Source of the DNA: a virus
Taxonomy: Duplodnaviria; Heunggongvirae; Uroviricota; Caudoviricetes
Virus record (IMG/VR): IMGVR_UViG_2541047873_000007
Length of the DNA: 34,634 nt
Direction: 5' to 3' (one strand)
Shown here: piece after piece, positions 1 through 34,634 of the stretch
How the letters are laid out: the number at the start of each line of letters is the position of its first letter
Position numbering within the stretch: position 1 is the first letter of the stretch
Notes under the pieces: generated by a model
What the model was told of the DNA's origin: nothing
The model's database searches: none
Seen by the model: the letters and a program-made list of their open reading frames with translations, nothing else
Position numbers and translations under genes: made by a program

Positions 1-321
1 CGCCTTGCCGGCTGCCAGGTCGTATGCAGCCTTGACCGCTTTTGGTGTGGCGGCCAGCGTTTCAGAGGTGCTGTTGGTGGCACTGCTCAGTTGGGTGAAC
101 CCCTTAGCTGTCAGTGTCGCGTCCGGGTGGTTACGGGAACGTACGTGTTCAGCCAGTGACTGTGCGGCTTCCTCCGTTTTCTTCTTCAGCCATTTCGTCC
201 TGTTTGCCAGTTGCCGGGGGGCTCGATTTGATATCCCGTCTGCACCACCCAGAACCGGATCTGATGTCTCCAGTTGATAGATATTTTCTTCCCACTTTTC
301 TGTTTCATTCAGGTTTCCCAT
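1..321 (-). CDS. Tail fibre protein, N-terminal part (gene continues beyond window start)
   Basis: Reverse-complement translation from ATG at 321-319 gives MGNLNETEKWEEN...HPDATLTAKGFTQLSSATNSTSETLAATPKAVKAAYD, the conserved tail-fibre N-terminal motif; no stop before the window edge. Not in the ORF track. Confidence 0.85.
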   Translation of the reverse strand, partial: MGNLNETEKWEENIYQLETSDPVLGGADGISNRAPRQLANRTKWLKKKTEEAAQSLAEHVRSRNHPDATLTAKGFTQLSSATNSTSETLAATPKAVKAAYDLAAGKA

Positions 322-323
322 AA

Positions 324-902
324 TCAACTGCTCCCGTGGTTATAACTGCCATCATGGATGGCGGTATTGTTATAGCGAATGGCCACAGACTGATACTCCA
401 GGCTGGCCAGATGGCAGCGGGCCGGTGCAAATGCAGCCAGCGTCTGACGCAGCATCGCGGCCTGATCGTTAGTAATGGGCTGTTTCAGAATAACGCGATA
501 AACTGCCCAGGCGGCTGCATCTCCATGAACAAACAGTCCGTTATAGCTGCGATTGCCGTCGTAACTGAGACGACCTGTGCCTTCAATCAGATCCACTTCA
601 CCAAAGCCAAAACGGCGGATAACTTCCCGGATTGACCACGGCGTCCCTTTATACCGGTGCAGTTCGATGGCTGCTTTTATAAGCATGCGGCGAACATCGT
701 CCGATTCCGCCAGCTCCCAGCCATCGCCAGACAGTGAGAACTGCTCGCCCAGCCATGGCAGCGCAGAACTGTCGACGATATCGACGAGAAAGACCATCAG
801 TACGCTCAGGTCGATGTTATCCAGCCGTCCTGCCAGTCTTCCCAGCGTCCTGAGACTGATATCACCCTCAAGCGGTGGCGGGAGTTGTAATGGCTCAGTC
901 AT
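324..902 (-). CDS. Baseplate/tail protein (Mu gp48 / P2 gpI-like)
   Basis: 192 aa; sits between the baseplate J-like gene and the tail fibre; start overlaps the upstream stop. Confidence 0.55.
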   Translation of the reverse strand: MTEPLQLPPPLEGDISLRTLGRLAGRLDNIDLSVLMVFLVDIVDSSALPWLGEQFSLSGDGWELAESDDVRRMLIKAAIELHRYKGTPWSIREVIRRFGFGEVDLIEGTGRLSYDGNRSYNGLFVHGDAAAWAVYRVILKQPITNDQAAMLRQTLAAFAPARCHLASLEYQSVAIRYNNTAIHDGSYNHGSS

Positions 903-1998
903 CAGACACTCCAGTCATGTTAAGAGTGATTGCCGTACAGTTTGCCCATTCGTTTTCTGCCACCACCCTCAGTGCCGGTGTCACCAGTTCAACCTGGTAC
1001 ACCCCGGAAACGGACAATGCACTGATAATCTGGCTGGGGACAATATCACGCCCCAGCGTGGCGGCACGTGATGCCACCCAGTTCTGTATGGCGCTGTTAG
1101 CGGCATCTTTTACAGACCTGGCATCCTGATCACGATAGATCGTAATCCTGGCTTCAATGGTGTAATCCACCTTCACTGGTGTTTTAGCCCGCACTGTATC
1201 AGTGAGTGGCCTGACTTTCTCATCAGAGCAGAAACTCTCTACCAGCGTGAGAACACCGCCGTCCGGCAGACCGGTACTGAGCAGCGGATACAGATCTACG
1301 GTCCCGGGAACCGGGGAAAGCACAGCAACATCGACAATGTTGGGATGGGCCTGCATGGCATGAAAGCGGTATGCGCCACGGCTTCCGGCATTGGTGAATG
1401 ACTCCGGGGCCAGCCTGATACGCTCCCGGAGCCTGTCATCGTCTTCCTGTTCTGAACCGCCGGAACTGGCCGTCAGATTGCTCACCAGCAGGTCGACGTT
1501 ATCAATCTCATCGAGTAACTGACTGACCTGCGCAGGTTGCCAGCCGTTACCAGCGGTACCGGGTTCGGTACAGGTGGACGTGACATTGACCAGCAGCAAT
1601 CCGGCCTTCAGTACCACATTTGTATCGGTGGCAAAAATAACGCTGTCGGAAGCGCTGACGCGGGTGCCTGCCGGGATCAGCACATCAATGGCCAGTGCCT
1701 CATCTACGGAGAACTGGAGCGTGGTGGTGGCAGGCTGCGCGGCAAGACGGTATACACCAACCAGTTCACCGAGGTAATCAATCATCGGCTCACGGGCAAA
1801 GGCGACCAGATTCTGCTTTGCTGCCTCCTGTACCGCAACCCTGACCAGCATTTCGCGATAGGCCCACAGATCAATCAGCAGACGTTCTGCCTGTGCCGGG
1901 TACAGCGTTTTGCCGGTATCCGCTTCATACTTCGCAATCATTTCTGCCGTGATTTTGTCGGCATCGCGTTCAATAAAATCGGGTTCTGTCAGCGCCAT
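895..1998 (-). CDS. Baseplate J-like protein (Mu gp47-like)
   Basis: 367 aa; size and position after the gp25-like wedge protein. Confidence 0.7.
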   Translation of the reverse strand: MALTEPDFIERDADKITAEMIAKYEADTGKTLYPAQAERLLIDLWAYREMLVRVAVQEAAKQNLVAFAREPMIDYLGELVGVYRLAAQPATTTLQFSVDEALAIDVLIPAGTRVSASDSVIFATDTNVVLKAGLLLVNVTSTCTEPGTAGNGWQPAQVSQLLDEIDNVDLLVSNLTASSGGSEQEDDDRLRERIRLAPESFTNAGSRGAYRFHAMQAHPNIVDVAVLSPVPGTVDLYPLLSTGLPDGGVLTLVESFCSDEKVRPLTDTVRAKTPVKVDYTIEARITIYRDQDARSVKDAANSAIQNWVASRAATLGRDIVPSQIISALSVSGVYQVELVTPALRVVAENEWANCTAITLNMTGVSDD

Positions 1999-2336
1999 AG
2001 CAGCTCCTGAGTCCGGGTCTGTCCGTCTGAGCCTTTCCAGCTCACCCGGAGCGTAAGATGTTCGCCGTCGACGGCGGGTTTAACTGACATAAGCTGGCAG
2101 CGGGGCTCCCAGCGCCGGATGGCATCGACGGATTCGCGCACCACATGCGGAATGGCCCGGTCTACAGGCCAGTCGATATAAAGATGCAGATTGCTGCCGA
2201 ACTCCGGGCGATGCGGGTCGCTGCCGCGGGGAGTCCGCAGGATAATTTGAATCGCCTGCCGGATATCATCCAGCCCCCGGACAATTTCGCCGGGAGCCTG
2301 CAGGGCTGGTTGCCAGAATACTGAGGTCGTTTTCAT
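1989..2336 (-). CDS. Baseplate wedge protein, GPW/gp25-like (Mu gp46-like)
   Basis: 115 aa with ...GSDPHRPEFGSNLHLYID... typical of the gp25/GPW family; ATG at 2336. Confidence 0.7.
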   Translation of the reverse strand: MKTTSVFWQPALQAPGEIVRGLDDIRQAIQIILRTPRGSDPHRPEFGSNLHLYIDWPVDRAIPHVVRESVDAIRRWEPRCQLMSVKPAVDGEHLTLRVSWKGSDGQTRTQELLWR

Positions 2337-2367
2337 GGGGGCAGTATTGCCCCCGTGCGGGAACGCT

Positions 2368-2389
2368 GATATTAAAGGCGTTTAAGAAG
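2368..2389 (-). promoter_or_regulatory. Late promoter/activator-site motif A (GATATTAAAGGCGTTTAAGAAG), upstream of the gp25-like gene
   Basis: One of four copies of a 22-bp motif confined to intergenic DNA upstream of late operons; a hairpin (2337-2353) lies between it and ATG 2336. Confidence 0.5.
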
Positions 2390-2390
2390 C

Positions 2391-2987
2391 TCAGTGGGAG
2401 TGGTGGCTGGAGTTTTCGCCATCAGACAGCATACTGCCCGTGGCATGGGCATTCCCTTTAATCTCGATATTGCCATGGATGGTCGCGGTAACACCTTTAC
2501 CACCAGAACCCGCCATGCCTCCTTCGTAAATCAGCTTTCCCCTGACACGCAGATCTCCGGTAAGTTCGGTTTCCGGTGCGTCAATCGTGGCTTTCTGTGT
2601 TTTCAATACCACATCAGCACCACACTCAATGACAATATGCTCAATGCCGCCCCGGATGGTCAGAGTGTGCGTCTTCCGGTTGTAGCTGTACTCTGCACCA
2701 TCAGCAAACCGGGTTCCCCGGATATTTTTGTCACTGAACGGTGGTTTATCGACGTCTGAATACACCGCGCCCAGAATAACACCATCCTCGCCGTTGGCAT
2801 CGAGCAGCACCTCAACCTGCTCCCCCACGTCAGGGAGCCAGTAATCTTTGTTATCCTGGGTATTACGCTGCAGCACGTTAAGCCAGTTTGTGCGCAGGTT
2901 ATCGCATTCAGGCAGACGAACGCGGGCCTGAACCCTGTCGGCATCAACGGCACTGACCGTACCGACCTGACGAGTGACACCAGTCAT
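2391..2987 (-). CDS. Baseplate assembly/spike protein V-like (Mu gp45-like)
   Basis: 198 aa; position between the hub protein and the gp25-like gene; stop/start overlap with the upstream gene. Confidence 0.65.
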   Translation of the reverse strand: MTGVTRQVGTVSAVDADRVQARVRLPECDNLRTNWLNVLQRNTQDNKDYWLPDVGEQVEVLLDANGEDGVILGAVYSDVDKPPFSDKNIRGTRFADGAEYSYNRKTHTLTIRGGIEHIVIECGADVVLKTQKATIDAPETELTGDLRVRGKLIYEGGMAGSGGKGVTATIHGNIEIKGNAHATGSMLSDGENSSHHSH

Positions 2988-4138
2988 TTTTTCTTCTCCT
3001 TAATCACCGTCGATGTACTGCCATCCGGGTGATAAACCGTGAGTTTCTGAGTTTTTTGTTTTTTCCCTCTTGTGACTGGCCCCCGTGCCACTTCCAGCTC
3101 TGTGGTGTAGCCGCTGTTACGGTCAAACGCATGGCGGGCAGTGGTTATGAGCCATGGCCCGGATAACTGCCCAAAACCCACCAGTTCAATTTTGTTGCCT
3201 GCTGTCAGTTGAGGTGTTCCCGTCAGCGTCAGGGAGCCGTTCTGCTGGTATTCGTTATGTCTGGCCAGTGCTGAATCCGCTTTAATCCGGGCACTGTCCG
3301 GGTCGCTGACGCGGCTGTTAACTTTAAGTGAGTCAGCGCTGGTAACCTTACCACCTTTGAGCTTTTTGTCGCTTTCACGGGTACCACCATCAGCTTCGTG
3401 GACGATCAGTTTTTTACTGCTGCTTTTCTGGTGTTTTACCTTTGCAGATTTATAGACCCGGTTGATGGTGTCACGCAGGGAAAAGCGGGCCACATCCTGC
3501 GGTTTTAACTGCCTGACCGTCTCCTGACTGCGCAGTGTGGCCAGATGAGAAAAAATCAGCTGGTCACTGACCACTTTCACTGCATAACCATACTCGCTGG
3601 CCAGCCGGCGCAGAAAACCCACGTCGGTTTCAGCATACTGGGTCACCCGGTCGATTCTGATGGACTCAATGCTGCCCACCAGTTTCAGCCGGTGCTTTCT
3701 GGCAATCCGCCCCGCAACAGCTGCCAGCGTGGTGTTCTCAAAACCACGGCTGGATTTAGTCCGCAGAGCACTGTTAACCGAGGTGGCCACCCCACGGATA
3801 GAAACAACGGAAGCGGGCGAACTCACTTCGATCTCGTCTATAGAGAACGTACCGCAGGACAGCAGCTTCTCGCCCTGATAGCCCATTTTCAGCGTCAGCG
3901 TGTCACCCTTGCCCGGATACCACTTATCCAGCCAGCGGCCATCGGTGTCGTCCAGCTCCACCTCAATGGTATCGGACTCATTTTTGATGTTATCGCTCCA
4001 GGTCACACGGGTGACATAAGGCGCGATATCAGAGGTGATGTTTTTCTGCAGATACCACAGAGTGAACACCGGTGTCAGCACATCGCTGACGCCGGTTAAC
4101 GCTGATGTGACTTGCGCAGTGCTGTTTATCTCAGCCAT
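2984..4138 (-). CDS. Tail/baseplate hub protein (Mu P / P2 gpD-like)
   Basis: 384 aa; synteny downstream of the tape measure, matching Mu gp44 in size. Confidence 0.65.
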   Translation of the reverse strand: MAEINSTAQVTSALTGVSDVLTPVFTLWYLQKNITSDIAPYVTRVTWSDNIKNESDTIEVELDDTDGRWLDKWYPGKGDTLTLKMGYQGEKLLSCGTFSIDEIEVSSPASVVSIRGVATSVNSALRTKSSRGFENTTLAAVAGRIARKHRLKLVGSIESIRIDRVTQYAETDVGFLRRLASEYGYAVKVVSDQLIFSHLATLRSQETVRQLKPQDVARFSLRDTINRVYKSAKVKHQKSSSKKLIVHEADGGTRESDKKLKGGKVTSADSLKVNSRVSDPDSARIKADSALARHNEYQQNGSLTLTGTPQLTAGNKIELVGFGQLSGPWLITTARHAFDRNSGYTTELEVARGPVTRGKKQKTQKLTVYHPDGSTSTVIKEKKK

Positions 4139-4341
4139 GGGGCAATATCCTCTTCTGTACGGGCTTCTTCAGTCTCAATCACCGGGATCAGTAACAACAG
4201 CCCGGAGGGCAGCACCGGCGTGATGGCCACGTGCGGATTGGCGGCAATAATCCGGGGATAGCCCAGCGGGTCACCGTAGTACTGCCATGCCAGCGAATCC
4301 CAGCGCTCTCCGTCACGGGTAACATGTTCAAGAAACATCAC
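4126..4341 (-). CDS. Small tail protein, P2 gpX-like
   Basis: 71 aa; small protein inside the tail module; gpX-like assignment by size and position. Confidence 0.45.
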   Translation of the reverse strand: MMFLEHVTRDGERWDSLAWQYYGDPLGYPRIIAANPHVAITPVLPSGLLLLIPVIETEEARTEEDIAPWLR

Positions 4342-5222
4342 ACACTCCTCGTCAGTATTCTGGCGGCCATTGCACTTAATCCCGGAGACATGCGGTTGAA
4401 TGCTGTGCCGGCGGCGTTAAGCTGCCCGGAAACGGTATCCAGAGCACCTGCAATATTTCTTTTGTCCACACCACTCAGCGCAGACTGTGCCTGCTGTACA
4501 TACGTGGCTGCTTCGCTGGCTGTTCTGGCCAGACTGATGGCATCGGGCATGGATTCAGAGAGTGCGTTAAACGCCGGAACACTTTTCCCCAGAGCCCCGG
4601 AGATATTACCCAGTCCGCTCATCAGCCCCGGCACACGGGTCAGTGCGACAACGGGGTTATCCTTCATTTTCTGTGTCACCCGAACGGCGCTGATAGTGGT
4701 CTGGAGTACAGACTGCGCCTGTTTCGCATAGTTGACGCCGTTGCGGATGAACTGCGCCACCCCTGAAGGTGAAGGAATGGCACCGGAGACCGCCCCGACA
4801 CCCGGGAGCTTCGTGCGTATTGCCGGTGGTTGCAGAGGATTTTTCGGATCACCGGTGTATTCCCGGAGAGACACGGTGGCACTGACAGCCAGCACGTTAC
4901 CGGTGCTGTCTGTCTGCTCGCTGGTTGCGGTCACATCGGTAATCACGAACCAGCCACGATAGTCACCGTTGCCGAAGACCAGCGCCAGTGCCTGATGGGC
5001 TTTCATGGCTGTTCGCAGTCTCGCCAGCTCCACATCGGGTACACAATAATGCTGATGGAAAACCAGAGTTATCTGGATTTCGTCCAGCCTGTCGCCGACG
5101 AACTGCAGGCCAGGCTTACCCCCGATGCGGGCATGCTCCGCATAATCGACGCCGAACGTGGCCTCGAAGCCGTCCCAGTAGGTAATCAGCTCAAACTCAA
5201 TATCACCCAGTACGGCAAACAT
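4338..5222 (-). CDS. Tail protein (Mu N / DNA-circularisation-like)
   Basis: 294 aa immediately downstream of the tape measure, co-directional and overlapping. Confidence 0.5.
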   Translation of the reverse strand: MFAVLGDIEFELITYWDGFEATFGVDYAEHARIGGKPGLQFVGDRLDEIQITLVFHQHYCVPDVELARLRTAMKAHQALALVFGNGDYRGWFVITDVTATSEQTDSTGNVLAVSATVSLREYTGDPKNPLQPPAIRTKLPGVGAVSGAIPSPSGVAQFIRNGVNYAKQAQSVLQTTISAVRVTQKMKDNPVVALTRVPGLMSGLGNISGALGKSVPAFNALSESMPDAISLARTASEAATYVQQAQSALSGVDKRNIAGALDTVSGQLNAAGTAFNRMSPGLSAMAARILTRSV

Positions 5223-8200
5223 CAGCGGTACTCCTTACGTTGTTTCTGAGCCAGCAGACGCTCCAGCATTTTTTCCAGCTCATGCAGGCTCATATTCAGG
5301 GCGCCAGTCAGTCCGGCAGGCGCTGTGGTTTCCCTGCCATTGAGGAAAAACTGAGGATTAAAGCTGACCTGGATACCACCAGACGTTCCACCGCCGGTTG
5401 CAGCTGCACCACGGCCTGAATATCCGGCAGCCAGGATTTCAGGCGAGGGGATACGGGGAACATCCGGTGTCATCTCATTTGCCAGACGTTGCCCTGGTAA
5501 AATCGATGCCCGGGTGGAGAGCGGAATAGCGGGCATGGAAGACAAACTATTGATTACGGCTCCGATCGCATTTTTAGCAGACGACATAAACCCATTGATA
5601 TCGGGCAACGGCATACTGAAGCGAACACCTGAAGTGTTATCCCGTATTTCTGGCCCCTGAATGCTCACGGGCATTTTGGGGAGCAGTTCACTGGCCATTC
5701 GCTGCCCGGCCAGAGCTGCAAGCGGAGTGGTCCGCTGCAGGCCAATGGCGGCCCCCTGCGCGATATTGTCACCAAAGCCCATAAACACGCGGCTCGGCGA
5801 ATGAATGCCCAGCTTTTCGCTGAACCAGCCACTGATGCTGTCACCCATTCCGGTTACACTGGATTTGAGCGACTCCCATTTGTTTTTGATACCGTTAATC
5901 AGACCGTCGACAAGATGGCCACCGAAGTCGGTGAACTTTGCCGGCAGATCAACACCAAGATATTTCAGCGCAGCTGCAAAGGCTTTATAGAGCAGACCTG
6001 CCGGCGACCAGTTAATCAGCAGCTTACCAGTTCCCGCGATACCGCCGTTAAAGGCTTCCTGAATGTCAGCCCAGCACTGTTTAAACCAGCTACTGATGCT
6101 GTCACCCATTCCGGTTACACTGGATTTGAGCGACCCCCATTTGTTTTTGATACCGTTAATCAGACCGTCGATAAGATGGCCACCGAAGTCGGTGAACTTT
6201 GCCGGCAGAGCAACGCCGAAATATTTCAGCGCAGCCGCAAAGGCTTTATAGAGCAGGCCTGCCGGCGACCAGTTAATCAGCAACTTACCAGTTCCCGCGA
6301 TACCGCCGTTAAAGGCTTCCTGAATGTCAGCCCAGCACTGTTTAAACCAGCTACTGATGCTGTCACCCATTCCGGTTACACTGGATTTGAGCGACCCCCA
6401 TTTGTTTTTGATACCGTTAATCAGACCGTCGATAAGATGGCCACCGAAGTCGGTGAACTTTGCCGGCAGAGCAACGCCGAAATATTTCAGCGCAGCCGCA
6501 AAGGCTTTATAGAGCAGGCCTGCCGGCGACCAGTTAATCAGCAACTTACCAATTCCCACAATGCCGCCGTTAAAGGCTTCCTGAATGTCTGCCCAGCGCT
6601 GTTTAAACCAGCCACTGACTGCCCCCCAGTTGCGGTAGATAAGGTAAGCTGCTGCCGCGACAGCGGTGATAACGAGACCGATGGGATTCATCATCAGCGC
6701 ACGTCCAATCCAGAGAACAGCACGTCCGGCGAGCATAATTCCGCGAACCAGCCCCCCGGAGAGCACGCCACTCAGTGTTCTGGCTCCTTTGGCGACGGCG
6801 CTAAATCCGGTCACCAGCCAGCGGAGCTTACCGCCTTGCCCCAGTGCGAGCGACAGACGAAGCCAGTTGGCCCGAAGTAAAACAGCATTTTTCCAGACAC
6901 TTACAAAGGGGGAAATAAGGAGATTCAGCCCCAGTTTGAGACCAACAGTCGCTATCTTAATCGCAAGGAGCGCACTGATGAGCTTAAAAGCCCCACTGAC
7001 AAATTGCGGGTGAGTCGCTACCCAGTGTTTTGCCCCCTGAATGAGTGGAAGCAGTTCCTGAGTCAGAGAAATAAAAGATGGAGCTAATTGATCGCCCAGC
7101 GTAATTGCCAGATCACGACTGCTGACCATAAGTGCTTTAGTGGCTTCAAGGGGAGATTTCAGCCGCTGATCATAAGCACTGGCAAGCAAATCGTTATCCG
7201 CAGCCCTGAGAGCACCGGCACGGATCTCTCGATATCTGTCCATGTTGGCCAGCATCGGGCGGATAAATGCCATGACCTGCATATCCGCGAACATATCGCC
7301 CAGACCAAAGTTTTTCGCCAGAGCCTGAAGTGCCTCATCTCTTGCCGTATCATTCTTTATTTTCATGGCTGATTTGAAGCCGGCCAGCGCTTCGGGGCTT
7401 TTGGCATTGAGGTAACGTTCTATAACACTCAACATCCCTTCAATCGGAGAGATCCCCGCAGCTTTATAACTCGCAATAGATCCCTGCAAATCAATACCCA
7501 GATCAGCAAACTGTTTCTGAGTATCGCGGGCAAAAATTTTGGTAAGAAAGTTTTTAAAATTATTGGCTGCTTCGTCGGTGGAACCTGCACCGATTTTTGC
7601 TATCTGGAGACTGGCCCCGATTTCAGCAACAGCCTCTTTTCCACTGGCAATACCCGCCATCATTGGGGCCAGGGACTGCATCCACTTGACCTGATCCGGG
7701 ATTTCAAATGACCCCTGGTCACCGGCATAAGCCATAATATTCTGAACGGCACCAAAATCTCTGGCCGCACCTTTCAGGGAGTTTTGCCAGACTGCGGCCA
7801 CTTTTGCCCAGTCCTGAGCAGACGTGCGTGTTGCCGTTGCCGCGCGGGCAATATCCGGCATCAGAAAACCGATATCTGACACATTATCAATATTGTCGCT
7901 GATGAGTGAACCCACCGCCTCCTGCAGCTCATCCTGATACTGATTGTATTTAAGCGCCCAGCCTTTTATCTGTCCGGCAAGTGCATCCCGCGTTTTATTG
8001 TCATATTTTGCGGTGATCGACATATCAATCATTTTGTCCTGAAAAGACATGGACTGCTGAACGGCAGGGGAAACCGTATGATAAACAGTCTGTGCCATGC
8101 CATACGCTTCAATCCCCTGACCATACAGCGCCATGCGGTTAGCTTTCAGCGCATCACTGGTAGCGGATGCCGCTGACAGACGGCGCTGCTGGCGCTCAAT

Positions 8201-8434
8201 TTGCTCCATGGTGCGGCTTACCCGCAGCAGCTCGCTGTTGAGATGCTGCATCCGGGAAGAACCCAGTTGACCATAACGTTCTGTTGCACGGGTTAAAGCG
8301 TTCTGACGTTCCTGCAGGCGGCGTGAGGTATCGCTCAGGGAATCAAGCGCACGGCGGGTACCGCTCATTGCAGAACGGAATGTGCTACCAATCATCCCGC
8401 CGATAACAACGCCGACTGAAAACTGTCCCGACAT
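5222..8434 (-). CDS. Tail tape measure protein
   Basis: 1070 aa; helical N-terminus, hydrophobic central segments, internal 87-aa triplication; GGAGG 8 nt upstream of ATG 8434; sits between chaperone and baseplate genes. Confidence 0.9.
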   Translation of the reverse strand: MSGQFSVGVVIGGMIGSTFRSAMSGTRRALDSLSDTSRRLQERQNALTRATERYGQLGSSRMQHLNSELLRVSRTMEQIERQQRRLSAASATSDALKANRMALYGQGIEAYGMAQTVYHTVSPAVQQSMSFQDKMIDMSITAKYDNKTRDALAGQIKGWALKYNQYQDELQEAVGSLISDNIDNVSDIGFLMPDIARAATATRTSAQDWAKVAAVWQNSLKGAARDFGAVQNIMAYAGDQGSFEIPDQVKWMQSLAPMMAGIASGKEAVAEIGASLQIAKIGAGSTDEAANNFKNFLTKIFARDTQKQFADLGIDLQGSIASYKAAGISPIEGMLSVIERYLNAKSPEALAGFKSAMKIKNDTARDEALQALAKNFGLGDMFADMQVMAFIRPMLANMDRYREIRAGALRAADNDLLASAYDQRLKSPLEATKALMVSSRDLAITLGDQLAPSFISLTQELLPLIQGAKHWVATHPQFVSGAFKLISALLAIKIATVGLKLGLNLLISPFVSVWKNAVLLRANWLRLSLALGQGGKLRWLVTGFSAVAKGARTLSGVLSGGLVRGIMLAGRAVLWIGRALMMNPIGLVITAVAAAAYLIYRNWGAVSGWFKQRWADIQEAFNGGIVGIGKLLINWSPAGLLYKAFAAALKYFGVALPAKFTDFGGHLIDGLINGIKNKWGSLKSSVTGMGDSISSWFKQCWADIQEAFNGGIAGTGKLLINWSPAGLLYKAFAAALKYFGVALPAKFTDFGGHLIDGLINGIKNKWGSLKSSVTGMGDSISSWFKQCWADIQEAFNGGIAGTGKLLINWSPAGLLYKAFAAALKYLGVDLPAKFTDFGGHLVDGLINGIKNKWESLKSSVTGMGDSISGWFSEKLGIHSPSRVFMGFGDNIAQGAAIGLQRTTPLAALAGQRMASELLPKMPVSIQGPEIRDNTSGVRFSMPLPDINGFMSSAKNAIGAVINSLSSMPAIPLSTRASILPGQRLANEMTPDVPRIPSPEILAAGYSGRGAAATGGGTSGGIQVSFNPQFFLNGRETTAPAGLTGALNMSLHELEKMLERLLAQKQRKEYR
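5825..6607. repeat. Three tandem copies of a 261-bp (87-codon) unit inside the tape measure gene
   Basis: Units start at 5825, 6086 and 6347; copies 2 and 3 near-identical, copy 1 slightly diverged; protein repeat SWFKQ(C/R)WADIQEAFNGGI...GMGDSIS x3. Confidence 0.9.
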
Positions 8435-8509
8435 AGTGGTTAACCTCCGGGGAAGGTGAAAAGACGTGAGGGGATAACGCAGAACAGCCGCTACTGGCGG
8501 CTGTCTGTA

Positions 8510-8767
8510 CTATGATTTGTCGCCGTACTCGCTTTTTATTTGCTCTTCAGCCTGCTCCAGCCACATCTCCAGATCGTCAGTATCGAGGGCATCAATCTCC
8601 CCCGGCTGAAACCGGAACCATCTCGCCAGCAGCCCCTGCGCCTGCGTCAGCGCCCTGGTTGCTCTCACCCATCCCCGTGATGAGCTGAAATCGTTTCTGT
8701 AACTGCAGGTAATCAGCCAGATCCATATTGTCGAGATCTTCCGGGAGAAGACCAGTACTGCGGGCAA
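8510..8767 (-). CDS. Probable frameshift extension of the tail chaperone
   Basis: Overlapping ORF in another frame; only its C-terminal about 35 aa (FQPGEIDALDTDDLEMWLEQAEEQIKSEYGDKS) look protein-like. Confidence 0.4.
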   Translation of the reverse strand: MPAVLVFSRKISTIWIWLITCSYRNDFSSSRGWVRATRALTQAQGLLARWFRFQPGEIDALDTDDLEMWLEQAEEQIKSEYGDKS

Positions 8768-8927
8768 TCAGCGGTTCGTCCCAGTCTGCCGGGTTTTTGC
8801 TGATTTTGCGCACCTGCTTCAGGTCTTTTACCGTCAGGCGTTTCAGTTCAACCAGCTCAATTCTGGTGCCTGCAGCAGTGGTGAAGGGATAAGACAATTT
8901 AAAAGTATCGGATGGGGTCTGTGACAT
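8592..8927 (-). CDS. Tail assembly chaperone
   Basis: 111 aa directly upstream of the tape measure; AGGAG 8 nt upstream of ATG 8927. Confidence 0.6.
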   Translation of the reverse strand: MSQTPSDTFKLSYPFTTAAGTRIELVELKRLTVKDLKQVRKISKNPADWDEPLIARSTGLLPEDLDNMDLADYLQLQKRFQLITGMGESNQGADAGAGAAGEMVPVSAGGD

Positions 8928-8979
8928 GATTGTGCTCCTGTGTAAGTTCAGGGCAGTATGTCGGGAGAAGCGCGTGACG

Positions 8980-9001
8980 GATATTAAAGGAGATTAAGAA
9001 G
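8980..9001 (-). promoter_or_regulatory. Late promoter/activator-site motif B (GATATTAAAGGAGATTAAGAAG), upstream of the tail chaperone
   Basis: 20 of 22 positions identical to motif A; 53 nt upstream of ATG 8927. Confidence 0.5.
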
Positions 9002-9002
9002 A

Positions 9003-9018
9003 AGGGGCCGGAGCCCCT
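9003..9018 (-). terminator. Hairpin GGGGC-CGGA-GCCCC downstream of the 93-aa ORF, next to late promoter motif B
   Basis: Perfect 5-6 bp GC stem seen in sequence; the following T-run is weak. Confidence 0.3.
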
Positions 9019-9024
9019 GTGATG

Positions 9025-9306
9025 TCAGCAAGTGCGAAACCCCTTGCAGTTACGCAGGAAAGCGATGAGAAGCGTCTTTCCCTCAGATTTGCCGATGCCG
9101 GAGAACCAGTGGTCGGGAGGCTCCCATGCTTCAATCAAATCCGCCAGTTTGCGGGCCTTTGAACGTGTGCAGTCAATCGGGTCATTGGTTTTACGGGTAT
9201 TAAAAAGGGTTTCCACCCCCGGAATATCAAGGAGGGTAAACCACGTACCATTTGACATGCCCAGTGCCGCACATCGTCCTCCTTTATCCGTCAGTTCAAC
9301 ACTCAC
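9025..9306 (-). CDS. Hypothetical protein between tail tube and chaperone
   Basis: 93-aa ORF, co-directional, followed by a hairpin; no recognisable motif. Confidence 0.4.
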   Translation of the reverse strand: MSVELTDKGGRCAALGMSNGTWFTLLDIPGVETLFNTRKTNDPIDCTRSKARKLADLIEAWEPPDHWFSGIGKSEGKTLLIAFLRNCKGFRTC

Positions 9307-9308
9307 CG

Positions 9309-9830
9309 TCAGCCCCCGATATTGATACGGTAGTCAGTCAGTTGATCAACACCGCCGACCCGGAAGATGTTGGCCAGATAGTCCAGTTGCAGCAGCTCTT
9401 CACCATCCAGTACCTGTCTGATATACGTGCAGGTGAAGCTACTGGAGAACTCGGCGTTCTCGTGCTGTTTGAACGTCCCCAGCGGGTTCTTCTTGAACAT
9501 AATCGTCAGGAAGGTGACCAGCGGGATTTCGTCAATCAGCCCCTGCGAGCTGTAGCGCTGGACGCTGGAACGACACTGCAGTGCCAGCGACCTGTACGGG
9601 TTCGCGGCAGACAGCATCGCATCGCGGTAAAAGCTGTTCCATTTGATTTCGCCTTCCAGTTTGTCAAAACCAGCCGGGAGTTCCACCTTACCCACCATCC
9701 CCAGCGCCTTGTGTTCCTGCATAATCATGGAGACATCGGGGAGTTTAACTTCCTCAGCCCGTCCCAGCAGGTTAGTACCATCCAGATAGATGTTGGCATT
9801 CGTGATGCGGTTTATCTCAATCTTTGACAT
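9309..9830 (-). CDS. Tail tube protein
   Basis: 173 aa directly downstream of the sheath gene. Confidence 0.7.
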   Translation of the reverse strand: MSKIEINRITNANIYLDGTNLLGRAEEVKLPDVSMIMQEHKALGMVGKVELPAGFDKLEGEIKWNSFYRDAMLSAANPYRSLALQCRSSVQRYSSQGLIDEIPLVTFLTIMFKKNPLGTFKQHENAEFSSSFTCTYIRQVLDGEELLQLDYLANIFRVGGVDQLTDYRINIGG

Positions 9831-11257
9831 CAGTTGCCCCCTTTCAGGGTTAACAGGTATTCCGAGGTGATCTCAGTCTCAAACGTCAGTCGCTCCAGCG
9901 GCGGTGGTGGCGTATATTTGTAGCTCAGCAACAGGTGCCCGGCGGCCAGCTCCGTCTCCGGATTGCGGGCCGGATCAAACCAGCAACGGAAGCCCAGTAC
10001 CGCACCATCACCAGTCATTTTGCGACCGTAGGCGTTGACCGACTCCGTCAGTGCATCAATCAGCGCCTGAGTAATCGGCATGTCGATGTACTGCTGGCTG
10101 AAATAACGAATGGACTCGTTGATCACATCACCGGTGCGGCGAACGTTCTCAAAGTTACGCATATGGGTGACCGTTGGCCATGCTGCCGTCCGGTTACCCC
10201 ACAGACGAAGGCCGCTGCCGTAACTGCTGAATACCGTGGTGATCCCCTGTTCGTTAAGCAGGTTCACCTCACTCTGCGGGTCATCAATCATCGCGGACAG
10301 CTGGCGCTCCACGCCGGTGATCCCCAGAATCTCCTGATTGGAGGATGACCACCAGTAGCCCTTGTCCAGATCGACTCTGGCACGCAGACCTGCTGCACGC
10401 TGGCTGAGCGGCTCCAGACGCTCTGTGTTTGTCACCGGGTCATATACCTTCACATGCGGATAGCACAGACGGACGCGGTCGGAGCTGGTATTGAAGTTGA
10501 TGGTGCCTTCCGGGCCACGACCTGCCAGAGCCTGTGCAAAGGTGGTACCGACAGGCGCATCAATGTAGGTTACCGCGCCCAGCTTCTCTGCCATGGCGAT
10601 AAGCTCAACTGCGACACTCTTCTGGGTGCAGAACACCGGCGCAATCAGAATTTTGGCGAAATAGCCGTACAGGTTGAAGCTGTCGTTAAGCAGCTTCATG
10701 CCAGTTCGGTTTCCGGCGCTATTCACCCCGCCGATGATGTCCGCCGCAGTCACCTTCGACGGGTCCGCGTACTCATAGCTCACCTTCACGCTGCCACCGG
10801 CCTCAATAGCCTTGCCCAGGTTCGTGAGCACACCCGCCTGCGCATCAACACGGTAGTCCGTGTTCGCCGTGTGGGTGGTGCTGCCTTCACTGTTTTTCAC
10901 CACCACATTAGCGACAACCGGATGCGCCAGTCTGGCCTGCCCTGTCGATTTGTCAAAGGTAACCACCTCATCCTCGATCGCCGTTTTATGTTTCGCCGGG
11001 TCGAGGACGTTAATGACCAGAACGGTACCTGCACCATGGTCATAAATCGCATCCAGCGCCTGCGGAATGGTAAAGCCGGTGAACTGGCTGCCAAATGCCG
11101 CTGCGTCTTTCTCAGACAGGCACTGTACCAGCGTATTGACATCCCCCATCGGGGCGGTACCAATCAGGCCAATAACGGCAGATTTCACCGTTTTAACCGG
11201 GCGGGCTCCGTTTTCCACCTCAATGGTTTCGGGACCATGCAGATAGTTAGCTGCCAT
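9830..11257 (-). CDS. Contractile tail sheath protein
   Basis: 475 aa; size and position upstream of the tube gene. Confidence 0.8.
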   Translation of the reverse strand: MAANYLHGPETIEVENGARPVKTVKSAVIGLIGTAPMGDVNTLVQCLSEKDAAAFGSQFTGFTIPQALDAIYDHGAGTVLVINVLDPAKHKTAIEDEVVTFDKSTGQARLAHPVVANVVVKNSEGSTTHTANTDYRVDAQAGVLTNLGKAIEAGGSVKVSYEYADPSKVTAADIIGGVNSAGNRTGMKLLNDSFNLYGYFAKILIAPVFCTQKSVAVELIAMAEKLGAVTYIDAPVGTTFAQALAGRGPEGTINFNTSSDRVRLCYPHVKVYDPVTNTERLEPLSQRAAGLRARVDLDKGYWWSSSNQEILGITGVERQLSAMIDDPQSEVNLLNEQGITTVFSSYGSGLRLWGNRTAAWPTVTHMRNFENVRRTGDVINESIRYFSQQYIDMPITQALIDALTESVNAYGRKMTGDGAVLGFRCWFDPARNPETELAAGHLLLSYKYTPPPPLERLTFETEITSEYLLTLKGGN

Positions 11258-11501
11258 GGGTGTCCTCCGTTTTCACTTCGCTGTCACTGCTGCTTCTGCG
11301 CTTTGGTGACTGCACAGCCGGTGTGCCGGCGGGTTTAGTCTCTTCAGGTACCGGCGTCAGATGTTTCAGCGCCACCAGTACCTTCACGTAGTCATGCTCC
11401 TCCGGCAGGGAAACCGTCTTCCCCGGCCAGAGCAGGATTTCGGTTCCGTCCGACAGCGTGACGCCGCTGGCCGGGCCGGAATAGCGGTATTCTTTCATCA
11501 C
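11247..11501 (-). CDS. Small virion-associated protein (Mu gp38-like)
   Basis: 84 aa, overlapping neighbours inside the head-tail joining module. Confidence 0.4.
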   Translation of the reverse strand: MMKEYRYSGPASGVTLSDGTEILLWPGKTVSLPEEHDYVKVLVALKHLTPVPEETKPAGTPAVQSPKRRSSSDSEVKTEDTHGS

Positions 11502-11962
11502 TCGCTTTCCTCATAGTTCACTTCGGTTAACAGCGGGCCGGACGGTAAATCGCTGTCTTCGATAAAGACGCTTTCAGTCGCGAAGTCGAGGGCGTACTGC
11601 CACAGCCCCCTGACTTCACCGATAAACACCTCGCGGGTCAGCCAGATACGGCGGCGGCAGCCGGGCGGGGTGTGGCCACCGAGAATGCGGCGGACAGCAT
11701 CCAGGACATTAATCGCCCCTTTTTTACCGTTGAGCTGGCGGAAGACCACCGTGACGCAGAGCTGGATAGTCTGAGACTGGATCACCGCACCGGTATCATC
11801 CGGCCTGTCAAAGCGCGAACCGGCATAGCTCAACAGCAACGCGCCAACCGGATGGTTCAGGCGATATTCAGCCGGTTTCTCCGGGAAGTACTCCACCTGC
11901 AGTTGCGGCAGCTTCTCGCGTAACCGGGCCAGTACCGCATCAAGGACGGGCAGAACGTTCAT
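11498..11962 (-). CDS. Head-tail joining/structural protein (Mu gp37-like)
   Basis: 154 aa; synteny. Confidence 0.5.
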   Translation of the reverse strand: MNVLPVLDAVLARLREKLPQLQVEYFPEKPAEYRLNHPVGALLLSYAGSRFDRPDDTGAVIQSQTIQLCVTVVFRQLNGKKGAINVLDAVRRILGGHTPPGCRRRIWLTREVFIGEVRGLWQYALDFATESVFIEDSDLPSGPLLTEVNYEESE

Positions 11963-12408
11963 CAGTATTTCTCCAGTAAACCGTCACGACCGCCGAAAGT
12001 GGCCGGGCGACTGCGTACACGAAACTCGCCAGGCTCAGGCACATCTTTCTGAGTGGACGGCAGCCCCAGCGTGAGCCTGTTATCACGTAACTCCCTGAGT
12101 TGCCGCAGCGCTTCTTTGTGGTCATCCTTCACCGTATCCGGGAGGTCACCTTCCGGGCGGCGGGCGTAGAGCCGGTAACGGACCAGCGTGATGGCAATGT
12201 CCCGCAGAACAGTCGGTATCTCTGCCAGTGGCAGGATATAGCGTCCGCGCAGATGGGCATCAATCAGCTCGTCGGCATAGCGGATACAGCTGTCCACCAC
12301 ACGGGTATTCACTGTTGCAGGCGAGTCGAAGTCCATCTCTTCACTGGTGAGCTCGATAAGCGTCCGCTCCGGCACCTGCGCAAGCAAATCCTCCAGGGTG
12401 CAGTACAT
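11962..12408 (-). CDS. Head completion protein (Mu gp36-like)
   Basis: Internal start MYCTLEDLLAQVPERTLIELTSEE... at 12408, immediately after the upstream stop at 12410-12412; the longer 202-aa track ORF is rejected. Confidence 0.55.
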   Translation of the reverse strand: MYCTLEDLLAQVPERTLIELTSEEMDFDSPATVNTRVVDSCIRYADELIDAHLRGRYILPLAEIPTVLRDIAITLVRYRLYARRPEGDLPDTVKDDHKEALRQLRELRDNRLTLGLPSTQKDVPEPGEFRVRSRPATFGGRDGLLEKY

Positions 12409-12409
12409 G

Positions 12410-12748
12410 TCACACCCCGCGCAGGATACGAATGACGTCGCCTTCACCCCCGGCTTCATCAAGTGCAATACCACAGGATTTACCGTCGCCGGACTGCGGC
12501 ACGGCTCTGGCCTGAGCATCTGACTGAACAGCCACACCACGGCTGACAGCGGCCCCGGCCTCGACAGCAATAATGCCCAGAACGCTCACCGGCGTGCTGT
12601 CGCCGGTAACAGCATCCACTTCGGCAACCCCGAGCGCTGCGGCACCGGCTTTACAGGGGGTATTATCTGCCCCGACAAAACGCTGCTGTGCCAGTGCTGC
12701 CCCTGCCGTTACGGTTGTGATCAGAATGACCTGCTGAGTGGTTCCCAT
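12410..12748 (-). CDS. Small Gly/Ala-rich head protein downstream of the major capsid gene
   Basis: 112 aa, Gly/Ala/Val-rich; position. Confidence 0.45.
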   Translation of the reverse strand: MGTTQQVILITTVTAGAALAQQRFVGADNTPCKAGAAALGVAEVDAVTGDSTPVSVLGIIAVEAGAAVSRGVAVQSDAQARAVPQSGDGKSCGIALDEAGGEGDVIRILRGV

Positions 12749-12757
12749 AACGCCTCC

Positions 12758-13711
12758 TTATTTACTGATACCGGTAATGAGATACCCGGCATCGCCACCA
12801 ACCACGGCGACTTTGTAGATATCGGTATAACGGCAGTACTTCACCTTGCCACCGGCTCCGTCGTATTTGTCGGCAACAGGCATCCCCTTACGACGCAGGG
12901 TGTAGCCGAAGGACGGCTCGTTCTCGTCCGCGCTGTCCGCCCCCGGCTGCGGTTTGCCGACATAGTGCAGCATCAGATTGTCTCCCCAGATATCCGCCGG
13001 CACGCTGTTCTTATCCATTGCCGCTTTCATGGACGGCAGGGAGACCGGGGCACCGATGACGATCTCTTCGATCTGAAAGAGGTCCTGCAGGATTTCTGTG
13101 GTGATGCGCTTGCGTTCGTTGGCTCCGATAGCGGCCTGAATCGCCGGGTGGAACTTCAGCAGCGCCATCACGCCGGCCCCCATGGTCATCAGGTTAGGAC
13201 GCAGCCCCGTGGCCGTACGGACCGCTTCCATACCGGCTTCAATCACCCCGATGGGGTCCCCCTTACCACCGGCCCAGCGATCACTGGCTGTCAGTTTTTT
13301 GACGTGCCCGGTACGGTAGACCTTTTCATCCTGAGCCAGACGGGCAGCGATAAGTTCACGGCGCAGGTTCACGCCATTCGTGGCGCGACGGATGGCCTTG
13401 CTCTCTTCGTTAAACATGGACTCCGCCTGCTCGCGATAGTCCACCGGCGCAGCCAGATCGTGTTCACCCAGCACCAGGTCCAGCGTGCCTGTTTTTTCAC
13501 GGACCAGAACATTGCTGTCCGCCCCGACGGCACGCTCGGTGTCATATTCCACAAAGGCGGTTTTCCCGAAGGTCGGTACACGCACGCCTTCCTTGTCCGT
13601 CAGCACGACGGGGAAAATACGTTCGCCGATGAATGCGGCATTTTTATAGCCACGGGCGATACTGGTCAGTACCGGATCAACGACACGTTTACCTTTTAAG
13701 TAATCAGACAT
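12758..13711 (-). CDS. Major capsid protein (Mu T-like)
   Basis: 317 aa downstream of the protease/scaffold gene. Confidence 0.75.
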   Translation of the reverse strand: MSDYLKGKRVVDPVLTSIARGYKNAAFIGERIFPVVLTDKEGVRVPTFGKTAFVEYDTERAVGADSNVLVREKTGTLDLVLGEHDLAAPVDYREQAESMFNEESKAIRRATNGVNLRRELIAARLAQDEKVYRTGHVKKLTASDRWAGGKGDPIGVIEAGMEAVRTATGLRPNLMTMGAGVMALLKFHPAIQAAIGANERKRITTEILQDLFQIEEIVIGAPVSLPSMKAAMDKNSVPADIWGDNLMLHYVGKPQPGADSADENEPSFGYTLRRKGMPVADKYDGAGGKVKYCRYTDIYKVAVVGGDAGYLITGISK

Positions 13712-13725
13712 GCTCTCTCCTTAAA

Positions 13726-14841
13726 TTACAGGCAGCGTGCGACAGCAGCCTCATAGCTGATGCCTTCTTTTTTGGACAGGGCCACTGCTTTCTGATGCAG
13801 GGCCAGACGCTCAGGATCGGCTTCCGCAAACTCTGCCACATCCACCTTCACCGTGTCGCCGACACGCTCTTTTGTGGCCTGTTCGGCGAAATTCATCACC
13901 GGCTCCCCGTCGGAGAGCAATGAACGAAAGGCGGTGGCCAGCGGTGTGCGGCTTTCCCCCTCAGCAAACTCCACCGGCTTGTCGCCACCGGCGACGGCAT
14001 CCAGCAGGGCAACCACCACGGAGGAGGCGCGGGGAGCCAGACGGCCCTCTGCGACCAGTTTTTCTGCAAAGGCCACATTGTCCTTATGCAGTTGCTCCTG
14101 TCTGACCTGTGCATCACGCGCATCGCGATCAGCAGCCTGCTGCTTCAGGCGGCGGTTCTCCTCCTGAAGGGCTTCAATCTCTTCTTTTGTCATCGATGAT
14201 TCCTCGTTACTTGCGGAAGACGGCCCCGGGCCTGTCTCACTGAATTGTGCACCTGCTGCATCCTGCGACAGTGTGTCGCGGTACGCCTCTTCGCGCAGAC
14301 TGTTGAGCTGCCATTCCGGCAGGACTTTTTCTGCCTCGTCCAGACTGAAGCGGGCGATCAGAAAATCGCGCAGCTTTCCCCACAGGGAGGCATTCGTGAT
14401 GGCCTGCCAGTCGGCGAACTCCACCACACCTTCTTCCTGCTCACTGAAGGACACCTGTTTCAGCCCCTTGACGGAAGGTGGCTGTGCCCCGAGAAAGCCC
14501 ACATGGCGAAGGTAGAGCACGCCGGGCTTCGGATTGGACGGTGAATCCGGGAGGTAGAAAGAGGCGGACACTTTTTTGAATCGTCCGTCGGTGACCATCT
14601 CAGCAAACTGCGGGTCCAGCTGGGCAGGCTCTGCCATCAGATCGACGCCGCTGAGCGACAGGGCTTTCACCCAGCCCCACGCCGGGTCTTCCGTTCTGGG
14701 ATGACCAATCACGAGTGGTGCTTCATGGACGGACGGGTCATAGGCTTTCACGCAGGCGGCAAGATCGTCTGGCGTGAACGGCAGTTTTTTGCCGTGCATA
14801 TCGGTATGAGTACCGGCTTTAAAAATGTGAATGGCTGACAT
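13726..14841 (-). CDS. Head maturation protease/scaffold (Mu I-like)
   Basis: 371 aa with an acidic, coiled-coil-like C-terminal half; position upstream of the capsid gene. Confidence 0.7.
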   Translation of the reverse strand: MSAIHIFKAGTHTDMHGKKLPFTPDDLAACVKAYDPSVHEAPLVIGHPRTEDPAWGWVKALSLSGVDLMAEPAQLDPQFAEMVTDGRFKKVSASFYLPDSPSNPKPGVLYLRHVGFLGAQPPSVKGLKQVSFSEQEEGVVEFADWQAITNASLWGKLRDFLIARFSLDEAEKVLPEWQLNSLREEAYRDTLSQDAAGAQFSETGPGPSSASNEESSMTKEEIEALQEENRRLKQQAADRDARDAQVRQEQLHKDNVAFAEKLVAEGRLAPRASSVVVALLDAVAGGDKPVEFAEGESRTPLATAFRSLLSDGEPVMNFAEQATKERVGDTVKVDVAEFAEADPERLALHQKAVALSKKEGISYEAAVARCL

Positions 14842-14896
14842 TTTGCTGTCCCGCGTTATGTTGTCGGAGACAGTTTGTGAGAAATGCAGGCCCGGC

Positions 14897-14919
14897 GATT
14901 TTAATCTGCTTTAGAAAAC
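14897..14919 (-). promoter_or_regulatory. Late promoter/activator-site motif D (GATTTTAATCTGCTTTAGAAAAC), upstream of the protease/scaffold gene
   Basis: Weaker copy (core GATTTTAA ... TTTAGAA) in a 214-nt intergenic region, 56 nt from ATG 14841. Confidence 0.35.
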
Positions 14920-14965
14920 ATCAGGGGAGAAGGACAGGGAAAGCAATGCGGTGAACCGGAGGCGG

Positions 14966-15013
14966 TTATAAAACAGAGGCTGTAAAGCCTTTATAAAGGT
15001 AATACAGCCCCTC
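14966..15013 (-). terminator. Stem-loop plus T-run after the G-like gene, upstream of late promoter motif D
   Basis: Arms 14976-14984 and 15003-15012 enclose the perfect palindrome CCTTTATAAAGG; minus strand then reads TGTTTTATAA. Confidence 0.35.
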
Positions 15014-15055
15014 ATTCGCTGGCAATGATAAATCACCCGCCTGAAGAGAGAAAAC

Positions 15056-15514
15056 TCAGCGACGGGCCGCTGATTCAAGATGGCGGACAATGGTATCGAG
15101 GATGGGGATTACCACTTCAGGCTGTAGTTCTCCATCCCCCGTCACCGGCAGGAACGGGCGGGCCGGAAGTTCAACAGACTCATTACGCCCCGTTTTACCC
15201 CCGAACTGGTGAATGGCACCGTAAACAACGTTGGTCCCCACAACAGCCTGCCGGTCGTCATGGTCGGTTGATACTGACCCCATCAGACGCCCGGTATCCT
15301 GCAGTGTCTGCCCGTCACGTTCTTCCGCTGCCAGCGAGGGGATCCACCCCGGACGCCCCTCATCAAGAAAGTTAAACTGTGTTTCCGCCAGCAGGGTTCC
15401 GGCGATTTTGCGCATCGCGGGCTCCAGGTCTGTGGCAGCAAGATCCAGCGCACGGAGGCTCCGGCGCAGGGATTTATCGTTAATGGTGATACTGACCAGG
15501 TTATCGGAAGCCAT
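15056..15514 (-). CDS. Virion morphogenesis protein (Mu G-like)
   Basis: 152 aa between the F-like and I-like genes. Confidence 0.6.
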   Translation of the reverse strand: MASDNLVSITINDKSLRRSLRALDLAATDLEPAMRKIAGTLLAETQFNFLDEGRPGWIPSLAAEERDGQTLQDTGRLMGSVSTDHDDRQAVVGTNVVYGAIHQFGGKTGRNESVELPARPFLPVTGDGELQPEVVIPILDTIVRHLESAARR

Positions 15515-15516
15515 TG

Positions 15517-16338
15517 TTATCCTCTCAGTTCCTGTTGTGCCAGTGGCTGAAGCGTACCCTGATAGCGGGCCAGGTCGGGACGGTATGCTGCCCCCGGTGC
15601 ATAAGACCAGCCGACGTCGGTGGTCACCTTCGTGGTGCCGGTATTAAAGGTGGCCACGTTCCGCATTTCGCCGGTTTTCTCTGAGACCAGTTTCAGTTCC
15701 TGGCCCATGGCAGAGCCGGAGCTGATAACCTTCAGGCCACGGGCACGGACATCCGCCGCACTCAGGGCAATCACACTACAGCGGCAGCGCCAGCCGTTCG
15801 GCGGGTAAAATGCCTGCCAGAACGGGTCATCCCAGCGCAGCACCAGACCATGCAGCGCCAGATGGCTCCTGCGGGTATGGCTGTCGTTGATGCCGGTATA
15901 CATCCAGTACGGCCTGTCGTCGACGTTTTCCATCTGTTCCGCCCAACGACCGGCGCTGTAGAGTACGGACATATTGGTGCGAAAGATGGTATCGAGCCGC
16001 CACGGACTGCCCTGCTGAATGGTGACCGGCTTACCCGTTACCGGGTCAGTCGTGTCACGTGGTCCCCACCATCCCTTACGCTTCAGCACCGGCTCCAGCT
16101 CCTGCCGGAACCAGCGATCGGTTTTTCCTTCATCGACAGCCTGCTGCAGTGCCCCGCGAATATCTTCCAGGATATCCAGGCGGGTCACTTTAGCAACGGT
16201 AAAGGCGCGGGCATGGGCCTCCTGCCACATTTCTTCCCAGTCCCAGGTAATCTGATACCCTTTGGACTTCAGGTAACTGACTGCCCGCTTCGGGGGAAGC
16301 GTCATGCAGTACGCCAGTTCAGCCGTTGTCACGCTCAT
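15517..16338 (-). CDS. Minor head / head morphogenesis protein (Mu F-like)
   Basis: Start chosen at ATG 16338 (GGGGA 7 nt upstream); position after the portal gene; start uncertain. Confidence 0.65.
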   Translation of the reverse strand: MSVTTAELAYCMTLPPKRAVSYLKSKGYQITWDWEEMWQEAHARAFTVAKVTRLDILEDIRGALQQAVDEGKTDRWFRQELEPVLKRKGWWGPRDTTDPVTGKPVTIQQGSPWRLDTIFRTNMSVLYSAGRWAEQMENVDDRPYWMYTGINDSHTRRSHLALHGLVLRWDDPFWQAFYPPNGWRCRCSVIALSAADVRARGLKVISSGSAMGQELKLVSEKTGEMRNVATFNTGTTKVTTDVGWSYAPGAAYRPDLARYQGTLQPLAQQELRG

Positions 16339-17815
16339 GCAGACGTCCCCGGATATTTGCCACAAAGAGAATACGGGCCAGCCGTTCCTGCAGATCGTCC
16401 GTGTTCATCTGAGGGTAGAGCTCCGCCAGTTCGCCCAGCAGCTCAGTCGGGTTAACCCCGTTTTCGACCCGCTTAAACAGAGGTGCCAGGACGGGTTCCA
16501 GCGTGCCATTTAACACACCTCCGTTCATCAGAATGTCCAGCGCGTCGTCAAGCTGCTGCTGAGCCTGAATATCGGCATCAATCGCCTCGGCAAATGACAG
16601 CGGCAGCATGTTATTCTGGCGTTCCGACGGTGATGTCTCGTCAATATCGCCGTCCTGCAGTTGGTACTCACGCTTAAAGTATTGCGGGGTCAGACGCAGA
16701 CCCGCCCGGGTGAGTTTTTCGTCGCGGGTGGCGCGGGTGTCATCAATGGTCTCCTGTTCCCACATGGCCCAGACCGGACACGGCACATCGCCGAAGTTCA
16801 GGGTGACCACCGTTCTGATAACCTGATTCACTGCTGCCTGAATGATGTCCGCATCCGCATCGCGGATATCAGCCGTTACCTCCAGCCCGGCCTGTGCAGA
16901 GGCCTTGTTACTGTTCGCTTCCGTGGTCTGATTCTGACCAAGTAATGCAATGGAGATCTCACTGCGTGACAGTGTGATCAGCTCGCGGAATACCTCGCTG
17001 CTGTCCGCCTTACCATCCGCGGCTTTGAGTTCGATGCTGCTGTCATCGGGGATGGTGGCCACCGCGTCCTCCACCATCTGCTCCATGGAGTCCAGCAGTT
17101 TTTCAATCTCTGCATCATTTGCACCCCTCGGGTGCTTACCGATCACCCACGGGGAGCCAAACTTTTCGGCAAAGCGGAGCCAGAATTTCATCCCGCCTTT
17201 CTTGAAGGCGACCGGCCAGAAGCACATGGACAGGTCCGGGAAACCGTAAGGATTGTCATACGAGGCATCCTGTGCCGGCACCACGAATTTTGACGGTGAC
17301 AGCAGCTCACCCTCCACACCCGCATCACGCGCCCGGAAGCGCAGGCAGTTGTCCGTATCAAACTGAAACCACTCAGGCGGTTTGCCGACAATATCCGTCA
17401 CTGCCCACGCCCTGACCGAACGGCCCCACATGATTTCACAGGGCTGATACCCGTAGAGCACGGCATCACTCATCTCACCGATGATGCGGGACAGATCCAG
17501 ATCGTCGAGCATGTCGCGGATGAAACGGAAGACCCGGGCAGAAGCGTGACCGCGCTCCAGTCCACGCTCCAGTGATTTGAGCGCTGCTTTACGTCTGCGG
17601 ATACAGCCCCCAACCAGCGGGTCGGTGCGCAGTTCGCGGTAGATACGGATATCCCGTCCCTGAGCCTTGAGAATGGGATCAGGATTGGGCAGATACATGC
17701 CCAGTCCGTAAAAGTCGATCGCGCGGCTGCGGGAGGCAATCTGCGCGGTCAGTGATTTCTGAGGCTCAGAAAAAGCAACAAATTCATCGGGTGAAACCCA
17801 GATACCCCTCGCCAT
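16319..17815 (-). CDS. Portal protein (Mu gp29-like)
   Basis: 498 aa immediately after the large terminase with TGATG stop/start overlap. Confidence 0.8.
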   Translation of the reverse strand: MARGIWVSPDEFVAFSEPQKSLTAQIASRSRAIDFYGLGMYLPNPDPILKAQGRDIRIYRELRTDPLVGGCIRRRKAALKSLERGLERGHASARVFRFIRDMLDDLDLSRIIGEMSDAVLYGYQPCEIMWGRSVRAWAVTDIVGKPPEWFQFDTDNCLRFRARDAGVEGELLSPSKFVVPAQDASYDNPYGFPDLSMCFWPVAFKKGGMKFWLRFAEKFGSPWVIGKHPRGANDAEIEKLLDSMEQMVEDAVATIPDDSSIELKAADGKADSSEVFRELITLSRSEISIALLGQNQTTEANSNKASAQAGLEVTADIRDADADIIQAAVNQVIRTVVTLNFGDVPCPVWAMWEQETIDDTRATRDEKLTRAGLRLTPQYFKREYQLQDGDIDETSPSERQNNMLPLSFAEAIDADIQAQQQLDDALDILMNGGVLNGTLEPVLAPLFKRVENGVNPTELLGELAELYPQMNTDDLQERLARILFVANIRGRLHERDNG

Positions 17816-19410
17816 CAGAATCCCTCCAGCATACGGGCCGCCTGACGACGACGGCGTGAGCTTGCCTTCACCGGCCCTTTGTTAATTTCACGGCTGGCGA
17901 AATACGCCAGCGCCAGTGCGATGGCTGAATCCCCGTGGCGTTTACCACCGTCAGCCTTTGCTTTTGAGCGTTGCTCCGGTACGCGGGGGACACCGTTCAC
18001 CACCTGAACGGCCCGCAGGTCATCCAGTGTGTCTTCATCCTTTGGTAAGTCCACCAGGTTACCGTCTTCCAGTGCAGCTTTGACCGGAGGCATATGCTCC
18101 CGGTACCAGCCTTCGGTTGGCATCACCTGCTGAACCCGGCCGGAGCCGTAGCGCTGCATGGCGTATTCAGCCAGATAGGCACCATTACCACGGGCATCAA
18201 ACGCTGCACCCAGCAGACCGGGCAGGCCATCCATCAGATACCAGGTGATTTGCTCCTGCTGTCTGAACGGCACGTTACGCAGCTCCAGTACGAATGGCAC
18301 GCGTCGTACCAGGTTCTTCTCCTGCAGCAGGGGATAGTCCACCGACAAATCACCGCTACGGCCAAAGTCGCGCCCCAGGAAAGAGCGGGCATCAGTGGGG
18401 AGTGCCTCCAGCAAGGGTTTCAGATACTCATCAAGCCAGTCCTGCGTCTCGCGGAAGCGAACCTCATCAGACAGCAGTTCATAACCTTCCTTGCAGGTCA
18501 GACGCAATACCGGCGTATCAGCGGACATGCGGGACTCTATCAGGGCACGGGACAGCCAGGCACCGCCACCGTTGGCCGGAATACAGTCAAGCTCTTCGGA
18601 TGCGCCGGCACCGTAGAATTTGTACACCGATGCCATCCAGGCCTGCTCGGATGCCTCCGACCATTCCTTCCCGGTGCGCAGACAGACGCGCCGGAACAGC
18701 CCCTCAGATACGGCTTCCCGGAAAGTGATGCGATGTATGCTGCCTCCCTGACGTCCGGCACGGATATCCCCGATAAGCGTATTGAACGGATTGTCGTCAC
18801 CGTCATGGGTGGAGATAACGCGTACCTTTCCCCCCCAGATAAGCATCGCCAGCGCCGCTTTCAGCAGTTCGTCCAGTTGCTCATGGAACGCCGCTTCGTC
18901 GATAACAATAATACCCTGACGGCCACGCAGGTTAGACGGGCGGCTGGAGAGCGCAACAATACGAAAGCCGGAGTCAGGAAATTTGATGGTGTAAGTCCTG
19001 ATGTGTTTGTCGTCGTCGTCCTCTTCCCAGAATCCTTCTTCAATTTCACTGGCCGCATAGTTGAATGCCCGTGCCCACATCGCACACGCCTGAATGTATT
19101 CGACGGTCATGTCCTGGTTATAAGCGATGTAATACACATTCATCCCGCCTGCTGGCGCAGAAGAGGCGGCGGTCAGTACGTTATCGGATGCCTCAGCCCA
19201 TGTAATACCGGTACGACGGCTCTTTTCTATCACCTTAAGCGGAGAGGTGTCTGCCACCCAGCGCTGCTGGTAAGGCAACAGAACGGGAGGAGCATCCAGC
19301 GCCGAGGTATCAGGCAAAACGGGAGCAAGGTTATTCCTCCCGTCCATGGGACTCATCCCTTCGGGGCCACCGCCAGCGGCGTTTAAAATCACTCCGGATG
19401 ATTTTGTCAT
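17815..19410 (-). CDS. Terminase large subunit (Mu gp28-like)
   Basis: 531 aa, acidic patches, between small-terminase-like and portal genes. Confidence 0.8.
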   Translation of the reverse strand: MTKSSGVILNAAGGGPEGMSPMDGRNNLAPVLPDTSALDAPPVLLPYQQRWVADTSPLKVIEKSRRTGITWAEASDNVLTAASSAPAGGMNVYYIAYNQDMTVEYIQACAMWARAFNYAASEIEEGFWEEDDDDKHIRTYTIKFPDSGFRIVALSSRPSNLRGRQGIIVIDEAAFHEQLDELLKAALAMLIWGGKVRVISTHDGDDNPFNTLIGDIRAGRQGGSIHRITFREAVSEGLFRRVCLRTGKEWSEASEQAWMASVYKFYGAGASEELDCIPANGGGAWLSRALIESRMSADTPVLRLTCKEGYELLSDEVRFRETQDWLDEYLKPLLEALPTDARSFLGRDFGRSGDLSVDYPLLQEKNLVRRVPFVLELRNVPFRQQEQITWYLMDGLPGLLGAAFDARGNGAYLAEYAMQRYGSGRVQQVMPTEGWYREHMPPVKAALEDGNLVDLPKDEDTLDDLRAVQVVNGVPRVPEQRSKAKADGGKRHGDSAIALALAYFASREINKGPVKASSRRRRQAARMLEGF

Positions 19411-19952
19411 GTGGCAATCCCCAGAATCTCGCGACGAAGCGCCTGTACTGCGTCGCTTGACAGTCCCCCCTTACGGGCAATTTTCTCGGCGTTGCTGGCT
19501 GCCTGCTGCGCTCTGGCCCGTACTTCAGACTGGAACTTTTTGAGGTTGACGGACGCGCGGGACAGCGTAGCCACATTCTTCGCCACCTTCGACAGCAGGG
19601 CCACGCGTTCTTTAGGATCGACTTCGCCTTCTTCCGCCTCCTGCAACTGGACAATACTCTCGAACAGCTCGGTCTGAATAAGGGCTATCACAGCCTCCGA
19701 ACGCGCATCCTGATCGTCTGCTGCGCCTTCGGTCAGCATGCGGGCCGCTTCTGTTGCCGCACGGATAGCACCATAGCGGCGCTCAATCTTCTGTCCATAG
19801 CGATGGATAGCGGATTTGCTGATGACGTACCCCCGCTCACGCAGCAGGGACTCCAGCTCGTTATACCCGCTGAAGCCGGATTCAGTCAGCGCCCGTTCAA
19901 GCCAGCGGCGCACATCTTCCGGCAGCTTTTCTATTGTGCTGCGTCTGGCCAT
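19407..19952 (-). CDS. Terminase small subunit / DNA-binding protein (Mu gp27-like)
   Basis: 181 aa, basic helical N-terminus (MARRSTIEKLPEDVRRWLERAL...), immediately upstream of the large terminase. Confidence 0.6.
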   Translation of the reverse strand: MARRSTIEKLPEDVRRWLERALTESGFSGYNELESLLRERGYVISKSAIHRYGQKIERRYGAIRAATEAARMLTEGAADDQDARSEAVIALIQTELFESIVQLQEAEEGEVDPKERVALLSKVAKNVATLSRASVNLKKFQSEVRARAQQAASNAEKIARKGGLSSDAVQALRREILGIAT

Positions 19953-20263
19953 TATTCACTCCAGTACTTTTCCGGGCGGGCAATACCCGGACCACATTCC
20001 ACGGTGTATTCCACCAGGTCTACGCCGAGGCGGGTCAGGTCAGCAAACCAGTCGCCAGAAGGTTTTTTCTCCAGATCAACCATTTTACGGTCAGCCAGAT
20101 AATCCAGTTCGCGGCGCAGTTCCAGCGGTGTGGTGTCCGGGTAGATGGCACGGGACACATCCAGCAGCAGCGTCTCGCTGGCGGTGTAAGGGCGGGTCTT
20201 GTTCAGGGCAACCAGCAGACTCCAGCGCAGGGATTCGCGGCGTACCCGGGTAATATCGACCAT
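19952..20263 (-). CDS. Hypothetical protein (Mu gp26 position)
   Basis: 103-aa ORF, co-directional and overlapping its neighbours. Confidence 0.4.
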   Translation of the reverse strand: MVDITRVRRESLRWSLLVALNKTRPYTASETLLLDVSRAIYPDTTPLELRRELDYLADRKMVDLEKKPSGDWFADLTRLGVDLVEYTVECGPGIARPEKYWSE

Positions 20264-20589
20264 TATTGACCTCCGGTATTGCGGTACTGCTGTACCACTT
20301 CCAGTTTGTTATAAAGCGCGTCCAGTTTGGCCTCAATGACTGTCTGGCCACGGATATAATCCTCTCGACGGACATAATTCAGCGGTAAATCCGCTTTAAA
20401 TCGCATAAATTCTTTTTCCAGCTCGCCCCAGTTGGAGGCGGATTGTTGCAGGGCCTGTTCAAGGGAGGCGAATCGTGCCGCCTGGCGTTCTTCTGTTTTA
20501 CTGAACAACCATTTGGCGAGCCCTCCCACAAACCCCATGAAGGTGAGCAGAAAACTCACCACCGTCCAGAATTCAACCTGCAGTGTCAT
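20263..20589 (-). CDS. Membrane-anchored coiled-coil protein (Mu gp25 position, lysis-associated)
   Basis: 108 aa with an N-terminal transmembrane segment (FWTVVSFLLTFMGFVGGLAKWLF) then a helical region. Confidence 0.45.
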   Translation of the reverse strand: MTLQVEFWTVVSFLLTFMGFVGGLAKWLFSKTEERQAARFASLEQALQQSASNWGELEKEFMRFKADLPLNYVRREDYIRGQTVIEAKLDALYNKLEVVQQYRNTGGQ

Positions 20590-21236
20590 TTCTGTAATCC
20601 TTCCCGTTCATCCAGTAACGCGTTTATCTGGTTCCGCCAGCGACGACATTGTCCTGCGTTGTCGATGATGTTGGCGAGAACGTCACGCTGGGAGACACCC
20701 GAATCGCGTAACCGGGTGTCAGTGGTTTCAGGTTGCCCGGTCGCTGTGCCAGAGCGGGTGCCAGCGGCGGCAACTGAGTCTGAATGACCGGTGTCGACGG
20801 ATGCGTTGTCATATCCGAGTGCGGCGTTGTACTGGCGCACGAAACCGCGAGTAAACACGCACTCAATGGGATGGCTCTTACCTTTTTCATCAATCCAGCG
20901 CTGTGTGACATCGTTAATTTGCCCCTGTAGTTGTTTATTCCGGCTCTCCAGTTGAGCAATCTGCTCAAGATAACCGGCTTCAGCCCGCTGCCCGGCGGCC
21001 ACCTGCTCCTGATACCGTCTGGCCCAGGCCCGCAGCGCAGCATTCTCAAGCGTTGCCTGCTCCGTTTTGTACGCGTCAAATGCTGACTGCAACTGACTGA
21101 GCGCGGTATCACCGTCACGCTTTGCAGAGTCATGACCACTTCTGTATCCCATGGCATACAGGCCGACCAGAAAGGCATTGATAAGAATGGCCAGCAGAAT
21201 GCCGCGCCACGGCAGCTTTTTAACCAGATGCCACAC
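20586..21236 (-). CDS. i-spanin (Rz-like)
   Basis: Short N-terminus, transmembrane segment WRGILLAILINAFLVGLYAM, long coiled-coil periplasmic domain; start ambiguous (GTG 21236 proposed, in-frame ATG 21338 would overlap the endolysin). Confidence 0.55.
   Translation of the reverse strand: MWHLVKKLPWRGILLAILINAFLVGLYAMGYRSGHDSAKRDGDTALSQLQSAFDAYKTEQATLENAALRAWARRYQEQVAAGQRAEAGYLEQIAQLESRNKQLQGQINDVTQRWIDEKGKSHPIECVFTRGFVRQYNAALGYDNASVDTGHSDSVAAAGTRSGTATGQPETTDTRLRDSGVSQRDVLANIIDNAGQCRRWRNQINALLDEREGLQK
20624..20890 (-). CDS. o-spanin (Rz1-like lipoprotein) embedded in the i-spanin gene
   Basis: 88 aa in the alternate frame starting MKKVRAIPLSAC (lipobox LSAC), proline-rich mature part; ATG at 20890. 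Confidence 0.55.
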   Translation of the reverse strand: MKKVRAIPLSACLLAVSCASTTPHSDMTTHPSTPVIQTQLPPLAPALAQRPGNLKPLTPGYAIRVSPSVTFSPTSSTTQDNVVAGGTR

Positions 21237-21960
21237 AACTGCTGCCTCCCCATGTGAGATATCGCGGTGCCAGTTCGCGCAGGATGCGCTGCGGATAATG
21301 GCGGTTCTCCCGCCAGCTGGCCGCATTGCGTCCGGCATTCACCGTGGCGACATGTCCGAACCAGCGGGTGCTGTCCAGACCTTTCTGTGATGCAAGCCGC
21401 CTGTCCCGTTGTACCCAGCCCAGACCACCGTTATAGCCCGACAGTGTCATGGCCATACGCTCGCAGTCACTGGCGGCGCTGACACGCTGCCACAGCCAGC
21501 GGTCATAGCTGACCAGCGCCCGGATAGCCCATGCCGGATTAAACGGCTCACGACTGCTCAGCATCGGTATCAACTGGCTTATCCAGTCGGCAGTGGCAGG
21601 CATGAACTGCGCCAGTCCCTGAGCGCCAGCCGGCGAGATCGCATCAGGTCGCCAGCCGCTTTCCTGATGCAGTTGCGCGGCGAAATCGGCCACCGGCGCA
21701 GACAGTCCCCATTCAAGCCGGGCATTACGGATCACATCATCGCGATACTGCAGCGCAGCCTGCGGAGGTTGTGCTGCGCATGCCTGGCTAAAAAAGCCGC
21801 CACACCAGAGCAACATTGCGACAAAGAATACCCATGCCATATGAACCAGAAAGGTCCCGGCGCGGACTGACAGGCGTTCGGTTCTGATGAAGACCCGAAA
21901 GGCTTCGAAAGCCAGTTTCAGGGACATGCATACAATCCAGGTGATCTGCGGCCAGTTCAT
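21220..21960 (-). CDS. Endolysin, lytic transglycosylase type, with N-terminal hydrophobic region
   Basis: Motif QLHQESGWRPDAISPAGAQGLAQFMP (catalytic Glu-Ser, SLT-like); N-terminal MAWVFFVAMLLWCGGFF signal or signal-anchor-like segment. Confidence 0.8.
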   Translation of the reverse strand: MNWPQITWIVCMSLKLAFEAFRVFIRTERLSVRAGTFLVHMAWVFFVAMLLWCGGFFSQACAAQPPQAALQYRDDVIRNARLEWGLSAPVADFAAQLHQESGWRPDAISPAGAQGLAQFMPATADWISQLIPMLSSREPFNPAWAIRALVSYDRWLWQRVSAASDCERMAMTLSGYNGGLGWVQRDRRLASQKGLDSTRWFGHVATVNAGRNAASWRENRHYPQRILRELAPRYLTWGGSSCVASG

Positions 21961-21962
21961 GA

Positions 21963-22313
21963 TTAAAGCCCCATCGCAACAGCCAGGCAGACCGCTGCAA
22001 CAATCAGTGCACGGCGGATTAACGCAGCAGAAAACACCAGGTGAAGGCCGGTCTGTACCGGGAAACGCCCTTCAGCCATCAGCCTGTCGTCATGTTTCAG
22101 GTACTGACCGGGACGGGCTTTGGGGAAGAGCGAACGGTCAAGCCAGTAACCCAGCACTGCTGCCAGCGTGATGAGTGCCAGCTTGTAGATCACAACAGGC
22201 AGCTGCTGTGGTGAGACCAGAGCGATGGTGCCCAGCAACAGCACTGAGGTCAGCAGCCAGCCGCTGAGGCGAGGTTTTTTAACAGGGGGAATGAATTTTT
22301 TCAGGTTTTTCAT
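21963..22313 (-). CDS. Holin candidate (three predicted transmembrane segments)
   Basis: 116 aa from ATG 22313 with AAGGAG 7 nt upstream; three hydrophobic helices; immediately upstream of the endolysin. Confidence 0.45.
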   Translation of the reverse strand: MKNLKKFIPPVKKPRLSGWLLTSVLLLGTIALVSPQQLPVVIYKLALITLAAVLGYWLDRSLFPKARPGQYLKHDDRLMAEGRFPVQTGLHLVFSAALIRRALIVAAVCLAVAMGL

Positions 22314-22363
22314 GTGTGTCTCCTTATCTGGTGGAGACAGCATCACAAATACAGGGCGCGAAG

Positions 22364-22386
22364 GATTTTAAAGCGCGTTAAGAGAG
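22364..22386 (-). promoter_or_regulatory. Late promoter/activator-site motif C (GATTTTAAAGCGCGTTAAGAGAG), upstream of the holin/lysis operon
   Basis: Shares GATwTTAAAG...TTAAGA with A and B; 51 nt upstream of ATG 22313. Confidence 0.45.
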
Positions 22387-22443
22387 CCGGGGATACGGGA
22401 TGTGCAGGATAAACGATGAATTATTCACAGAGGAGAATACGAT

Positions 22444-22920
22444 ATGACGCACACACTGAATCCGGTCATCACTGTCACTGTGTCCGGTCCTGTGGGCAGC
22501 GGTAAAAGTTACGTACTGGCGCGGATAGAAGAGATGGTGAAACAGGAACTCGGAAACAGCGTCATTGTCGATGCTGCTGACGTGGAGAATGAGCGCCGTA
22601 TGAATGGCGAAGATCTGACGACCTGGCAGAAGCCACGGGGTGGCACAGTGATCAGGCTGGAGGAATACACGGGACAGGGCCTGTTGTCATACGGCGAGGA
22701 GCGTATCTGTCGGACGAATGAGCTGCTGGATGTTATATGCCCCACGGGCCGGCAACCCTGGATACTGCCCGATGCACTGCATGCCACCATTGCGGCACTG
22801 ATGACAGTTTACGATCAGGAGCTGCTCATGAAGGAGTTACGTAAACTCACCGGTCAGCCAACAGAATGTTGTTCGTCTCCGAAGTACGGCAAACAGGAAA
22901 ACGCCCCGGATAATCCTTAA
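22444..22920 (+). CDS. Small P-loop NTPase-like protein with Cys-rich C-terminal half
   Basis: 158 aa; Walker A GPVGSGKS, candidate Walker B SVIVD; GAGGAG upstream of ATG 22444; convergent with the membrane-protein operon. Confidence 0.5.
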   Translation: MTHTLNPVITVTVSGPVGSGKSYVLARIEEMVKQELGNSVIVDAADVENERRMNGEDLTTWQKPRGGTVIRLEEYTGQGLLSYGEERICRTNELLDVICPTGRQPWILPDALHATIAALMTVYDQELLMKELRKLTGQPTECCSSPKYGKQENAPDNP

Positions 22921-22939
22921 GATACCTCCTGAACAGAAA

Positions 22940-22955
22940 CAGCCCTGAAGGGCTG
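22940..22955 (-). terminator. Hairpin CAGCCC-TGAA-GGGCTG between the convergent accessory genes
   Basis: Perfect 6-bp stem directly after the stop of the 196-aa gene; minus strand then reads TTTCTGTTC. Confidence 0.4.
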
Positions 22956-22957
22956 CA

Positions 22958-23539
22958 CTAAAAAAAGAAGTGTATTATTGCCCAAACAGCTATAACGATG
23001 ATTCCCAGCCCAAGAGCCGATTCTAACTTATCTTTGGCAGTCATTTTTACTGTTGTAGCGGGCGCAGGTAAGTCTTGCTGCTGTGGATTTTCTGTTAGTT
23101 GTTTACGAGAAGAAACATCGCCCCTGTTAGTTTGCTTCATGTTGATTACAGATGCGTTATGGGCATTATCAGCAGCAATTGACTGAAGTTTTACAAAAGT
23201 TTTTGAATCTGTTTTAGCCAGAAGTAACCTATTTCCCGTAAACATTGCCTTAAAAGTGATAGTTTTTTTCGTCTTGTCCGCCGCACCAAGCAAACCTCCA
23301 ATGACCAACCCTGCACCACCAAAGATTAATCCACCAAGCAAACCTGCGCCTGCCGCCTTACCTATACGGCTTTCCTCTTCACTATCCGCAAGTTCAATCG
23401 ATAAAAGCTCTTCTTTCAGATTTAATACAATATTTTCAGGAAAGCCTTGTTTTGGTTTTTTGGCAAACACGATGGTACCGAACCCCATGCTTGCCCACCC
23501 TTTAGGAAAACTTCCTGCGATAACCTGAATCCCTGCCAT
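22958..23539 (-). CDS. Membrane protein with glycine-zipper segment (accessory)
   Basis: Central GKAAGAGLLGGLIFGGAGLVIGGLLGA and C-terminal LGLGIIVIAVWAIIHFFF hydrophobic segments; likely start ATG 23539 (AAGGTG 6 nt upstream), the track start 23548 being a GTG. Confidence 0.5.
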   Translation of the reverse strand: MAGIQVIAGSFPKGWASMGFGTIVFAKKPKQGFPENIVLNLKEELLSIELADSEEESRIGKAAGAGLLGGLIFGGAGLVIGGLLGAADKTKKTITFKAMFTGNRLLLAKTDSKTFVKLQSIAADNAHNASVINMKQTNRGDVSSRKQLTENPQQQDLPAPATTVKMTAKDKLESALGLGIIVIAVWAIIHFFF

Positions 23540-23629
23540 GTTCATCACCTTTTACATTAAAATTTCAGAACGCAGCATGATGCCGCCTTTGTCTTTTTTC
23601 TGATCCCATGGTAATTCAGCTGTTATTTT

Positions 23630-24616
23630 CTATTTAAGAATAAAACGGTATTTACTGTCAGGAGTGCTTTGCTGATCAAGTAGCAGTGAACGACATGGAG
23701 CAGTCAAAACCCGAGCATAACTACCATCAGGGCTTATGTTAATGTAACAAACCTTGCCCTTAACACTATAATTTTCGGGGACGGATGCCTTTGCTGATAC
23801 AGTAAATTTAAGGGTATGCCAGCCCGTTTTTTGCTTGTAGCTTGAAACCGAATGGAAATCATCTGAGTACTTATTTAACCCTGGAAACATGCTGCGCAGT
23901 GCGGGGATGGAATCTTCTATTATTTTATCGTTGGTTTTAATGTTAAAAACGCTGGTTTCAGTAGAAGCTACTGCTTTGGCATTTCCCCATTTACCAGCGA
24001 ACACAATCATTCCCACGAAAAATATTGCTACAAGAACTAACACTCCCCCCAACACTACTACATGAGGCTTCCGGCTTCTGGTTGGTACAGTTGCGACTGA
24101 TTTTGCACCGCTTTCCGATGGAGGTGATAGAGTTTTACTCTCATCACGAATATTCAGCAGATCATCAAAATAACCAAACACAGCCTGCAACTGCTCTTTG
24201 TCTAGGCCTTTAAGATGGGTTGTACCGAAATGCTTCAGACAGTATCTGTCACGGTCAAGACGATACCCAGGGTCAGTAAGCGCCATTATTTTGCTGACCA
24301 GAAGATTACAGTCCTTCATATTCTGGATCTGTTGTGCATATCTCTGAAGGATCTCAACCGCACCATGATAATCAGCCGCAGTCATTTCATTAACTGTTTT
24401 GGTATTAAGTTTCGTGTGGATCGTCATCCATAGCTCGCGCTTACTTTCCCCCAGATCAACCAATTCATCCATCAATCTGTGTAAATCGCGTTTTTGCAGC
24501 AACGAAATTGGTTGCTGGGCCGAAGGAAGTATGTCAGCAGAATAGTTATGAATGGTAACATCACCGCTGACAACGTTACCCACATCCCCGTTAACTGTTT
24601 GCTTCTCTTTACTCAT
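23630..24616 (-). CDS. Single-pass membrane protein with cytoplasmic N-domain and extracytoplasmic C-domain (accessory)
   Basis: 328 aa; transmembrane segment VVVLGGVLVLVAIFFVGMIVFAG; ATG 24616 overlaps the repressor stop (ATGA); AT-rich. Confidence 0.5.
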   Translation of the reverse strand: MSKEKQTVNGDVGNVVSGDVTIHNYSADILPSAQQPISLLQKRDLHRLMDELVDLGESKRELWMTIHTKLNTKTVNEMTAADYHGAVEILQRYAQQIQNMKDCNLLVSKIMALTDPGYRLDRDRYCLKHFGTTHLKGLDKEQLQAVFGYFDDLLNIRDESKTLSPPSESGAKSVATVPTRSRKPHVVVLGGVLVLVAIFFVGMIVFAGKWGNAKAVASTETSVFNIKTNDKIIEDSIPALRSMFPGLNKYSDDFHSVSSYKQKTGWHTLKFTVSAKASVPENYSVKGKVCYINISPDGSYARVLTAPCRSLLLDQQSTPDSKYRFILK

Positions 24617-25074
24617 CTTCTCTTGGTATTTTTGTTCATTATTCCACCTGTTCCTATGGTTACGTTACCTTTGATAACATTCCCCAGAACATCTCCATGA
24701 ATAACCTGTTCCGCCCGTTCTCTGGAGGAGCCAGTAGTCAAGGCCGACAAAACTGAACCTTTGACCTGTAATGGTGCCTGCCGGTAGTGCTGCAGTAACT
24801 CCATTTCATCACGTGATAAAGTTATACCTGATGACTCCCCGGTAAGAATGAACTGTACATTGGCCCCAATTCTTGCAAAGGCTGCAAGTAACTCACCTCC
24901 GGGAACAGCAACCCCTCGTTCATATTTCCCCCACATTTCTCTTGAAACGCCACAAAGGGCTGCTACTTCAGCCTGCTTGAGTGATAACCGCGAACGCTCA
25001 GCTTTGAACCGCGACGCGCAAAGAGAATCAAAATTCACATAAACCTCATTGACAATGAGAACAATAGTTCTCAT
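24613..25074 (-). CDS. XRE-family HTH repressor (phage c-like), non-LexA-type C-terminus
   Basis: HTH LSLKQAEVAALCGVSREMWGKYERG; divergent from the ner-like gene; no S24 peptidase motif visible. Confidence 0.7.
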   Translation of the reverse strand: MRTIVLIVNEVYVNFDSLCASRFKAERSRLSLKQAEVAALCGVSREMWGKYERGVAVPGGELLAAFARIGANVQFILTGESSGITLSRDEMELLQHYRQAPLQVKGSVLSALTTGSSRERAEQVIHGDVLGNVIKGNVTIGTGGIMNKNTKRR

Positions 25075-25077
25075 AAT
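25049..25077 (+). promoter_or_regulatory. Early promoter Pe candidate (TTGACA-17 bp-CATAAT) for the ner-to-mor operon
   Basis: Consensus -35 at 25049-25054 and near-consensus -10 at 25072-25077; RBS AAGGAG and ner ATG follow at 25113 and 25125. Confidence 0.55.
25055..25074. promoter_or_regulatory. Operator candidate: palindrome ATGAGAAC-AATA-GTTCTCAT
   Basis: Perfect 8-bp inverted arms spanning the Pe spacer and including the repressor start codon (revcomp of 25072-25074). Confidence 0.45.
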
Positions 25078-25124
25078 CTATCACATATAAAACAAACATC
25101 ATTGCATCAACAAAGGAGACAACA

Positions 25125-25313
25125 ATGACTTCCGAACAAGTTAAAAATCTCTTCCGTCAGCGTGGTATCACGTTTACCCGCTGGGCCGAAGAACACGGCT
25201 ACAGCCGCAATGAGGTCTATCGTGTTCTCAATGGACAGACCAAAGCTCGTTACGGCAAAGCCCATGAAATTGCCGTAAAACTGGGATTAAAACCCACGTC
25301 AAATGCGGCATAA
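25125..25313 (+). CDS. ner: Ner-like DNA-binding regulator
   Basis: 62 aa, ...FTRWAEEHGYSRNEVYRVLNGQTKARYGKAHEIAVKLGL..., Ner/Nlp-like; AAGGAG RBS; divergent from the repressor. Confidence 0.8.
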   Translation: MTSEQVKNLFRQRGITFTRWAEEHGYSRNEVYRVLNGQTKARYGKAHEIAVKLGLKPTSNAA

Positions 25314-25365
25314 ATTTTCCACATATGCAACAGGTTATCACATATTGCAAAAATGGAAATGTGAC

Positions 25366-25674
25366 ATGAGTAAAGTAAATATTTCCAGTTCTGGGACCCG
25401 CATCCTACGTGTACTCAAAGCTCTACGCGGTCATGCTCTGAACGGTGTTTCTAACGGTGAACTGGCATCAGCCCTGGGGGAGTCCCCGGCGAATATCAAT
25501 CGAGCACTTAATACCCTTATTGAAGAGGGACTGGCCATGAAATTAGAGAACGGACGTTTCGCACCGGGAATCCAGTTACTACAGATCGCCATGGCTCACA
25601 GTCACGAGATGGCGCGTGCACAGGATCGTATTAACGAAATCAACCAACGAGTTATTTCAGGTAGTCGTTTGTAA
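25366..25674 (+). CDS. Winged-helix DNA-binding protein
   Basis: TRILRVLKALRGHALNGVSNGELASALGESPANINRALNTLIEEGLA resembles a wHTH; start 25366 or 25303 uncertain. Confidence 0.45.
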   Translation: MSKVNISSSGTRILRVLKALRGHALNGVSNGELASALGESPANINRALNTLIEEGLAMKLENGRFAPGIQLLQIAMAHSHEMARAQDRINEINQRVISGSRL

Positions 25675-25684
25675 GGAGTAATCA

Positions 25685-26599
25685 ATGGGACGCACCAAAT
25701 CACCCGTTAACACTGAACTGAATGTTGAGGTTCCGCTGTCAGATAACATCAATGTCAATTTGAACGCTATGACACAGCATCGCATGGAAATTATGCAGCA
25801 GTTTGGTGATGGACTGCCTTATGAACGTGATCGCATTGTTCACGAAGCACGTTTTTATATGGCGCAGAGTGCTGAATCTATGCTGGAAGCGGGTAAGCGG
25901 CTGATCATCTTAAAAGAAAATGAGCCACACGGTGATTTTACAAACATTTTAGAAAATGAACTCGGACTTGCACCACAAGTTGCTCGCCGCATGATGCAAG
26001 CCAGTATGAAGTTTTTGGGAGAAGGTGATGAGCCAACAAAACGCTCAACGTTGAGCGTTTTGGGGAAAGCCAAACTGTACGACCTGATGGTTCTGGATAA
26101 TGAAGAACTTGATGAATTGGCCGACGGCGGCACAGTTGCCGGCCTGACGCTTGACGACGTTGATCGCATGTCAGTACGTGAATTGCGTCAGGCCCTGCGC
26201 GAAGCGCGCGAAACCAACGCAGCACAACAGCGCGTACTCGCTGACAAAAATGAAAAAATAGACTCACTCTCCACCAGACTGGAGAAGAAATCCCGTATTC
26301 AGCCGCCTGAGCCTGATGAAGAGGTTAAGAAGCTGCGGGCGGAAGTGACAGCATTAGCGGTTGAGGCGGAATCTGCTATCGCCGTTCGACTGTCCAGCGC
26401 TTTTGAGACGCTGTGCGCATATTGTGCTGAAAACATGATTGATACCCCCAGAGACTTCATGGCAGGCCTGGTCTGTCAACTGGAAAGCACAGCGCGTAGC
26501 CTGCGCTCCACATTTGACCTGCCGGATGAGCCAACAGGCAATGCCGCGCCTTCATGGCTGACTGAGCCGACGCCACAGATTAACGGGCTGGAGGCATAA
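25685..26599 (+). CDS. Hypothetical early protein with coiled-coil segments
   Basis: 304 aa, AAGGAG RBS, between the wHTH gene and the transposase; no confident motif. Confidence 0.45.
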   Translation: MGRTKSPVNTELNVEVPLSDNINVNLNAMTQHRMEIMQQFGDGLPYERDRIVHEARFYMAQSAESMLEAGKRLIILKENEPHGDFTNILENELGLAPQVARRMMQASMKFLGEGDEPTKRSTLSVLGKAKLYDLMVLDNEELDELADGGTVAGLTLDDVDRMSVRELRQALREARETNAAQQRVLADKNEKIDSLSTRLEKKSRIQPPEPDEEVKKLRAEVTALAVEAESAIAVRLSSAFETLCAYCAENMIDTPRDFMAGLVCQLESTARSLRSTFDLPDEPTGNAAPSWLTEPTPQINGLEA

Positions 26600-26602
26600 C
26601 CA

Positions 26603-28372
26603 ATGAATGCTGCCCTGACTGAACGACTGGTTTATGTCGCCCGCGCGGCACGTGACGCGGGGCATGGTAAACGCGGTGCAATATACGACGCTGCCTGTGC
26701 TGAACTTGGCATGTCCCGCGCCACTCTGCTGCGCAGGCTGAAGGAGGTCTCTGTGACTGATAAACGCAAAAAACGCGCTGATGCCGGACGCAGCGCCCTG
26801 ACCCGCGACGAAGCCGCGCTGATATCTGCCACACTGCGTGAGGCCACCCGCAAGAACGGTAAGCGCCTCTATTCCATCGCAGATGCAGTGGAAACCCTGC
26901 GGGCTAACGGCTTTATCACCGCAGGCAGAACAGATGAAACCACCGGTGAGTTTTTCCCGTTGTCTGAAGATGCCATCAGCCGTGCTCTGCGTAACTATGG
27001 CCTGCACCCGGAACAACTGGATGCTCCTGCACCGCATACCGAAGTGGCCAGTCTGCACCCCAATCATGTCTGGCAGATTGACGCCTCACTCTGCACGCTT
27101 TACTACCTGAGCAATGGACATAAAGGGCTGCAGGTGATGGACAGCGCGAAGTTCTACAAGAACAAGCCCGCTAACCTTGCCCGTATCGCCAGTGACCGCG
27201 TGTGGAGTTACGAGATTACCGACCATGCCAGCGGCTGGATTTACGTTGAGTATGTGACGGGCGCGGAATCAGGTGAGAACCTGTGTTCTGTGCTTATCAA
27301 CGCCATGCAGGAGCGTGGCGGCGCAGACGTGCTGCACGGCGTGCCAAAAATACTCTATCTCGACCCCGGCTCGGCAAACACCGCGGGTATGACGAAAAAC
27401 ATGTGCCGCTCACTGGGCATCGACCTGATAGCGCACAAGCCGCATAACGCCCGCGCCACCGGACAGGTGGAAAAGGCGCGAGACATTATCGAACGCAAGC
27501 TGGAGCCGGGTCTGAAGTTCCGGCCGGTTCACAGTCTGGAAGAACTCAACGCGCTGGCCGCGAAATGGCGCAGCCACTTTAACGCCACGGCTGTTCACAG
27601 CCGCCACGGTAAAACCCGCACGGATATCTGGCTGAAGATTACTGCTGAGCAGCTGAAAAAAGCGCCTTCCGTTGAGGTATGTCATGAACTGGCTGTGGCG
27701 GCACCAGAACTCCGCAAAGTCACGCCAAAACTTCGTGTCTCGTTCCGGGGCACTGAATTTGACGTATCAACGGTACCGGGCGTACTGGTTGGTGAAAAAC
27801 TGATGATTACCCGTAACCCATGGCGCAGCGATGTGGCACAGGTGGTTCTGACCGGTGAGGACGGCCACGAGACGTTCTTCCTGGTCGAAGAGGTCAGAAA
27901 GAACGAGTTTGGCTTTGCTGAAGGCGCGGCGGTATTTGGCGAAAGTTACAAAGCCCTGCCGGAAACCCCGGCACAGATGGCGGCAAAAGAAACCGAAGCG
28001 CTGGTTACCGGTACAGACAACGCCGCAGATGCAGCCGCCGCACGCAAGGCGAAGGCGCTGCCGTTCGGCGGGCGGCTTGACCCGTATAAACATATCGACG
28101 ACACCACACTTCCGGCCTATATGCCGAAGCGTGGTCAGGCCTCTGACGTACGCGGGCCGCGCACTGAACAACGTCCCATGACTCATGTGGAGGCCGCGAA
28201 AGCCCTGCGCGATAAGTTCAGCGCCGACGGCCTTACCTGGACGCCGGAACATTACCGCCAGTTAACGGCACAGTACCCGGACGGCGTACCGGAAGCCGCA
28301 CTGGATGAAGTCATGGCCACGCTGACCACACCGGCCAGCAGCAGTGTTATCAGCATTGTTAACGGCAACTGA
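26603..28372 (+). CDS. DDE transposase (integrase-core type, transposable-phage A-like)
   Basis: 589 aa; acidic residues in WQIDAS and LYLDPGSANTAG consistent with a DDE core; followed by an ATPase gene; GGAGG RBS. Confidence 0.8.
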   Translation: MNAALTERLVYVARAARDAGHGKRGAIYDAACAELGMSRATLLRRLKEVSVTDKRKKRADAGRSALTRDEAALISATLREATRKNGKRLYSIADAVETLRANGFITAGRTDETTGEFFPLSEDAISRALRNYGLHPEQLDAPAPHTEVASLHPNHVWQIDASLCTLYYLSNGHKGLQVMDSAKFYKNKPANLARIASDRVWSYEITDHASGWIYVEYVTGAESGENLCSVLINAMQERGGADVLHGVPKILYLDPGSANTAGMTKNMCRSLGIDLIAHKPHNARATGQVEKARDIIERKLEPGLKFRPVHSLEELNALAAKWRSHFNATAVHSRHGKTRTDIWLKITAEQLKKAPSVEVCHELAVAAPELRKVTPKLRVSFRGTEFDVSTVPGVLVGEKLMITRNPWRSDVAQVVLTGEDGHETFFLVEEVRKNEFGFAEGAAVFGESYKALPETPAQMAAKETEALVTGTDNAADAAAARKAKALPFGGRLDPYKHIDDTTLPAYMPKRGQASDVRGPRTEQRPMTHVEAAKALRDKFSADGLTWTPEHYRQLTAQYPDGVPEAALDEVMATLTTPASSSVISIVNGN

Positions 28373-28382
28373 GGAGGGAAAC

Positions 28383-29549
28383 ATGCTGGTACTGAAGCAG
28401 CAACTGAAAGAGGCCCGTATTCCACAGGCGGTGGTGGCGAGAGCTGTCGATGTTTCTGAGGCCACGCTGGCCCAGATTGTGAATCATAACGCGTGGCCCC
28501 GCACCAGCCCCGGAGAAGTGCGCCGGCGTCTTGCGTCCTGGCTGGAAAGTCAGGGGATTGATACAACGAAGAGTTTTGATGCTGTACAGGGCGCGGCCAC
28601 GCCCCGTACAGCGGGTACCACAGATAAAACGAGCCTCAGTGAGGAAGAGAATATGTTACTCAAAAAACAGGTGTTATTTCCAGCAACCAAAAAAGCGTTT
28701 GGTCTTTTCCGTGACCCGTTCGCCGACGAAGCCATGCAGGGTTCTGATGATGTGTTCACCACCCCGGACATTCGCTACGTGCGTGAGGCGTTGTACCAGA
28801 CAGCCCGTCATGGTGGGTTTATGGCCGTCATCGGTGAGTCCGGTGCGGGTAAATCCACGCTGCGCCGCGACCTGACTGAACGTATCAACCGCGAGAATGC
28901 GCCGGTAATTGTTATCGAGCCATACATCATCGCTATGGAAGACAACGATGTGAAAGGGAAAACCCTGAAGGCAGCAGCGATTGCCGAAGCCATTATCAGT
29001 ACCATCGCACCACTGGAAAGCATCAGACGCAGTCAGGACGCCCGCTTTCGCCAGTTGCATCGCGTCCTGAAAGACAGCAGCCAGGCGGGGTTCAGCCACG
29101 TTCTGGTGATTGAGGAGGCCCACAGTCTGCCCATTCCGACACTGAAACACCTCAAACGCTTTTTTGAGCTGGAGTCCGGTTTCAAAAAACTGCTGTCCAT
29201 CGTGCTGATTGGCCAGCCGGAACTGGCGACAAAACTGTCTGAACGCAATATGGAAGTCCGTGAAGTCGTTCAGCGCTGTGAGGTGGTCGAACTTCTGCCT
29301 CTGGACAATAACCTTGAAGAATTTCTGACGTTCAAACTGCAACGGGCCGGTAAACAACTGACGGACATTATGGACGCCAGCGCAGTGGATGCCATACGTG
29401 CCCGCCTGAGCAATCCGGGAAGTCATCGTAAAAATATGGTCAGCCTGCTGTATCCGCTGGCCGTCAGTAACCTGGTGATAGCCGCCATGAATCTGGCCGC
29501 TGAAATCGGGGTTCCACAGGTCAATGCTGACGTTGTCAAAGGGGTTTAA
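28383..29549 (+). CDS. AAA+ transposition target ATPase (MuB/TniB-like) with N-terminal HTH
   Basis: Walker A GESGAGKST, Walker B-like HVLVIEEAH; N-terminal ARIPQAVVARAVDVSEATLAQIVN; ATG 28383 with GAGGAGGG RBS (track start 28344 is a GTG). Confidence 0.8.
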   Translation: MLVLKQQLKEARIPQAVVARAVDVSEATLAQIVNHNAWPRTSPGEVRRRLASWLESQGIDTTKSFDAVQGAATPRTAGTTDKTSLSEEENMLLKKQVLFPATKKAFGLFRDPFADEAMQGSDDVFTTPDIRYVREALYQTARHGGFMAVIGESGAGKSTLRRDLTERINRENAPVIVIEPYIIAMEDNDVKGKTLKAAAIAEAIISTIAPLESIRRSQDARFRQLHRVLKDSSQAGFSHVLVIEEAHSLPIPTLKHLKRFFELESGFKKLLSIVLIGQPELATKLSERNMEVREVVQRCEVVELLPLDNNLEEFLTFKLQRAGKQLTDIMDASAVDAIRARLSNPGSHRKNMVSLLYPLAVSNLVIAAMNLAAEIGVPQVNADVVKGV

Positions 29550-29551
29550 TA

Positions 29552-29821
29552 ATGAAATCCACCACAGTTATCAGCCAGCAGATTAACAAAGTGCAGTCAG
29601 CCATTATGGCACTTAAGGCGACGAATACGGATATACAGAGCATCACCATCAGGGGCCATAAACCTGTCATCCGAGTTTCCCGGAGTGCGCATTGCATACA
29701 CATGCTTGAACAGGGGAAAGCCAGTTATCTGTATACCGGTCATGACCACAGGGGTCATTTCCGTCAGGGCGTTTTCGAACTGCACGGCTGTCGCGTCGTG
29801 TGGCCGGAATCTTTGTGGTAA
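29552..29821 (+). CDS. Hypothetical small early protein (kil-like position)
   Basis: 89-aa ORF directly after the ATPase gene; function assigned only by position. Confidence 0.35.
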   Translation: MKSTTVISQQINKVQSAIMALKATNTDIQSITIRGHKPVIRVSRSAHCIHMLEQGKASYLYTGHDHRGHFRQGVFELHGCRVVWPESLW

Positions 29822-29848
29822 TCAGCACAACCGGAGAAATCATAAAAT

Positions 29849-30379
29849 ATGGCAAAAAGTACAAAAGGGGCAAAACGTATCAAGTCCGCAGCGGCACTCT
29901 GGGTACCGGGGACACGCGAAGAGGTCATTGAGGGCATCAGACTGCTCGGTGACGCACAACGTGAACTGGTCAGGGCTGAAACAGAAATGAATGACGCCAT
30001 TGGCGATATCACCGCACGTTATGCCCCGCTCACCGAGAGCCTGAAAAAACGCATGGCCGAACTGCAGTCCGGTATTCAGACATGGTGTGAGGCACACCGT
30101 GATGAACTGACCGGCAACGGGAAGGTGAAGTTCGCTAACCTCACCACCGGCGAGGTGCAGTGGCGAAACCGTCCGCCATCAGTCAGTATCCGTGGGGCGG
30201 ATAATGTTATTGAATTACTGAGACGTCTGGGGCTTGAGCGCTTTATTCGTGTAAAAGAGGAAATAAATAAAGACGCTATCCTGAATGAAAAAGAGGCCGT
30301 GAAAAATATTCCCGGTATTTCCATTAAAAGCGACATTGAGGATTTTTCAATAATTCCTTTTGAGCAGGATGTGCAGTAA
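29849..30379 (+). CDS. gam: Host-nuclease inhibitor Gam (Ku-like DNA-end binding)
   Basis: 176 aa; MAKSTKGAKRIKSAAALWVP...ETEMNDAIGDI...WCEAHRDELT...RPPSVSIRG...GIEDFSIIPFEQ closely matches Mu Gam as I recall it. Confidence 0.9.
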   Translation: MAKSTKGAKRIKSAAALWVPGTREEVIEGIRLLGDAQRELVRAETEMNDAIGDITARYAPLTESLKKRMAELQSGIQTWCEAHRDELTGNGKVKFANLTTGEVQWRNRPPSVSIRGADNVIELLRRLGLERFIRVKEEINKDAILNEKEAVKNIPGISIKSDIEDFSIIPFEQDVQ

Positions 30380-30476
30380 ACACACCACGTTAATTATTTA
30401 ATAAAAACATTTTCTTTTTTATTCCAGCGTCAGCGCCGTGGGCTTCTGCACGCCGGAAACAGAGGAGAATTAAATT

Positions 30477-30671
30477 ATGATATTTAAATGTATTCAGTGC
30501 GAGAGGGATATAACAGCCCTGCGTTTTCACAGCGCCATCGCCGTGATGTCCGGTAAATACCACATCCCTGCGGTACGCGTCACCCTGGTCTGCCCGTACT
30601 GCAGCCAGCATTTTTCGGCGGACGTGCCCGTCATGGAATTCTCCCGCCCTGACAGGGAGGACGCGCAATGA
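30477..30671 (+). CDS. Small zinc-ribbon protein
   Basis: 64 aa with CxxC...CxxC (CIQCERDI ... CPYCSQHF); AGGAG RBS. Confidence 0.45.
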   Translation: MIFKCIQCERDITALRFHSAIAVMSGKYHIPAVRVTLVCPYCSQHFSADVPVMEFSRPDREDAQ

Positions 30672-30940
30672 TTACCCCACAGGAAGCACGACAGCGCACC
30701 CGAACCCTTGTTGAACACTATGTCAACGAGTGTGAATGCCGCAACCTCACCGATGTGAAGCACGTCCTGACGGCACTAATCAGTATGGCCGCTCAGGCCA
30801 TTGTGGCGACCAACGGAAAGGCGGCTGCCCTGCAGGTACTGGTGAACACACTCACCCACACGGCAGAGCATGAGGTGCCGTACCGGATGGAAACCACTGC
30901 AGAAGGCGGCCTGCACATCACCGTCAGCCGGAAGCACTGA
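30668..30940 (+). CDS. Hypothetical early protein
   Basis: 90-aa ORF, translationally coupled to neighbours. Confidence 0.4.
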   Translation: MITPQEARQRTRTLVEHYVNECECRNLTDVKHVLTALISMAAQAIVATNGKAAALQVLVNTLTHTAEHEVPYRMETTAEGGLHITVSRKH

Positions 30941-30949
30941 GGGCGCGGC

Positions 30950-31246
30950 ATGACACGGAACACCATACTCACCCGCACCGCCCTCTACCGTCTGGCCCTG
31001 CAGCGTTTCGGGCCGGACGCACAGGCCCTGAAACTGACAGAAGAGGCCGCTGAACTGGCGGCCAGTGCTGCCCGCAATCTGAACGGACAGGGCAGCGAAA
31101 GTGACCTCGCGGCAGAGCTGGCAGACGTGGAAATCATGACAGAGCAATTGCGCCTTCAGGGGATGGACCGGCTGATTGACTTCCACAAACAGAAAAAACT
31201 GGAACGTCTGGCTGCACGACTGGGCGTGATTTACACGAACGAGTAA
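30950..31246 (+). CDS. MazG-like NTP pyrophosphohydrolase (small all-alpha type)
   Basis: 98 aa with EEAAELAAS ... ELADVEIM, matching the EExxE...ExxD signature. Confidence 0.5.
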   Translation: MTRNTILTRTALYRLALQRFGPDAQALKLTEEAAELAASAARNLNGQGSESDLAAELADVEIMTEQLRLQGMDRLIDFHKQKKLERLAARLGVIYTNE

Positions 31247-31260
31247 CCGGGAGGCATTCA

Positions 31261-31476
31261 ATGGCTGACATACTCAGGGAAATCACCGCATGGACACTGA
31301 TTCTTACTGGCCTGGCGACATGCCTCAGTGCGGGGGCAGCCCTGGCTGCCCTGCTGATGCACATAACAACACAGTGGTTATGGGAAAAGCTTAAAGCAGC
31401 ATACAGCCTGAAAGAGCTGTCCGACGCTGTCCGGGCATGGAAACGGCAGAAAAATACCGGAGATACAGAACAATGA
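31261..31476 (+). CDS. Small membrane protein
   Basis: 71 aa with hydrophobic segment WTLILTGLATCLSAGAALAALLM. Confidence 0.4.
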   Translation: MADILREITAWTLILTGLATCLSAGAALAALLMHITTQWLWEKLKAAYSLKELSDAVRAWKRQKNTGDTEQ

Positions 31477-32156
31477 CAGACCAGAATAAACACATTGAGA
31501 AACTGAAAAAGTTGCTGGCGCTGGCCGCATCCGGCAACCCGCACGAGGCCGCTCTGGCACTGCGCCGAGCCCGTAAACTGATGGATGTTCACGGCATCAC
31601 ACATTCCGACATTGCTATGAGTGATATTGATGAAACCATCAGTCATTACTGGCCGACAGGCAGTCTCCGTCCACCGCGCTACATGCTGGGCCTGATGAAC
31701 ATCATCCGCGAGGCATTTGGTGTTAACTCCATCATTCACCCCGGCACGCATCCGTCTGTGGGGTTCTACGGTAACCGGGAACGAGCGGCACTGGCTGCAT
31801 ACACCTGGGAAGTGCTGGTCCGCCAACTGAAAAAGGCGCGTCAGCAGTATATCAGCGCACAGAACAAAAGAATAAAAAACGCCACCCGTACCAGCCGTGG
31901 AAACCAGTTTGCTGAAGGCTGGGTACTGGCCGTTATCAGTGAAATACAGTCCTTTGCCCTGACCGATGATGAGCGTGAACTGATGCAACAGTGGCTGGAA
32001 CATAAATACCCGCAAACGCAAACCACCAGGGCGCGTAAACCGGGAAGAAGCCGCAATGGCGACGCCTCGCGCTATGCGGGGTTTCGTGAAGGGCAGAACG
32101 TCAGACTGCACCGCCCGGTCAGTGGGCAGGAACAACAGAAACTGGAGGCCAGATGA
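31473..32156 (+). CDS. Hypothetical early protein (helical N-terminal domain)
   Basis: ATG 31473 (GGAGATA upstream), N-terminus IEKLKKLLALAASGNPHEAALALRRARKLM. Confidence 0.45.
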   Translation: MTDQNKHIEKLKKLLALAASGNPHEAALALRRARKLMDVHGITHSDIAMSDIDETISHYWPTGSLRPPRYMLGLMNIIREAFGVNSIIHPGTHPSVGFYGNRERAALAAYTWEVLVRQLKKARQQYISAQNKRIKNATRTSRGNQFAEGWVLAVISEIQSFALTDDERELMQQWLEHKYPQTQTTRARKPGRSRNGDASRYAGFREGQNVRLHRPVSGQEQQKLEAR

Positions 32157-32383
32157 TTACGCTATCAGGTAACAGCCGGAAATTAAAAGCCTGCCGAATA
32201 TCTGCCAGATACCTTTTTGCCCGCGCCTTTTTTAAGAACGTCAGGCCGGGGATCACAATTGGTGTTATTGCCGGACGCGAACAGGTTGAAAAATACATGT
32301 CAGGTGCATGGTGGAATAACGACCCTGTCATTGCTGCCCGTAATATTCATATCGAATGGGGAGGTATTCAGAATGACTACTGA
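32153..32383 (+). CDS. Hypothetical protein
   Basis: 76-aa ORF overlapping both neighbours. Confidence 0.3.
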   Translation: MITLSGNSRKLKACRISARYLFARAFFKNVRPGITIGVIAGREQVEKYMSGAWWNNDPVIAARNIHIEWGGIQNDY

Positions 32384-32579
32384 AACCATTGTCTGTTTTC
32401 TTTTCTGGTATATGTACGCAGGATCATGCAGCGCAAGACTTCATCGTTCCCTGGGCTATGGCAGGCACTACGACACCGCGCATTACATCCTGTACATGAC
32501 CGCCGTCATGTTGTTCTGGCCAGTCACCCTGCCAGCTGCAACCGACATTGTTGCCGACAGACTGAAAAAAAGGAGATGA
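32373..32579 (+). CDS. Small membrane protein
   Basis: 68 aa from ATG 32373 (GGAGG RBS), two hydrophobic segments. Confidence 0.35.
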   Translation: MTTETIVCFLFWYMYAGSCSARLHRSLGYGRHYDTAHYILYMTAVMLFWPVTLPAATDIVADRLKKRR

Positions 32580-32580
32580 T

Positions 32581-33030
32581 ATGCAGAAAAAACGCCTGAT
32601 ACAGCTTATCCATATTGCCCGTAATGAACTGGGTATGGATGAAGACACCTACCGCCAGATGTTACAGGGGCTGACCGGTAAAGCCTCAACCAAAGGAATG
32701 GATACCACACAACTAAACTGCGTGCTGGAATCCATGAAAAAGAAAGGCTTTCGCGTTAAACCAGCCAGAAAAGCCAGCTCCGGTTTACCGCTGGATAACC
32801 ATCCGCAGTCCAGGAAAATTCGTGCGCTATGGCTTGAAATGGCTGCTGCCGGCATTGTTCGTGACCGTTCAGAAAATGCATTAGCGAGGTGGATCAAGCG
32901 GGAAACGGGCATCAGCGCCCTGCGCTGGCTCAGTACTGAACAGGCAAGCAGTGTTATTGAGAAACTGAAGAAGTGGCAGCGCAGAGCTGCGGGAGTCAAA
33001 CATGAGCGACCTGAATCAGTTTCGAAGTAA
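32581..33030 (+). CDS. GemA-like regulatory protein (Mu gp16 family)
   Basis: 149 aa; position immediately upstream of mor; AGGAG RBS. Confidence 0.65.
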   Translation: MQKKRLIQLIHIARNELGMDEDTYRQMLQGLTGKASTKGMDTTQLNCVLESMKKKGFRVKPARKASSGLPLDNHPQSRKIRALWLEMAAAGIVRDRSENALARWIKRETGISALRWLSTEQASSVIEKLKKWQRRAAGVKHERPESVSK

Positions 33031-33391
33031 GGGGCCGGAACTCCTGGTGGAACTGGCACAGCATACCTCTGAGACCGTTCGCGAGATTATTGATATTGAG
33101 CCCGAAGTTGCCGACCAGATTGGTCAGGCCGTCGCGAACCGAATGATGCAGGTCTGGGGCGGGCAAAACGTTTATTTCCCGATGGGCATGGTATGGAAGG
33201 TCAGTCAGCGCGACCGGGAAATCTTCAGGGAGTTTAACGGACGCAACCACCACGAACTGGCCCGCAAATTTGGTGTTTCGCTTCAGTGGGTCTACAGCGT
33301 GGTTAAGCGGGTAAGAAAAGAAGAACTGGATCGGATGCAGGGCAAGCTATTTGCTGATGAACCCGATGCAGATACGGAGAAAAAAGAGTAA
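33002..33391 (+). CDS. mor: Mor/C-family transcription activator
   Basis: 129 aa; C-terminal ...QVWGGQNVYFPMGMVWKVSQRDREIFREFNGRNHHELARKFGVSLQWVYSVVKRVRKEE matches the Mor/C HTH region. Confidence 0.8.
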   Translation: MSDLNQFRSKGPELLVELAQHTSETVREIIDIEPEVADQIGQAVANRMMQVWGGQNVYFPMGMVWKVSQRDREIFREFNGRNHHELARKFGVSLQWVYSVVKRVRKEELDRMQGKLFADEPDADTEKKE

Positions 33392-33400
33392 TATCTGCAA

Positions 33401-33477
<77 letters not shown>

Positions 33478-33478
33478 A

Positions 33479-33553
<75 letters not shown>

Positions 33554-34634
33554 CCCAGACCGGCCAGGTGTGCGGCATAAACAGTACTTCCGCGTCGTTA
33601 CCCCACATATCCAGCGTTTCGTTCAGGTACTCGGTCCACTTGCTGGTATCGCGGGTTTTCGCGCCGCGCAGAGTGTAGAAGTTGTGCAGGGTATGCGTGG
33701 CGTTCTCGGCGGTACACAGGGCTTTCAGGGCCGGAATATAGAAGTGCATTTCGGCTGGCGCTTCGCTACCCGGAGTCATCAGGAAGTCAAACTCCAGGCC
33801 GTCGATAATCATCTTCTCGCCAGTTCTGACGATAGTTTTAGTCGGTGCAATAATGCTCGGGTCGCCGGTTGCCAGCGTCACGCCCAGGCCATTACCCACG
33901 TTGCCTTGCGCGTTGTGCGGCAGTAACAGACCGTAAGAGTAGAGCGCACGGCGGCTCATAATATTACCCGCCAGCACGTTTTCGCTGATGGCTTCGTCCA
34001 TAAAGCCTGCCGGAGCGATCACCTGCACTTTGCCGGATTTAACATCCGCTTCAGAGATAATGCCTTTCACACCGCCATAATGGTCGGCGTGGCTGTGGGT
34101 GTAAATAACAGCAACAATCGGTTTTTGCGGACGATGTTGGAAGTAAAGGTCAAGTGCGGCTTTTGCGGCAGGCGGCGTCACCAGTGGGTCGATAACAATA
34201 ATGCCTTTCTCGCCCTCAACGAATGTAATGTTAGAGATATCCTGGCCGCGCACCTGATACATTTTATCGGTGACTTTGAACAGGCCAGAAATGCCGTTGA
34301 TCTGCGACTGACGCCACAGGCTGGGGTTTACGGTTTCCGGCGCAGCGGCATTAATATCAAATTTGTAATCATTCGCGCGGTAGTAAACTTTGCCGTTAGC
34401 ATCACGCAGAATACCTTCATCCAGCAGCGGGGCGATAAATCCACGCTGGGCATCGTCAAAATCTTGACGATCGCTAAACGGTAATGATTTGGCGTAATTC
34501 TGATTAATCTGTTGGGTATATTGAGTGGCGGCTTTCGCTTCATCTGTTGCGTAAGCGGTATTTACCATCATGCCGCTGGCGGCAGTTAACGCAATAACAA
34601 TCCTGCTCAAACGGAATAACCGAGAGTTATTCAT
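33554..34634 (-). pseudogene. yjcS: Host MBL-fold alkyl/aryl-sulfatase gene (YjcS/SdsA1-like), 5' portion only
   Basis: Signal peptide [29 protein letters not shown] and metal site [11 protein letters not shown]; frame ends after ...HTWPVW with 10 codons of prophage-end sequence, far short of a full-length enzyme. Confidence 0.7.

Follow-up and report, generated by a model that had tools for sequence, protein, structure and literature searches.

We found that four copies of a 22-bp motif upstream of late genes are very probably sites for a Mor-type activator at sigma-70 promoters, each of which has a weak -10 element 23 bp downstream of the site and no -35 element. These copies lie in a BcepMu-like transposable prophage of E. 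coli, which we analysed as a stretch of 34,634 nucleotides (hereafter the window). Prophages of this type are present in 571 of 5426 complete E. coli genomes (about a tenth) and have relatives in Klebsiella, Burkholderia, Neisseria and Pasteurella. The promoters are familiar in kind; they extend what is known from phage Mu and do not alter it. Our literature search returned nothing relevant on late promoters or Mor boxes of BcepMu or Bcepmuvirus, although the BcepMu genome paper or the 1996 Pm mutagenesis paper may mention them.

The late genes of the window are on the minus strand, and the early operon ends with a plus-strand gene (33002-33391, after gemA) whose product belongs to the Pfam Mor family (PF08765; E 1.3e-43) and shares 30% identity with Mu Mor and 37% with Mu C. 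This protein presumably binds the four boxes. A preliminary description of this DNA had stated that no other Mor/C-family gene is present, and tblastn searches with Mu Mor, Mu C and BcepMu gp01 indeed recovered only 33002-33391 in the window. The single activator gene is a direct observation.

Each of the four motif sequences was present where the preliminary description had placed it. The motif is to be read on the minus strand, where it has the form TCTTAA-N5-TTTAAWATC and thus contains a TTAA-N6-TTAA dyad. The putative Mor box of the baseplate operon (2368-2389; dyad TTAA-ACGCCT-TTAA, 2372-2385) precedes W/gp25 (ATG 2336) by 32 nt, and that of the tail operon (8980-9001; dyad TTAA-TCTCCT-TTAA, 8984-8997) precedes the tail chaperone gene E (ATG 8927) by 53 nt. 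The box of the head operon (14897-14919; dyad CTAA-AGCAGA-TTAA, 14901-14914) is located 56 nt before the protease gene (ATG 14841). The box of the lysis operon (22364-22386; dyad TTAA-CGCGCT-TTAA, 22368-22381, with flanking conserved bases), for which holin-gene boxes of relatives provide the comparison, is located 51 nt before the holin gene; the holin start is ATG 22313 and not the GTG at 22346 given in the open reading frame list. These distances agree with the 32 to 56 nt previously given for the four late operons. The head-operon site had been called the weaker copy. Its CTAA-N6-TTAA dyad does differ from the other three, yet this is the commonest head-protease variant across the family.

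A degenerate motif pattern with one mismatch allowed matched three sites, compared with 0.00 expected from shuffled sequences, and TTAA-N6-TTAA occurred three times in the whole 34.6 kb, each time at one of the four sites. The extended pattern YTWA-N6-TTAAWA-N22-A-N3-T, which was built post hoc with the sites already known, matched the four sites and nothing else, always on the minus strand; the expected number was 0.01. The looser YTWA-N6-TTAAWA gave one additional match, at 9190-9205 on the plus strand, which lies within a coding sequence and has no -10 element at the right distance. The motif occurs only at these four sites, all of them intergenic, in agreement with the restriction to intergenic DNA that had been claimed.

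The preliminary description did not include a -10-like hexamer that we found exactly 23 bp 3' of every dyad (4/4): AATACT at the W site (2343-2348), CATACT at E (8955-8960), CAAACT at the protease gene (14872-14877) and GATGCT at the holin gene (22339-22344), all on the minus strand. The last of these agrees with the family profile described below and is preceded by TG, as in an extended -10. Because the hexamer sits 23 bp downstream, the centre of the dyad falls near -43. The hexamers are weak, with three to four of six consensus matches, the best -35 match at the four sites was one to three of six positions, and a consensus promoter scan predicted no canonical sigma-70 promoter at any of them. 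We infer activator binding, activator dependence and the start points from this arrangement, with minus-strand starts predicted from the hexamers at ~22332 (19-nt leader to the holin ATG), ~14865 (24-nt leader to the protease ATG), ~8948 (21-nt leader to the E ATG, containing the Shine-Dalgarno sequence AGGAG) and ~2336. As the W start codon comes six bases after AATACT, the W mRNA is predicted to be leaderless, and probably is; the same layout is found in BcepMu and a Pasteurella phage.

We observed both this architecture and its conservation directly. The box, the 23-bp spacing and the -10 element are found at all four homologous junctions in BcepMu, Klebsiella phage KP12 and Pasteurella phage AFS-2018a, and they recur at homologous junctions in prophages of Pantoea, Erwinia, Serratia, Neisseria and Enhydrobacter. 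Mor of BcepMu is 54% identical to that of the window, and Mor of AFS-2018a is 46% identical. Across 36 genomic loci drawn from Enterobacterales, Burkholderia, Neisseria and Enhydrobacter, the pattern matched 67 times on the late-gene strand versus 3 times on the opposite strand, with nearly every coding-strand match preceding a holin/lysis, protease or tail-chaperone gene. The spacer between box and hexamer is unconserved in sequence: at 24 distinct V-W junctions the box and the -10 are kept, and the intervening stretch is constant in length and variable in sequence. Since a W-protein scan of viral contigs returned mostly close relatives, the deeper conservation of the W site rests on BcepMu and the Pasteurella phage, and the conservation of its -10 has a second possible cause, as the hexamer lies in a conserved hairpin loop. 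At distant protease loci (Marinobacterium, alphaproteobacteria and Magnetococcales) we found no TTAA box. A dRNA-seq table for B. cenocepacia J2315 lists a few transcript starts in the BcepMu prophage and none at the predicted late promoters. Promoters that need an activator would give this result, which is weakly consistent with the predictions; as those cells were uninduced lysogens, it neither confirms nor refutes them.

We considered whether the motif could itself be the core promoter, with TAAWAT as the -10, a start ~7 nt after the motif and TCTTAA as an auxiliary element. The TAATAT and TAAAAT of the window do match a -10 well, and leaders of 25-50 nt, as this would give, are nothing unusual. 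To obtain an unbiased profile, we collected 38 non-redundant dyad matches without requiring a -10 for inclusion. Its information peaks downstream of the dyad are four bases apart, at A (0.89, -11) and T (0.92, -7), with G at -14 reaching 0.74, and on this ground the TAAWAT of the motif is not the -10. The last base of the motif's TAAWAN is G at 0.50 and T at 0.42 in the same 38 sites, so that half of the family sites have G at the last position of the supposed hexamer; BcepMu, Neisseria and most protease sites have TAAAAG. No base of sigma-70 promoters is more conserved than T at -7. A core promoter at the motif would also leave unexplained the invariant 23-bp distance to the second A/T element (hexamer positions 2 and 6), and would place a full intrinsic terminator in every leader of the Neisseria and Pasteurella relatives. 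We consider this arrangement very unlikely, and read the motif as the dyad operator of the activator, at approximately -52 to -33, rather than a core promoter. A constitutive sigma-70 promoter with TAAWAT as its -10 was rejected, with TCTTAA only 8 bp upstream versus the 16-18 bp expected of a -35.

In comparisons spanning few independent lineages, the sequence of the box changes along with the recognition helix of Mor. Helices of the form S[LMI]QW[IV]Y pair with TTAA boxes. The helix TPSS of JBD25 pairs with TTCCAAAAG, followed after 23-24 bp by a -10, and the helix TEMR (locus L201) pairs with CTAA-N6-TTAG, followed after 23 bp by TAGGCT. The Mu Mor helix, TFNTVY, is unlike SLQW, though Pm has a similar box. 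Promoter architecture, phylogenetic footprinting and this covariation together support the late-promoter function that had been proposed for the motif. The covariation also bears on whether a protein other than Mor binds the dyad, such as a repressor, another early phage helix-turn-helix protein (25125-25313 or 25303-25674) or a host nucleoid protein. Several other helix-turn-helix proteins are encoded in the window, and an AT-rich dyad in GC-rich flanks could draw IHF or Fis. However, a site near -43 beside a promoter without a -35 is in the position of an activator and not of a repressor, its geometry is that of Mor and C sites, the box changes with the helix of Mor, and it is common to phages with differing immunity regions. 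A binder other than Mor is highly improbable.

A function at the level of RNA, in which the motif would be an AU-rich processing site or a U-rich terminator tail between operons, was likewise weighed. The motif is intercistronic and AU-rich, and at the E site it lies directly 3' of a GC hairpin. Two sites had been described as paired with an upstream terminator, and we located such structures on the minus strand at E and at the protease gene. At E, the terminator-like hairpin AGGGGCTCCGGCCCCT (9003-9018) ends the head operon, and its T-rich tail enters the distal E half-site. At the protease gene, one terminator-like hairpin (14977-14990) lies between G and the protease gene, upstream of the box, and another (15056-15073) overlaps the G stop codon. 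A hairpin immediately upstream of the motif is found at only one of the four sites, and the motif as an intrinsic terminator was discarded because it has no hairpin of its own and a hairpin abuts it at the E site only. The half-sites are palindromic as DNA, with a variable GC-rich spacer, the distance to the -10-like element is fixed, and no Rfam family matched anywhere in the window. We regard an RNA function as extremely unlikely.

The arrangement that we favour, a Mor-type operator upstream of a weak -10, closely follows that of Mu. Mu promoters combine a -10 with an imperfect 16-bp dyad whose centre is at -43.5; they lack a -35, and require -52 to -34 plus adjacent downstream bases (PMC2582627; PMC4287176). 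The annotated Mu sequence shows Pm as GTAA-AGCCGG-TTAA, followed after 23 bp by TATCCT; like the window promoters, Pm combines a -10 and no -35 with an imperfect dyad 23 bp before the hexamer and centred near -43.5, a fit to the published coordinates that assumes +1 at Mu position 9224. The Pm box is almost identical to the boxes of BcepMu and the window, and differs from the BcepMu box GTAAAGCCGATTAA at just one of 14 positions. As in the window, the activator gene mor of Mu comes after gemA and closes the early operon. The two systems differ in that Mu has one Pm, which drives C, whereas in the window four copies would act on the late operons themselves, without a middle tier. The window activator also shares only 30% identity with Mu Mor, and its recognition helix is different.

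The C-dependent late promoters of Mu and the promoters of the window are four in number and share one design, and two of them occupy corresponding positions, one ahead of the lysis genes and one in the G/protease gap. Their -10 hexamers are similar, with CAAACT (the hexamer of Mu PI and of the protease promoter) common to both. The Mu late half-site, however, is ATAA (TTAT-N6-ATAA), and in each of the four C-dependent promoters of the annotated sequence its proximal copy is separated from the -10 by 24 bp, in contrast to TTAA and 23 bp in the window. In box and spacing, the window promoters are at least as close to Pm, a Mor site, as to the C-dependent late promoters. The remaining two promoters of the window precede E and W in a P2-like tail module, whereas those of Mu are at P and mom. 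P2 and 186 (Ogr/B) resemble the window in having four late promoters and a small phage activator, and the window tail genes are P2-like, but the P2 box is TGT-N12-ACA near -55 and in P2 the tail promoters stand before FI and V. We rejected a P2-type Ogr promoter, as the 150 bp before each of the four start codons contained no TGT-N12-ACA, and no Ogr-type gene is annotated in the window.

We propose that induction would lead to transcription of the early operon, with the Mor-like gene at its end. The Mor-like protein would then bind the TTAA-N6-TTAA dyad, whose centre is ~43 bp before the start, along with the neighbouring WATC bases. Like Mor at Mu Pm and C at the late promoters of Mu, it would recruit the RNA polymerase of the host. 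The lysis box would drive an operon of lysis, packaging and early head genes; the protease box, the genes from the protease through the tail tube; the E box, those from the tail chaperone through baseplate V; and the W box, those from W through the tail fibre. The result would be a two-tier cascade, from early to late, versus the three tiers of Mu, suggesting that the Mu scheme is workable with one activator in place of two. This scheme predicts that lysis and virion production are switched on by one small protein, and the compact activator/promoter pair could be usable for reporters or for forcing or blocking induction. For annotation, TTAA-N6-TTAA, then 23 bp, then nAnnnT may serve as a rule for late operons across the family, and the analysis corrects the gene starts of the holin (22313) and BcepMu gp32.

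We also observed inverted repeats at the predicted promoters. Right before the W ATG, the repeat GGGGGC-AATACT-GCCCCC (2337-2354, minus strand; z -3.0) carries the -10 in its loop, and its stem is kept in BcepMu and the Pasteurella phage though the sequence differs. As it sits downstream of the box and lacks a T run, we rejected it as an upstream terminator. At the holin gene (22317-22339, minus strand), the 5' arm GTCTCC occupies -6 to -1 and the 3' arm GGAGAC is the Shine-Dalgarno sequence; this repeat is predicted to form only in RNA that reads through from upstream. Equivalent minus-strand hairpins lie at the E promoter (8933-8955), where the 5' arm precedes the predicted start and the Shine-Dalgarno sequence is in the 3' arm, and at the protease promoter (14846-14873). 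At each site, the 5' arm lies around the -10 or at -6 to -1, before the predicted start; the 3' arm either contains the Shine-Dalgarno sequence or abuts the ATG. A hairpin layout of this fold-back type is also visible in Mu Plys and PI.

In the fold-back inhibition of IS10, the 5' arm of an inverted repeat lies upstream of the element's own start. With the 5' arm upstream of the start, in IS10 as in the window, only read-through RNA can hide the ribosome-binding site; the likeness is in hairpin layout only, and the window hairpins are predicted. Read-through RNA may fold in this way while promoter-started RNA stays open, and in the Neisseria, Pasteurella and Enhydrobacter relatives read-through RNA may terminate as well. 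The RNA of W, and that of the protease gene in BcepMu and JBD25, may start at or one base before the ATG and be leaderless. We tentatively suggest, as something possible rather than probable, that these promoters are built so that only Mor-started transcripts are expressed, that these particular late mRNAs are leaderless, and that the symmetric lysis box is perhaps bidirectional and drives an adjacent variable cargo gene. On the plus strand, a weak candidate for a divergent -10, CAGGAT (22405-22410), lies 23 bp from the lysis dyad and before a P-loop gene (22444-22920).

The preliminary description had placed four copies of a 22-bp motif in front of the late operons and read them as Mor/C-dependent late promoters. 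All four sequences were found at the positions reported for them (2368-2389 before the baseplate gene W, 8980-9001 before E, 14897-14919 before the protease gene and 22364-22386 before the lysis genes) and, because the late genes lie on the minus strand, we read the motif as its reverse complement (GCTTCTTAAACGCCTTTAATATC, TCTTCTTAATCTCCTTTAATATC, GTTTTCTAAAGCAGATTAAAATC and CTCTCTTAACGCGCTTTAAAATC). A window-wide search confirmed that the four sites all lie between genes, and they fill the late region's four widest gaps, in front of the genes for holin, head protease, the tail chaperone E and the baseplate protein W. Ungapped alignment of the sites revealed a common TCTTAA-N5-TTTAAWATC, that is, a TTAA-N6-TTAA dyad plus WATC, with CTAA instead of TTAA in one of the four distal half-sites. 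TTAA-N6-TTAA occurs three times in the window, each time at a motif site, and degenerate patterns gave 3-5 matches compared with 0.00-0.07 expected from shuffles. The loose dyad pattern matched at only one further place (9190-9205, plus strand), which falls on the non-coding strand of CDS 9025-9306, lacks a -10 at the correct distance and is most likely due to chance. Upstream of the E site and of the protease site lie terminator-like hairpins, in agreement with the claim that two sites are paired with upstream terminators; the W-site hairpin lies 3' of the motif. The site finding is thus real, and the late-promoter reading, as judged from sequence, appears right in substance, with the four motifs predicted to be Mor-type late promoters of the known Mu kind.

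We also observed a feature that had been overlooked: at all four sites an nAnnCT hexamer followed by G begins exactly 23 bp past the proximal TTAA (AATACT, 2343-2348; CATACT, 8955-8960; CAAACT, 14872-14877; GATGCT, 22339-22344; all minus strand). A combined dyad, spacer and hexamer pattern, drawn up after the sites had been seen, matched in the window at these four places only, all on the coding strand, versus 0.01 expected. No -35 element was found at the four sites (best 1-3 of 6 matches), and TG lies ahead of the hexamer at the lysis site. When all dyad matches were collected with no -10 required and reduced to 38 non-redundant sequences, the information content of the profile had two peaks four bases apart (A, 0.89; T, 0.92), which are positions 2 and 6 of a hexamer beginning 23 bp past the dyad; G at -14 stood at 0.74. 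If the motif itself were the core promoter, a reading that we consider very improbable, the -7 position would not fit and the constant spacing between motif and downstream hexamer would be left unexplained; it also fails because terminators would then fall inside the leaders of relatives. The hexamer within the motif, TAAWAN, is not a -10, since the profile peaks at the downstream hexamer and the last base of TAAWAN is G (0.50) or T (0.42) in the 38 sequences. We propose instead that the dyad is an upstream operator.

Phage Mu provides a known system for comparison. Mu Pm and the four Mu late promoters have a -10 without a -35, the Mor or C site is an imperfect 16-bp dyad centered at -43.5, and positions -52 to -34 as well as the bases immediately 3' of the dyad are required (PMC2582627; PMC4287176). 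According to a 2025 preprint, Mor and C are bound as tetramers that touch alpha-CTD, sigma region 4 and the beta flap. In the promoter sequences taken from the annotated Mu record, the four C promoters contain ATAA, 24 bp and a -10 (TAGACT, CAAACT, TATCCT or TAAGAT), Pmom contains TTAT-N6-ATAA, and Pm reads GTAA-AGCCGG-TTAA, 23 bp, TATCCT, its dyad falling at the published -51 to -36 if the start is assumed to be Mu position 9224. Pm has the same 23-bp spacing as the window sites and a box close to theirs, and the conserved stretch in the window (approximately -52 to -33) is the region needed in Plys. From this architecture, we conclude that the window sites share the Mu design.

The arrangement is also conserved in relatives. 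BcepMu, whose genome is 63% GC and whose activator is 54% identical to that of the window, has boxes in the four homologous gaps (CTAAAGCCGATTAAAAG, GTAAAGCCGATTAAAAG, TTAATCTGCGCTGAAAG and TTAGCCGGCTTTAATAT), each followed 23 bp later by a hexamer (CAAGAT, GATGAT, GACAAT or CAACAT) plus G. Klebsiella phage KP12 (record OM835952, clone KP12_2) has the box and -10 arrangement of BcepMu, with the four predicted promoters of the window. Although filed under Vequintavirinae, this record holds a BcepMu-like transposable phage genome (86% identical), probably a co-purified prophage. Pasteurella phage AFS-2018a, with Mu gene order and a 46% identical activator, contains at the four equivalent junctions TCTTTAAAGCGCTTTAAAATC, 23 bp, and TATACT, TATTCT, TAAACT or TAATAT. 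Three more overlapping TTAA-N6-TTAA dyads lie in ~10-bp steps at AFS-2018a 16723-16767, a half-site array 50-100 bp 5' of the protease-gene box. Among 36 loci from a protease-protein scan (one genome per species), box, spacing and -10 preceded the protease gene in Pantoea, Erwinia, Mixta, Pectobacterium, Serratia, Symbiopectobacterium, Burkholderia, Neisseria and Enhydrobacter, and were absent in the Marinobacterium, alphaproteobacterial and Magnetococcales loci. Pattern matches across loci numbered 67 on the late strand versus 3 on the opposite strand, and nearly all coding-strand matches precede a holin/lysis, protease or chaperone gene. At the W site, 24 distinct viral-contig sequences retain the box as well as the GGGGCAATACTGCCCCC-ATG block, and the 13 bases between them vary in sequence and are constant in length.

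The gene at 33002-33391 (plus strand) is, as previously claimed, the only Mor/C gene found in the window; its product shares 30% identity with Mor and 37% with C. Its recognition helix begins SLQWVY, compared with SLQWIY in BcepMu and SMQWIY in the Pasteurella phage, and all three SxQW phages have TTAA boxes. JBD25, with a TPSSIY helix, has no TTAA dyad; it carries the box TTTTCGCnCCTTCCAAAAGAC three times, before lysis, protease and tape-measure genes, each with a -10 after 23-24 bp. A TEMRIY-helix contig contains AGCTAAAGCGCTTTAGCT, 23 bp and TAGGCT immediately 3' of its Mor gene. Across 80 contigs from a Mor-alignment search, examined for helix versus box, TTAA-box promoters were present in every case where late genes and an SxQW activator lay on one stretch, and were lacking from all five contigs whose helix was TPSS, TENA or TEMR. 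This covariation, which spans few independent lineages, supports the Mor-like protein as the predicted box binder. That some other protein binds the dyad is very improbable, as this disagrees with both the geometry and the covariation. An RNA element is at odds with the DNA-level palindrome, has no Rfam support and is scarcely credible. Control of the P2 type was excluded, as the 150 bp ahead of each of the four start codons contain no TGT-N12-ACA element.

We propose that early transcription would lead to production of the Mor-like protein, which would bind the four boxes and bring in sigma-70 polymerase, and that the four late operons would start at ~22332, ~14865, ~8948 and ~2336. As there is no second activator, the cascade would have two tiers. 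The dRNA-seq data for a BcepMu lysogen list no start at the predicted late promoters, weak evidence that fits silent, activator-dependent promoters.

Using the predicted starts, we inferred promoter hairpins, leaderless mRNAs and a possible divergent promoter. Each of the four window sites has an inverted repeat spanning the predicted start (2337-2354, 8933-8955, 14846-14873 and 22317-22339, minus strand), and such repeats also occur in BcepMu, the Pasteurella phage and loci L026 and L005. The 5' arm, upstream of the predicted start, occupies -6 to -1, or else the two arms flank the -10, and the 3' arm contains the Shine-Dalgarno or abuts the ATG. The hairpin could form solely in read-through RNA begun further upstream; trimming the part ahead of the predicted start loses 10-22 kcal/mol at most promoter-like sites (41 non-redundant family sites; mean z -2.6). 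The promoter repeats of the Neisseria, Pasteurella and Enhydrobacter relatives are full terminators shortly before the ATG, and Mu Plys and PI have the hairpin layout of the window.

Six bases separate the predicted hexamer from the W ATG in E. coli and BcepMu, and seven do so in the Pasteurella phage (W/gp25 starts: window 2336-2348, minus strand; BcepMu 30810-30825; Pasteurella phage 28238-28255); the start codon lacks a Shine-Dalgarno and the hexamer lies in the hairpin loop. Given this distance, a leaderless W mRNA is predicted, and the predicted starts suggest likewise leaderless protease mRNAs in BcepMu and JBD25. The annotated start of BcepMu gp32 (head protease; 18850-18862) overlaps the predicted -10 and adds an N-terminal MMGA; aligning it with the proteins of E. 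coli and Klebsiella favors ATG 18862. A 12-bp palindrome, CCTTTATAAAGG, lies at 14988-14999 (minus strand) between G and the protease gene, ~75 bp upstream of the protease box, and is followed by CTTTAC; very similar versions are kept in Enterobacterales, Burkholderia and Marinobacterium loci, and in Mu the corresponding gap holds the strong gyrase site and a terminator. On the opposite strand of the lysis dyad, CAGGAT (22405-22410, plus strand) occurs at 23 bp, followed by a Shine-Dalgarno and the P-loop gene (22444-22920, plus strand). Several relatives have CATGAT, CAGAAT or CAGGAT at 23-24 bp on that strand and, because these hexamers lie in unrelated flanks, one box, here the lysis box, may fire bidirectionally.

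Escherichia phage PhiKM (genus Bcepmuvirus) is 98.9% identical to the window's first 24.9 kb, which is 100% identical to prophages of many complete E. coli genomes; most of this stretch is contained in 571 of 5426 complete E. coli genomes. According to the RefSeq annotation of one identical prophage copy and Pfam scans, the minus strand carries the late genes, which comprise those for holin, lysis, terminase, portal, head, P2-like tail and baseplate, from 22313 to beyond position 1, a variable region and repressor occupy 22444-25074, and the early operon (Ner-like gene, transposase, ATPase, gam, gemA, Mor-family gene) spans 25125-33391 on the plus strand, followed by host DNA on the gadC side. 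BcepMu has the same divergent early/late layout. A mechanical ORF (21963-22346, minus strand) starts at GTG 22346, within the lysis promoter; the true holin start is ATG 22313, preceded by AAGGAGA, in agreement with RefSeq. The region from lysis promoter to repressor (22444-25074) differs from PhiKM 29700-32200 despite near-identity of the remaining phage: where PhiKM encodes a DNA adenine methylase among others, the window has the P-loop gene and two genes of unknown role. This cargo hot spot adjoins the bidirectional-looking lysis box. At the Mor-side end (window 33392-34634; 2589-3222 in locus L001), the prophage adjoins, next to gadC, a truncated gene of glycoside hydrolase family 10, into which it appears to have inserted.

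Follow-up and report, generated by a model that had tools for sequence, protein, structure and literature searches.

The tape measure protein of a tailed phage lies stretched out along the lumen of the tail tube; tube and sheath grow up to its end, and its length thereby sets the number of their rings. In a 34,634-nt stretch of viral DNA (IMG/VR record IMGVR_UViG_2541047873_000007; the whole stretch is called the window here), the gene for this protein holds three tandem copies of a 261-nt unit. This locus raises the questions of whether the three copies are real, how they arose and whether they would lengthen the tail. We conclude that the array is very probably a copy-number-variable ruler segment of a BcepMu-like prophage, shaped by duplication, divergence and unequal crossover, with a predicted contribution of about 13 nm of tail per unit.

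The array lies in the tape measure gene of a transposable prophage

The gene that holds the array (Table 1) had been called a tape measure gene in an earlier note on this DNA. Its product matches PF10145 PhageMin_Tail over aa 159-340 (E=2e-20; 73.9 bits against a cut-off of 33.2) and TIGR01760 'tape_meas_TP901' over aa 119-493 (E=5e-16; 58.6 bits against a cut-off of 28.8). The same ORF matches phrog_28, phrog_794 and other PHROG 'tail length tape measure protein' families, and RefSeq labels the identical gene in many genomes 'phage tail tape measure protein'. The minus-strand gene order is sheath, tube, chaperone, tape measure, gpU, gpX and gpD, followed by baseplate genes; the gpU/gpX/gpD set is assigned from PF06995, PF05954 and phrog_46. 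The gene is thus located between the chaperone and the baseplate hub genes, downstream of tube and sheath. This canonical position in a contractile-tail module, together with the family matches, confirms the assignment.

Elsewhere, the window contains portal, terminase, capsid and holin genes, and the ORFs of its morphogenetic module are all intact. A divergent early operon encodes the transposition genes of a Bcepmuvirus-like phage, namely an rve transposase, a MuB-like protein, Gam and GemA. Among deposited phages, Escherichia phage PhiKM (PQ738613, genus Bcepmuvirus) comes closest; it is 96% identical in nucleotides over the tape measure gene region and has the same flanking genes. The transposition genes, the PhiKM match and the tail module together identify the window as a BcepMu-like transposable E. 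coli prophage with a P2-type contractile tail. The tail-fibre end of the prophage is apparently absent from the window.

Table 1. Positions of the tape measure gene, its repeat array and the neighbouring and early genes in the window.
Feature	Position	Strand	Remarks
gpD-like tail/baseplate hub gene	2984-4138	minus	downstream of tape measure gene
gpX-like tail/baseplate hub gene	4126-4341	minus	downstream of tape measure gene
gpU-like tail/baseplate hub gene	4338-5222	minus	downstream of tape measure gene
Tape measure protein gene	5222-8434, stop codon included	minus	1070 aa; sole long ORF spanning the array
Unit C	codon-aligned 5825-6085; nucleotide register 5823-6083	minus	aa 784-870
Unit B	codon-aligned 6086-6346; nucleotide register 6084-6344	minus	aa 697-783; hybrid, C-identical head and A-identical tail
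Crossover interval in unit B	6283-6291	minus	between informative columns 54 and 62
Unit A	codon-aligned 6347-6607; nucleotide register 6345-6605	minus	aa 610-696
13-nt TCAGTGGCTGGTT	6606-6618	minus	directly upstream of unit A; codes for S-G-W-F motif
Hydrophobic region	6638-7000	minus	just upstream of repeats; strongest at aa 479-507 and 581-599
Tail assembly chaperone (gpE/gp41 type)	8592-8927	minus	PF10109 Phage_TAC_7, E=5.5e-21; directly upstream of tape measure gene
Tail tube	9309-9830	minus	PF04985, E=2.9e-53
Tail sheath	9830-11257	minus	PF04984, PF17482
rve/Mu-type (DDE) transposase	26603-28372		divergent early operon; PF00665, phrog_310
MuB-like transposition protein	28344-29549		divergent early operon; phrog_296
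Mu Gam	29849-30379		divergent early operon; PF07352
GemA	32581-33030		divergent early operon; PF06252

The middle unit is a hybrid of its two neighbours

Tandem Repeats Finder (TRF) reports a single array at 5823-6618, with a period of 261, about 3.0 copies, 96% matches, 0 indels and a score of 1473. A separate repeat search gave 3 copies spaced 261/261 nt. The period corresponds to 87 codons (261 = 3 x 87), the array is in frame within the minus-strand ORF, and the best self-offsets of the protein are 87 and 174 aa. When aligned to codons, the units occupy exactly 5825-6607 (aa 610-870), where the earlier note had placed a triplicated 87-aa unit. We do not consider a plus-strand ORF across the array (5801-6880, 359 aa) to be a gene, since it runs antisense to the well-supported tape measure gene and owes its length to the repetition of a stop-free frame.

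The units, named A, B and C in the direction of transcription, differ per 261 nt by 6 (A-B), 10 (B-C) and 16 (A-C) substitutions, an identity far above chance expectation. An earlier description of two of the units as nearly identical is roughly right (A/B, 97.7%; B/C, 96.2%), yet B is more exactly a hybrid with the head of C and the tail of A. Unit B differs from A at columns 8, 16, 43, 46, 48 and 54 only, and from C at columns 62, 88, 109, 125, 127, 130, 135, 173, 210 and 254 only, where column n of unit B is window position 6345-n. It therefore equals C over columns 1-61 and A over columns 55-261 and has 0 private differences; put as non-overlapping pieces, its first 61 nt are those of C and its last 200 nt those of A. 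All 16 of the 16 A/C informative sites in B are consistent with one breakpoint, and just 15 of 65,536 random A/C patterns have this head-C/tail-A form. Such a single-breakpoint hybrid is the mark left by one unequal crossover in an ancestor that had two copies, A and C.

The boundaries of the array carry a second mark. The 13 nt TCAGTGGCTGGTT that precede unit A are identical to the final 13 nt of unit C (5823-5835) and account for the overhang in TRF's count of 3.05 copies; this 13-nt direct repeat brackets the ancestral unit. Between A and C, dS is 0.148 and dN is 0.041. The resulting dN/dS of about 0.28 indicates that the copies are under purifying selection.

Within the protein, the unit is rich in Gly, Leu, Ala and Trp and directly follows the two most hydrophobic stretches, which reach peaks of 1.83-1.88 in a Kyte-Doolittle scan (window 19). 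An AlphaFold2 model of aa 560-900, made without an alignment, is all-helix at low confidence (mean pLDDT 43.5, pTM 0.19) and speaks neither for nor against an extended conformation. A self-alignment of the two halves of the unit (aa 1-44 against aa 45-87) scored 33, compared with 21.5 +/- 4.3 for shuffles, of which 1.6% reached 33; an internal half-unit repeat is therefore marginal, and we make no claim for it.

Copy number varies among complete E. coli genomes

Of 5426 complete E. coli genomes, 636 carry the tape measure gene or close relatives of it. Copy number was read in 60 evenly spaced genomes of these 636 carriers. Two copies, in a span of 2952 nt, are present in 40 of the 60 (39 full spans and one match cut at one end), and three copies, spanning 3213 nt, in 14, which fall into two sequence lineages. 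A single copy (2691 nt) occurs once, and the 5 remaining genomes carry more distant genes. The 120 best protein clusters give a similar series: 21 have three copies, 93 have two and 6 have one. Four-copy alleles were found neither among these 120 best clusters nor in the 60-genome spread sample of the 636 carriers. The 1084-aa protein P0068 has two copies of the unit and, next to the array, a perfect 101-aa duplication of its own.

Variation in copy number among relatives, which had been proposed for this repeat, is thus borne out by forms with 1, 2 and 3 copies in both complete genomes and protein clusters. A comparison of tape measure length across related prophages, suggested in the same place, gives 896, 983 and 1070 aa for 1, 2 and 3 units. 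The claim that the array adds about 174 residues holds relative to the one-copy form (2 x 87). Since the nearest relatives carry two copies, the immediate gain is 87 aa.

Repeats of this size break short-read assemblies, and a third unit could in principle be made by an assembler, or the array mis-resolved, such that the real copy number is lower or higher. The array is indeed a place where assemblies fail, as had been predicted: the PhiKM record is interrupted by a 100-N gap inside it, and the tape measure gene there is annotated 'coding region disrupted by sequencing gap'. For the allele in the window, we regard an artefact as extremely improbable. At least 49 complete E. coli genomes, NCTC9022 among them, contain the 3213-nt gene at 100.0% identity as one uninterrupted piece with the highest bit score (5934). 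They come from many laboratories, and their agreement excludes assembly as the source of the allele. In addition, 6 to 16 substitutions tell the three units apart, the breakpoint in the hybrid unit is single and clean, the exact two-copy parent is known, and a second three-copy lineage has a different sequence.

A two-copy parent allele and the origin of the third unit

The exact parent is found in E. coli AVS0225 (CP124492), in which a 2952-nt two-copy gene consists of units that are exactly A and C. Its flanks show 0 differences from those of the window across 1829 nt upstream and 601 nt downstream (2430 nt). AF10 has a two-copy allele too, and its unit 2, like that of AVS0225, is identical to unit C. 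Our interpretation of B as the product of a crossover in an A-C array is thus matched by an existing A-C allele, although, in principle, a deletion within A-B-C might also give back an A-C allele.

From these data we infer the following recombination pathway. The 87-aa segment, single-copy in more distant relatives, would have been duplicated, with slippage between the bracketing 13-nt direct repeats as a plausible route. The two copies would then have diverged by 6% into units A and C. In a recent step, unit C of one DNA copy would have paired with unit A of another, and an exchange between columns 54 and 62 would have inserted a third unit with the head of C and the tail of A. Since the unit length of 261 nt is divisible by 3, all products of expansion or contraction stay in frame. 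This order of events is taken from the hybrid nature of B rather than from a rooted phylogeny. Of the earlier proposal of a recent triplication, the recency is retained, in that the last step appears very recent; a single event is not, since A and C are 6% apart and B is a crossover hybrid.

Other E. coli prophages carry different arrangements of the same array. In SCU-105, it reads A'-A'-C', and 1 nt distinguishes unit 1 from unit 2; the first unit of EC958 is B-like; and unit 3 of AVS0575 has been partly changed by gene conversion. The one copy in MLI114 has the head of A and the tail of C, a clean single-breakpoint hybrid at the nucleotide level, which makes it a deletion product and not the ancestral form. 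At the protein level, we counted at least 5 distinct three-copy patterns and 5 distinct one-copy patterns among the mosaics. In other E. coli prophages, the same array continues to gain and lose units and to be altered by gene conversion, with 1, 2 or 3 copies as the outcome. Most of the one-copy alleles examined in the close E. coli lineage combine A and C sequence in a mosaic, and this favours an origin by deletion over an ancestral state. The 821-aa tape measure of the GABEEC10 relative has a single unit, 28-29 nt from both A and C, and the 13-nt brackets are present in imperfect form (11/13); this gene fits a single-copy ancestral state.

Matches to the unit in distant phages

A tblastn search with the 87-aa unit found it as a single-copy segment, at 47-53% identity, in the tape measures of phiE255, phiE202, phi52237, KS14 and FLC5. 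The tape measures of phiE255 (Bcepmuvirus) and of the P2-like Burkholderia phages phiE202, phi52237 and KS14 are homologous to that of the window, with one unit-length matching piece each, and phiE255 also shares the order of the tail module and the Mu-like transposition module. The tape measures of many Ralstonia and Pseudomonas phages likewise contain the unit once, in the same identity range. A comparison with 1.84 billion representative proteins yielded 615 matches at E<=0.001. Among the best 150 of these matches were 91 full-length proteins, and 34 of the 91 have 2 to 4 unit matches each. Repeat periods in the distant relatives are 42-44, 49, 76, 87 and 113 aa, and half-units are duplicated in some. 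The unit is a conserved segment of P2/BcepMu-type tape measures, present more than once in about a third of the distant relatives, and its region has been amplified repeatedly, in different registers, across the tape measure family. Arrays of two and three copies characterise the E. coli prophage lineage; some uncultured relatives have come to multiple copies independently.

Solved structures gave one weak tape measure match over the unit region, to 9m8o chain M 'Gp14' (three chains; E=2.6e-5). This match supports conservation of the unit and is uninformative on its conformation.

Conservation at 47-53% across P2-like and BcepMu-like phages of Burkholderia, Ralstonia and Pseudomonas could mean that the unit serves mainly in genome delivery. 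The ejected tape measure would interact with the membrane or periplasm through it, and copy number would tune injection, with or without an effect on tail length. The match to the solved tape measure chain, the position directly after the two most hydrophobic stretches and the richness in Gly, Trp and Phe are all in keeping with this, as is the part that tape measure proteins take in channel formation (PMC5099701; PMC8616913). However, duplications in other registers are tolerated in the region (101 aa in P0068; periods of 42-113 aa in distant relatives), as would be expected of a spacer more than of a module with a precise fold. We therefore consider delivery as the main function very unlikely. 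The idea is compatible with a ruler effect, and a conserved Gly/Trp-rich unit beside hydrophobic stretches may have a role beyond spacing.

Predicted effect on tail length

If the unit acts as a ruler segment, its effect on the tail can be estimated from other phages. Engineered deletions and duplications shift tail length in proportion, at about 0.15 nm per residue, in lambda and TP901-1, and T4 gp29 behaves in the same way for a contractile tail (PMC5099701; PMC13585406). Indeed, internal duplication or deletion has led to a proportional change of the tail for every tape measure protein tested experimentally (PMC5099701). Two phages with homologous tape measures give comparable ratios: phiE255, with a protein of 870 aa and a tail of 143 nm, has 0.164 nm per residue, and phiE202, with 988 aa and 140 nm, has 0.142. 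At about 0.15 nm per residue, each 87-aa unit should add about 12-14 nm, or roughly three tube/sheath rings. Tape measures of 896, 983 and 1070 aa would accordingly give tails of about 134, 147 and 160 nm. A longer tail from extra units would thus follow from established tape-measure biology.

Copy number could instead drift neutrally, without an effect on the virion, either because the prophages are cryptic or decaying or because extra units are folded back or disordered. Changes of 261 nt keep the frame automatically, so an intact ORF is no proof of selection. In addition, the tail chaperone next to the one-copy gene of MLI114 is flagged as a pseudogene, and a literature search yielded no induction or microscopy data on these prophages. 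We nevertheless judge drift of this kind unlikely. The dN/dS between units speaks against it, as do the intact ORFs of the whole morphogenetic module in the window and the presence of the close relative PhiKM in GenBank as an Escherichia phage genome. The proportional response of the tested tape measure proteins (PMC5099701; T4 cited there) is a further argument, and the tape measure and tail lengths of phiE255 and phiE202 fit 0.14-0.16 nm per residue.

A bolder extension of the ruler reading is that the array is a contingency-like locus. Frequent RecA-type unequal exchange between the near-identical units would split the prophages into subpopulations whose tails differ by about 13 nm per step, and selection would sort them; the thickness of the capsule or O-antigen of E. 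coli hosts may be one example of such a force. A locus of this type would explain the recurrence of independent three-copy and one-copy alleles, as well as the amplification of the same segment in about a third of the distant P2/BcepMu-type tape measures. The evidence covers recurrence and purifying selection on the units, not selection for copy number, and we hold this extension to be doubtful.

Discussion

Tape measure length change mediated by repeats is already known (Belcaid et al. 2011, PMC3271669; Mahony et al. 2016), and repeats have been proposed as natural facilitators of such change (PMC5099701; PMC3271669). The units described are short: 11 aa in Belcaid et al. 2011 (PMC3271669) and 11/18 aa in TP901-1 (PMC5099701). 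Like these, the units studied here are tandem, are gained and lost in evolution, and have a duplication history that can be reconstructed. Unlike the 11-aa units, they have a period of 87 aa and irregular aromatic spacings (1, 4, 7, 14, 7, 3, 6, 1, 8, 3, 16 and 17), so that they are not 11-aa repeats of the Belcaid type. Their copies are 94-98% identical in DNA, which argues that homologous unequal crossover dominates here rather than ancient divergence.

The protein in the window has in common with lambda gpH, TP901-1 TMP and T4 gp29 the family core (TIGR01760, PF10145) and the position after a frameshifted chaperone. In all of these, in-frame internal duplication or deletion alters the length of the protein. 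The length variants of lambda, TP901-1 and T4 were engineered, whereas those described here are natural alleles that segregate among E. coli prophages. In contrast to lambda and TP901-1, the tail is contractile and of P2/Mu type. This case therefore differs from known ones in its 87-aa unit, in the high DNA identity between copies, and in being a natural polymorphism with an identifiable parent allele. Our literature search found no paper on tape measure variation or tail length of these E. coli prophages.

The ruler principle and tail lengthening by internal duplication have been known for decades, and for specialists the case is ordinary in this respect. In practice, assembly gaps are known to fall in the array, so tape measure genes annotated in these prophages from short-read data need care. 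The near-identical prophages of clinically common E. coli, ST131 strains included, provide a natural allelic series of 896, 983 and 1070 aa. With parent and product alleles identified, the scaling of tail length in nm per residue can be tested in a contractile-tail phage without engineering.

Reading frames around the tape measure gene and elsewhere in the window

Tail chaperone pairs usually carry their programmed frameshift in overlapping ORFs upstream of the tape measure gene. Two overlapping ORFs lie at this site in the window (8510-8927), one of them with a PF10109 domain. At the equivalent position of EC958, the RefSeq annotation gives a short "GpE family" protein. E. coli MLI114 (CP117013) has the one-copy prophage examined, where the annotation marks the neighbouring chaperone gene as a pseudogene because of an internal stop. 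The prophage could be defective; alternatively, the programmed frameshift could have given rise to this mark during annotation.

Three long ORFs elsewhere in the window are on the minus strand. The 370-aa ORF encodes a metallo-beta-lactamase-fold domain and may be a cargo or moron gene. Lying on the strand opposite to the early operon, it occupies the window's right end, where its start codon falls at the exact last position. The 333-aa ORF matches nothing in Pfam or PHROG. It may not be a gene, given the lack of a PHROG match and the overlap with a plus-strand ORF. The 328-aa ORF has no match in Pfam, and its sole match is a PHROG family of unknown function. A further ORF runs antisense across the repeat array (359 aa). 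We considered it as a gene and rejected it, since the threefold repetition of a stop-free frame most likely accounts for it.

Features in and around the tape measure gene and elsewhere in the window
Feature	Coordinates	Strand	Remarks
359-aa antisense ORF	5801-6880	+	spans repeat array
Divergent patch	~6704-6902		gene nt ~1533-1731, aa ~511-577; from comparison with EC958 and SCU-105 alleles
Second ORF	8510-8767	-	upstream of tape measure gene; overlaps 8592-8927
ORF with PF10109	8592-8927	-	upstream of tape measure gene; overlaps 8510-8767
328-aa ORF	23630-24616	-	phrog_10002
333-aa ORF	31134-32135	-	overlaps plus-strand ORF 31437-32156
370-aa ORF	33522-34634	-	PF00753, E=1e-27; phrog_8061

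Probable sequence exchange and further duplication at the repeat array

The tape measure alleles of EC958 and SCU-105 differ from the window by ~55-60 substitutions that cluster in a stretch of ~200 nt immediately upstream of the array. Outside this patch the two genes are <0.5% different from the window. Judged by this distribution of substitutions, the patch, in the hydrophobic region of the tape measure, looks like a mosaic segment imported via recombination.

Signs of exchange are also present within the array. E. coli AVS0575 (CP124483) carries a three-copy allele with both flanks exactly as in the window. Its unit 3 has A-type states, those of unit A where A and C differ, at columns 62-173 (pattern CCCCCCAAAAAAACCC), which argues that units exchanged sequence by gene conversion.

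The three-copy allele of E. coli Ecol_448 (CP015076) spans 3212 nt instead of 3213, which suggests a 1-nt indel. Either the tape measure gene of this genome would be frameshifted, or its sequence would contain an error. Escherichia phage PhiKM (PQ738613) has a 100-N gap within the array (locus positions 3853-3952), and its annotation splits the tape measure gene into two coding sequences, with the remark "disrupted by sequencing gap".

Finally, an E. coli tape measure protein of 1084 aa (P0068) combines a two-copy allele with an extra, perfect 101-aa tandem duplication around aa 533-735. This duplication lies directly upstream of unit 1 and overlaps it, in a register unlike that of the 87-aa array. 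A duplication in another register indicates that the array region tolerates further duplications as well.

Follow-up and report, generated by a model that had tools for sequence, protein, structure and literature searches.

A probable +1 ribosomal frameshift at a conserved UUU_C in the tail chaperone gene of a BcepMu-like E. coli prophage

A tail chaperone gene in the prophage described here probably yields a short and a long form of the chaperone by a ribosomal +1 shift at a conserved UUU_C, which usually reads CGA_UUU_C. The window, that is, the whole stretch of 34,634 nucleotides analysed (IMG/VR record IMGVR_UViG_2541047873_000007), appears with good probability to derive from a BcepMu-like (Mu-like) E. 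coli prophage whose tail module carries a chaperone pair of the P2 gpE / gpE+E' type. The prophage is classed with the Mu-like phages, genus Bcepmuvirus, and a search of 5426 complete E. coli genomes matched related DNA in 641. Two records were inspected in detail, that of phage PhiKM and that of a RefSeq E. coli chromosome, and in both the short chaperone alone is annotated; the 138-aa fusion product expected from the shift is absent from the annotated records examined, and databases yielded no annotated fusion product.

Coordinates follow the numbering of the window, and every gene of the tail module lies on the minus strand, as do the other features given below. The sheath gene (11257-9830) is followed by the tail tube gene (9309-9830; PF04985 Phage_tube, E = 2.9e-53), and the chaperone gene (8592-8927, stop codon TGA at 8594-8592) sits between the tube gene and the gene of the 1070-aa tape measure protein (5222-8434; annotated as tape measure, PF10145, E = 2e-20), with one extra small ORF (9306-9025) interposed between tube and chaperone. 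A first-pass annotation of this DNA had recognized here, ahead of the tape measure gene, the conserved two-product layout of tail chaperones, and the analysis supports this. The tape measure protein would be the substrate of the chaperone, and the E'-like domain would have the tube protein as its partner, by extrapolation from the model of gpT-gpV binding in lambda (PMC5009743).

The frame-0 gene encodes a gpE-like product of 111 aa. Residues 8-81 (8685-8906 in Pfam coordinates) match PF10109 (Phage_TAC_7) with 74.8 bits against a gathering cut-off of 25 (E = 5.5e-21), and the Pfam scan of the chaperone gave this family alone. The protein also matches phrog_166 ('tail protein', E = 2.8e-32), and its RefSeq name is 'phage tail assembly protein'; NCBIfam has no model for the chaperone or for the extension part, and no sequence relative was found in the PDB. 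Frame-0 pN/pS is 0.10-0.4 over the PF10109 domain and climbs to about 1 past codon 80. The domain is common to the short and long products as far as Phe80, and the final 31 residues of the 111-aa product would form an unconstrained Gly/Ala-rich tail.

The second frame is a mechanically listed ORF of 85 codons from stop to stop (8510-8767). As 8927 mod 3 is 2 and 8767 mod 3 is 1, on the minus strand this ORF lies one base downstream of the chaperone frame, i.e., at +1 (equivalent to -2), so the arithmetic of the first-pass annotation, which had placed the extension at +1, is correct. Its remark that this is not the usual -1 holds against lambda and P2, but the +1/-2 geometry was already known from phage Mu. 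Only the last 59 codons, from UUC to TAG (8512-8510), are proposed to be translated (8510-8689; FSSSRGWVRATRALTQAQGLLARWFRFQPGEIDALDTDDLEMWLEQAEEQIKSEYGDKS). The 5' part of the ORF (8767-8690) shows no selection in the +1 frame, where pN/pS is 1.0-2.9 upstream of codon 77, whereas directly past the shift site the +1-frame value is 0.4-0.6 and in the core 0.04-0.2, frame 0 there ranging from about 1 to >5. Loss of the extension frame in related phages had been named beforehand as an outcome that would speak against a two-product gene; relatives keep the same +1 relation down to about 30% identity, and the +1 extension is conserved in >100 loci.

The extension matches phrog_8286 (E = 8e-34), and residues F1, W7, L21, P29, E31, L35, W43 and I51 are invariant in 18 diverse sequences. 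Peptides expected from the +1 frame include GWVR, ALTQAQGLLAR and FQPGEIDALDTDDLEMWLEQAEEQIK, and the most strongly constrained stretch is LLARWFRFQP (+1-frame pN/pS 0.04-0.08). The core, LARWFRFQPGEIDALDTDDLEMWLEQAEEQIK (8531-8629), resembles P2 E'. The extension of the window scores 15.7-18.4 bits against PF06528 (Phage_P2_GpE; E = 0.0016-0.01), which is below the Pfam gathering cut-off of 23 bits; PF06528 is matched by 13 of 18 family members (E <= 0.05), the best at 6.4e-6, and hhalign of the extension family against P2 E' gives a probability of 82.7% (E = 9.4e-6). As far as profile comparison goes, the extension is probably homologous to E' of phage P2 (PF06528).

The proposed +1 shift site, CGA_UUU_C (8687-8693), was located by comparative conservation. 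It comprises the codons of Arg79 and Phe80 together with the base that opens codon 81, and 31 codons separate it from the end of frame 0. Across 58 unique enteric sequences the entropy of CGA, TTT and the following C is zero, against a wobble entropy of 0.6-1.5 for the other Arg and Phe codons of the chaperone gene. All 39 distinct contexts drawn from viral contigs, of enteric, Burkholderia/Ralstonia and Pseudomonas phages, contain TTT_C. The site reads UCC_UUU_CGC in BcepMu and likewise in one further locus (L176). A collection of 59 species-level loci was retrieved solely by the extension motif LLARWFRF[QP], and thus blind to the shift site; all 57 intact loci in it have exactly one frame-0 TTT_C, 16-19 codons ahead of the core. 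Some relatives read TTT_TTT_C, yet their extension is still at +1. Among the window ORFs of at least 100 aa, CGATTTC occurs in frame only here, and CGA makes up 4.3% of the Arg codons in the window's long ORFs.

Stop codons bracket the site from both sides. In every Burkholderia locus and in most of those from Pseudomonas, the +1 frame is closed by a stop 3 codons ahead of TTT, and a frame-0 stop lies 2-9 codons past TTT in eight species, the shortest distance, 2 codons, being that in L165. Provided that all members of the family share one homologous site, these sequences confine it to within -3 to +2 codons of TTT, and TTT_C is the only position in this interval that permits re-pairing. Selection changes frame at the same place. 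In the enterics, pN/pS swaps frames at codons 77-82, with frame 0 going from 0.10-0.16 to about 1 and the +1 frame from 1-3 to 0.4-0.5; in the Burkholderia clade, which is independent, purifying selection changes frame at the same codon. When the linker is taken alone, the contrast in pN/pS is only moderately significant (codon bootstrap fractions 0.048 and 0.0105), and codon-position variability over the 15-codon linker past the site is mixed. The frame geometry, the two domain homologies, the place where the frame changes and the absence of any conserved +1 start codon (see below) are results of sequence comparison.

The invariance of UUU_C could in principle stem from dual coding, as the site specifies Phe in both frames, and not from a function as slip site. 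The +1 stop 3 codons upstream leaves no alternative re-pairing site, which counts against a reading by dual coding alone.

The first-pass annotation had pointed to a different place, the G-run CCGGGGGAG (8605-8597), about 90 nt downstream of UUU_C, and had implied a shift there by proposing a reporter assay on 8590-8640. In frame 0 this segment reads GCC GGG GGA GAT TGA, so that a +1 or -2 shift just before the TGA would give a product running ..PVSAG-EIDALD.., with the five-G run allowing tRNA-Gly to re-pair from GGG to GGG. The G-run adjoins the stop as the lambda, P2 and Mu sites do, and the proven -2 site of Mu is likewise G-rich (GG_GGG_CGA). The run is not conserved, however. Its variants, CCT/CCA-GGGGAG, CCGGGTGAG, CCCAGTGAA and CCGAGTGAG, are all wobble changes of the +1 frame in the Pro-Gly/Ser-Glu codons (the run itself encodes Pro-Gly-Glu of the extension), and in most relatives the chaperone frame ends 7 codons upstream of it (GEVV*). 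A shift at this point would also drop LLARWFRFQP, encoded upstream of the run, from the long product. Database proteins joined at the G-run are sporadic single-read indel artefacts amid many random junctions; for the same reason, the 138-aa in-frame 'fusions' found in databases were rejected as junction markers, their junctions being scattered (codons 41, 85, 91 and the G-run) and the records mostly raw-read assemblies, which marks them as indel artefacts. A shift on the G-run is extremely improbable. Very improbable too is a +1 slip on GGG_G at codons 98-99 (8636-8633), which would yield ..DAGAG-LLARWFRF.. and so keep the conserved core. In the window this position allows perfect re-pairing from GGG to GGG directly upstream of LLARW, but relatives carry GGG_C, GGG_T or GGG_A, and Salmonella-type relatives GGC, all of them wobble changes of a +1-frame Gly/Ala codon; +1-frame constraint and an invariant Trp already lie upstream of GGG_G, and in the eight species with an early frame-0 stop, frame 0 has ended before the equivalent position.

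Translation of the extension might need no frameshift at all if it were a separate small gene with its own start inside the chaperone gene. The family phrog_8286 consists of stand-alone calls of about 54 aa, starting at a GTG (ORF residue 34), some gene callers also imply a separate gene, the BcepMu record gives gp42 a CDS of its own, and in many relatives the +1 frame contains an ATG or GTG at some point ahead of the core. The positions of these candidate starts nevertheless vary among lineages and none is conserved, and in four sequences (L099, L112, L118 and L121) the segment from the +1 stop to the core lacks ATG, GTG and TTG altogether, for which reason an independent start codon was dropped as a general mechanism. 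Constraint in the +1 frame, including the invariant W7, begins upstream of most candidate starts, the E' domain of the homologous P2 system exists only in fused form, and an independent gene would leave the invariance of UUU_C unexplained; we consider it unlikely. The same frame could also be reached by a -2 shift of the Mu type, which is verified in phage Mu and leads into the same relative frame, or by a change at the RNA level through transcriptional slippage. No position in the bracketed interval permits -2 re-pairing, as UUU moved by -2 meets GAU, CCU or similar codons, the Mu chaperone is mainly PF23746, and the Mu extension has no PF06528 match. Homopolymers known to support transcriptional slippage are far longer than the T3 and G5 runs present here. 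Either route is hardly to be expected.

In the preferred reading, a ribosomal +1 shift at UUU_C, most ribosomes would stay in frame 0 until they reach the TGA (8594-8592) and make the 111-aa chaperone, while a minority would shift at CGA_UUU_C (8693-8687). The tRNA-Phe (anticodon GAA) that reads UUU (8690-8688) in the P site would let go of it and re-pair with the overlapping UUC (8689-8687); an equivalent description is the out-of-frame uptake of Phe-tRNA on UUC. The long product would have 79 + 59 = 138 aa and resemble gpE+E', joining the PF10109 domain to one like E' of P2. If the pair works as G/GT of lambda and E/E+E' of P2 do, the short and the long form would each bind the tape measure protein, and the extension would recruit the tube protein. 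That the switch is ribosomal, and +1 rather than -2, is something we infer, and the same applies to the identity of the slipping tRNA, the efficiency of the shift and the roles of the two proteins.

In the RF2 context, UUU is reported to be one of the P-site codons most prone to shifting, and no general motif has been identified for forward shifts (PMC10274946). The search for elements that might assist the shift covered several kinds. RNAalifold found no conserved RNA structure around the site in 17 diverse sequences (consensus -0.63 kcal/mol), and a hairpin predicted in the window 2 nt past UUU was dropped as a stimulator, not being conserved. An upstream Shine-Dalgarno-like sequence has no consistent presence, and Rfam has no match within 8300-9100. 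CAG, which would occupy the A site in frame 0, is not a rare codon in E. coli. That no stimulatory element was found and that CAG is not rare count against a useful rate of shifting at the site. The distance of 31 codons from site to stop is also unusually long for a frameshift in a chaperone gene, the corresponding figure being 6 codons in both P2 and Mu.

Among characterized systems, gpE / gpE+E' of P2 is the closest. It combines what are probably the same two families in the same order, PF10109 and then the PF06528 E' domain, and occupies the same position between the tube and tape measure genes. Its experimentally established -1 site, G_UUU_UUU_G (U6G), falls where PF10109 (P2 residues 7-85) ends on the C-terminal side, which is the same domain boundary as that of Phe80 here, and both sites fall on Phe codons. 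The sequences after the junction can be set side by side, L165 reading ..GFF|AEARISEEVLW.. after a +1 shift and P2 ..GFL|FAELGAVTF... P2-like phages are reported to lack downstream RNA structure, and none was found here either. The differences concern direction and geometry: P2 shifts by -1 on U6G, whereas here the extension is at +1 and the proposed site is CGA_TTT_C, not TTTTTTG; the P2 site lies 6 codons before the frame-0 stop rather than 31; and, unlike that of P2, the extension ends clear of the tape measure gene. Mu (gp41 / Mu_56) shares the tail module of a Mu-like myovirus and an extension in the same relative frame (+1 = -2). Its verified -2 shift occurs at GG_GGG_CGA, 6 codons before the stop, however, and Mu gp41 is a PF23746 protein with only a sub-threshold PF10109 match, followed by an extension lacking PF06528 similarity; the family described here has no conserved GG_GGG_CGA-like motif, and the chaperone of the window gave PF10109 alone, not PF23746. 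The gpG/gpGT pair of lambda, in which the two forms are made at a fixed ratio, the extension presumably binds the tube protein and the virion contains neither of the two (PMC5009743), follows the same functional logic but differs in direction and motif (-1 at G_GGA_AAG). G_GGA_AAG is used by some members of the PF10109+PF06528 family (Pasteurella AFS-2018a and L110). The site described here is not a canonical X_XXY_YYZ heptamer.

The proposed slip itself, tRNA-Phe moving from UUU to UUC, is identical to that of influenza A PA-X, whose +1 slippage motif is UCC_UUU_CGU (PMC3498833), differing in one base from the UCC_UUU_CGC of BcepMu and L176. PA-X is eukaryotic and has a slow A-site codon, a rare Arg codon, whereas in the present family CAG usually follows, and the commonest conserved neighbour is, unlike in PA-X, the upstream CGA. 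The overlap itself is found again in BcepMu (AY539836), whose gp41 and gp42 belong to the same family and have the same geometry, gp42 being at +1 relative to gp41. AY539836 casts gp42 as an independent gene, the analogue of lambda G, frameshifting into gp43; contrary to this record, gp41 would on the present reading be the chaperone and gp42 its +1 extension.

The UUU_C chaperone shift would be a variation on a well-known device. To our knowledge, natural +1 frameshift sites are few in bacteria and their phages, and a UUU_C +1 site in tail chaperones was not described in the literature searched, the coverage of which was incomplete. It is an even question whether the variant extends to a clade-wide minimal UUU_C +1 signal at the Phe that closes the domain, with -1 and +1 switched via small indels and CGA acting as a stimulator from the E site. 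The clade so proposed might, with about the same likelihood, comprise BcepMu-like and related prophages of Enterobacterales, Burkholderiales, Pseudomonas and others, with no RNA structure detected. If this is true, the near-invariant rare E-site CGA would be a previously unrecognised bacterial stimulator of +1 shifting. If the shift itself holds, the role of the E-site CGA would become testable, and the system would provide a clean bacterial model of P-site slippage from UUU to UUC, found in many genera and with a PA-X-like motif. One family would then reach the same fusion by -1 (U6G or G_GGA_AAG), -2 (Mu) or +1 (UUU_C) shifting. Annotation would have to be corrected too, given the missing 138-aa product and the G/T roles assigned to other ORFs in the BcepMu record. 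Should experiments fail to confirm the shift, an ordinary tail chaperone locus remains.

A hairpin noticed at the outset downstream of the extension stop is real (dG -18.1 kcal/mol, z = -4.6 against shuffles). It occupies the intergenic segment between that stop and the tape measure start (8480-8507; stem ACAGCCGC-loop-GCGGCTGT) and is unlikely to act in frameshifting, as it lies >170 nt downstream of the shift site. No U-tract follows it and the terminator scan made no call, and in E. coli/Klebsiella-type relatives the stem is kept while the loops vary.

On the minus strand of the prophage, the genes for the tail sheath (11257-9830; PF04984/PF17482) and tail tube (9830-9309; PF04985, E = 2.9e-53) are followed by a 93-aa ORF (9306-9025; phrog_1239, E = 4.7e-48, with a weak sub-threshold DUF7739 match), a 111-aa chaperone ORF (8927-8592; PF10109, 'Phage tail assembly chaperone proteins, E, or 41 or 14', E = 5.5e-21) and the tape measure gene (8434-5222; PF10145), whose product has 1070 aa. 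This region shares 99.7% identity with Escherichia phage PhiKM, of the genus Bcepmuvirus. Among 5426 complete E. coli genomes, 641 contain a match, 577 of them at an identity of at least 99%. In both PhiKM and the RefSeq record the short chaperone is the sole annotated form, the frameshift product being absent. The 93-aa ORF is missing between the tube and chaperone genes of a Salmonella SARB27 relative and may therefore be an accessory, moron-like insert. Downstream of it, a hairpin followed by a T-tract (AGGGGCTCCGGCCCCT TCTTCTT; 9003-9018, minus strand) resembles a terminator.

An ORF at 8767-8510 overlaps the chaperone gene. When the frames are recomputed, it is offset from the chaperone frame (frame 0) by one base in the downstream direction and so lies in the +1 (= -2) frame, as the first-pass annotation had calculated. 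Given its match to phrog_8286 (E = 8e-34) and the same +1 relation in Klebsiella, Salmonella, Ralstonia and Pseudomonas phages, this extension is not a chance ORF. The interpretation as a frameshifted tail chaperone holds for the kind of device but not for the place of the shift. The G-run proposed as the shift site (CCGGGGGAG, 8605-8597) is present, but among 80 related viral contigs (42 distinct sequences around the site) it varies as CCT/CCA-GGGGAG, CCGGGTGAG, CCCAGTGAA and CCGAGTGAG, all third-position changes in +1-frame Pro-Gly/Ser-Glu codons. Moreover, in most relatives, including Klebsiella phage KP12, the chaperone frame has already ended, at ..GEVV*, seven codons before the run is reached, while the extension is kept unchanged. 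A shift at the run would also discard LLARWFRFQP, the best-conserved part of the extension, because this motif is coded upstream of it. The G-run is thus excluded as a conserved shift mechanism. Slippage at GGG_G (8636-8633) likewise fails on conservation. In one relative (L079, IMGVR_UViG_2734481909_000003), a C has been lost just before the run (~8606 equivalent), so that the chaperone frame reads on into the distal half of the extension; several database proteins (P0003-P0009) are similarly 'fused' there. These most likely reflect homopolymer indels or sequencing errors in an indel-prone run; the fusion-like database proteins are indel artefacts.

The case for a +1 ribosomal shift at UUU_C is comparative throughout, the candidate site being CGA_UUU_C (8693-8687; Arg79, Phe80 and the first base of codon 81). 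Among 58 unique enteric sequences, codon-position entropy places variability at frame-0 third positions throughout the gene body, and at frame-0 first positions, that is, +1-frame third positions, from codon ~97 to the extension stop. In frame 0, sliding pN/pS stays at 0.10-0.16 as far as codons 70-77, reaches 0.41 over codons 76-83 and is ~1 or higher beyond; in the +1 frame it falls from 1-3 through 0.4-0.5 to 0.04-0.15 in the LLARWFRFQP-containing core. The switch falls at the same codon in 13 Burkholderia/Ralstonia prophages that form an independent clade. Within the 15-codon linker alone, frame-0/frame+1 values are 0.93/0.49 and 1.35/0.61, a contrast that is only moderately significant (codon-bootstrap fractions 0.048 and 0.0105). 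In the enteric set, codons 77-81 (CAG AAA CGA TTT CAG) show essentially no variation at any of the three positions, with zero entropy at CGA and TTT. Across four phage groups, all 39 distinct contexts have TTT as the Phe codon followed by C (CAG, CAA, CTG, CTT or CGG), and 34 have CGA before it. CGA accounts for just 4.3% of the Arg codons found in long ORFs of the window. Aligned in the +1 frame from the Phe codon onward, 18 of 18 diverse members share a Trp 3-6 residues past it, with further invariant positions at L21, P29, E31, L35, W43 and I51. The frame-0 tail beyond Phe80, by comparison, looks unconstrained (pN/pS ~1 to >5); it is 31 residues long in the window and 24 in most relatives. 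Two otherwise near-identical prophage copies (L026/L027) carry CAG -> TAG at chaperone codon 91 (8657 equivalent), which truncates the frame-0 product and leaves the +1 frame intact, consistent with a dispensable tail.

Stop codons bracket the switch further. A search solely with the motif LLARWFRF[QP] retrieved 59 species-level genomic loci, two of which were left out as incomplete at a contig end (L172) or decayed (L182). All 57 intact loci contain a single frame-0 TTT_C in the interval from the last +1-frame stop to the core. It lies 16-19 codons ahead of LLARW and is preceded by CGA (43), GCC (5), TTT (3) or one of six other codons (1 each). A +1-frame TGA stands three codons upstream of TTT in all Burkholderia and most Pseudomonas loci, and in eight species a frame-0 stop follows 2-9 codons past TTT (only two in locus L165). 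If all family members share one homologous site, these stops confine it to -3 to +2 codons of TTT, an interval in which TTT_C is the sole position allowing +1 re-pairing of the P-site tRNA. Independent initiation of the extension fails as an explanation: candidate +1-frame starts differ among lineages, none is conserved, and four distinct sequences contain no ATG, GTG or TTG at all. A -2 shift like that verified in Mu (CGG_GGG_CGA) would reach the same relative frame, but the bracketed interval offers no re-pairing site for it. Entropy, pN/pS, invariance, stop bracketing, start codons and post-Phe conservation converge on UUU_C as the probable point of the switch.

At this site, tRNA-Phe (anticodon GAA) with UUU in the P site could re-pair with the overlapping UUC; alternatively, the poorly decoded CGA could be followed by out-of-frame acceptance of Phe-tRNA on UUC. 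The 138-aa product would be the same in both cases: M1-R79 followed by FSSSRGWVRATRALTQAQGLLARWFRFQPGEIDALDTDDLEMWLEQAEEQIKSEYGDKS. For influenza PA-X, a UUU-to-UUC slip is established at UCC_UUU_CGU (PMC3498833), and UUU is reported to rank with the P-site codons most liable to shift in the RF2 context (PMC10274946). Around the site, neither a conserved RNA structure nor an Rfam match was found as a stimulator, and a Shine-Dalgarno-like sequence upstream occurs only inconsistently. The near-invariance of the CGA codon in enteric and Burkholderia lineages is suggestive, although it is not universal. In the lambda/P2 model, the tape measure protein is a binding partner of both chaperone forms, and the tube protein is brought in by the extension (PMC5009743); by analogy, the same roles may apply here.

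The extension appears to be a homologue of E' in the P2 gpE+E' protein. Of 18 family members, 13 match PF06528, with a best E of 6.4e-6; the extension from the window itself stays below threshold (E = 0.0016-0.01). A profile comparison against P2 E' returns a probability of 82.7% (E = 9.4e-6). In P2 E+E', PF10109 (residues 7-85) precedes PF06528, and the annotated -1 site G_TTT_TTT_G (residues 84-86) lies at the C-terminal edge of PF10109, the same domain boundary as Phe80 and within ~3 profile positions of it. The junctions read ..GFF|AEARISEEVLW.. in the L165 +1 product and ..GFL|FAELGAVTF.. in P2. The family seems to reach the same fusion by several recoding routes: -1 at U6G in P2, -1 at G_GGA_AAG in Pasteurella AFS-2018a and locus L110, and +1 at UUU_C in the window's clade. 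Unlike this family, Mu has a mainly PF23746 chaperone and an extension without a PF06528 match. The BcepMu GenBank record (AY539836, 4603-5364) describes gp42 as the lambda G analogue that frameshifts into gp43, an ORF overlapping the tape measure start. However, homology points to gp41 as the PF10109 chaperone and gp42 as its +1 extension, with UCC_UUU_CGC at the proposed shift site, which suggests that the gp41/gp42/gp43 annotation is worth revisiting. With a +1 UUU_C site placed so far ahead of the stop, the locus would represent a new form of the well-known chaperone frameshift device. The literature searched contained no description of such a chaperone site, and the family itself may already have been listed. 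The finding is of moderate interest for recoding research or phage annotation.

In the RefSeq genome NZ_CP025851.1 (4309-4467), locus tags pass from CXX11_RS04315 (chaperone) to CXX11_RS04325 (tape measure) with a gap between, and a former CDS over the extension region may have been removed. The hairpin noticed downstream of the extension was also recovered (8507-8480, minus strand; ACAGCCGC-loop-GCGGCTGT; dG -18.1 kcal/mol, z = -4.6), 3 nt past the extension stop and ~45 nt ahead of the tape measure start. In E. coli/Klebsiella-type relatives the stem is kept and the loop varies. Because a T-rich tract follows it in a few relatives (L045, L072, L073, L079), it may be a partial terminator or mRNA-stability element. 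Within the tape measure gene, a 261-nt (87-aa) unit is repeated in three tandem copies of 96% identity (5823-6618). The homologue in KP12 is shorter by 747 nt, and a sequencing gap interrupts the PhiKM record at the repeats, which suggests that copy number is variable and would alter tail length.

Follow-up and report, generated by a model that had tools for sequence, protein, structure and literature searches.

The question raised by this locus is what a P-loop protein of only 158 residues does in a temperate phage, and whether it belongs to any known family of nucleotide-binding enzymes. The gene lies in a 34,634-nucleotide Caudoviricetes sequence (IMG/VR record IMGVR_UViG_2541047873_000007), the whole of which is called the window here, and the RefSeq record of its product, WP_000149906.1, carries the name "ABC transporter ATPase". 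The initial annotation had described a 158-residue open reading frame with its own strong ribosome-binding site, convergent with a repressor operon, and all of these elements are present; the minus-strand operon at 22958-25074 does face the gene.

22430..22435, plus strand: Shine-Dalgarno sequence GAGGAG, with the ATG 8 nucleotides downstream; AGGA is invariant in an alignment of seven diverged loci
22444..22920, plus strand: P-loop open reading frame, ATG at 22444 and TAA at 22918-22920, 158 residues

Compared with four diverged alleles, the protein shows dN/dS values of 0.07-0.42, in both of its halves, and the reading frame is therefore a genuine protein-coding gene under purifying selection. 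The suggestion that it might not be expressed at all sits poorly with such selection, as judged from the sequence. The encoded protein is acidic, with a pI of 5.0.

The gene had also been called an orphan, and this does not hold. Its product matches PHROG 3787 over residues 1-157 (E 2.1e-107, 359 bits, profile positions 1-157 of 242), a family with neither functional annotation nor a Pfam or NCBIfam model, and the same PHROG is matched by all 26 of 26 diverse domain sequences. The 242-position profile models a long isoform, and the window protein ends at profile position 157. The DNA of the gene was found in 571 of 5426 complete E. coli genomes (~10%), within a BcepMu-like prophage. In an exhaustive HMM profile search of 1.84 billion representatives, the family profile matches 67 clusters at 50% identity. 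A tblastn search of the phage collection gave one close homologue, PhiKM, and very few distant ones, and the useful yield of a scan of bacterial genomes, in which generic P-loop matches dominate and at least one false ABC transporter occurs, was one Citrobacter locus and one alphaproteobacterial stand-alone member. Literature searches by accession and by PHROG identifier returned nothing on the gene or the family.

It is evident from the exhaustive search that only the N-terminal part of the protein is shared across the family, since the profile matches cover positions 1 to ~75 only, in proteins of 71-364 residues. The conserved unit amounts to ~72 residues, smaller still than the 158 residues that had already been judged too few for a classical kinase or AAA+ protein. 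We counted residue conservation over 64 diverged sequences of this domain.

22444..22668, plus strand: N-terminal minimal P-loop domain, residues 1-75, the sole part conserved family-wide
22486..22509, plus strand: Walker A motif (P-loop) GPVGSGKS, residues 15-22, supported by the counts in the 64 sequences
22558..22572, plus strand: SVIVD, residues 39-43, second beta-strand, its Asp not conserved
22645..22665, plus strand: TVIRLEE, residues 68-74, the last strand, ending at the nearly invariant Glu74

The order of elements in the domain is a strand, the motif GxxxxGK[ST], a helix, a strand, a loop in which E50-R51 and W61 lie, and a final strand that closes with Glu74. The Walker A motif stands as originally called, and every relative down to 27% identity keeps it (G15 in 62/64, G20 and K21 in 64/64 each, S/T22 in 61/64). 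The acidic residue put forward as a possible Walker B, in SVIVD, is probably the wrong one: position 43 is D in 19/64 sequences only, with E in 10, V in 12 and A in 8, as against E74 in 63/64. The neighbors of Glu74 in the last strand (T68 and L72, each in 49/64) and the loop residues E50 (56/64), R/K51 (50/64) and W61 (49/64) are also well conserved. Glu74 moreover follows a strand predicted by AF2, and it would appear from the sequences to be a better candidate than D43 for a Walker-B-like residue. The domain also occurs alone, as phage proteins of 71-90 residues, many of which end at the equivalent of Glu74; eleven stand-alone proteins end no more than 2 residues from the invariant Glu.

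AF2 places a strand at residues 8-14, a helix at 21-39 and a strand at 69-75, with a pLDDT of ~70-76 over the N-terminal domain, and an independent BFVD model of a 72-residue viral homologue superposes at a TM of 0.65. The SVIVD region forms a strand (41-46) in one model, which came from a shallow family alignment and is unusable at a pLDDT of 47, and only a 2-residue trace in the better model. Walker A is thus found between a predicted beta-strand and an alpha-helix, as expected of the P-loop superfamily, and the domain lacks the five or more parallel strands that make up a full alpha/beta core. In one sub-branch the motif reads GAESSGKN or GAENAGKN, with Ser changed to Asn and Pro-Val to Ala-Glu, and because of these changes the sequences suggest that catalysis is not always required.

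Downstream of the conserved domain, the window protein consists of a helical segment, termed module C, and a 20-residue tail.

22693..22857, plus strand: helical C-terminal segment (module C), residues 84-138 (..PDALHATIAALMTVYDQELLMKELRKL..), a member of a set of shuffled modules
22909..22939, no strand assigned: recombination joints, seen in pairwise blastn, the GC break and the protein alignment

Module C has AF2 helices at residues 83-98, 110-122 and 125-136 and a dN/dS of 0.17-0.42, and BLASTP finds it at the C-termini of two other proteins (P0034 and P0036) and in two stand-alone proteins (P0066 and P0068), at E values of 1e-9 to 1e-12. In locus L008, an 88-residue domain protein is followed by separate ORFs of 161 and 76 residues, both of which are homologous to C-terminal parts of the fused proteins (E down to 1e-36). 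In one further fusion, P0087, the P-loop domain is joined to a peptidoglycan-binding domain typical of endolysins; this fusion is a singleton. The C-terminal half had been highlighted for its cysteines, and four are indeed present (residues 89, 99, 142 and 143), in what proves to be a shuffled helical module. Close relatives differ at C89 and C143, and the 141-residue form lacks C142 and C143. A metal-binding site was rejected because the cysteines are not conserved and there is no CxxC motif.

The 158-residue form is in the minority, its junction being found in 97 genomes as against 499 with the 3′ end specific to the 247- and 182-residue forms, and all 97 genomic copies of the junction are at least 99% identical. 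Homology to phages with the long isoform ends at 22908/22909, 12 nucleotides before the stop codon, homology to a second 158-residue lineage ends at 22939, and the GC content drops from ~55% to 40-45% just downstream of the gene. The window copy is a shortened isoform, in which the 3′ end of the majority 247-residue form has been replaced by a low-GC immunity module. The second 158-residue lineage, at 83% identity, has different downstream genes and the same stop codon. A natural 141-residue form comprises the N-terminal domain and module C, and a 182-residue deletion form, without the invariant strand and its Glu, is yet found on 22 contigs. Many frameshifted fragments of the gene are also present, and they are common in E. 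coli.

On its other side, the gene has a fixed neighbor. The holin gene at 21963-22313 is divergent from it and always ~130 bp away, an arrangement kept in Escherichia, in Citrobacter and in a relative of 32% identity.

22314..22443, no strand assigned: divergent control region of 130 bp, seen in seven aligned loci whose protein identity goes down to 32%
22363-22384: conserved 22-bp block GGATTTTAAAGCGCGTTAAGAG, whose minus strand reads TAAAAT
22939..22956, minus strand: hairpin ACAGCCC-TGAA-GGGCTGC (plus-strand reading), found on the minus strand only in a terminator scan

TAAAAT is likely the -10 element of an activator-dependent late promoter on the minus strand, and a gene for a Mor-family activator is found at 33002-33391. 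A sigma-70 promoter for the plus-strand P-loop gene was found neither by scanning nor by eye. The initial annotation had proposed a hairpin terminator shared by the gene and the opposing operon. A GC-rich hairpin is present, and it folds as RNA at -19.8 kcal/mol (z -3.8) with a UUUCUGUUC tail on the minus strand and at -13.1 kcal/mol, followed by CACUAAAAAAA, on the plus strand. Because only on the minus strand does the stem run into a U-rich tail, the hairpin is read here as intrinsic-terminator-like for the minus-strand membrane-protein/repressor operon alone, so the claim of sharing was dropped. That operon belongs to a foreign block of 40-45% GC, which starts ~10 nucleotides after the stop codon and is found in 97 genomes only. 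The region downstream of the gene, which also holds Dam methylases and small membrane proteins, is hypervariable, and in relatives the gene adjoins quite different modules. A functional link to the adjacent membrane proteins, which had been entertained earlier, was rejected because their operon is a foreign module absent from the relatives.

The gene itself is optional among related phages. It is absent from BcepMu, which has the same late operon, and KP12_2 has the same locus and late operon with a module-type ORF only, the P-loop domain being absent. Other Mu-like contigs carry the domain gene where the early region ends, close to gemA/mor, and in some phages its place is the boundary between early and late genes, immediately upstream of TerS/TerL. 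A stand-alone relative in an Acinetobacter prophage is bracketed by two plus-strand terminators in a moron-like manner. The GC content of the gene equals that of the phage core.

These observations allow several readings of the gene. The product name in RefSeq, together with weak matches to ABC_tran, guanylate and uridine kinase, Zeta_toxin and AAA families, would point to a conventional enzyme, namely an ABC ATPase, a small nucleoside or nucleotide kinase, a zeta-type kinase or an AAA+ protein. Many P-loop families of Pfam, NCBIfam and the PDB are indeed matched below threshold, all over the strand-loop-helix region, and a sequence-profile search of the PDB gave similarities in the Walker A region only. 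No kinase, ABC, AAA+ or defence model in Pfam, NCBIfam or PADLOC accepts the protein, so that membership in a housekeeping kinase family, the outcome that would have undone the initial reading, was not seen. All scores are far under the curated cut-offs and confined to residues ~4-60. ABC_tran (PF00005) scores 13.6 against a cut-off of 25 bits, over residues 4-49 only, and the NCBIfam ABC models, whose cut-offs are 266-875, reach 14-15 bits. The guanylate kinase model requires 263 bits and gives 12.9, and the uridine kinase model requires 180 and gives 12.5. With AAA_30, AAA_22 and AAA_16 the scores are 13-18 bits (cut-offs 27-33), in the region of residues 11-53, and the protein is too short and has no lid. 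The Zeta/PezT toxin kinase model (PF06414) scores 12.6 against 22.3 bits, over residues 11-47, and a KAP assignment was rejected for the same kind of sub-threshold match in the Walker A region. With a conserved unit of 72 residues and no LSGGQ signature, LID or NMP-binding region, a conventional enzyme is effectively refuted and highly improbable. We also consider it rather unlikely that the window ORF is a functionless remnant, which has lost the last ~90 residues of the 247-residue protein and is carried by a recently spread prophage. It does diverge from the majority form 12 nucleotides before the stop, at the GC break, frameshifted fragments of the gene are common, and the near-identity of the 97 junction copies means that they therefore provide no evidence of selection. 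Yet the second 158-residue lineage keeps the stop codon with a dN/dS of 0.28 against the window copy, the 141-residue form has the same architecture, many phages encode the N-terminal domain as a viable protein by itself, and the frame, start codon and ribosome-binding site of the window copy are intact. If the gene were inert after all, the practical gain would be a corrected annotation.

Two further readings assign the gene a defined task. In one, the gene product would be tied to the late promoter or to the lysis cassette and would regulate the lytic programme, for instance through Mor-dependent late transcription or the timing of lysis, with nucleotide binding as the switch. Its fixed divergent position beside the holin gene with the conserved 22-bp intergenic block, its phage-core-like GC content, the early-late boundary position of its relatives (upstream of TerS/TerL or near mor/gemA) and the one fusion to an endolysin-type peptidoglycan-binding domain are all consistent with such a role. 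It is nevertheless quite improbable, in that BcepMu and KP12_2 keep the late operon without the domain, the 182-residue form persists on its 22 contigs without the invariant strand and Glu, the acidic protein has no DNA-binding motif, a Mor activator is already encoded elsewhere in the window, and the fusion is a singleton. A prophage defence or abortive-infection toxin, which the initial annotation implied and which would be expressed in the lysogen and act through Walker-A-dependent killing, arrest or superinfection block, perhaps together with the membrane proteins, also appears unlikely. The best match in PADLOC-DB v2.0.0 is to SngB at an E of 0.007, in the Walker A region only, the operon of membrane proteins, a foreign low-GC block of 97 genomes, is unlinked to the gene in relatives, and no conserved partner antitoxin is found. 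What speaks for a toxin is that P-loop NTPases are common in defence systems, that the gene edges a hypervariable accessory region with Dam methylases and small membrane proteins, that it is dispensable and often decayed, and that one stand-alone relative is terminator-bracketed like a moron. Other stand-alone relatives lie inside Mu-like early operons, which fits an early or anti-defence gene of benefit to the phage better than a toxin expressed in the lysogen.

We therefore tentatively favor, at somewhat less than even confidence, a dispensable accessory gene of BcepMu-like (Bcepmuvirus) transposable prophages with a minimal P-loop core and probably a role in conflict or takeover. In this accessory gene, the ligand of the P-loop would carry phosphate and most likely be a nucleotide; Lys21 and Ser22 would hold the phosphates and Mg2+, and the part of the Walker-B-like acid may fall to Glu74. 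A full NTPase core cannot be built from three strands and a single helix, so the domain probably acts as a homo-oligomer or while docked on a partner, and R51 is a candidate trans-acting arginine. The helical modules, here module C, may supply the contacts with a partner or target, and temperate phages use the domain either alone or fused to such interchangeable short helical modules. Mosaicism and genomic context suggest that its role is most probably in phage-host or phage-phage conflict, or in host takeover, as one element of a locus of hypervariable accessory genes. Involvement in the core lytic programme is less probable. The phage-core base composition and the fixed position would fit a core regulatory role equally well.

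A bolder version of the proposal, which we regard as unlikely, is that the ~72 residues are an autonomous minimal P-loop, a beta-(P-loop)-alpha-beta-beta unit with the catalytic Glu at its end, that oligomerises so as to bind, sequester or hydrolyse a nucleotide or a signal derived from one and acts as an early counter-defence or host-takeover factor. Such a domain might be a nucleotide "sponge" or switch, deployed alone or with swappable helical modules, and it would be the smallest natural P-loop NTP-binding family, a living counterpart of designed prototypes. If the unit does bind or hydrolyse nucleotides, it would be a natural P-loop far below the size of any characterised NTPase; it would inform the origin of P-loop enzymes from short oligomerising peptides and constitute a new domain family missing from Pfam. 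The gene also forms the constant border of a prophage accessory locus that is hypervariable and has shuffled, small, uncharacterised modules, and this locus is a plausible source of anti-defence or exclusion functions.

The gene resembles phage morons in being optional, at the border of a mosaic region and opposite in orientation to both neighbors, and it differs from them in its phage-core base composition, in its positionally fixed 5′ end and control region, and in that no promoter or terminator of its own was found within the window. The Walker A motif and the helix that follows resemble the nucleotide-binding domains of ABC transporter ATPases, whereas the Q-loop, LSGGQ signature, Walker B/D-loop and H-loop are all missing, with no SGG anywhere in the sequence; the RefSeq name is thus an over-annotation and misleading. 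Kinases of the kinase-GTPase class (dTMP, uridine, pantothenate and APS kinases, phosphoribulokinase) have at least 150 residues as against the 72 of the conserved unit, and their LID, substrate-binding domain and strands 4-5 are missing here, the alignment being confined to the strand-loop-helix without an NMP-binding region. An AAA+ module has ~220 residues, with a Walker B of the form hhhhDE, sensor 1, an Arg finger and a helical lid.

A profile match was found to PDB 6c2u, a designed P-loop prototype, at an E of 5e-4, and designed beta-(P-loop)-alpha polypeptides of 40-55 residues form oligomers that bind NTPs and nucleic acids (bioRxiv 10.1101/2020.07.30.228619). Because the phage protein is acidic, binding of polynucleotides seems less likely for it than for the designed prototypes. 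The prototypes (6c2u/6c2v, and the de novo folds 2lvb, 5gaj and 9jix) are laboratory constructs that were derived from consensus sequences, whereas the domain described here is a natural one under selection in phages, and it adds to their plan a strand that ends in the nearly invariant Glu74 and a loop with the conserved E-R and W.

The P-loop gene lies in a BcepMu-like transposable prophage, and the closest sequenced phage to the window is Escherichia phage PhiKM, of the genus Bcepmuvirus. The late operon spans about 22346 to about 324 on the minus strand and begins with the holin, SLT transglycosylase and lysis-accessory genes; the plus-strand early operon encodes a BcepMu gp16-family protein, an IclR-type HTH protein, DUF3102, an rve transposase, an ExeA-type protein, Gam, GemA and Mor. 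The P-loop gene is divergent from the holin gene. It is convergent with a three-gene operon (22958-25074, minus strand), as the initial annotation described, and the GAGGAG ahead of its start codon bears out the strong ribosome-binding site claimed there. The relevant features are as follows.

Features of the P-loop gene, its product and its setting
21963-22346, minus strand: holin gene (Pfam Holin_2-3 on this ORF; RefSeq CDS 21963-22313)
22430-22435, plus strand: ribosome-binding site GAGGAG, 8 nt upstream of the P-loop gene ATG
22444-22920, plus strand: P-loop ORF, ATG at 22444, TAA at 22918-22920, 158 aa
Residues 15-22 of the protein: GPVGSGKS, Walker A
Residues 39-43: SVIVD
Residues 89, 99, 142 and 143: Cys
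22939-22956: GC-rich hairpin
22958-23548, minus strand: Gly-rich, Gly-zipper-like membrane protein, 196 aa
23630-24616, minus strand: membrane protein with Flk_N-like N-terminus, 328 aa (NCBIfam Flk, E 2.9e-12)
24613-25074, minus strand: HTH_31 repressor
25049-25077, facing the plus-strand early operon: early-operon promoter TTGACA-17-CATAAT, near-consensus sigma-70
33002-33391, plus strand: Mor activator, early operon

The divergent repressor gene and the early promoter overlap at the gene's start, as expected of the Pe/operator region. Just past the Mor gene, a metallo-beta-lactamase-fold gene (33522-34634, minus strand) is cut by the window's right end and probably belongs to host DNA next to the end of the prophage.

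The protein is not the orphan it was first taken for. It matches PHROG 3787 (annotated as function unknown) at E 2e-107, and the 700 bp around its gene are found in 571 of 5426 complete E. coli genomes, chromosomal in all; the RefSeq entry in E. coli, WP_000149906.1, bears the product name 'ABC transporter ATPase'. PHROG 3787 is the only family to which it could be assigned. Profiles from Pfam, NCBIfam, PADLOC and PDB sequences gave sub-threshold matches only, over the strand-loop-helix region, to ABC, AAA, kinase, UreG, PilT and similar families; among the PDB-profile matches are 6c2u (E 5e-4), a designed 'phosphate-loop protein', and a de novo ATPase. Membership among ABC ATPases, nucleotide kinases, AAA+ proteins, zeta toxins and known defence proteins was rejected in each case, in line with the earlier view that the protein is too small for a typical kinase or AAA+ protein.

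When 1.84 billion representative proteins were searched with the profile, 67 matched at E <1e-3, most of them over profile positions 1 to about 75 only. This mini P-loop is found either at the N-terminus of 156-364-aa proteins with unrelated or mosaic remainders, or as stand-alone proteins of 71-90 aa.

Residue conservation among 64 diverged domain sequences
G15: 62
G20: 64
K21: 64
S/T22: 61 (Asn in the other three)
I28: 57
L32: 60
D43 (of SVIVD): 19
E50: 56
R/K51: 50
W61: 49
T68: 49
E74: 63

The Walker A reading is upheld, G20 and K21 being invariant. In contrast, SVIVD had been proposed as a possible Walker B, but D43 is kept in only 19 of the 64 sequences versus 63 for E74, which points to Glu74, the residue closing the last hydrophobic strand (TVIRLEE), as the acid under selection. 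Eleven stand-alone proteins end at most 2 residues from Glu74, and the domain boundary is therefore fixed there. The conserved core is a minimal P-loop of ~72 aa in which the canonical Lys and Ser/Thr are kept along with an acidic residue. The gene belongs to an uncharacterized phage family, and the mini P-loop is a natural domain family so far without a Pfam model and without literature (searched by accession and PHROG id).

In P0087, a 159-aa metagenomic protein, a PG_binding_1 peptidoglycan-binding domain (E 4.7e-15) is fused to the N-terminus of the mini P-loop; this fusion is a singleton, and related viral contigs carry the stand-alone form only. Other P-loop-like proteins of 83-106 aa, one of them named 'deoxynucleoside kinase domain-containing', were weak BFVD matches in jumbo Erwinia and Ralstonia phages (E 0.01-0.03, model m60b8f124bf34). 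The range of small P-loop proteins in phages may extend beyond this one family.

AF2 prediction from a 16-sequence alignment was unusable (pLDDT 47), and prediction from 32 sequences gave pLDDT of about 70-76 for the N-domain (residues 1-75), with strands at 8-14 and 69-75, a helix at 21-39, and further helices at 83-98, 110-122 and 125-136. Foldseek of this model found nothing significant in PDB, and in BFVD the sole significant match was A0A516MII4, a 72-aa viral protein (34% identity, target-normalized TM-score 0.65); the N-domain model is thus matched by one made independently for a stand-alone member. The N-domain has a genuine Walker A strand-loop-helix and two further strands, an incomplete NTPase core: the P-loop superfamily's Walker A is present and its full core is not.

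Close relatives of the protein occur in four lengths (247, 158, 141 and 182 aa). Nucleotide homology of the window to long-isoform phages stops at 22908/22909, 12 nt ahead of the stop codon, whereas a second 158-aa lineage, at 83% identity and with other downstream genes, stays homologous up to 22939. GC content falls from about 55% in the P-loop gene to 40-45% over 22930-25300. The window-type junction was found in 97 genomes, at least 99% identical throughout, versus 499 with the 3′ end that bears module D (the ~90 residues by which the 247-aa form is longer), which the 182-aa form shares. Because of these homology breaks, the GC drop and the genome counts, the 158-aa protein is taken as shown to be a derived, shortened isoform of N-domain, helical module C (residues 84-138) and a short tail; a natural 141-aa form has the same architecture. 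The 182-aa isoform (5001-5549 in loci L016 and L017) is without residues 52-124, the invariant Glu strand included, and frameshifted fragments (P0033-P0055) are numerous in E. coli assemblies. These results indicate that the gene decays frequently in resident prophages.

The 40-45% GC block, flanked by phage DNA of 55-63% GC, holds the three minus-strand genes, is present in only 97 of the 5426 E. coli genomes and looks like an imported immunity/moron module. The hairpin is part of this module and terminates the minus-strand operon: it had been read as a shared terminator, but the terminator scan called it on the minus strand only, with no plus-strand call for the P-loop gene. The minus-strand hairpin RNA (-19.8 kcal/mol) is followed by UUUCUGUUC, and the plus-strand one by CACUAAAAAAA. 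The repressor gene and the next gene overlap by 4 nt, and the repressor C-terminus (..VIHGDVLGNVIKGNVTIGTGG; 24613-24720, minus strand) and the Flk_N-like N-terminus (..VNGDVGNVVSGDVTIHNY; 24540-24616, minus strand) share a GDV-GNV--G-VTI motif.

The enterobacterial cases covered were the 247-, 158-, 141- and 182-aa forms of E. coli, Citrobacter braakii and the BcepMu-like prophage L008. In all of them the P-loop gene and the holin gene diverge, the start of the former lying 100-130 bp from the latter, and everything downstream differs by case; this variable content includes Dam methylases, several repressor types and assorted small ORFs on the minus strand. BcepMu itself has no P-loop gene. 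The gene is real and fixed in position, and among related phages its presence is optional. Conservation extends to the region between the holin and P-loop genes, including a 22-bp block GGATTTTAAAGCGCGTTAAGAG (22363-22384) that persists where the P-loop domain of the prophage has only 32% identity. On its minus strand this block reads TAAAAT without a good -35; it is likely the -10 of an activator-dependent late promoter and fits a Mor-dependent one. Klebsiella 'phage KP12_2' (L038, OM835952) has at the holin-adjoining site no P-loop domain but a module-type ORF only. That ORF (4446-4829, ..KTYTLSVDASCPTEAIAELRNAL..) is unannotated and resembles one of the C-terminal modules that P-loop fusion proteins carry in other prophages; OM835952 is classified under Vequintavirinae, yet the clone looks BcepMu-like.

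In other phage types, the stand-alone gene is found at the early-region end of Mu-like contigs (with putative GemA-like and Mor-like neighbors in L034 and L032, from reading translated ORFs), a few genes upstream of TerS and TerL in Acinetobacter-type elements (assigned by Pfam in L003 and L004 and by reading ORFs in L026), and just ahead of the integrase gene in a marine prophage. In L003, an Acinetobacter bereziniae prophage, a 73-aa homologue lies between two plus-strand terminators (5835-5853 and 6242-6255; 2 found versus 0.4 expected), and such intrinsic-terminator-like hairpins in an otherwise tightly packed operon are a moron-like arrangement.

Module C also forms the C-terminus of P0034 and P0036 and stands by itself in the small proteins P0066 and P0068, and module D recurs elsewhere too. 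L008 encodes its P-loop domain (32% identical to that of the window) as an 88-aa ORF followed by separate 161-aa and 76-aa ORFs homologous to C-terminal parts of the fused proteins (E down to 1e-36). That the same pieces undergo fusion and fission argues for joint action of the mini P-loop with the helical modules. Among five alleles, pairwise dN/dS is 0.07-0.30 for residues 1-75 and 0.17-0.42 for residues 76-138 in 9 of 10 pairs; the remaining pair, window/PhiKM, has a single difference there. These ratios show that the gene is translated and under purifying selection.

The mini P-loop domain would bind a phosphate-bearing ligand, most simply a nucleotide, and the helical modules would supply target contacts. 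Since the domain is too small for a full core, it may act as an oligomer or on a partner. A regulator at the late promoter is one possible reading of the protein. We lean towards an accessory host-interaction or conflict role, which equally covers anti-defence, exclusion and host takeover, because the gene is dispensable and often decayed, its C-termini are mosaic, it borders a hypervariable region, and its place in other phages is early or accessory. At the domain level, the finding is unusual and testable. In its proposed oligomeric action, the mini P-loop may be likened to designed P-loop polypeptides of 40-55 residues, which work as oligomers (bioRxiv 10.1101/2020.07.30.228619).

Follow-up and report, generated by a model that had tools for sequence, protein, structure and literature searches.

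A shared, co-varying terminal tag that may couple a prophage immunity repressor to its membrane-anchored neighbour

Adjacent genes whose products carry the same short terminal motif are known from amyloid signalling, in which templating through such shared motifs has been demonstrated functionally for Bab/Agp (BASS11) in E. coli; Bell/NLR pairs are organised in the same way. Antirepression by sequestration is represented by RstC/RstR (CTXphi-RS1) and Qtip/cI (VP882), whose antirepressors sequester or aggregate phage repressors. A further point of reference is Flk (Fluke/RflH), a cytoplasmic, C-terminally anchored regulator of the specificity switch in flagellar type III secretion. Shared terminal motifs in adjacent genes and antirepression by sequestration are thus known kinds of system; what would be new in the gene pair described here is a repressor tied to the membrane by a shared tag, and no description of such a repressor/membrane-protein tag, or of PF27202, the Pfam family of the partner, was found in the full-text literature searched.

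The window, that is, the whole 34.6-kb stretch of DNA analysed, is a transposable Mu-like prophage of E. coli. Its early operon runs rightward on the plus strand and encodes a ner-like HTH protein, an HTH_IclR protein, a DUF3102 protein, an rve transposase and an AAA protein, while the minus strand holds the lysis and structural genes. Complete E. coli genomes carrying at least 80% of the 2.5-kb region around the pair number 97, and those listed match it with 100% identity. In RefSeq the two products are named only 'helix-turn-helix domain-containing protein' (WP_001259268.1) and 'hypothetical protein' (WP_000031883.1). The features of the locus are as follows.

24613-25074, minus strand: XRE-type HTH repressor, 153 aa as annotated (HTH_31/HTH_3 matches; divergent from the early operon)
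24652-24699, minus strand: repressor C-terminal tag HGDVLGNVIKGNVTIG, residues 126-141 (H126-G141), with three G-[DN]-V-x-x units
24616-24642, minus strand: Lys/Arg-rich basic C-terminal end of the repressor, IMNKNTKRR, following the tag
24613-24616, minus strand: ATGA stop/start overlap of repressor and partner (translational coupling)
23630-24616, minus strand: 328-aa membrane-anchored partner (phrog_10002; Pfam Flk_N), from the AF2 model and domain matches
24542-24592, minus strand: partner N-terminal tag NGDVGNVVSGDVTIHNY, residues 9-25 (N9-Y25), with ten invariant positions; disordered in the monomer model
24137-24520, minus strand: Flk_N helical domain of the partner, cytoplasmic, residues 33-160 (pLDDT ~97)
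23996-24061, minus strand: transmembrane helix of the partner, residues 186-207 (AF2 and Kyte-Doolittle hydropathy)
23633-23953, minus strand: C-terminal alpha/beta domain of the partner, residues 222-328, presumably periplasmic (pLDDT ~95)
25125-25313, plus strand: ner-like HTH protein, early operon
26603-28372, plus strand: rve transposase, early operon

Compared with the amyloid signalling pairs NWD2/HET-S, Bell/NLR and Bab/Agp, the locus shows the same placement of a motif of ~15-25 residues at the C-terminus of one product and the N-terminus of the adjacent collinear product, the same tiny spacing or overlap of the genes (a 4-nt overlap here; mostly -4 to +35 nt), and a similar composition of Gly, Asn or Gln with hydrophobic residues and no proline, with many motif families matched within the pair. 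The proteins themselves differ: amyloid pairs join a pore-forming cell-death effector to an NLR/TPR sensor, whereas here a prophage repressor is joined to a Flk_N or other small membrane protein, and some flavours, NRVAGRDYNE among them, carry more charge than would suit an amyloid core. Because the partner domains differ and amyloid formation is only hypothetical here, the pair was not filed as a BASS member; the amyloid-signalling papers that were text-searched mention neither an HTH domain nor a repressor. Like RstC, Qtip and Ant of P22, the partner proposed here would take a repressor off DNA by capture or relocalisation, and RstR and the present repressor both lack an S24 autocleavage domain. 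Known antirepressors are soluble and separately regulated, in contrast to the present candidate, which is membrane-anchored, co-transcribed with its repressor and provided with a homotypic tag; the Qtip paper does not mention a motif common to antirepressor and repressor. Type II toxin-antitoxin operons with an XRE-HTH antitoxin resemble the locus in gene order, in the 4-nt overlap and in the disordered C-terminal tail as presumed binding element, but here the downstream gene has no toxin-family match, recognition is proposed to be homotypic, and the HTH protein is by position an immunity repressor.

That assignment follows from the divergence of the HTH gene from the early lytic/transposition operon; such a protein would bind operators and repress the early genes, and an inverted repeat at 25048-25081 is a candidate operator. 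Matches to HTH_3 and HTH_31 (E = 4.7e-7 and 8.5e-5) both exceeded their gathering scores. Translation of the repressor probably starts at the GTG at 25038 (141 aa), because a GAGG Shine-Dalgarno sequence precedes this codon and homologues begin MNFDSL. In the AF2 model the HTH (residues 17-78) is followed by a helical hairpin (88-115) and a disordered tail (119-153; pLDDT <50). No match to the Peptidase_S24 autocleavage domain was obtained for the repressor, PF00717 being present in only a few distant homologues, and it is therefore not of the RecA-cleavable type.

The downstream product had been called a membrane protein in a sequence-only reading of this DNA, a call borne out by the transmembrane helix of the AF2 model and by a Kyte-Doolittle value of 3.05 over residues 186-204. 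Its helical domain is annotated as PF27202 (Flk_N) in precomputed annotation, and hhalign aligned this domain to residues 25-146 of E. coli K-12 Flk with a probability of 97.1% (E = 5e-11); the NCBIfam Flk model NF007987 also matched (E = 2.9e-12), at 46.6 bits against a cut-off of 353 and over one repeat. The partner and Flk thus have in common a homologous helical domain in cytoplasmic orientation and a C-terminal membrane anchor. They differ in that Flk (~333 aa) has two Flk_N repeats and an untagged Gly/Pro-rich N-terminus while the prophage proteins have one repeat and an N-terminal tag, in that Flk is encoded on the chromosome and has the flagellar export gate as its target, and in the additional periplasmic domain of the window partner. 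Two cysteines of this domain, C290 and C308, are invariant in the homologue alignment, and the search for a fold match to it gave nothing significant.

Most partners elsewhere are shorter (~200 aa), consisting of tag, Flk_N and C-terminal anchor (phrog_5825). Overall, four types of partner were seen: Flk_N with a transmembrane segment, Flk_N with a transmembrane segment and a periplasmic domain, a zinc-ribbon with two transmembrane segments, and small proteins with two transmembrane segments. What these unrelated families have in common is the tag at a cytoplasmic N-terminus and a predicted membrane location, the sole exception being a 69-aa ORF in one locus (L096) without a predicted transmembrane segment. 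An exhaustive Flk_N profile search yielded 232 clusters among 1.84 billion representatives, comprising Flk proper (untagged), Flk_N proteins of the phage type, whose N-terminal tags vary widely, and ORF6C proteins. The profile retrieved Rha, P22_AR_N or Bro-N proteins with an ORF6C domain at E = 1e-7 to 1e-5, and the partners weakly matched PHROG Ant antirepressors; the ORF6C domain of Ant, Rha and Bro would thus be a remote relative of the Flk_N domain. Pfam ORF6C itself did not match the window partner, and no Bro-N, P22_AR_N or Rha domain was found at its N-terminus, which holds only the 25-residue tag.

The two tags were noticed in the sequence-only reading as one motif lying on both sides of the stop/start overlap, and the ORFs and peptide strings are as claimed there: the repressor ends ...HGDVLGNVIKGNVTIG...KRR (in fuller form ...AEQVIHGDVLGNVIKGNVTIGTGGIMNKNTKRR) and the 328-aa protein begins MSKEKQTVNGDVGNVVSGDVTIHNY. 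The range given for the motif, 24570-24710, contains the repressor copy entirely and the partner copy only in part. When both whole proteins were aligned by the Smith-Waterman method, the best alignment was exactly the tag segment (score 55), with 11 identities in ~20 columns and one 1-residue gap, a score reached in 1 of 2,000 shuffles. The pattern G[DN][VI]x0-2G[DN][VI] has only two sites in the six-frame translation of the window, and these are the two tags. Both are disordered in the AF2 monomer models (pLDDT <50), as are the first 30 residues of the partner as a whole. The DNA of the tag regions is ~72% identical with a 3-nt gap, and different codons encode 7 of the 11 shared residues. 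A local duplication, one of the origins suggested earlier, is not supported if taken as recent, since codon usage and DNA identity exclude both a recent duplication and gene conversion; an ancient common origin of the tags is possible.

Far from being absent from homologues, the motif was near-invariant in both protein families. Full-length homologues of the 328-aa partner (18 sequences, 44-82% identity; those named are all from Enterobacterales) had ten invariant tag positions (G10, G13, N14, V15, V16, S17, G18, V20, I22 and Y25), while the linker behind the tag was variable. The repressor tail, HGDVLGNVIKGNVTIGxGGIMNKNTKRK, was 83-91% identical even where the HTH was only 35-40% identical, and conversely repressor homologues with HTH domains 75-80% identical had quite different tails. 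Judged by these alignments, no other segment of either protein is as well conserved as the tag, and the repressor tail is an independent module that travels with the partner rather than with the DNA-binding domain. The aligned tags are 14-24 aa long and contain 13-17% Gly and 11-12% Asn but no Pro, Cys or Trp; Leu amounts to ~1%, against 11.5% outside the tags. In the repressor 0-17 residues separate the tag from the C-terminus, and in the partner the tag begins 1-8 residues downstream of the Met. Of 23 repressor tails, 20 continue beyond the tag into a Lys-rich end (38% K), and in the other three the aligned motif reaches the last residue.

To compare repressor tails with the N-terminus of the next gene product, we assembled ~110 related prophage loci (31 genome loci and 80 viral-contig loci). 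The tails fell into at least ten flavours, and nearly every N-terminus of the following product was of the same flavour, as in the following pairs (repressor tail, then partner N-terminus).

GDVLGNVIKGNVTI, GDVGNVVSGDVTI
FNGDISGQFAGNQIIN, FNGTAQGQFSSRDIIN
GNRVAGRDFNENK, QNRVAGRDFNENK
GHRFALGDYHE, EHRIALGDYYE
IGKVGQIVQADNI, IGKVGQLIQTENI
VSGKGNRVAGRDFNENK, TGGQNRVAGRDFNENK
GQRIAGRDFHEH, HNRIAGNDFHEE
GHRFALGDYHEN, EHRIALGDYYEH
FNGNIDGQVSAENIYNIG, FNHTVGQVAANNIYNIY
VHGGQFSTGTINNY, IHGGQFGQVINNY
IGKVGQIVQADNIE, IGKVGQLIQTENIG
KTVNVTSQTAGRNIKN, KTVTRQSAGRDIRN
FHGSVGQVIKGD, FHGDTGVVAGGD

Cognate pairing was far stronger than permuted pairing among 45 non-redundant pairs (z = 10.3) and among the 28 beta-type pairs (z = 8.6), with 0 of 20,000 permutations reaching the cognate value in either set, and the excess persisted within the NRxAGRDY class alone (z = 3.5; 12 of 20,000) and for the ten flavours outside it (z = 5.65). 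Codons differed between tail and partner N-terminus for 141 of 235 shared residues (60%) in 23 pairs, so that selection acts on the peptide rather than on the DNA. Neighbouring genes have a common history, but this alone would not produce a likeness between a tail and the N-terminus that follows it; selection on the matching itself is favoured by the codon analysis and by the test within the NRxAGRDY class. The suggestion that the motif links regulator and membrane protein as a shared interaction element thus receives strong comparative support from conservation and co-variation.

In most tag-matching loci the genes overlap by 4 nt or are separated by gaps of 2-35 nt. Three apparent exceptions to the matching were resolved: two tandem HTH genes with the same tail stand ahead of the partner in L063, a ~650-nt insertion separates the two genes in L076 with the tags still matching, and the partner had been mis-called in L081. 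For the beta-tailed repressors of L019, L021/L022 and L023/L103, no matching partner was recognisable. A fusion of the two ORFs by frameshift or read-through was rejected, since tags match at spacings of -4 to +35 nt and even at the 650 nt of L076. Relatives of the repressor with a helical C-terminal domain and no beta tail also sit upstream of membrane partners, which in that case carry an N-terminal helix and a GNINFGTQ-type stretch without similarity to the repressor; homotypic tagging is therefore one of at least two ways to organise the pair.

Mu-like prophages from E. coli, Pseudomonas and an uncultured relative have the pair at the repressor position, with the same layout, the repressor divergent from the early operon, in L116 and L118; in a P2-like prophage (L114) the pair lies at the C-repressor position, between the early operon and int. 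Altogether it was found in Mu-like and P2-like prophages of Escherichia, Salmonella, Enterobacter, Serratia, Pectobacterium, Pseudomonas and Pasteurellaceae. Relatives of the ~200-aa partner occur in only three phage records, and no experimentally studied phage was linked to the system.

On this comparative evidence the two tags most likely bind each other. The reading that we favour, and hold with somewhat more confidence than doubt, is that a homotypic tag of beta-strand type, co-evolving in both proteins, physically joins the immunity repressor to a partner that is anchored in the membrane and resembles an antirepressor. The tags are beta-prone, rich in Gly, Asn and Val, free of proline, ~15-20 residues long and predicted to be disordered in the isolated proteins; repressor tail and partner N-terminus would pair as homotypic beta-strands, in a beta-zipper or a cross-beta rung, and the repressor would thereby be tied to the inner membrane. 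A membrane or periplasmic cue might then cause the partner to capture or sequester its own repressor, tipping the lysogeny switch, and distinct flavours would prevent cross-talk between co-resident prophages. We infer the direct binding, the beta-strand nature of the tags, and the direction and consequence of regulation. We favour an antirepressor-like role on four grounds: Flk_N is remotely related to ORF6C, the repressor has no autocleavage domain, the partner combines a membrane anchor with a periplasmic domain, and RstC and Qtip provide precedents. Co-transcription and translational coupling of the two genes mean, however, that an antirepressor active at all times would defeat the repressor unless gated by a signal.

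Two other readings also rest on recognition between the tags, and both seem to us rather improbable. In the first, the tags would be true prion-like amyloid-signalling motifs: a partner clustered by a cue would nucleate a cross-beta fold that templates the repressor tails and removes the repressor, switching induction or immunity, with the flavours serving as orthogonal codes that insulate co-resident prophages. The second, which we likewise consider doubtful, follows toxin-antitoxin or abortive-infection logic: the partner tag would self-assemble a membrane effector that the repressor tail caps by beta-strand capping and keeps inactive, until loss of the repressor on induction, degradation or phage attack lets the membrane protein oligomerise and act on the membrane. 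The antitoxin-like XRE-HTH layout with its overlapping downstream gene is consistent with such capping, as are weak matches of the repressor to HipB/MqsA/PezA-type antitoxin models, the nature of the partners as small membrane proteins from several families, the presence at some loci, such as L012, of two or more membrane proteins that share a tag, and the Gly/Asn-rich stretch in partners of helical-tailed repressors, which could self-assemble. However, no partner matches a known toxin or defence family (Pfam, NCBIfam and PADLOC), the HTH gene, transcribed away from the early operon, lies where a genuine immunity repressor is encoded, and the Flk_N/ORF6C relation suggests regulators over effectors.

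Still less probable, in our estimate, is that a common third factor (a protease, a chaperone, or membrane-targeting or degradation machinery) recognises both tags without the two proteins binding each other. Disordered termini are typical degrons, and the Lys-rich end behind the tag is conserved; moreover, the C-terminal tail of the Mu repressor controls its degradation by ClpXP, which lends such a factor some plausibility. A host factor, however, would imply one motif per host, whereas several flavours occur within E. coli and within Enterobacterales and are matched within each pair, and no third phage gene was seen to be conserved beside the pair across the Mu-like and P2-like contexts. Chance low-complexity likeness, or a functionless DNA-level repeat (duplication, gene conversion or a recombination linker), is effectively excluded: the motifs are short and biased in composition and 1 of 2,000 shuffles reached the score in the window, but non-cognate tails of the same composition score far lower, most shared residues have different codons, both proteins are best conserved at the tags, and the pairing recurs across unrelated partner families.

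Tag matching of this kind is widespread and statistically solid. Many temperate-phage repressors have no RecA-cleavable domain, and the route by which they are inactivated is often obscure; coupling through a matched tag suggests a pathway of induction or immunity that does not depend on the SOS response and is linked to the cell envelope. It also provides a concrete first hypothesis on the role of the phage members of Flk_N, a family still poorly understood. If cross-beta templating proves true, amyloid signalling would extend beyond cell-death effectors to gene regulation, with a transcription factor and the lysis-lysogeny decision as its targets, and the matched flavours would constitute ready-made orthogonal tags for protein-protein addressing.

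The repressor annotated at 24613-25074 (minus strand) probably has a true length of 141 aa, beginning at a GTG codon at position 25038, because the annotated ATG (25074) is not preceded by a Shine-Dalgarno sequence, GAGG lies 5' of the alternative GTG start, and repressor homologues begin with MNFDSL at the equivalent position. A start at this GTG would place the following repeat, a candidate operator, upstream of the repressor gene:

25048-25062 / 25067-25081, inverted repeat of 15 nt, operator candidate

Two further genes lie near the repressor and its membrane-anchored partner in the window:

22958-23548, minus strand, third gene of the same-strand cluster, 196-aa protein (phrog_12025)
22444-22920, plus strand, small P-loop protein of 158 aa, annotated as 'ABC transporter ATPase'

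The 196-aa protein contains a stretch resembling a glycine zipper, has a hydrophobic segment at its C-terminus, and lacks the tag shared by repressor tail and partner N-terminus. Related loci have a different gene at this position; in L118, for instance, it is a 250-aa ORF. The P-loop gene is in the opposite orientation, with the lysogeny cluster on one side and the holin/SLT lysis genes on the other, and its product has weak AAA_30 and SngB-like matches only.

Additional tagged proteins were found at two comparison loci:

L063:3400-3930, two tandem HTH repressor-type genes, then one Flk_N partner
L012:5429-7124, Pseudomonas locus, two membrane proteins with a common N-terminal tag flavour

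In the former, NRIAG(R/C)DYNETKG terminates both tandem HTH proteins and is matched by the N-terminus of the Flk_N partner, such that one tag occurs on three proteins of a single locus. In the latter, the Flk_N partner carries the N-terminal tag FHGGVGQVAEGDINNYG, and a 130-aa protein two genes beyond it, with predicted hydrophobic segments, carries FNGDVGQVSGGDIHNYG.

The chromosomal homologue was examined at the following locus:

L113:1951-2946, E. coli K-12 flk

Visual inspection suggests that the Flk_N unit occurs twice in tandem in this protein (roughly residues 25-146 and 160-275); hhalign matched only the first copy, and Flk-type proteins gave two matched stretches in the Flk_N profile search. 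Ahead of these copies the N-terminus is Gly/Pro/Gln-rich and bears no likeness to the prophage tags.

Another arrangement was observed at these loci:

L005-L009, L015-L020 and L116 (about 5000-6700), membrane partners following repressor relatives whose C-terminal domain is helical

Here, the helical domain (...LKLVVNR) replaces the beta tail, and the membrane partners encoded next begin with an N-terminal helix (DEKLAKLADK...) and a IKIKGNSGNINFGTQLNIG-type stretch. Such pairs may represent an alpha-type counterpart of the tag pairing.

Follow-up and report, generated by a model that had tools for sequence, protein, structure and literature searches.

A 34,634-nt stretch of viral DNA, referred to below as the window, contains an early promoter whose spacer is filled by a palindrome, and the palindrome in turn contains an ATG from which a divergent repressor gene could be read. 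This locus raises the question of which regulator the palindrome serves, and of where the repressor gene begins. The prophage family concerned is common in E. coli, and its switch is so far uncharacterised. Literature searches on members that are BcepMu-like or from E. coli turned up no experiments mapping operators or transcription starts, and those on this phage group found no binding, footprint or reporter results. The answer developed here is drawn from comparison of the window with related loci.

The region is identified from its sequence as the left-end control region, or immunity switch, of a BcepMu/B3-like transposable, Mu-like E. coli prophage. In BLAST searches, a 100% identical copy of the 1.1 kb surrounding the promoter was present in chromosomal prophages of many E. 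coli genomes, among them CE10 and IAI39. Of 5426 complete E. coli genomes, 624 matched this 1.1-kb query and 127 carried exactly this immunity type. The closest phage record to the region is Escherichia phage PhiKM, which is classified as Bcepmuvirus. The genes follow the Mu-type c/ner order, with the repressor divergent from ner and ner heading the transposase operon (Table 1). The 328-aa ORF that follows the repressor gene is probably co-transcribed with it. No terminators were found in the region around the promoter.

Table 1. Features of the immunity region and neighbouring genes, in window coordinates.
Feature	Position	Strand	Basis or remark
328-aa ORF	23630-24616	-	Directly downstream of repressor gene, 4-nt overlap; phrog_10002; Flk-like N-terminus, sub-threshold
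Repressor gene as revised, 141 aa, GTG 25038-25036	24613-25038	-	Cro/C1 (XRE) HTH at N-terminus; relatives' starts
XRE-family HTH repressor, longest ORF	24613-25074	-	ORF list
Candidate second operator O2, GAGAAT-CAAA-ATTCAC	25023-25038		34 bp from O1 centre, over the GTG start; low confidence
Repressor Shine-Dalgarno sequence GAGGT	25043-25047	-	Opposite strand, adjoining Pe -35; GTG follows after 4-5 nt
-35 hexamer TTGACA of Pe	25049-25054	+	Consensus and matrix scans; TTG invariant in six same-type relatives
Operator O1 (predicted), ATGAGAAC (25055-25062) / AATA / GTTCTCAT (25067-25074)	25055-25074		Predicted from comparison
-10 hexamer CATAAT of Pe	25072-25077	+	Start of homology with heteroimmune E. 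coli prophages
In-frame ATG inside palindrome	25072-25074	-	Complement of CAT in CATAAT; RefSeq/PGAP start, WP_001259268.1, 153 aa
Proximal repressor-promoter candidate, extended -10 TGaTAGATT	25080-25075	-	Score 8.8
TATCACATAT box at predicted Pe start	25079-25088		Exact second copy at 25336-25345, before next gene
Predicted Pe transcription start	25083-25085	+	6-8 nt past -10; inferred from promoter geometry
Leader block CAAACATCATTGCATCA (CATCA-TTG-CATCA), ner 5' UTR	25093-25109	+	Conserved across genera
ner-like Shine-Dalgarno sequence AGGAG	25114-25118	+	6 nt before ATG
ner-like gene, 62 aa	25125-25313	+	BcepMu gp16 family; first gene of early operon
Distal repressor-promoter candidate GTGATA-17-AAAATT	Just after ner	-	Score 7.7, weak
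Small winged-helix regulator	25366-25674	+	Next gene after ner-like gene
DUF3102 protein	25685-26599	+	Early operon
Transposase with rve domain	26603-28372	+	Early operon

The early promoter, here called Pe, had been predicted as a near-consensus sigma70 promoter (TTGACA, 17-bp spacer, CATAAT) at 25049-25077, pointing toward the ner-like gene, and it was recovered exactly there. It matches the sigma70 consensus at 11 of 12 positions with a 17-bp spacer. A match of at least this quality occurs nowhere else on either strand of the whole 34.6-kb window, for which 0.26 sites per window were expected from first-order Markov random sequences matched to it. The position-weight-matrix score of Pe, 14.7, is the single highest in the window, where no other site reaches 12, and a consensus scan of 2 kb returned Pe as its only match. 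The promoter lies 47 nt from the ATG of ner, which has an AGGAG Shine-Dalgarno sequence. Transcription starting near 25084 would run into the ner-like gene and the early operon, comprising the winged-helix regulator, the DUF3102 protein and the transposase.

The palindrome was likewise found as described: ATGAGAAC-AATA-GTTCTCAT is perfect and fills the Pe spacer together with the first three bases of the -10 hexamer. Its conserved core consists of GAGAAC (25057-25062) and GTTCTC (25067-25072), with half-site centres 10 bp apart, and relative to the predicted transcription start the whole element would cover about -29 to -10. Perfect palindromes with 8-bp arms are not rare in themselves, as the window holds six such loci against 4.5 expected. 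What is non-random is the placement of this one: it sits exactly inside the spacer of the only strong promoter, and this promoter occupies the sole regulatory gap between divergent genes.

The same placement, with a palindrome in the spacer of the early promoter, recurs in relatives. A search with the Ner-like protein, taking one genome per species, yielded 80 loci from Gamma- and Betaproteobacteria, and 85 loci were compared in all. A good Pe is present upstream of ner in 77 of them. Among these 77, an inverted repeat scoring at least 6 lies inside the promoter in 65% of loci, compared with 6.6% of control segments of the same length from the same loci, and one scoring at least 8 in 32%, compared with 0.6% of controls; the loci are related, so these counts do not represent independent events. 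Counted from the start of the -35 hexamer, the repeat centres form a cluster at 15-16 nt, in the middle of the spacer. The comparison shows a family-wide design among Ner-encoding transposable prophages, in which the 17-bp spacer of the early promoter accommodates an inverted repeat.

The position of the repeat is shared, and its sequence follows the recognition-helix (HTH) type of the divergent repressor. Repressors with the HTH CGVSRE(I/M)WG(K/R)YERG are paired with the repeat GAGAA(C/T)-N4-GTTCTC, those with VGASRKSQIRWEKDES are paired with GTCCCAT..ATGGGAC, and those with VGASKR(T/S)QIGWEQGR are paired with GTGCCA..TGGCAC, of which B3 itself has an imperfect version. Further pairs exist beyond these three. 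The type found in the window is represented by six other loci, one from Serratia (L057) and five from Pseudomonas (L045, L027, L029, L056 and L058), two of the latter being identical across the region. The HTH regions of their repressors are 63-67% identical to that of the window. In these six loci, the half-sites, the -10 hexamer and the TTG of the -35 hexamer are invariant, except that one arm reads GAGAAT in L057, while variation is seen in the four bases at the centre and in the flanks. Invariant half-sites around a free centre are the pattern predicted for base-specific contacts made by an HTH dimer.

A complementary view is provided by heteroimmune E. coli prophages. On the ner side, these are 83-93% identical to the window, and in BLAST alignments the similarity is lost to the left of window position 25072/25073. 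Their -35 and -10 hexamers occupy the same positions, and the 17-bp spacer holds a different inverted repeat in each type: GCTCATAATTATGAGC in the type of ST131 genomes, GTCTAA-tttt-TTAGAC in another, and the imperfect GGTGAG...TGCACC in a third. This arrangement shows an exchange of immunity modules at a breakpoint within the -10 hexamer.

The divergent gene encodes a repressor with a Cro/C1-type HTH, as Pfam returned HTH_31 (30.5 bits, cutoff 27) and HTH_3 (23 bits, cutoff 23). Within Pfam, only XRE-type HTH families were matched, with no Mu-type repressor domain, and a scan at E <= 0.01 found no Peptidase_S24 self-cleavage domain. The palindrome, designated O1, is a dyad site that overlaps the lytic promoter and has a sequence peculiar to each immunity type, as befits the operator of an XRE-family repressor. 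Its earlier interpretation as an operator gains strength from its occurrence at the same place in most relatives, from the way in which its sequence follows the repressor type, and from the homology break at the -10 hexamer. On this comparative evidence, the divergent repressor most likely has its operator in O1, and there is good support for the view that Pe is a promoter in which a repressor operator is embedded. The XRE-family repressor most likely binds, as a dimer, a palindrome of 16-20 bp with the core GAGAAC-N4-GTTCTC, and when seated on O1 it would keep RNA polymerase off Pe through steric occlusion.

The region contains one clear operator. The candidate O2 has a similar counterpart in L027 (GAGAAT-AAAA-GTTCAC). 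It falls within codons 1-6 of the repressor gene and is destroyed by synonymous changes in L045 and L057. The case for O2 as a second operator is weak, and the resemblance may reflect coding constraint. The only other match to the operator in the window, at 27274-27291 with 2 mismatches, was rejected as a further copy: it is located inside the transposase gene, heteroimmune phages have it in identical form, and it is consequently regarded as a coding coincidence.

The other part of the question concerns the start of the repressor gene. The original prediction placed it at the minus-strand ATG 25074-25072 within the palindrome. This codon is indeed present and in frame with the repressor ORF, but it did not hold up as the start, since the relatives start at the equivalent of GTG 25038. 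Similarly, the reported lack of a Shine-Dalgarno sequence is correct for the 18 nt preceding ATG 25074 but not for GTG 25038, which has GAGGT. On this basis, it had been suggested that translation of the repressor may use an mRNA with no leader or a weak one, in the manner of lambda cI expressed from PRM. Such a start at 25074 is regarded as unlikely, even though it can draw on several observations. The ATG yields the longest ORF, it is the start adopted by RefSeq/PGAP, the 153-aa form is common in databases, and the missing Shine-Dalgarno sequence fits a leaderless start. In addition, a weak minus-strand promoter-like sequence, TTGATG-17-TATGTG, would start RNA near 25075. However, in this nearest candidate the -10 hexamer does not end in the invariant T, and the score is 5.2, where scores of at least 4 are reached 1041 times in the window, and the matrix scan revealed no credible minus-strand promoter for an mRNA starting at 25074.

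The comparison with same-type relatives also speaks against this start. In all six, the ATG of the palindrome is out of frame. The Serratia locus L057, in which promoter and operator are almost identical to those of the window, has a TGA stop directly before the conserved repressor start, and in L056 and L058 an earlier start codon is absent. The 153-aa form would have the N-terminus MRTIVLIVNEVY..., and its 12 extra codons are the operator and the -35 hexamer read on the other strand, unconserved as protein. Between the conserved start and the -35 hexamer, the window and L057 differ by a 1-nt indel, as is expected of non-coding DNA. Variation within the same immunity lineage is limited: the 125 sampled E. 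coli genomes covering the region are at least 98.9% identical across it. Among three variants read, 25039-25074 contained two changes, which are too few for testing coding constraint. One of them, A25066G, is in the central four bases of O1 and would be synonymous in the long ORF. The other, T25040C, is between the Shine-Dalgarno sequence and the GTG and would change Tyr to Cys in that ORF.

The conserved signals are found instead at 25047-25036, and they count against the leaderless proposal. The repressors of the six same-type relatives start with ATG, GTG or TTG located 8-11 nt left of the -35 hexamer, preceded by a CAAGGGG or CAAGGTG Shine-Dalgarno sequence at the same place as GAGGT in the window. 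These starts align residue for residue with GTG 25038 (V-N-F...). In many loci of the wider family, a possible start codon is found at a distance of 8-11 nt to the left of the -35 hexamer, with a Shine-Dalgarno sequence that adjoins or overlaps this hexamer on the opposite strand. The annotated repressor start of phage B3 is a GTG 11 nt left of TTGACA, the same spacing as for GTG 25038. The closest solved relative of the repressor is the N-terminal domain of P22 C2 (E = 9e-5), and the alignment begins at residue 5 of the 141-aa repressor and residue 4 of C2. In public databases, the gene call of 153 aa and that of 141 aa each occur on no fewer than 1000 contigs. The repressor gene most likely begins at GTG 25038 and not at the ATG of the palindrome, which is probably not used as the repressor start; the start inside the palindrome is probably an annotation artefact. 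A minor, N-terminally extended isoform of the repressor made from the operator ATG is a possibility.

With the gene starting at GTG 25038, its transcription can be considered. Because the repressor Shine-Dalgarno sequence adjoins the -35 hexamer of Pe, the repressor mRNA must begin to the right of it and cross both Pe and the operator. The promoter responsible would lie to the right of the operator; it could be weak and overlap Pe, or distal and antisense to ner, and the two kinds could also coexist. A position-weight-matrix scan of the minus strand gave no convincing repressor promoter, as 81 sites in the window score as high as the best candidate (8.8). In the family as a whole, sequences resembling minus-strand promoters are concentrated in two places, one over Pe and the other some 260-290 nt to the right of Pe and past ner, which are also the places of the proximal and distal candidates of the window; none of them is strong enough to be called as the repressor promoter. 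Strand-specific RNA-seq on B3-like phage Fc02 assigned the repressor transcripts of the lysogen to a distal promoter, pC1, which is antisense to ner (PMC9936078). In the same phage, a proximal repressor promoter, pC2, overlaps pE, and pE gives a burst of transcripts once the repressor is inactivated (PMC9936078). In the window, a repressor mRNA reading through Pe and O1 would lead to convergent interference with Pe, and probably to negative autoregulation. The switch model as a whole, which includes Pe, the repressor acting on the spacer palindrome, a gene start at GTG 25038 and a repressor mRNA arriving from the right, is considered quite probable.

An mRNA of this kind would contain the palindrome in its 5' leader, and the inverted repeat could accordingly function chiefly as an RNA hairpin that affects translation or stability of the repressor mRNA, and not as a DNA operator. 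In minus-strand RNA from 25090 to 25030, an 8-bp hairpin would form just upstream of the Shine-Dalgarno sequence, with an MFE of -14.7 kcal/mol and a z-score of -2.47, and the repressor leaders of the relatives would all carry a hairpin if transcribed from the right. Nevertheless, this interpretation is very improbable. Among loci of a single repressor type, E. coli and Pseudomonas included, the arms hardly change at all and show no compensatory drift, and the four central bases vary freely. Invariant arms with a free centre are the signature of base-specific protein contacts and speak against a hairpin of purely structural function, be it RNA or DNA. Furthermore, the arm sequence follows the recognition helix of the repressor, the spacing of the repeat to the -35 and -10 hexamers is fixed, which would be unnecessary for an RNA element, and an Rfam search returned no family match. 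The function as a DNA operator is preferred here; a dual role throughout the B3/BcepMu-like group, in which the operator would double as an RNA hairpin upstream of the repressor Shine-Dalgarno sequence and tune translation or stability, is a doubtful addition to it.

Although the palindrome adjoins the ner-like gene and Ner of Mu and D108 binds between divergent promoters, the palindrome is hardly credible as an autoregulatory site of the Ner-like protein, because heteroimmune E. coli prophages conserve this protein and its leader while their palindromes are entirely different, because the homology break at the -10 hexamer leaves the palindrome with the repressor, and because conserved candidate Ner boxes are found downstream of the -10 hexamer instead. 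These boxes accompany the ner-like gene. The TATCACATAT box at the predicted Pe start is conserved among heteroimmune enterobacterial relatives, second copy included, and is a candidate site for a conserved regulator, which could be the Ner-like protein or the product of the next gene. The leader block CAAACATCATTGCATCA is kept from E. coli to Pseudomonas as CATCTTTGCATCA. Both TATCACATAT and CAAACATCATTGCATCA travel with the ner-like gene, not with the repressor, and can be inferred as candidate Ner boxes. The 62-aa protein itself belongs to the BcepMu gp16 family (TIGR04111, 94.4 bits against a cutoff of 34). Against the Pfam family of Mu Ner, HTH_35 (PF13693), it scored 14.6 bits, below the cutoff of 25 (E = 0.034). 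It is termed Ner-like on account of its position and of B3-family annotation.

Among known systems, the regulatory region of B3 and Fc02 (Beetrevirus; repc / pC2-pE / ner) comes closest. Like the window, it combines a divergent XRE-type repressor with a gp16-family Ner-like gene, and B3 also has TTGACA, a 17-bp spacer with an imperfect inverted repeat, GGTGC..GCACC, and then a -10 hexamer. The operator sequence, the repressor specificity and the genes after ner are different, and the window differs further in its E. coli host and its Bcepmuvirus-like virion module. The Fc02 study defines no operator (PMC9936078). From the comparison of loci, a compact B3/BcepMu-like switch can be defined by a gp16-family Ner gene, a TTGACA-like -35 hexamer, a 17-bp spacer with an inverted repeat and a (C/A)ATAAT-like -10 hexamer. 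On the repressor side, it has a start 8-11 nt left of the -35 hexamer and a Shine-Dalgarno sequence adjoining or overlapping this hexamer on the opposite strand. The window contains every one of these elements.

The lambdoid immunity regions (lambda cI/OR, P22 c2, 434 cI) resemble the window in having a Cro/C1-type HTH repressor, divergent lytic genes and a palindromic operator that overlaps the lytic promoter and has half-sites one helical turn apart. In both cases, immunity modules are swapped between otherwise similar phages. However, the tripartite arrangement of lambda OR, with three adjacent related operators, was not found; the region has one good site, the clear operator in the promoter spacer. 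The window also differs in that no S24 domain was found in its repressor and in that the partner regulator is Ner-like, not Cro. Unlike the lambda PRM transcript, the repressor mRNA would have a Shine-Dalgarno sequence and is expected to be initiated upstream, and the region gave no sign of a leaderless transcript, that is, of an mRNA beginning at the A of the start codon.

With phage Mu (c - Pc/Pe - ner), the window shares the logic and the gene order, in which the repressor is divergent from ner and the transposase operon follows. By analogy, the Ner-like protein would presumably damp both promoters. The operators of Mu are composite and three in number, and they are accompanied by an IHF site. 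The window differs from Mu in the repressor, where no Mu-type domain was detected, and in the Ner-like protein, which falls below the Mu Ner family cutoff.

Phage biologists know from textbooks that lytic promoters can contain the operator of a repressor, and to them an ordinary immunity switch of this kind is unsurprising. The comparison nevertheless yields testable operator predictions for many immunity types together and locates the breakpoint of module exchange in the -10 hexamer. It also corrects a widespread annotation of the repressor start codon, by which the protein is shortened from 153 aa to 141 aa.

A separate observation was made within the early operon. The DUF3102 gene contains a perfect 26-bp palindrome at 26037-26062, which is kept in relatives by many compensatory substitutions, and the encoded amino acids change. 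This co-variation is stronger than anything seen at Pe and O1.

The DUF3102 gene of the early operon contains a perfect 26-bp palindrome, CAAAACGCTCAACGTTGAGCGTTTTG, within its coding region. In relatives, a perfect palindrome is maintained at the homologous position through many compensatory changes, for example as AAAAGCGACAACGTTGTCGCTTTT, CCAAATGTGCCAACGTTGGCACATTTGG, CAAAACGGCAAGCGCTTGCCGTTTTG and CAAATTCGTCGACGTCGACGAATTTG. Across these relatives, the outer CAAA(A/T)..(A/T)TTTG remains constant while the inner bases co-vary, and arms of at least 12 bp occur in at least 25 of the 85 compared loci. The amino acids encoded over the palindrome differ between relatives, including KRSTLSVLGK, KSDNVVAFR and KCANVGTFGK. 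Judged from these sequence comparisons, the target of selection seems to be the symmetry of the DNA or RNA, at a site that precedes the transposase gene by approximately 550 nt. A literature search for such an element found nothing.

Table. Positions of the features in the window; L numbers denote related loci with a Ner-like gene
Feature	Position	Strand	Context	Loci with the homologous site
328-aa ORF	23630-24616	minus	overlaps repressor stop codon by 4 nt	
TATCACATAT, first copy	25079-25088			
ner leader block	25093-25109		ner 5' UTR	
Operator-like sequences in ner	25190-25228		ner coding sequence	
Site grouped with the TATCACATAT copies	25317-25328			
TATCACATAT, second copy	25336-25345		downstream of ner	L003, L004, L005, L011, L012, L020, L031, L035
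26-bp palindrome	26037-26062		DUF3102 coding region, 25685-26599	L003-L006, L009, L010, L020, L021, L028, L031, L035-L037, L040, L041, L047, L050, L055, L064, L065, L084

A sharp boundary is found at the predicted early promoter of the ner-like gene, Pe. In heteroimmune E. coli prophages, which carry another repressor type and another spacer palindrome, homology to the window starts exactly at the -10 hexamer (25072-25073), and approximately 470 E. coli genomes, among those matching a short query from the regulatory region, align only from this point onward. Because homology starts at the -10 of Pe, immunity modules, each made up of repressor, operator and -35, appear to be swapped through recombination in the conserved -10 and leader.

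The ner leader itself contains the block CAAACATCATTGCATCA (CATCA-TTG-CATCA). The block is kept as CATCTTTGCATCA from E. coli to Pseudomonas and Betaproteobacteria, directly ahead of the Shine-Dalgarno sequence, and this conservation is unusually strong for non-coding DNA.

The sequence TATCACATAT is present as two exact copies. The first falls on the predicted start site of Pe, and the second lies approximately 20 nt ahead of the Shine-Dalgarno sequence of the next gene after ner, the winged-helix gene. This second box is kept in the form TTATCACATAT(T/C)G in relatives from E. coli, Intestinirhabdus, Brenneria, Xenorhabdus and Photorhabdus, some of which have an extra TTATCAC copy upstream of it. 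The Ner-like or the winged-helix regulator may bind the box, or the box may be a piece of a promoter antisense to ner.

The ner coding sequence also contains an inverted repeat, AGAACACG-N23-CGTGTTCT, and a half-site-like TGTTCTCAATG. These sequences resemble the operator arm, a likeness that is probably due to chance or related to coding.

Downstream of the repressor, and probably co-transcribed with it, lies the 328-aa ORF, whose entire length matches phrog_10002 (function unknown). Approximately the first 130 residues of the ORF resemble the flagellar regulator Flk, at a level under the family cutoff. The ORF may be an accessory or exclusion gene expressed in lysogeny.

Follow-up and report, generated by a model that had tools for sequence, protein, structure and literature searches.

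A mosaic gene block with sharp borders, the probable counterpart of the semi-essential early region of Mu, in a BcepMu/B3-type transposable prophage

The nine genes at 29552-32579 of the window, by which we mean the whole 34,634-nucleotide stretch of DNA analyzed, form a mosaic module with sharp borders, and this block corresponds, in a BcepMu/B3-type transposable prophage, to the semi-essential early region of Mu. It is ordinary for a phage of this type and represents a known kind of region, and we consider it likely that it is a semi-essential early region of small accessory genes at the distal end of a single early operon.

Organization of the block and its flanks

The nine genes are tightly packed on the + strand, with the B-type AAA ATPase on the left and GemA and Mor on the right (Table 1). 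Their products include Gam, a four-cysteine Zn-ribbon protein (o3), a MazG-like protein (o5), small membrane proteins (o6 and probably o9) and four others. ORF, Pfam and PHROG analyses located every element listed in the original prediction where it had been placed; of its two small membrane proteins, o6 has one clear transmembrane segment, whereas o9 is borderline and only probable. Translation had also been described as mostly coupled, in agreement with the three ATGA overlaps (o3/o4, o6/o7 and o7/o8), an 11 nt overlap between o8 and o9, and gaps of 1-27 nt at the remaining junctions apart from that between Gam and o3, where 97 nt form the sole real intergenic gap in the block. The leader within this gap accompanies o3 regardless of which gene, Gam or DUF3164, precedes it; its predicted hairpin is ordinary (z -1.0), and neither the leader nor the block as a whole has an Rfam match.

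Table 1. Coordinates of the block, its flanks and associated features in the window.
Feature	Coordinates	Strand	Description and evidence
Divergent HTH repressor gene	24613-25074	-	HTH_31/HTH_3 match
Candidate early promoter	25049-25077	+	TTGACA-17-CATAAT, 11/12; 5' of first early gene
B-type transposition AAA ATPase (left anchor)	28383-29549	+	AAA_22, 3.6e-20
o1	29552-29821	+	89 aa, pI 9.9 (basic); directly after B; phrog_2041 match
Gam	29849-30379	+	PF07352, E 9.9e-41, 139.6 bits (cut-off 28.3)
Leader of o3	30408-30476	+	Conserved; inside Gam-o3 gap
o3	30477-30671	+	64 aa; Zn-ribbon CxxC...CxxC; C5, C8, C39, C42 invariant in 12 homologues
o4	30668-30940	+	90 aa; phrog_3691, 3.6e-55; sporadic cassette
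o5	30950-31246	+	98 aa; single-domain, predicted all-alpha, MazG-like; phrog_2245 'NTP pyrophosphohydrolase', 2.8e-34
o6	31261-31476	+	71 aa; single-pass membrane protein; KD19 1.98, residues 12-36
o7	31473-32156	+	227 aa, pI 10.2 (basic); DUF2786 + DUF7168
o8	32153-32383	+	76 aa, pI 10.1 (basic); phrog_3681, 1.3e-54; sporadic cassette
o9	32373-32579	+	68 aa; probable two-segment membrane protein; hydrophobic stretches, peak KD19 1.52 (borderline)
GemA (right anchor)	32581-33030	+	PF06252, 8.3e-41
Mor-family late-transcription activator	33002-33391	+	PF08765, 1.3e-43
Prophage right end	33392-33553	.	Ends ...TCA at 33553; relatives' homology stops there
Truncated host yjcS	33554-34634		Directly after prophage right end

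All nine ORFs match PHROG families (E 1e-34 to 1e-77), dN/dS values are 0.09-0.26 for those cluster genes with relatives (calculated on syntenic homologues), and the RefSeq annotation calls the same nine genes; on these grounds the ORFs are read as real genes under purifying selection and not as chance ORFs. The GC content of the block resembles that of the phage backbone.

The prophage is inserted in yjcS, and Mor is the last gene of its predicted early operon. The candidate promoter overlaps the 5' end of the divergent gene for the HTH repressor; ahead of the cluster, a consensus scan finds no other strong sigma-70-like site on the + strand, and this one presumably acts as Pe. A simple consensus scan gives no convincing promoter or terminator within the block, which is flanked by B and by GemA/Mor in the same orientation, an arrangement expected of a semi-essential region. 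It is the single strong promoter-like site together with the lack of convincing internal signals that suggests one operon. A likely scenario is that loss of the HTH repressor would allow transcription from about 25.05 kb through an HTH gene, a DUF3102 gene, transposase A and ATPase B, with the same transcript continuing through the nine cluster genes, GemA and Mor up to the prophage end; the overlapping or abutting stop and start codons would couple translation, such that the nine products would be made early, alongside the transposition machinery.

Occurrence, mosaicism and relationships

Of 5426 complete E. coli genomes, 640 (~12%, about one in eight) carry the block DNA, as does Escherichia phage PhiKM. 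It varies very little within E. coli, where 607 of the 641 records that match are 95-99% identical. A different picture is seen in comparison with the closest relatives, in which the flanks share 84-92% nucleotide identity, whereas inside the block identity falls to 43-76% or genes are missing, the boundaries lying within about 40 nt of the block coordinates and the conserved flank resuming at GemA (82-92% identity again from 32593). The B ATPase belongs to the conserved flank and is outside the variable block; at the amino acid level A, B and Mor are 93-95% identical to their relatives (95% for Mor), compared with 38-73% for the cluster genes, and o9 is 35-44% identical. Values of dS are 0.4-0.5 in the flanks and 1.1-2.6 or saturated in the cluster.

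The interval between B and GemA varies from 691 to 3941 bp in relatives, and in natural variants that retain A, B, GemA and Mor the intervening DNA can be as short as 691 bp, with a single gene. Across 160 viral loci the order is A-B-o1-(Gam or DUF3164)-o3-o4-MazG-o6-DUF2786/7168-o8-o9-GemA-Mor with variable occupancy, and Gam and DUF3164 share a single slot, co-occurring in 0 of the 160. Photorhabdus has minimal versions in which o3 is the only cluster gene left (the sole gene in loci L018 and L020-L022). The small genes o4, o6, o8 and o9 appear to be sporadic cassettes, two of them encoding membrane proteins: o4 is present at 1/24 genome loci and at 8/80 and 17/80 viral loci, o8 at 3/24 loci (77-79% identity), and o6 at 0/24 genome loci but at 13/80 Gam loci and 0/80 DUF3164 loci, so that it is seen only in Gam-carrying relatives. 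In o9 the loop ELHR is conserved in an alignment of seven homologues. The block would have evolved by slot-wise gain, loss and allele replacement of cassettes, with B and GemA as fixed anchors, and the label 'accessory' is borne out by the variable length, the collapse of identity at the borders and the gain and loss of cassettes.

The analogy to the Mu semi-essential region is well founded, since the order B, kil-like gene, gam, small genes, gemA, mor is that of Mu. The Mu early region (kil, gp6-gp9, gam, gp11-gp14, gemA, mor; NC_000929 4.3-9.2 kb) has the same position in the early operon and the same packing of small genes, and the proteins shared are Gam (62% identical), GemA (36%) and Mor (30%); the position right after B is occupied in Mu by kil and here by o1, which probably encodes a Kil homologue, and a small Zn-ribbon protein is possibly common to both (Mu gp6 and o3; profile probability 53%). 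There are also clear differences. Transposition genes A and B are not of the Mu type and are undetectable against Mu by tblastn, searches of the block for counterparts of Mu gp7, gp8, gp9 and gp11-14 were negative, and Mu lacks both a MazG-like and a DUF2786/DUF7168 gene. Moreover, the early operon here runs outward to the prophage end, whereas in Mu the late genes come next.

In the B3-like Pseudomonas transposable phages (JBD25, H72 and B3), transposase A is 57% and B 54% identical (the latter for JBD25 and H72), and the early genes, which run towards the end of the genome, are in a matching order, A-B-small genes-(Gam or DUF3164)-DUF2786 gene-...-GemA-...-Mor. Their o7 homologues are 34% identical and the JBD25 gp08 Zn-ribbon matches the o3 family, but their Zn-ribbon gene is upstream of the Gam slot and not downstream as here, homologues of the MazG-like protein, o4, o6, o8 and o9 were not detected in them, and the host genus differs. 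PhiKM (PQ738613; assigned to Bcepmuvirus in its record) has a block that is 98.2% identical with the same gene calls, and it is through PhiKM, not BcepMu itself, that the BcepMu-like comparison was made. Its o1 allele has diverged, with 89.9% amino acid identity and a dS of 0.26 compared to about 0.03 in the flanks. More generally, the genomic plasticity regions of Pseudomonas Mu-like phages, which carry accessory genes, and the lambda nin region are also composed of short, packed, dispensable and partly shared ORFs at fixed early left-arm positions (PMC4378225). The plasticity regions were, however, defined in D3112-like phages, and the anti-CRISPR cassettes of those phages are in the late region, not the early arm.

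Predicted functions of the block products

The PF07352 match of Gam is full-length (residues 23-169 align to positions 1-148 of the 149 in the profile), and the protein is 62% identical to Mu Gam (gp10) over 169 residues and 67% identical to Gam of H72 and JBD24, with 64 invariant columns in an alignment of seven Gam proteins. Mu Gam binds dsDNA ends, blocks RecBCD and in this way counteracts host exonucleases (PMC4872102), and homology to this characterized protein supports a similar counter-defense role here, as a dsDNA-end-binding inhibitor of host nucleases that would cap linear phage DNA ends against RecBCD-type exonucleases.

A more distant relationship is probable between o1 and Mu Kil, which inhibits septation and kills the host. 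The start of o1 is 2 nt past the B stop codon, and that of Mu kil is 18 nt past B. Alignment of the Kil and o1 families by hhalign gives a probability of 85.9% (E 5.3e-6) over 70 columns end to end, albeit at 14% identity, and Mu Kil alone gives an E value of 0.0022; bridging sequences match both families, which share the C-terminal motif L(H/N)GC(R/Q)(I/V)(I/V)W. Against this relationship, a Kil-only HMM finds the o1 of the window with an E value of only 0.32, and a PHROG scan assigns o1 to phrog_2041 (listed as 'unknown') and to no Kil family, Mu Kil being phrog_2743. We conclude that o1 is probably a remote homologue of Mu Kil, and because of this homology and its position after B it would be a protein of the Kil type, causing arrest or death of the host; a role in host takeover is thus probable.

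The MazG-like assignment of o5 rests on its motif, its predicted fold and transitive Pfam matches, since direct searches fall short. No cut-off is reached in Pfam or NCBIfam (PF03819, PF12643, PF01503; PRA-PH 14.5 bits against 21.3, hisI 14.3 against 42.7), and no PDB relative is found by sequence or by a narrow profile. However, o5 carries the acidic metal-binding motif EExxE...ExxD of the MazG superfamily, in which E31, E32, E56, D59 and E61 are invariant among close homologues; 65 distant relatives (31-54% identity) show no variation at E31, D59 or Q66, and conservation of E32, E35 and E56 among them is 90% or higher. Of the 10,831 relatives of o5, 65 were scanned, yielding PF03819 MazG in six, PF12643 in two and PRA-PH in one, and a wide o5 profile matches the Bacillus MazG structure 5ie9 (E 0.013). 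The structure model (pLDDT 79) has two long helices, and in a Foldseek search of the PDB most of the top matches, ranks 1-4 included, are to DCTPP1, HisE, MazG (1vmg, 5ie9), AF1178, YpjD and E. coli MazG, but with E values of 0.13-3 and a TM of about 0.5 (probability up to 0.99). These data support o5 as a member of a divergent subfamily of the MazG/DCTPP1/HisE all-alpha NTP pyrophosphohydrolases with predicted activity of that type; the earlier call thus stands on motif, fold and transitive links, although not on a direct Pfam match. The phage MazG-like protein Atd1 depletes (p)ppGpp and so protects against TIR-STING and retron-TIR toxicity (bioRxiv 10.1101/2022.06.09.495361). Atd1 of Pectobacterium phage PcCB7V resembles o5 in being a short phage single-domain MazG-type enzyme with twin acidic motifs, but it comes from an unrelated phage where it is found beside NTase genes, no close sequence relation is detectable, and Pectobacterium phages are absent among the five phage records matching o5. 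By analogy a counter-defense role for o5 is plausible: it may remove a nucleotide, most likely (p)ppGpp or another alarmone, a signaling nucleotide or a non-canonical one, and thereby blunt a host stress or abortive response, as its catalytic motif and the Atd1 precedent suggest.

For o3 and o7 a general phage function seems more likely than a host-specific role against defense, because o7 is found in distant transposable phages (B3- and D3112-like) and in lytic phages, and the o3 family has a profile match to JBD25 gp08 (hhalign probability 86.8%, E 4.3e-6); both would be older, widely shared phage proteins. There is no specific Pfam family for o3 at cut-off. In o7, PF10979 covers residues 8-44 (43 bits, cut-off 23.9) and PF23771 residues 46-189 (92.7 bits, cut-off 25.5), and the predicted fold is an N-terminal helical hairpin followed by a beta-alpha-beta-beta-alpha core that is weakly KH-like. 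The GxxG loop that is conserved between the two helices of the beta-alpha-alpha-beta-beta-alpha fold of KH domains is absent. The lytic phages with o7 infect unrelated hosts, which argues against a host-specific takeover role for this protein.

Host takeover, counter-defense and alternative explanations

A PADLOC search with the nine proteins gives no match to defense models, and none of the ORFs except Gam matches a known anti-defense protein. The original prediction of possible host-takeover or anti-defense genes divides: it is supported for Gam as a known exonuclease counter, probable for o1 as a likely Kil homologue and plausible for the MazG-like protein by the Atd1 precedent, but for o3, o4 and o6-o9 no link to defense was found. 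The more specific combination, in which o1 is a divergent Kil, o5 is of the Atd1 type and DUF3164 is a non-homologous substitute for Gam in DNA-end protection, we offer tentatively, as a possibility well short of an expectation.

Among other explanations, there is perhaps one chance in several that o1, o3, o7 and o9 are phage-internal helpers in transposition-replication, DNA handling or early-to-late regulation, leaving Gam alone directed at the host. The basic o7 with its weakly KH-like core would fit such a role, as would its placement between the Gam/DUF3164 slot and GemA in B3-like phages (JBD25/H72, where it adjoins the slot), in D3112-like JBD24 and here, together with the retention of o3 in minimal versions and the strong purifying selection; but many relatives without o7 or o1 retain A, B, GemA and Mor, suggesting dispensability for the basic cycle, the Kil link of o1 suggests a host-directed function, and o7 lacks the KH signature. 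We regard it as unlikely that the whole block is an anti-defense island in which o3, o4 and o6-o9 mostly inhibit specific immune systems, similar to the anti-CRISPR loci of Pseudomonas Mu-like phages. Early expression, small genes, hypervariability between conserved anchors, the accessory plasticity regions of those phages (PMC4378225) and the precedents for Gam and the MazG-like enzyme are all consistent with an island, yet Gam is the only recognizable anti-defense protein, the block is near-invariant in E. coli, and the spread of o7, and of o3 by remote profile, through distant transposable phages, and of o7 through lytic phages, is atypical for narrow-spectrum inhibitors. Very improbable is a set of lysogenic-conversion, superinfection-exclusion or defense genes expressed from the prophage to the benefit of the host: such morons are frequent in prophages and two small membrane proteins are encoded, but the genes lie within the early lytic operon, 3' to the transposase genes, and a promoter specific to them is not seen in the consensus scan, their proteins give no PADLOC match and their GC content is backbone-like. 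Finally, the view that several of the short ORFs are spurious and that the true coding sequences are to be sought elsewhere, such as in the long antisense ORF 31134-32135, can be dismissed almost entirely. Although an antisense frame (333 aa, TTG start) is the longest ORF of the region and the annotation of PhiKM includes one antisense ORF, the antisense frames give no Pfam match, whereas all + strand ORFs match PHROG families, with low dN/dS in syntenic homologues and conserved functional residues in their products.

A semi-essential early region at the end of the early operon, then, is the reading we prefer. Under the tentative combination given above, at least two host-directed activities would have gone unrecognized in a prophage present in some 12% of complete E. 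coli genomes: the phrog_2041/'HI_1482' family (o1) would be a divergent, host-arresting form of Kil, and o5 would be an Atd1-type counter to abortive-infection signaling, for example through alarmone depletion.

The Mu-type early region of an E. coli prophage

Nine plus-strand ORFs (o1, Gam and o3 to o9) tile the interval 29552-32579 between the transposition ATPase gene (B) and GemA, and the original prediction was accurate in describing mostly translationally coupled genes here; neighbouring genes overlap by ATGA at three junctions and by 11 nt at one, and elsewhere are 1-27 nt apart, except for the 97 nt that separate Gam and o3. All nine have PHROG family matches (E 1e-34 or better), and RefSeq has the same gene calls with the same domain names already annotated; an NCBIfam scan of all of the ORFs gave no usable match. 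The proposed Zn-ribbon protein is present, with four cysteines in o3 that are invariant in 12 homologues. As for two small membrane proteins, o6 contains one clear transmembrane segment (KD19 hydrophobicity score 1.98), and o9 is a probable second, with two hydrophobic stretches (peak 1.52); its ELHR loop is conserved. Profile-profile comparisons of o4, o5, o6, o8 and o9 with Mu gp6-gp14 and gp18-19 and with the early genes of JBD25 gave nothing above 4% probability.

Coordinates of the early genes and of the right end of the prophage
Feature	Position	Strand	Remarks
HTH gene	25303	+	early gene
DUF3102 gene	after HTH gene, before transposase	+	early gene
Transposase (A)	26603-28372	+	early gene; rve-type
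ATPase (B)	28383-29549	+	early gene; AAA_22; directly before block
o1	29552-29821	+	89 aa; probable Kil homologue
Gam	29849-30379	+	176 aa; PF07352, 9.9e-41
o3	30477-30671	+	64 aa; two CxxC pairs
o4	30668-30940	+	90 aa; no identification
o5	30950-31246	+	98 aa; MazG-like
o6	31261-31476	+	71 aa; membrane
o7	31473-32156	+	227 aa; DUF2786 + DUF7168
o8	32153-32383	+	76 aa; no identification
o9	32373-32579	+	68 aa; probable membrane
GemA	32581-33030	+	directly after block
Mor	33002-33391	+	after GemA
Prophage right end	33392-33553		homology of relatives stops at 33553 (...TCA)

At 333 aa, a minus-strand reading frame with a TTG start (31134-32135) is longer than any other ORF in the region; it runs opposite o6 and o7 and most likely arises from codon and GC bias. 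It was rejected as a gene, as were the antisense ORFs 30776-31261 and 30390-30668, none of the three having a Pfam match. The ~70 nt upstream of o3 (30408-30476) are kept together with o3 whether Gam or DUF3164 precedes. This leader contains a T-rich stretch and an imperfect hairpin, and a search for a promoter consensus in it found none; a structured RNA was rejected, the folding being no better than that of shuffled sequence (z -1.0).

The region is part of a transposable Mu-like E. coli prophage. The 4 kb at 29400-33450 match several E. coli chromosomes at 100% identity and are found in 640 of 5426 complete E. coli genomes, mostly at 95-99% identity; the Escherichia phage PhiKM (PQ738613), classified in Bcepmuvirus, is 98.2% identical to this segment, and a literature search on PhiKM and Bcepmuvirus found no paper on phage PhiKM. 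The late genes are on the minus strand and extend from ~22 kb down to position 1. The 1081 bases past the prophage end (33554-34634) are host yjcS (alkyl sulfatase), and the end of the prophage inside this gene leaves a truncated minus-strand ORF (33522-34634). Other strains carry the prophage within a GH10 pseudogene and within ulaF, and its presence in different genes across strains is consistent with insertion by transposition. At the corresponding location in PhiKM, immediately past Mor, the record (a 'partial genome') annotates a 'Fe2+ ABC transporter permease protein 2' (L002:8188-8532), probably a flanking or misannotated ORF.

A consensus scan identified one strong sigma-70-like site (TTGACA-17-CATAAT, 25049-25077), which precedes the first early gene and overlaps the beginning of a divergently oriented HTH_31 repressor-like gene, and nothing convincing within the block; an Rfam search of 22000-34634 found no RNA family match. 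The simplest reading is a single early transcript running from ~25.05 kb to a T-run after Mor, of which the block would be the distal part. The GC content is 0.42-0.45 at ~23000-26000, which covers the immunity region, versus 0.53-0.60 elsewhere. Within the immunity region a 328-aa minus-strand ORF (23630-24616) that has no Pfam match follows directly on the HTH repressor gene (24613-25074), likewise on the minus strand, and is a candidate moron, or prophage accessory gene expressed in the lysogen.

Coliphage Mu shows a matching arrangement (B, kil, gp6-gp9, gam, gp11-gp14, gemA, mor), in agreement with the analogy drawn previously, and the block is a Mu-type semi-essential early region. A direct search against Mu finds only Gam (62%), GemA (36%) and Mor (30%) in common, and the prophage transposase and ATPase belong to the B3 type, with identities of 57% and 54% to their counterparts in the B3-like Pseudomonas transposable phages JBD25 and H72. 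In the B3-like phages the genes run A-B-small genes-(Gam or DUF3164)-DUF2786 gene, followed further on by GemA and then Mor, up to the genome end. The likening to the BcepMu type rests on the taxonomy line of PhiKM together with these B3-like phages.

A mosaic module with a Gam/DUF3164 slot

Comparison with 24 GemA-anchored loci from other Enterobacterales and with 160 further viral loci bears out the label 'accessory', through sharp identity borders, a variable interval size and variable slot occupancy in a fixed order. At the amino acid level the closest relatives share 93-95% identity in A and B, 95% in Mor and 84-89% in GemA, and their block genes are 38-73% identical or missing. In 100-nt windows the nucleotide identity to relatives is 84-92% up to position 29592, 66-69% in o1, at most 47% at the Gam position, 63-76% in o3, o5 and o7, and 43-47% in o9, with gaps at o4, o6 and usually o8, and is 82-92% from 32593 onwards. 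Synonymous divergence is 0.4-0.5 for A, B and Mor and 1.1-2.6 or saturated for the block genes, whose dN/dS values are 0.09-0.26; these rates indicate that the block genes are functional and that their alleles come from more distant lineages. The B-GemA interval is shortest in Photorhabdus (691 bp, with an o3-like Zn-ribbon gene as its sole content) and reaches 3941 bp at its longest, and the 160 further viral loci keep the order A-B-o1-(Gam or DUF3164)-o3-o4-MazG-o6-DUF2786/7168-o8-o9-GemA-Mor with varying occupancy of the slots. Judged from these sequence comparisons, the block is an accessory, recombinationally mobile mosaic module, and its variability matches the regions of genomic plasticity described in Pseudomonas Mu-like phages (PMC4378225).

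Exchange is seen in the slot that follows the o1-like gene and precedes the o3/DUF2786 genes, where 12 of the 24 genome loci carry a 203-aa DUF3164 protein (PF11363, 3e-80) in the position of Gam (DUF3164 relatives: L004-L015 and L024; for example L005:4949-5560). Gam is carried, as in the window, by five of the 24, and none has both. The same exchange distinguishes H72, with Gam, from JBD25, with DUF3164; a slot comparison sets L028:2941-3594 against L030:2942-3460. It is independent in the enterobacterial BcepMu-like prophages and the B3-like Pseudomonas phages. Among IMG/VR loci, 80 anchored on DUF3164 and 80 on Gam (32 and 34 clusters at 90% identity), the two genes are never together (0/160), and GemA is less than 6 kb away in 75 of the 80 loci of each set. 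That they share a slot and never co-occur suggests that DUF3164 fulfils the function of Gam in its place; a literature search on DUF3164 found no functional information. The conservation of Gam across phage types (62-67%) is above that of the transposition proteins.

Kil-like and MazG-like genes

The first gene of the block, o1, starts 2 nt past the B stop codon, the position at which Mu has kil, which is annotated as a septation inhibitor and has a host-killing phenotype. Aligned with hhalign, a Kil family profile (17 unique sequences from fetched loci) matches the o1 family end to end over 70 columns (85.9% probability, E 5.3e-6), and Mu Kil alone matches it at E 0.0022; the families share the C-terminal motif L(H/N)GC(R/Q)(I/V)(I/V)W, and identity is ~14%. 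A bridging group (e.g. locus L162) is recognized by both the Kil-only HMM (2.6e-4) and the o1 HMM (~6e-14), and matches both phrog_2041 (the o1 family, labelled 'unknown') and phrog_2743 (Kil). The Kil-only HMM scores the window's own o1 at E 0.32, yet this is the best Kil match in the window. There is no similarity between o1 and Mu gp9, the gene preceding Mu gam, and single-sequence and narrow-profile PDB searches with o1 gave nothing meaningful. These profile relationships make o1 a probable, not proven, Kil homologue, with a probable host-killing function. The PhiKM allele of o1 (L002:4153-4422) has 89.9% amino acid identity to that of the window and a dS of 0.26 versus ~0.03 in the flanks, in a phage that is 98-100% identical across the early operon, a divergence that points to a recent local allele exchange of the Kil-like gene alone.

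The MazG-like call on o5 is supported indirectly by motif, family size, a transitive link and, tentatively, fold. Direct Pfam, NCBIfam and PDB searches (the last single-sequence and narrow-profile) gave nothing meaningful. The acidic residues of the o5 motif EExxE...ExxD show little or no variation across 15 close and 65 distant relatives, and an exhaustive profile search recovered 10,831 representative relatives at E <= 1e-3 (2,072 at E <= 1e-10). A Pfam scan of the 65 assigned six to PF03819 MazG, two to PF12643 and one to PRA-PH, and a wide o5 profile gives E 0.013 against the Bacillus MazG structure 5ie9. An AF2 model (pLDDT 79) has top Foldseek matches that include DCTPP1, HisE and five MazG-type structures, although at E-values of 0.13-3. 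These four lines agree in indicating, by indirect evidence, that o5 would be a MazG-superfamily enzyme. The Pfam MazG models miss most of the 65 family members scanned, o5 itself among them, and some relatives are longer (140-290 aa) and have the domain C-terminally. A MazG-like gene is present in the o5 slot in 26/80 and 25/80 of the related viral loci.

Possible host takeover and wider significance

The proposal that the block serves host takeover or anti-defence stands in part: Gam is, by homology, an established counter to host nucleases, the case for o1 is probable and that for o5 plausible, the other six genes lend it no support, and for o7 and o3 the distribution argues for broader roles. 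For o5 the precedent is Atd1, a ppGpp-hydrolysing, MazG-like enzyme of Pectobacterium phage PcCB7V that gives protection from TIR-STING and retron-TIR toxicity (bioRxiv 10.1101/2022.06.09.495361), and by analogy o5 could plausibly be a nucleotide-based counter-defence enzyme. A role in prophage defence was rejected, as a PADLOC scan of the nine proteins gave no defence-model match.

The o7 model is confident (pLDDT 84.5, pTM 0.75), with an N-terminal helical hairpin (DUF2786), a beta-alpha-beta-beta-alpha core and then long helices; single-sequence and narrow-profile PDB searches gave nothing meaningful, and literature searches found no paper discussing DUF7168 and none giving a function for DUF2786. 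Homologues with 34-37% identity are in the early arms of B3-like, D3112-like, Ralstonia and Curvibacter transposable phages, and the architecture is also found in lytic phages (e.g. phiM12, PhiW-14 and MTx) and actinophages. The o3 family resembles JBD25 gp08 (86.8% probability), a 66-aa Zn-ribbon protein adjoining the Gam/DUF3164 slot, and aligns weakly with Mu gp6. On this distribution, o7 and o3 resemble ancient phage components of general use more than inhibitors aimed at a particular host.

The region is of a well-known kind and ordinary for this common E. coli prophage, and its genes are already annotated; what is new (the Kil link for a family labelled 'unknown', firmer grounds for MazG and the Gam/DUF3164 alternation) represents small gains. 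The first is a testable assignment, as is that of o5, a very small MazG-type enzyme in a family of >10,000 representatives without a direct Pfam model; the alternation suggests a function, also testable, for a widespread domain. The DUF2786/DUF7168 protein spans many phage types, and a tractable E. coli prophage would be well suited to its study. The practical value lies in a compact, naturally modular early gene set, three members of which have testable assignments.
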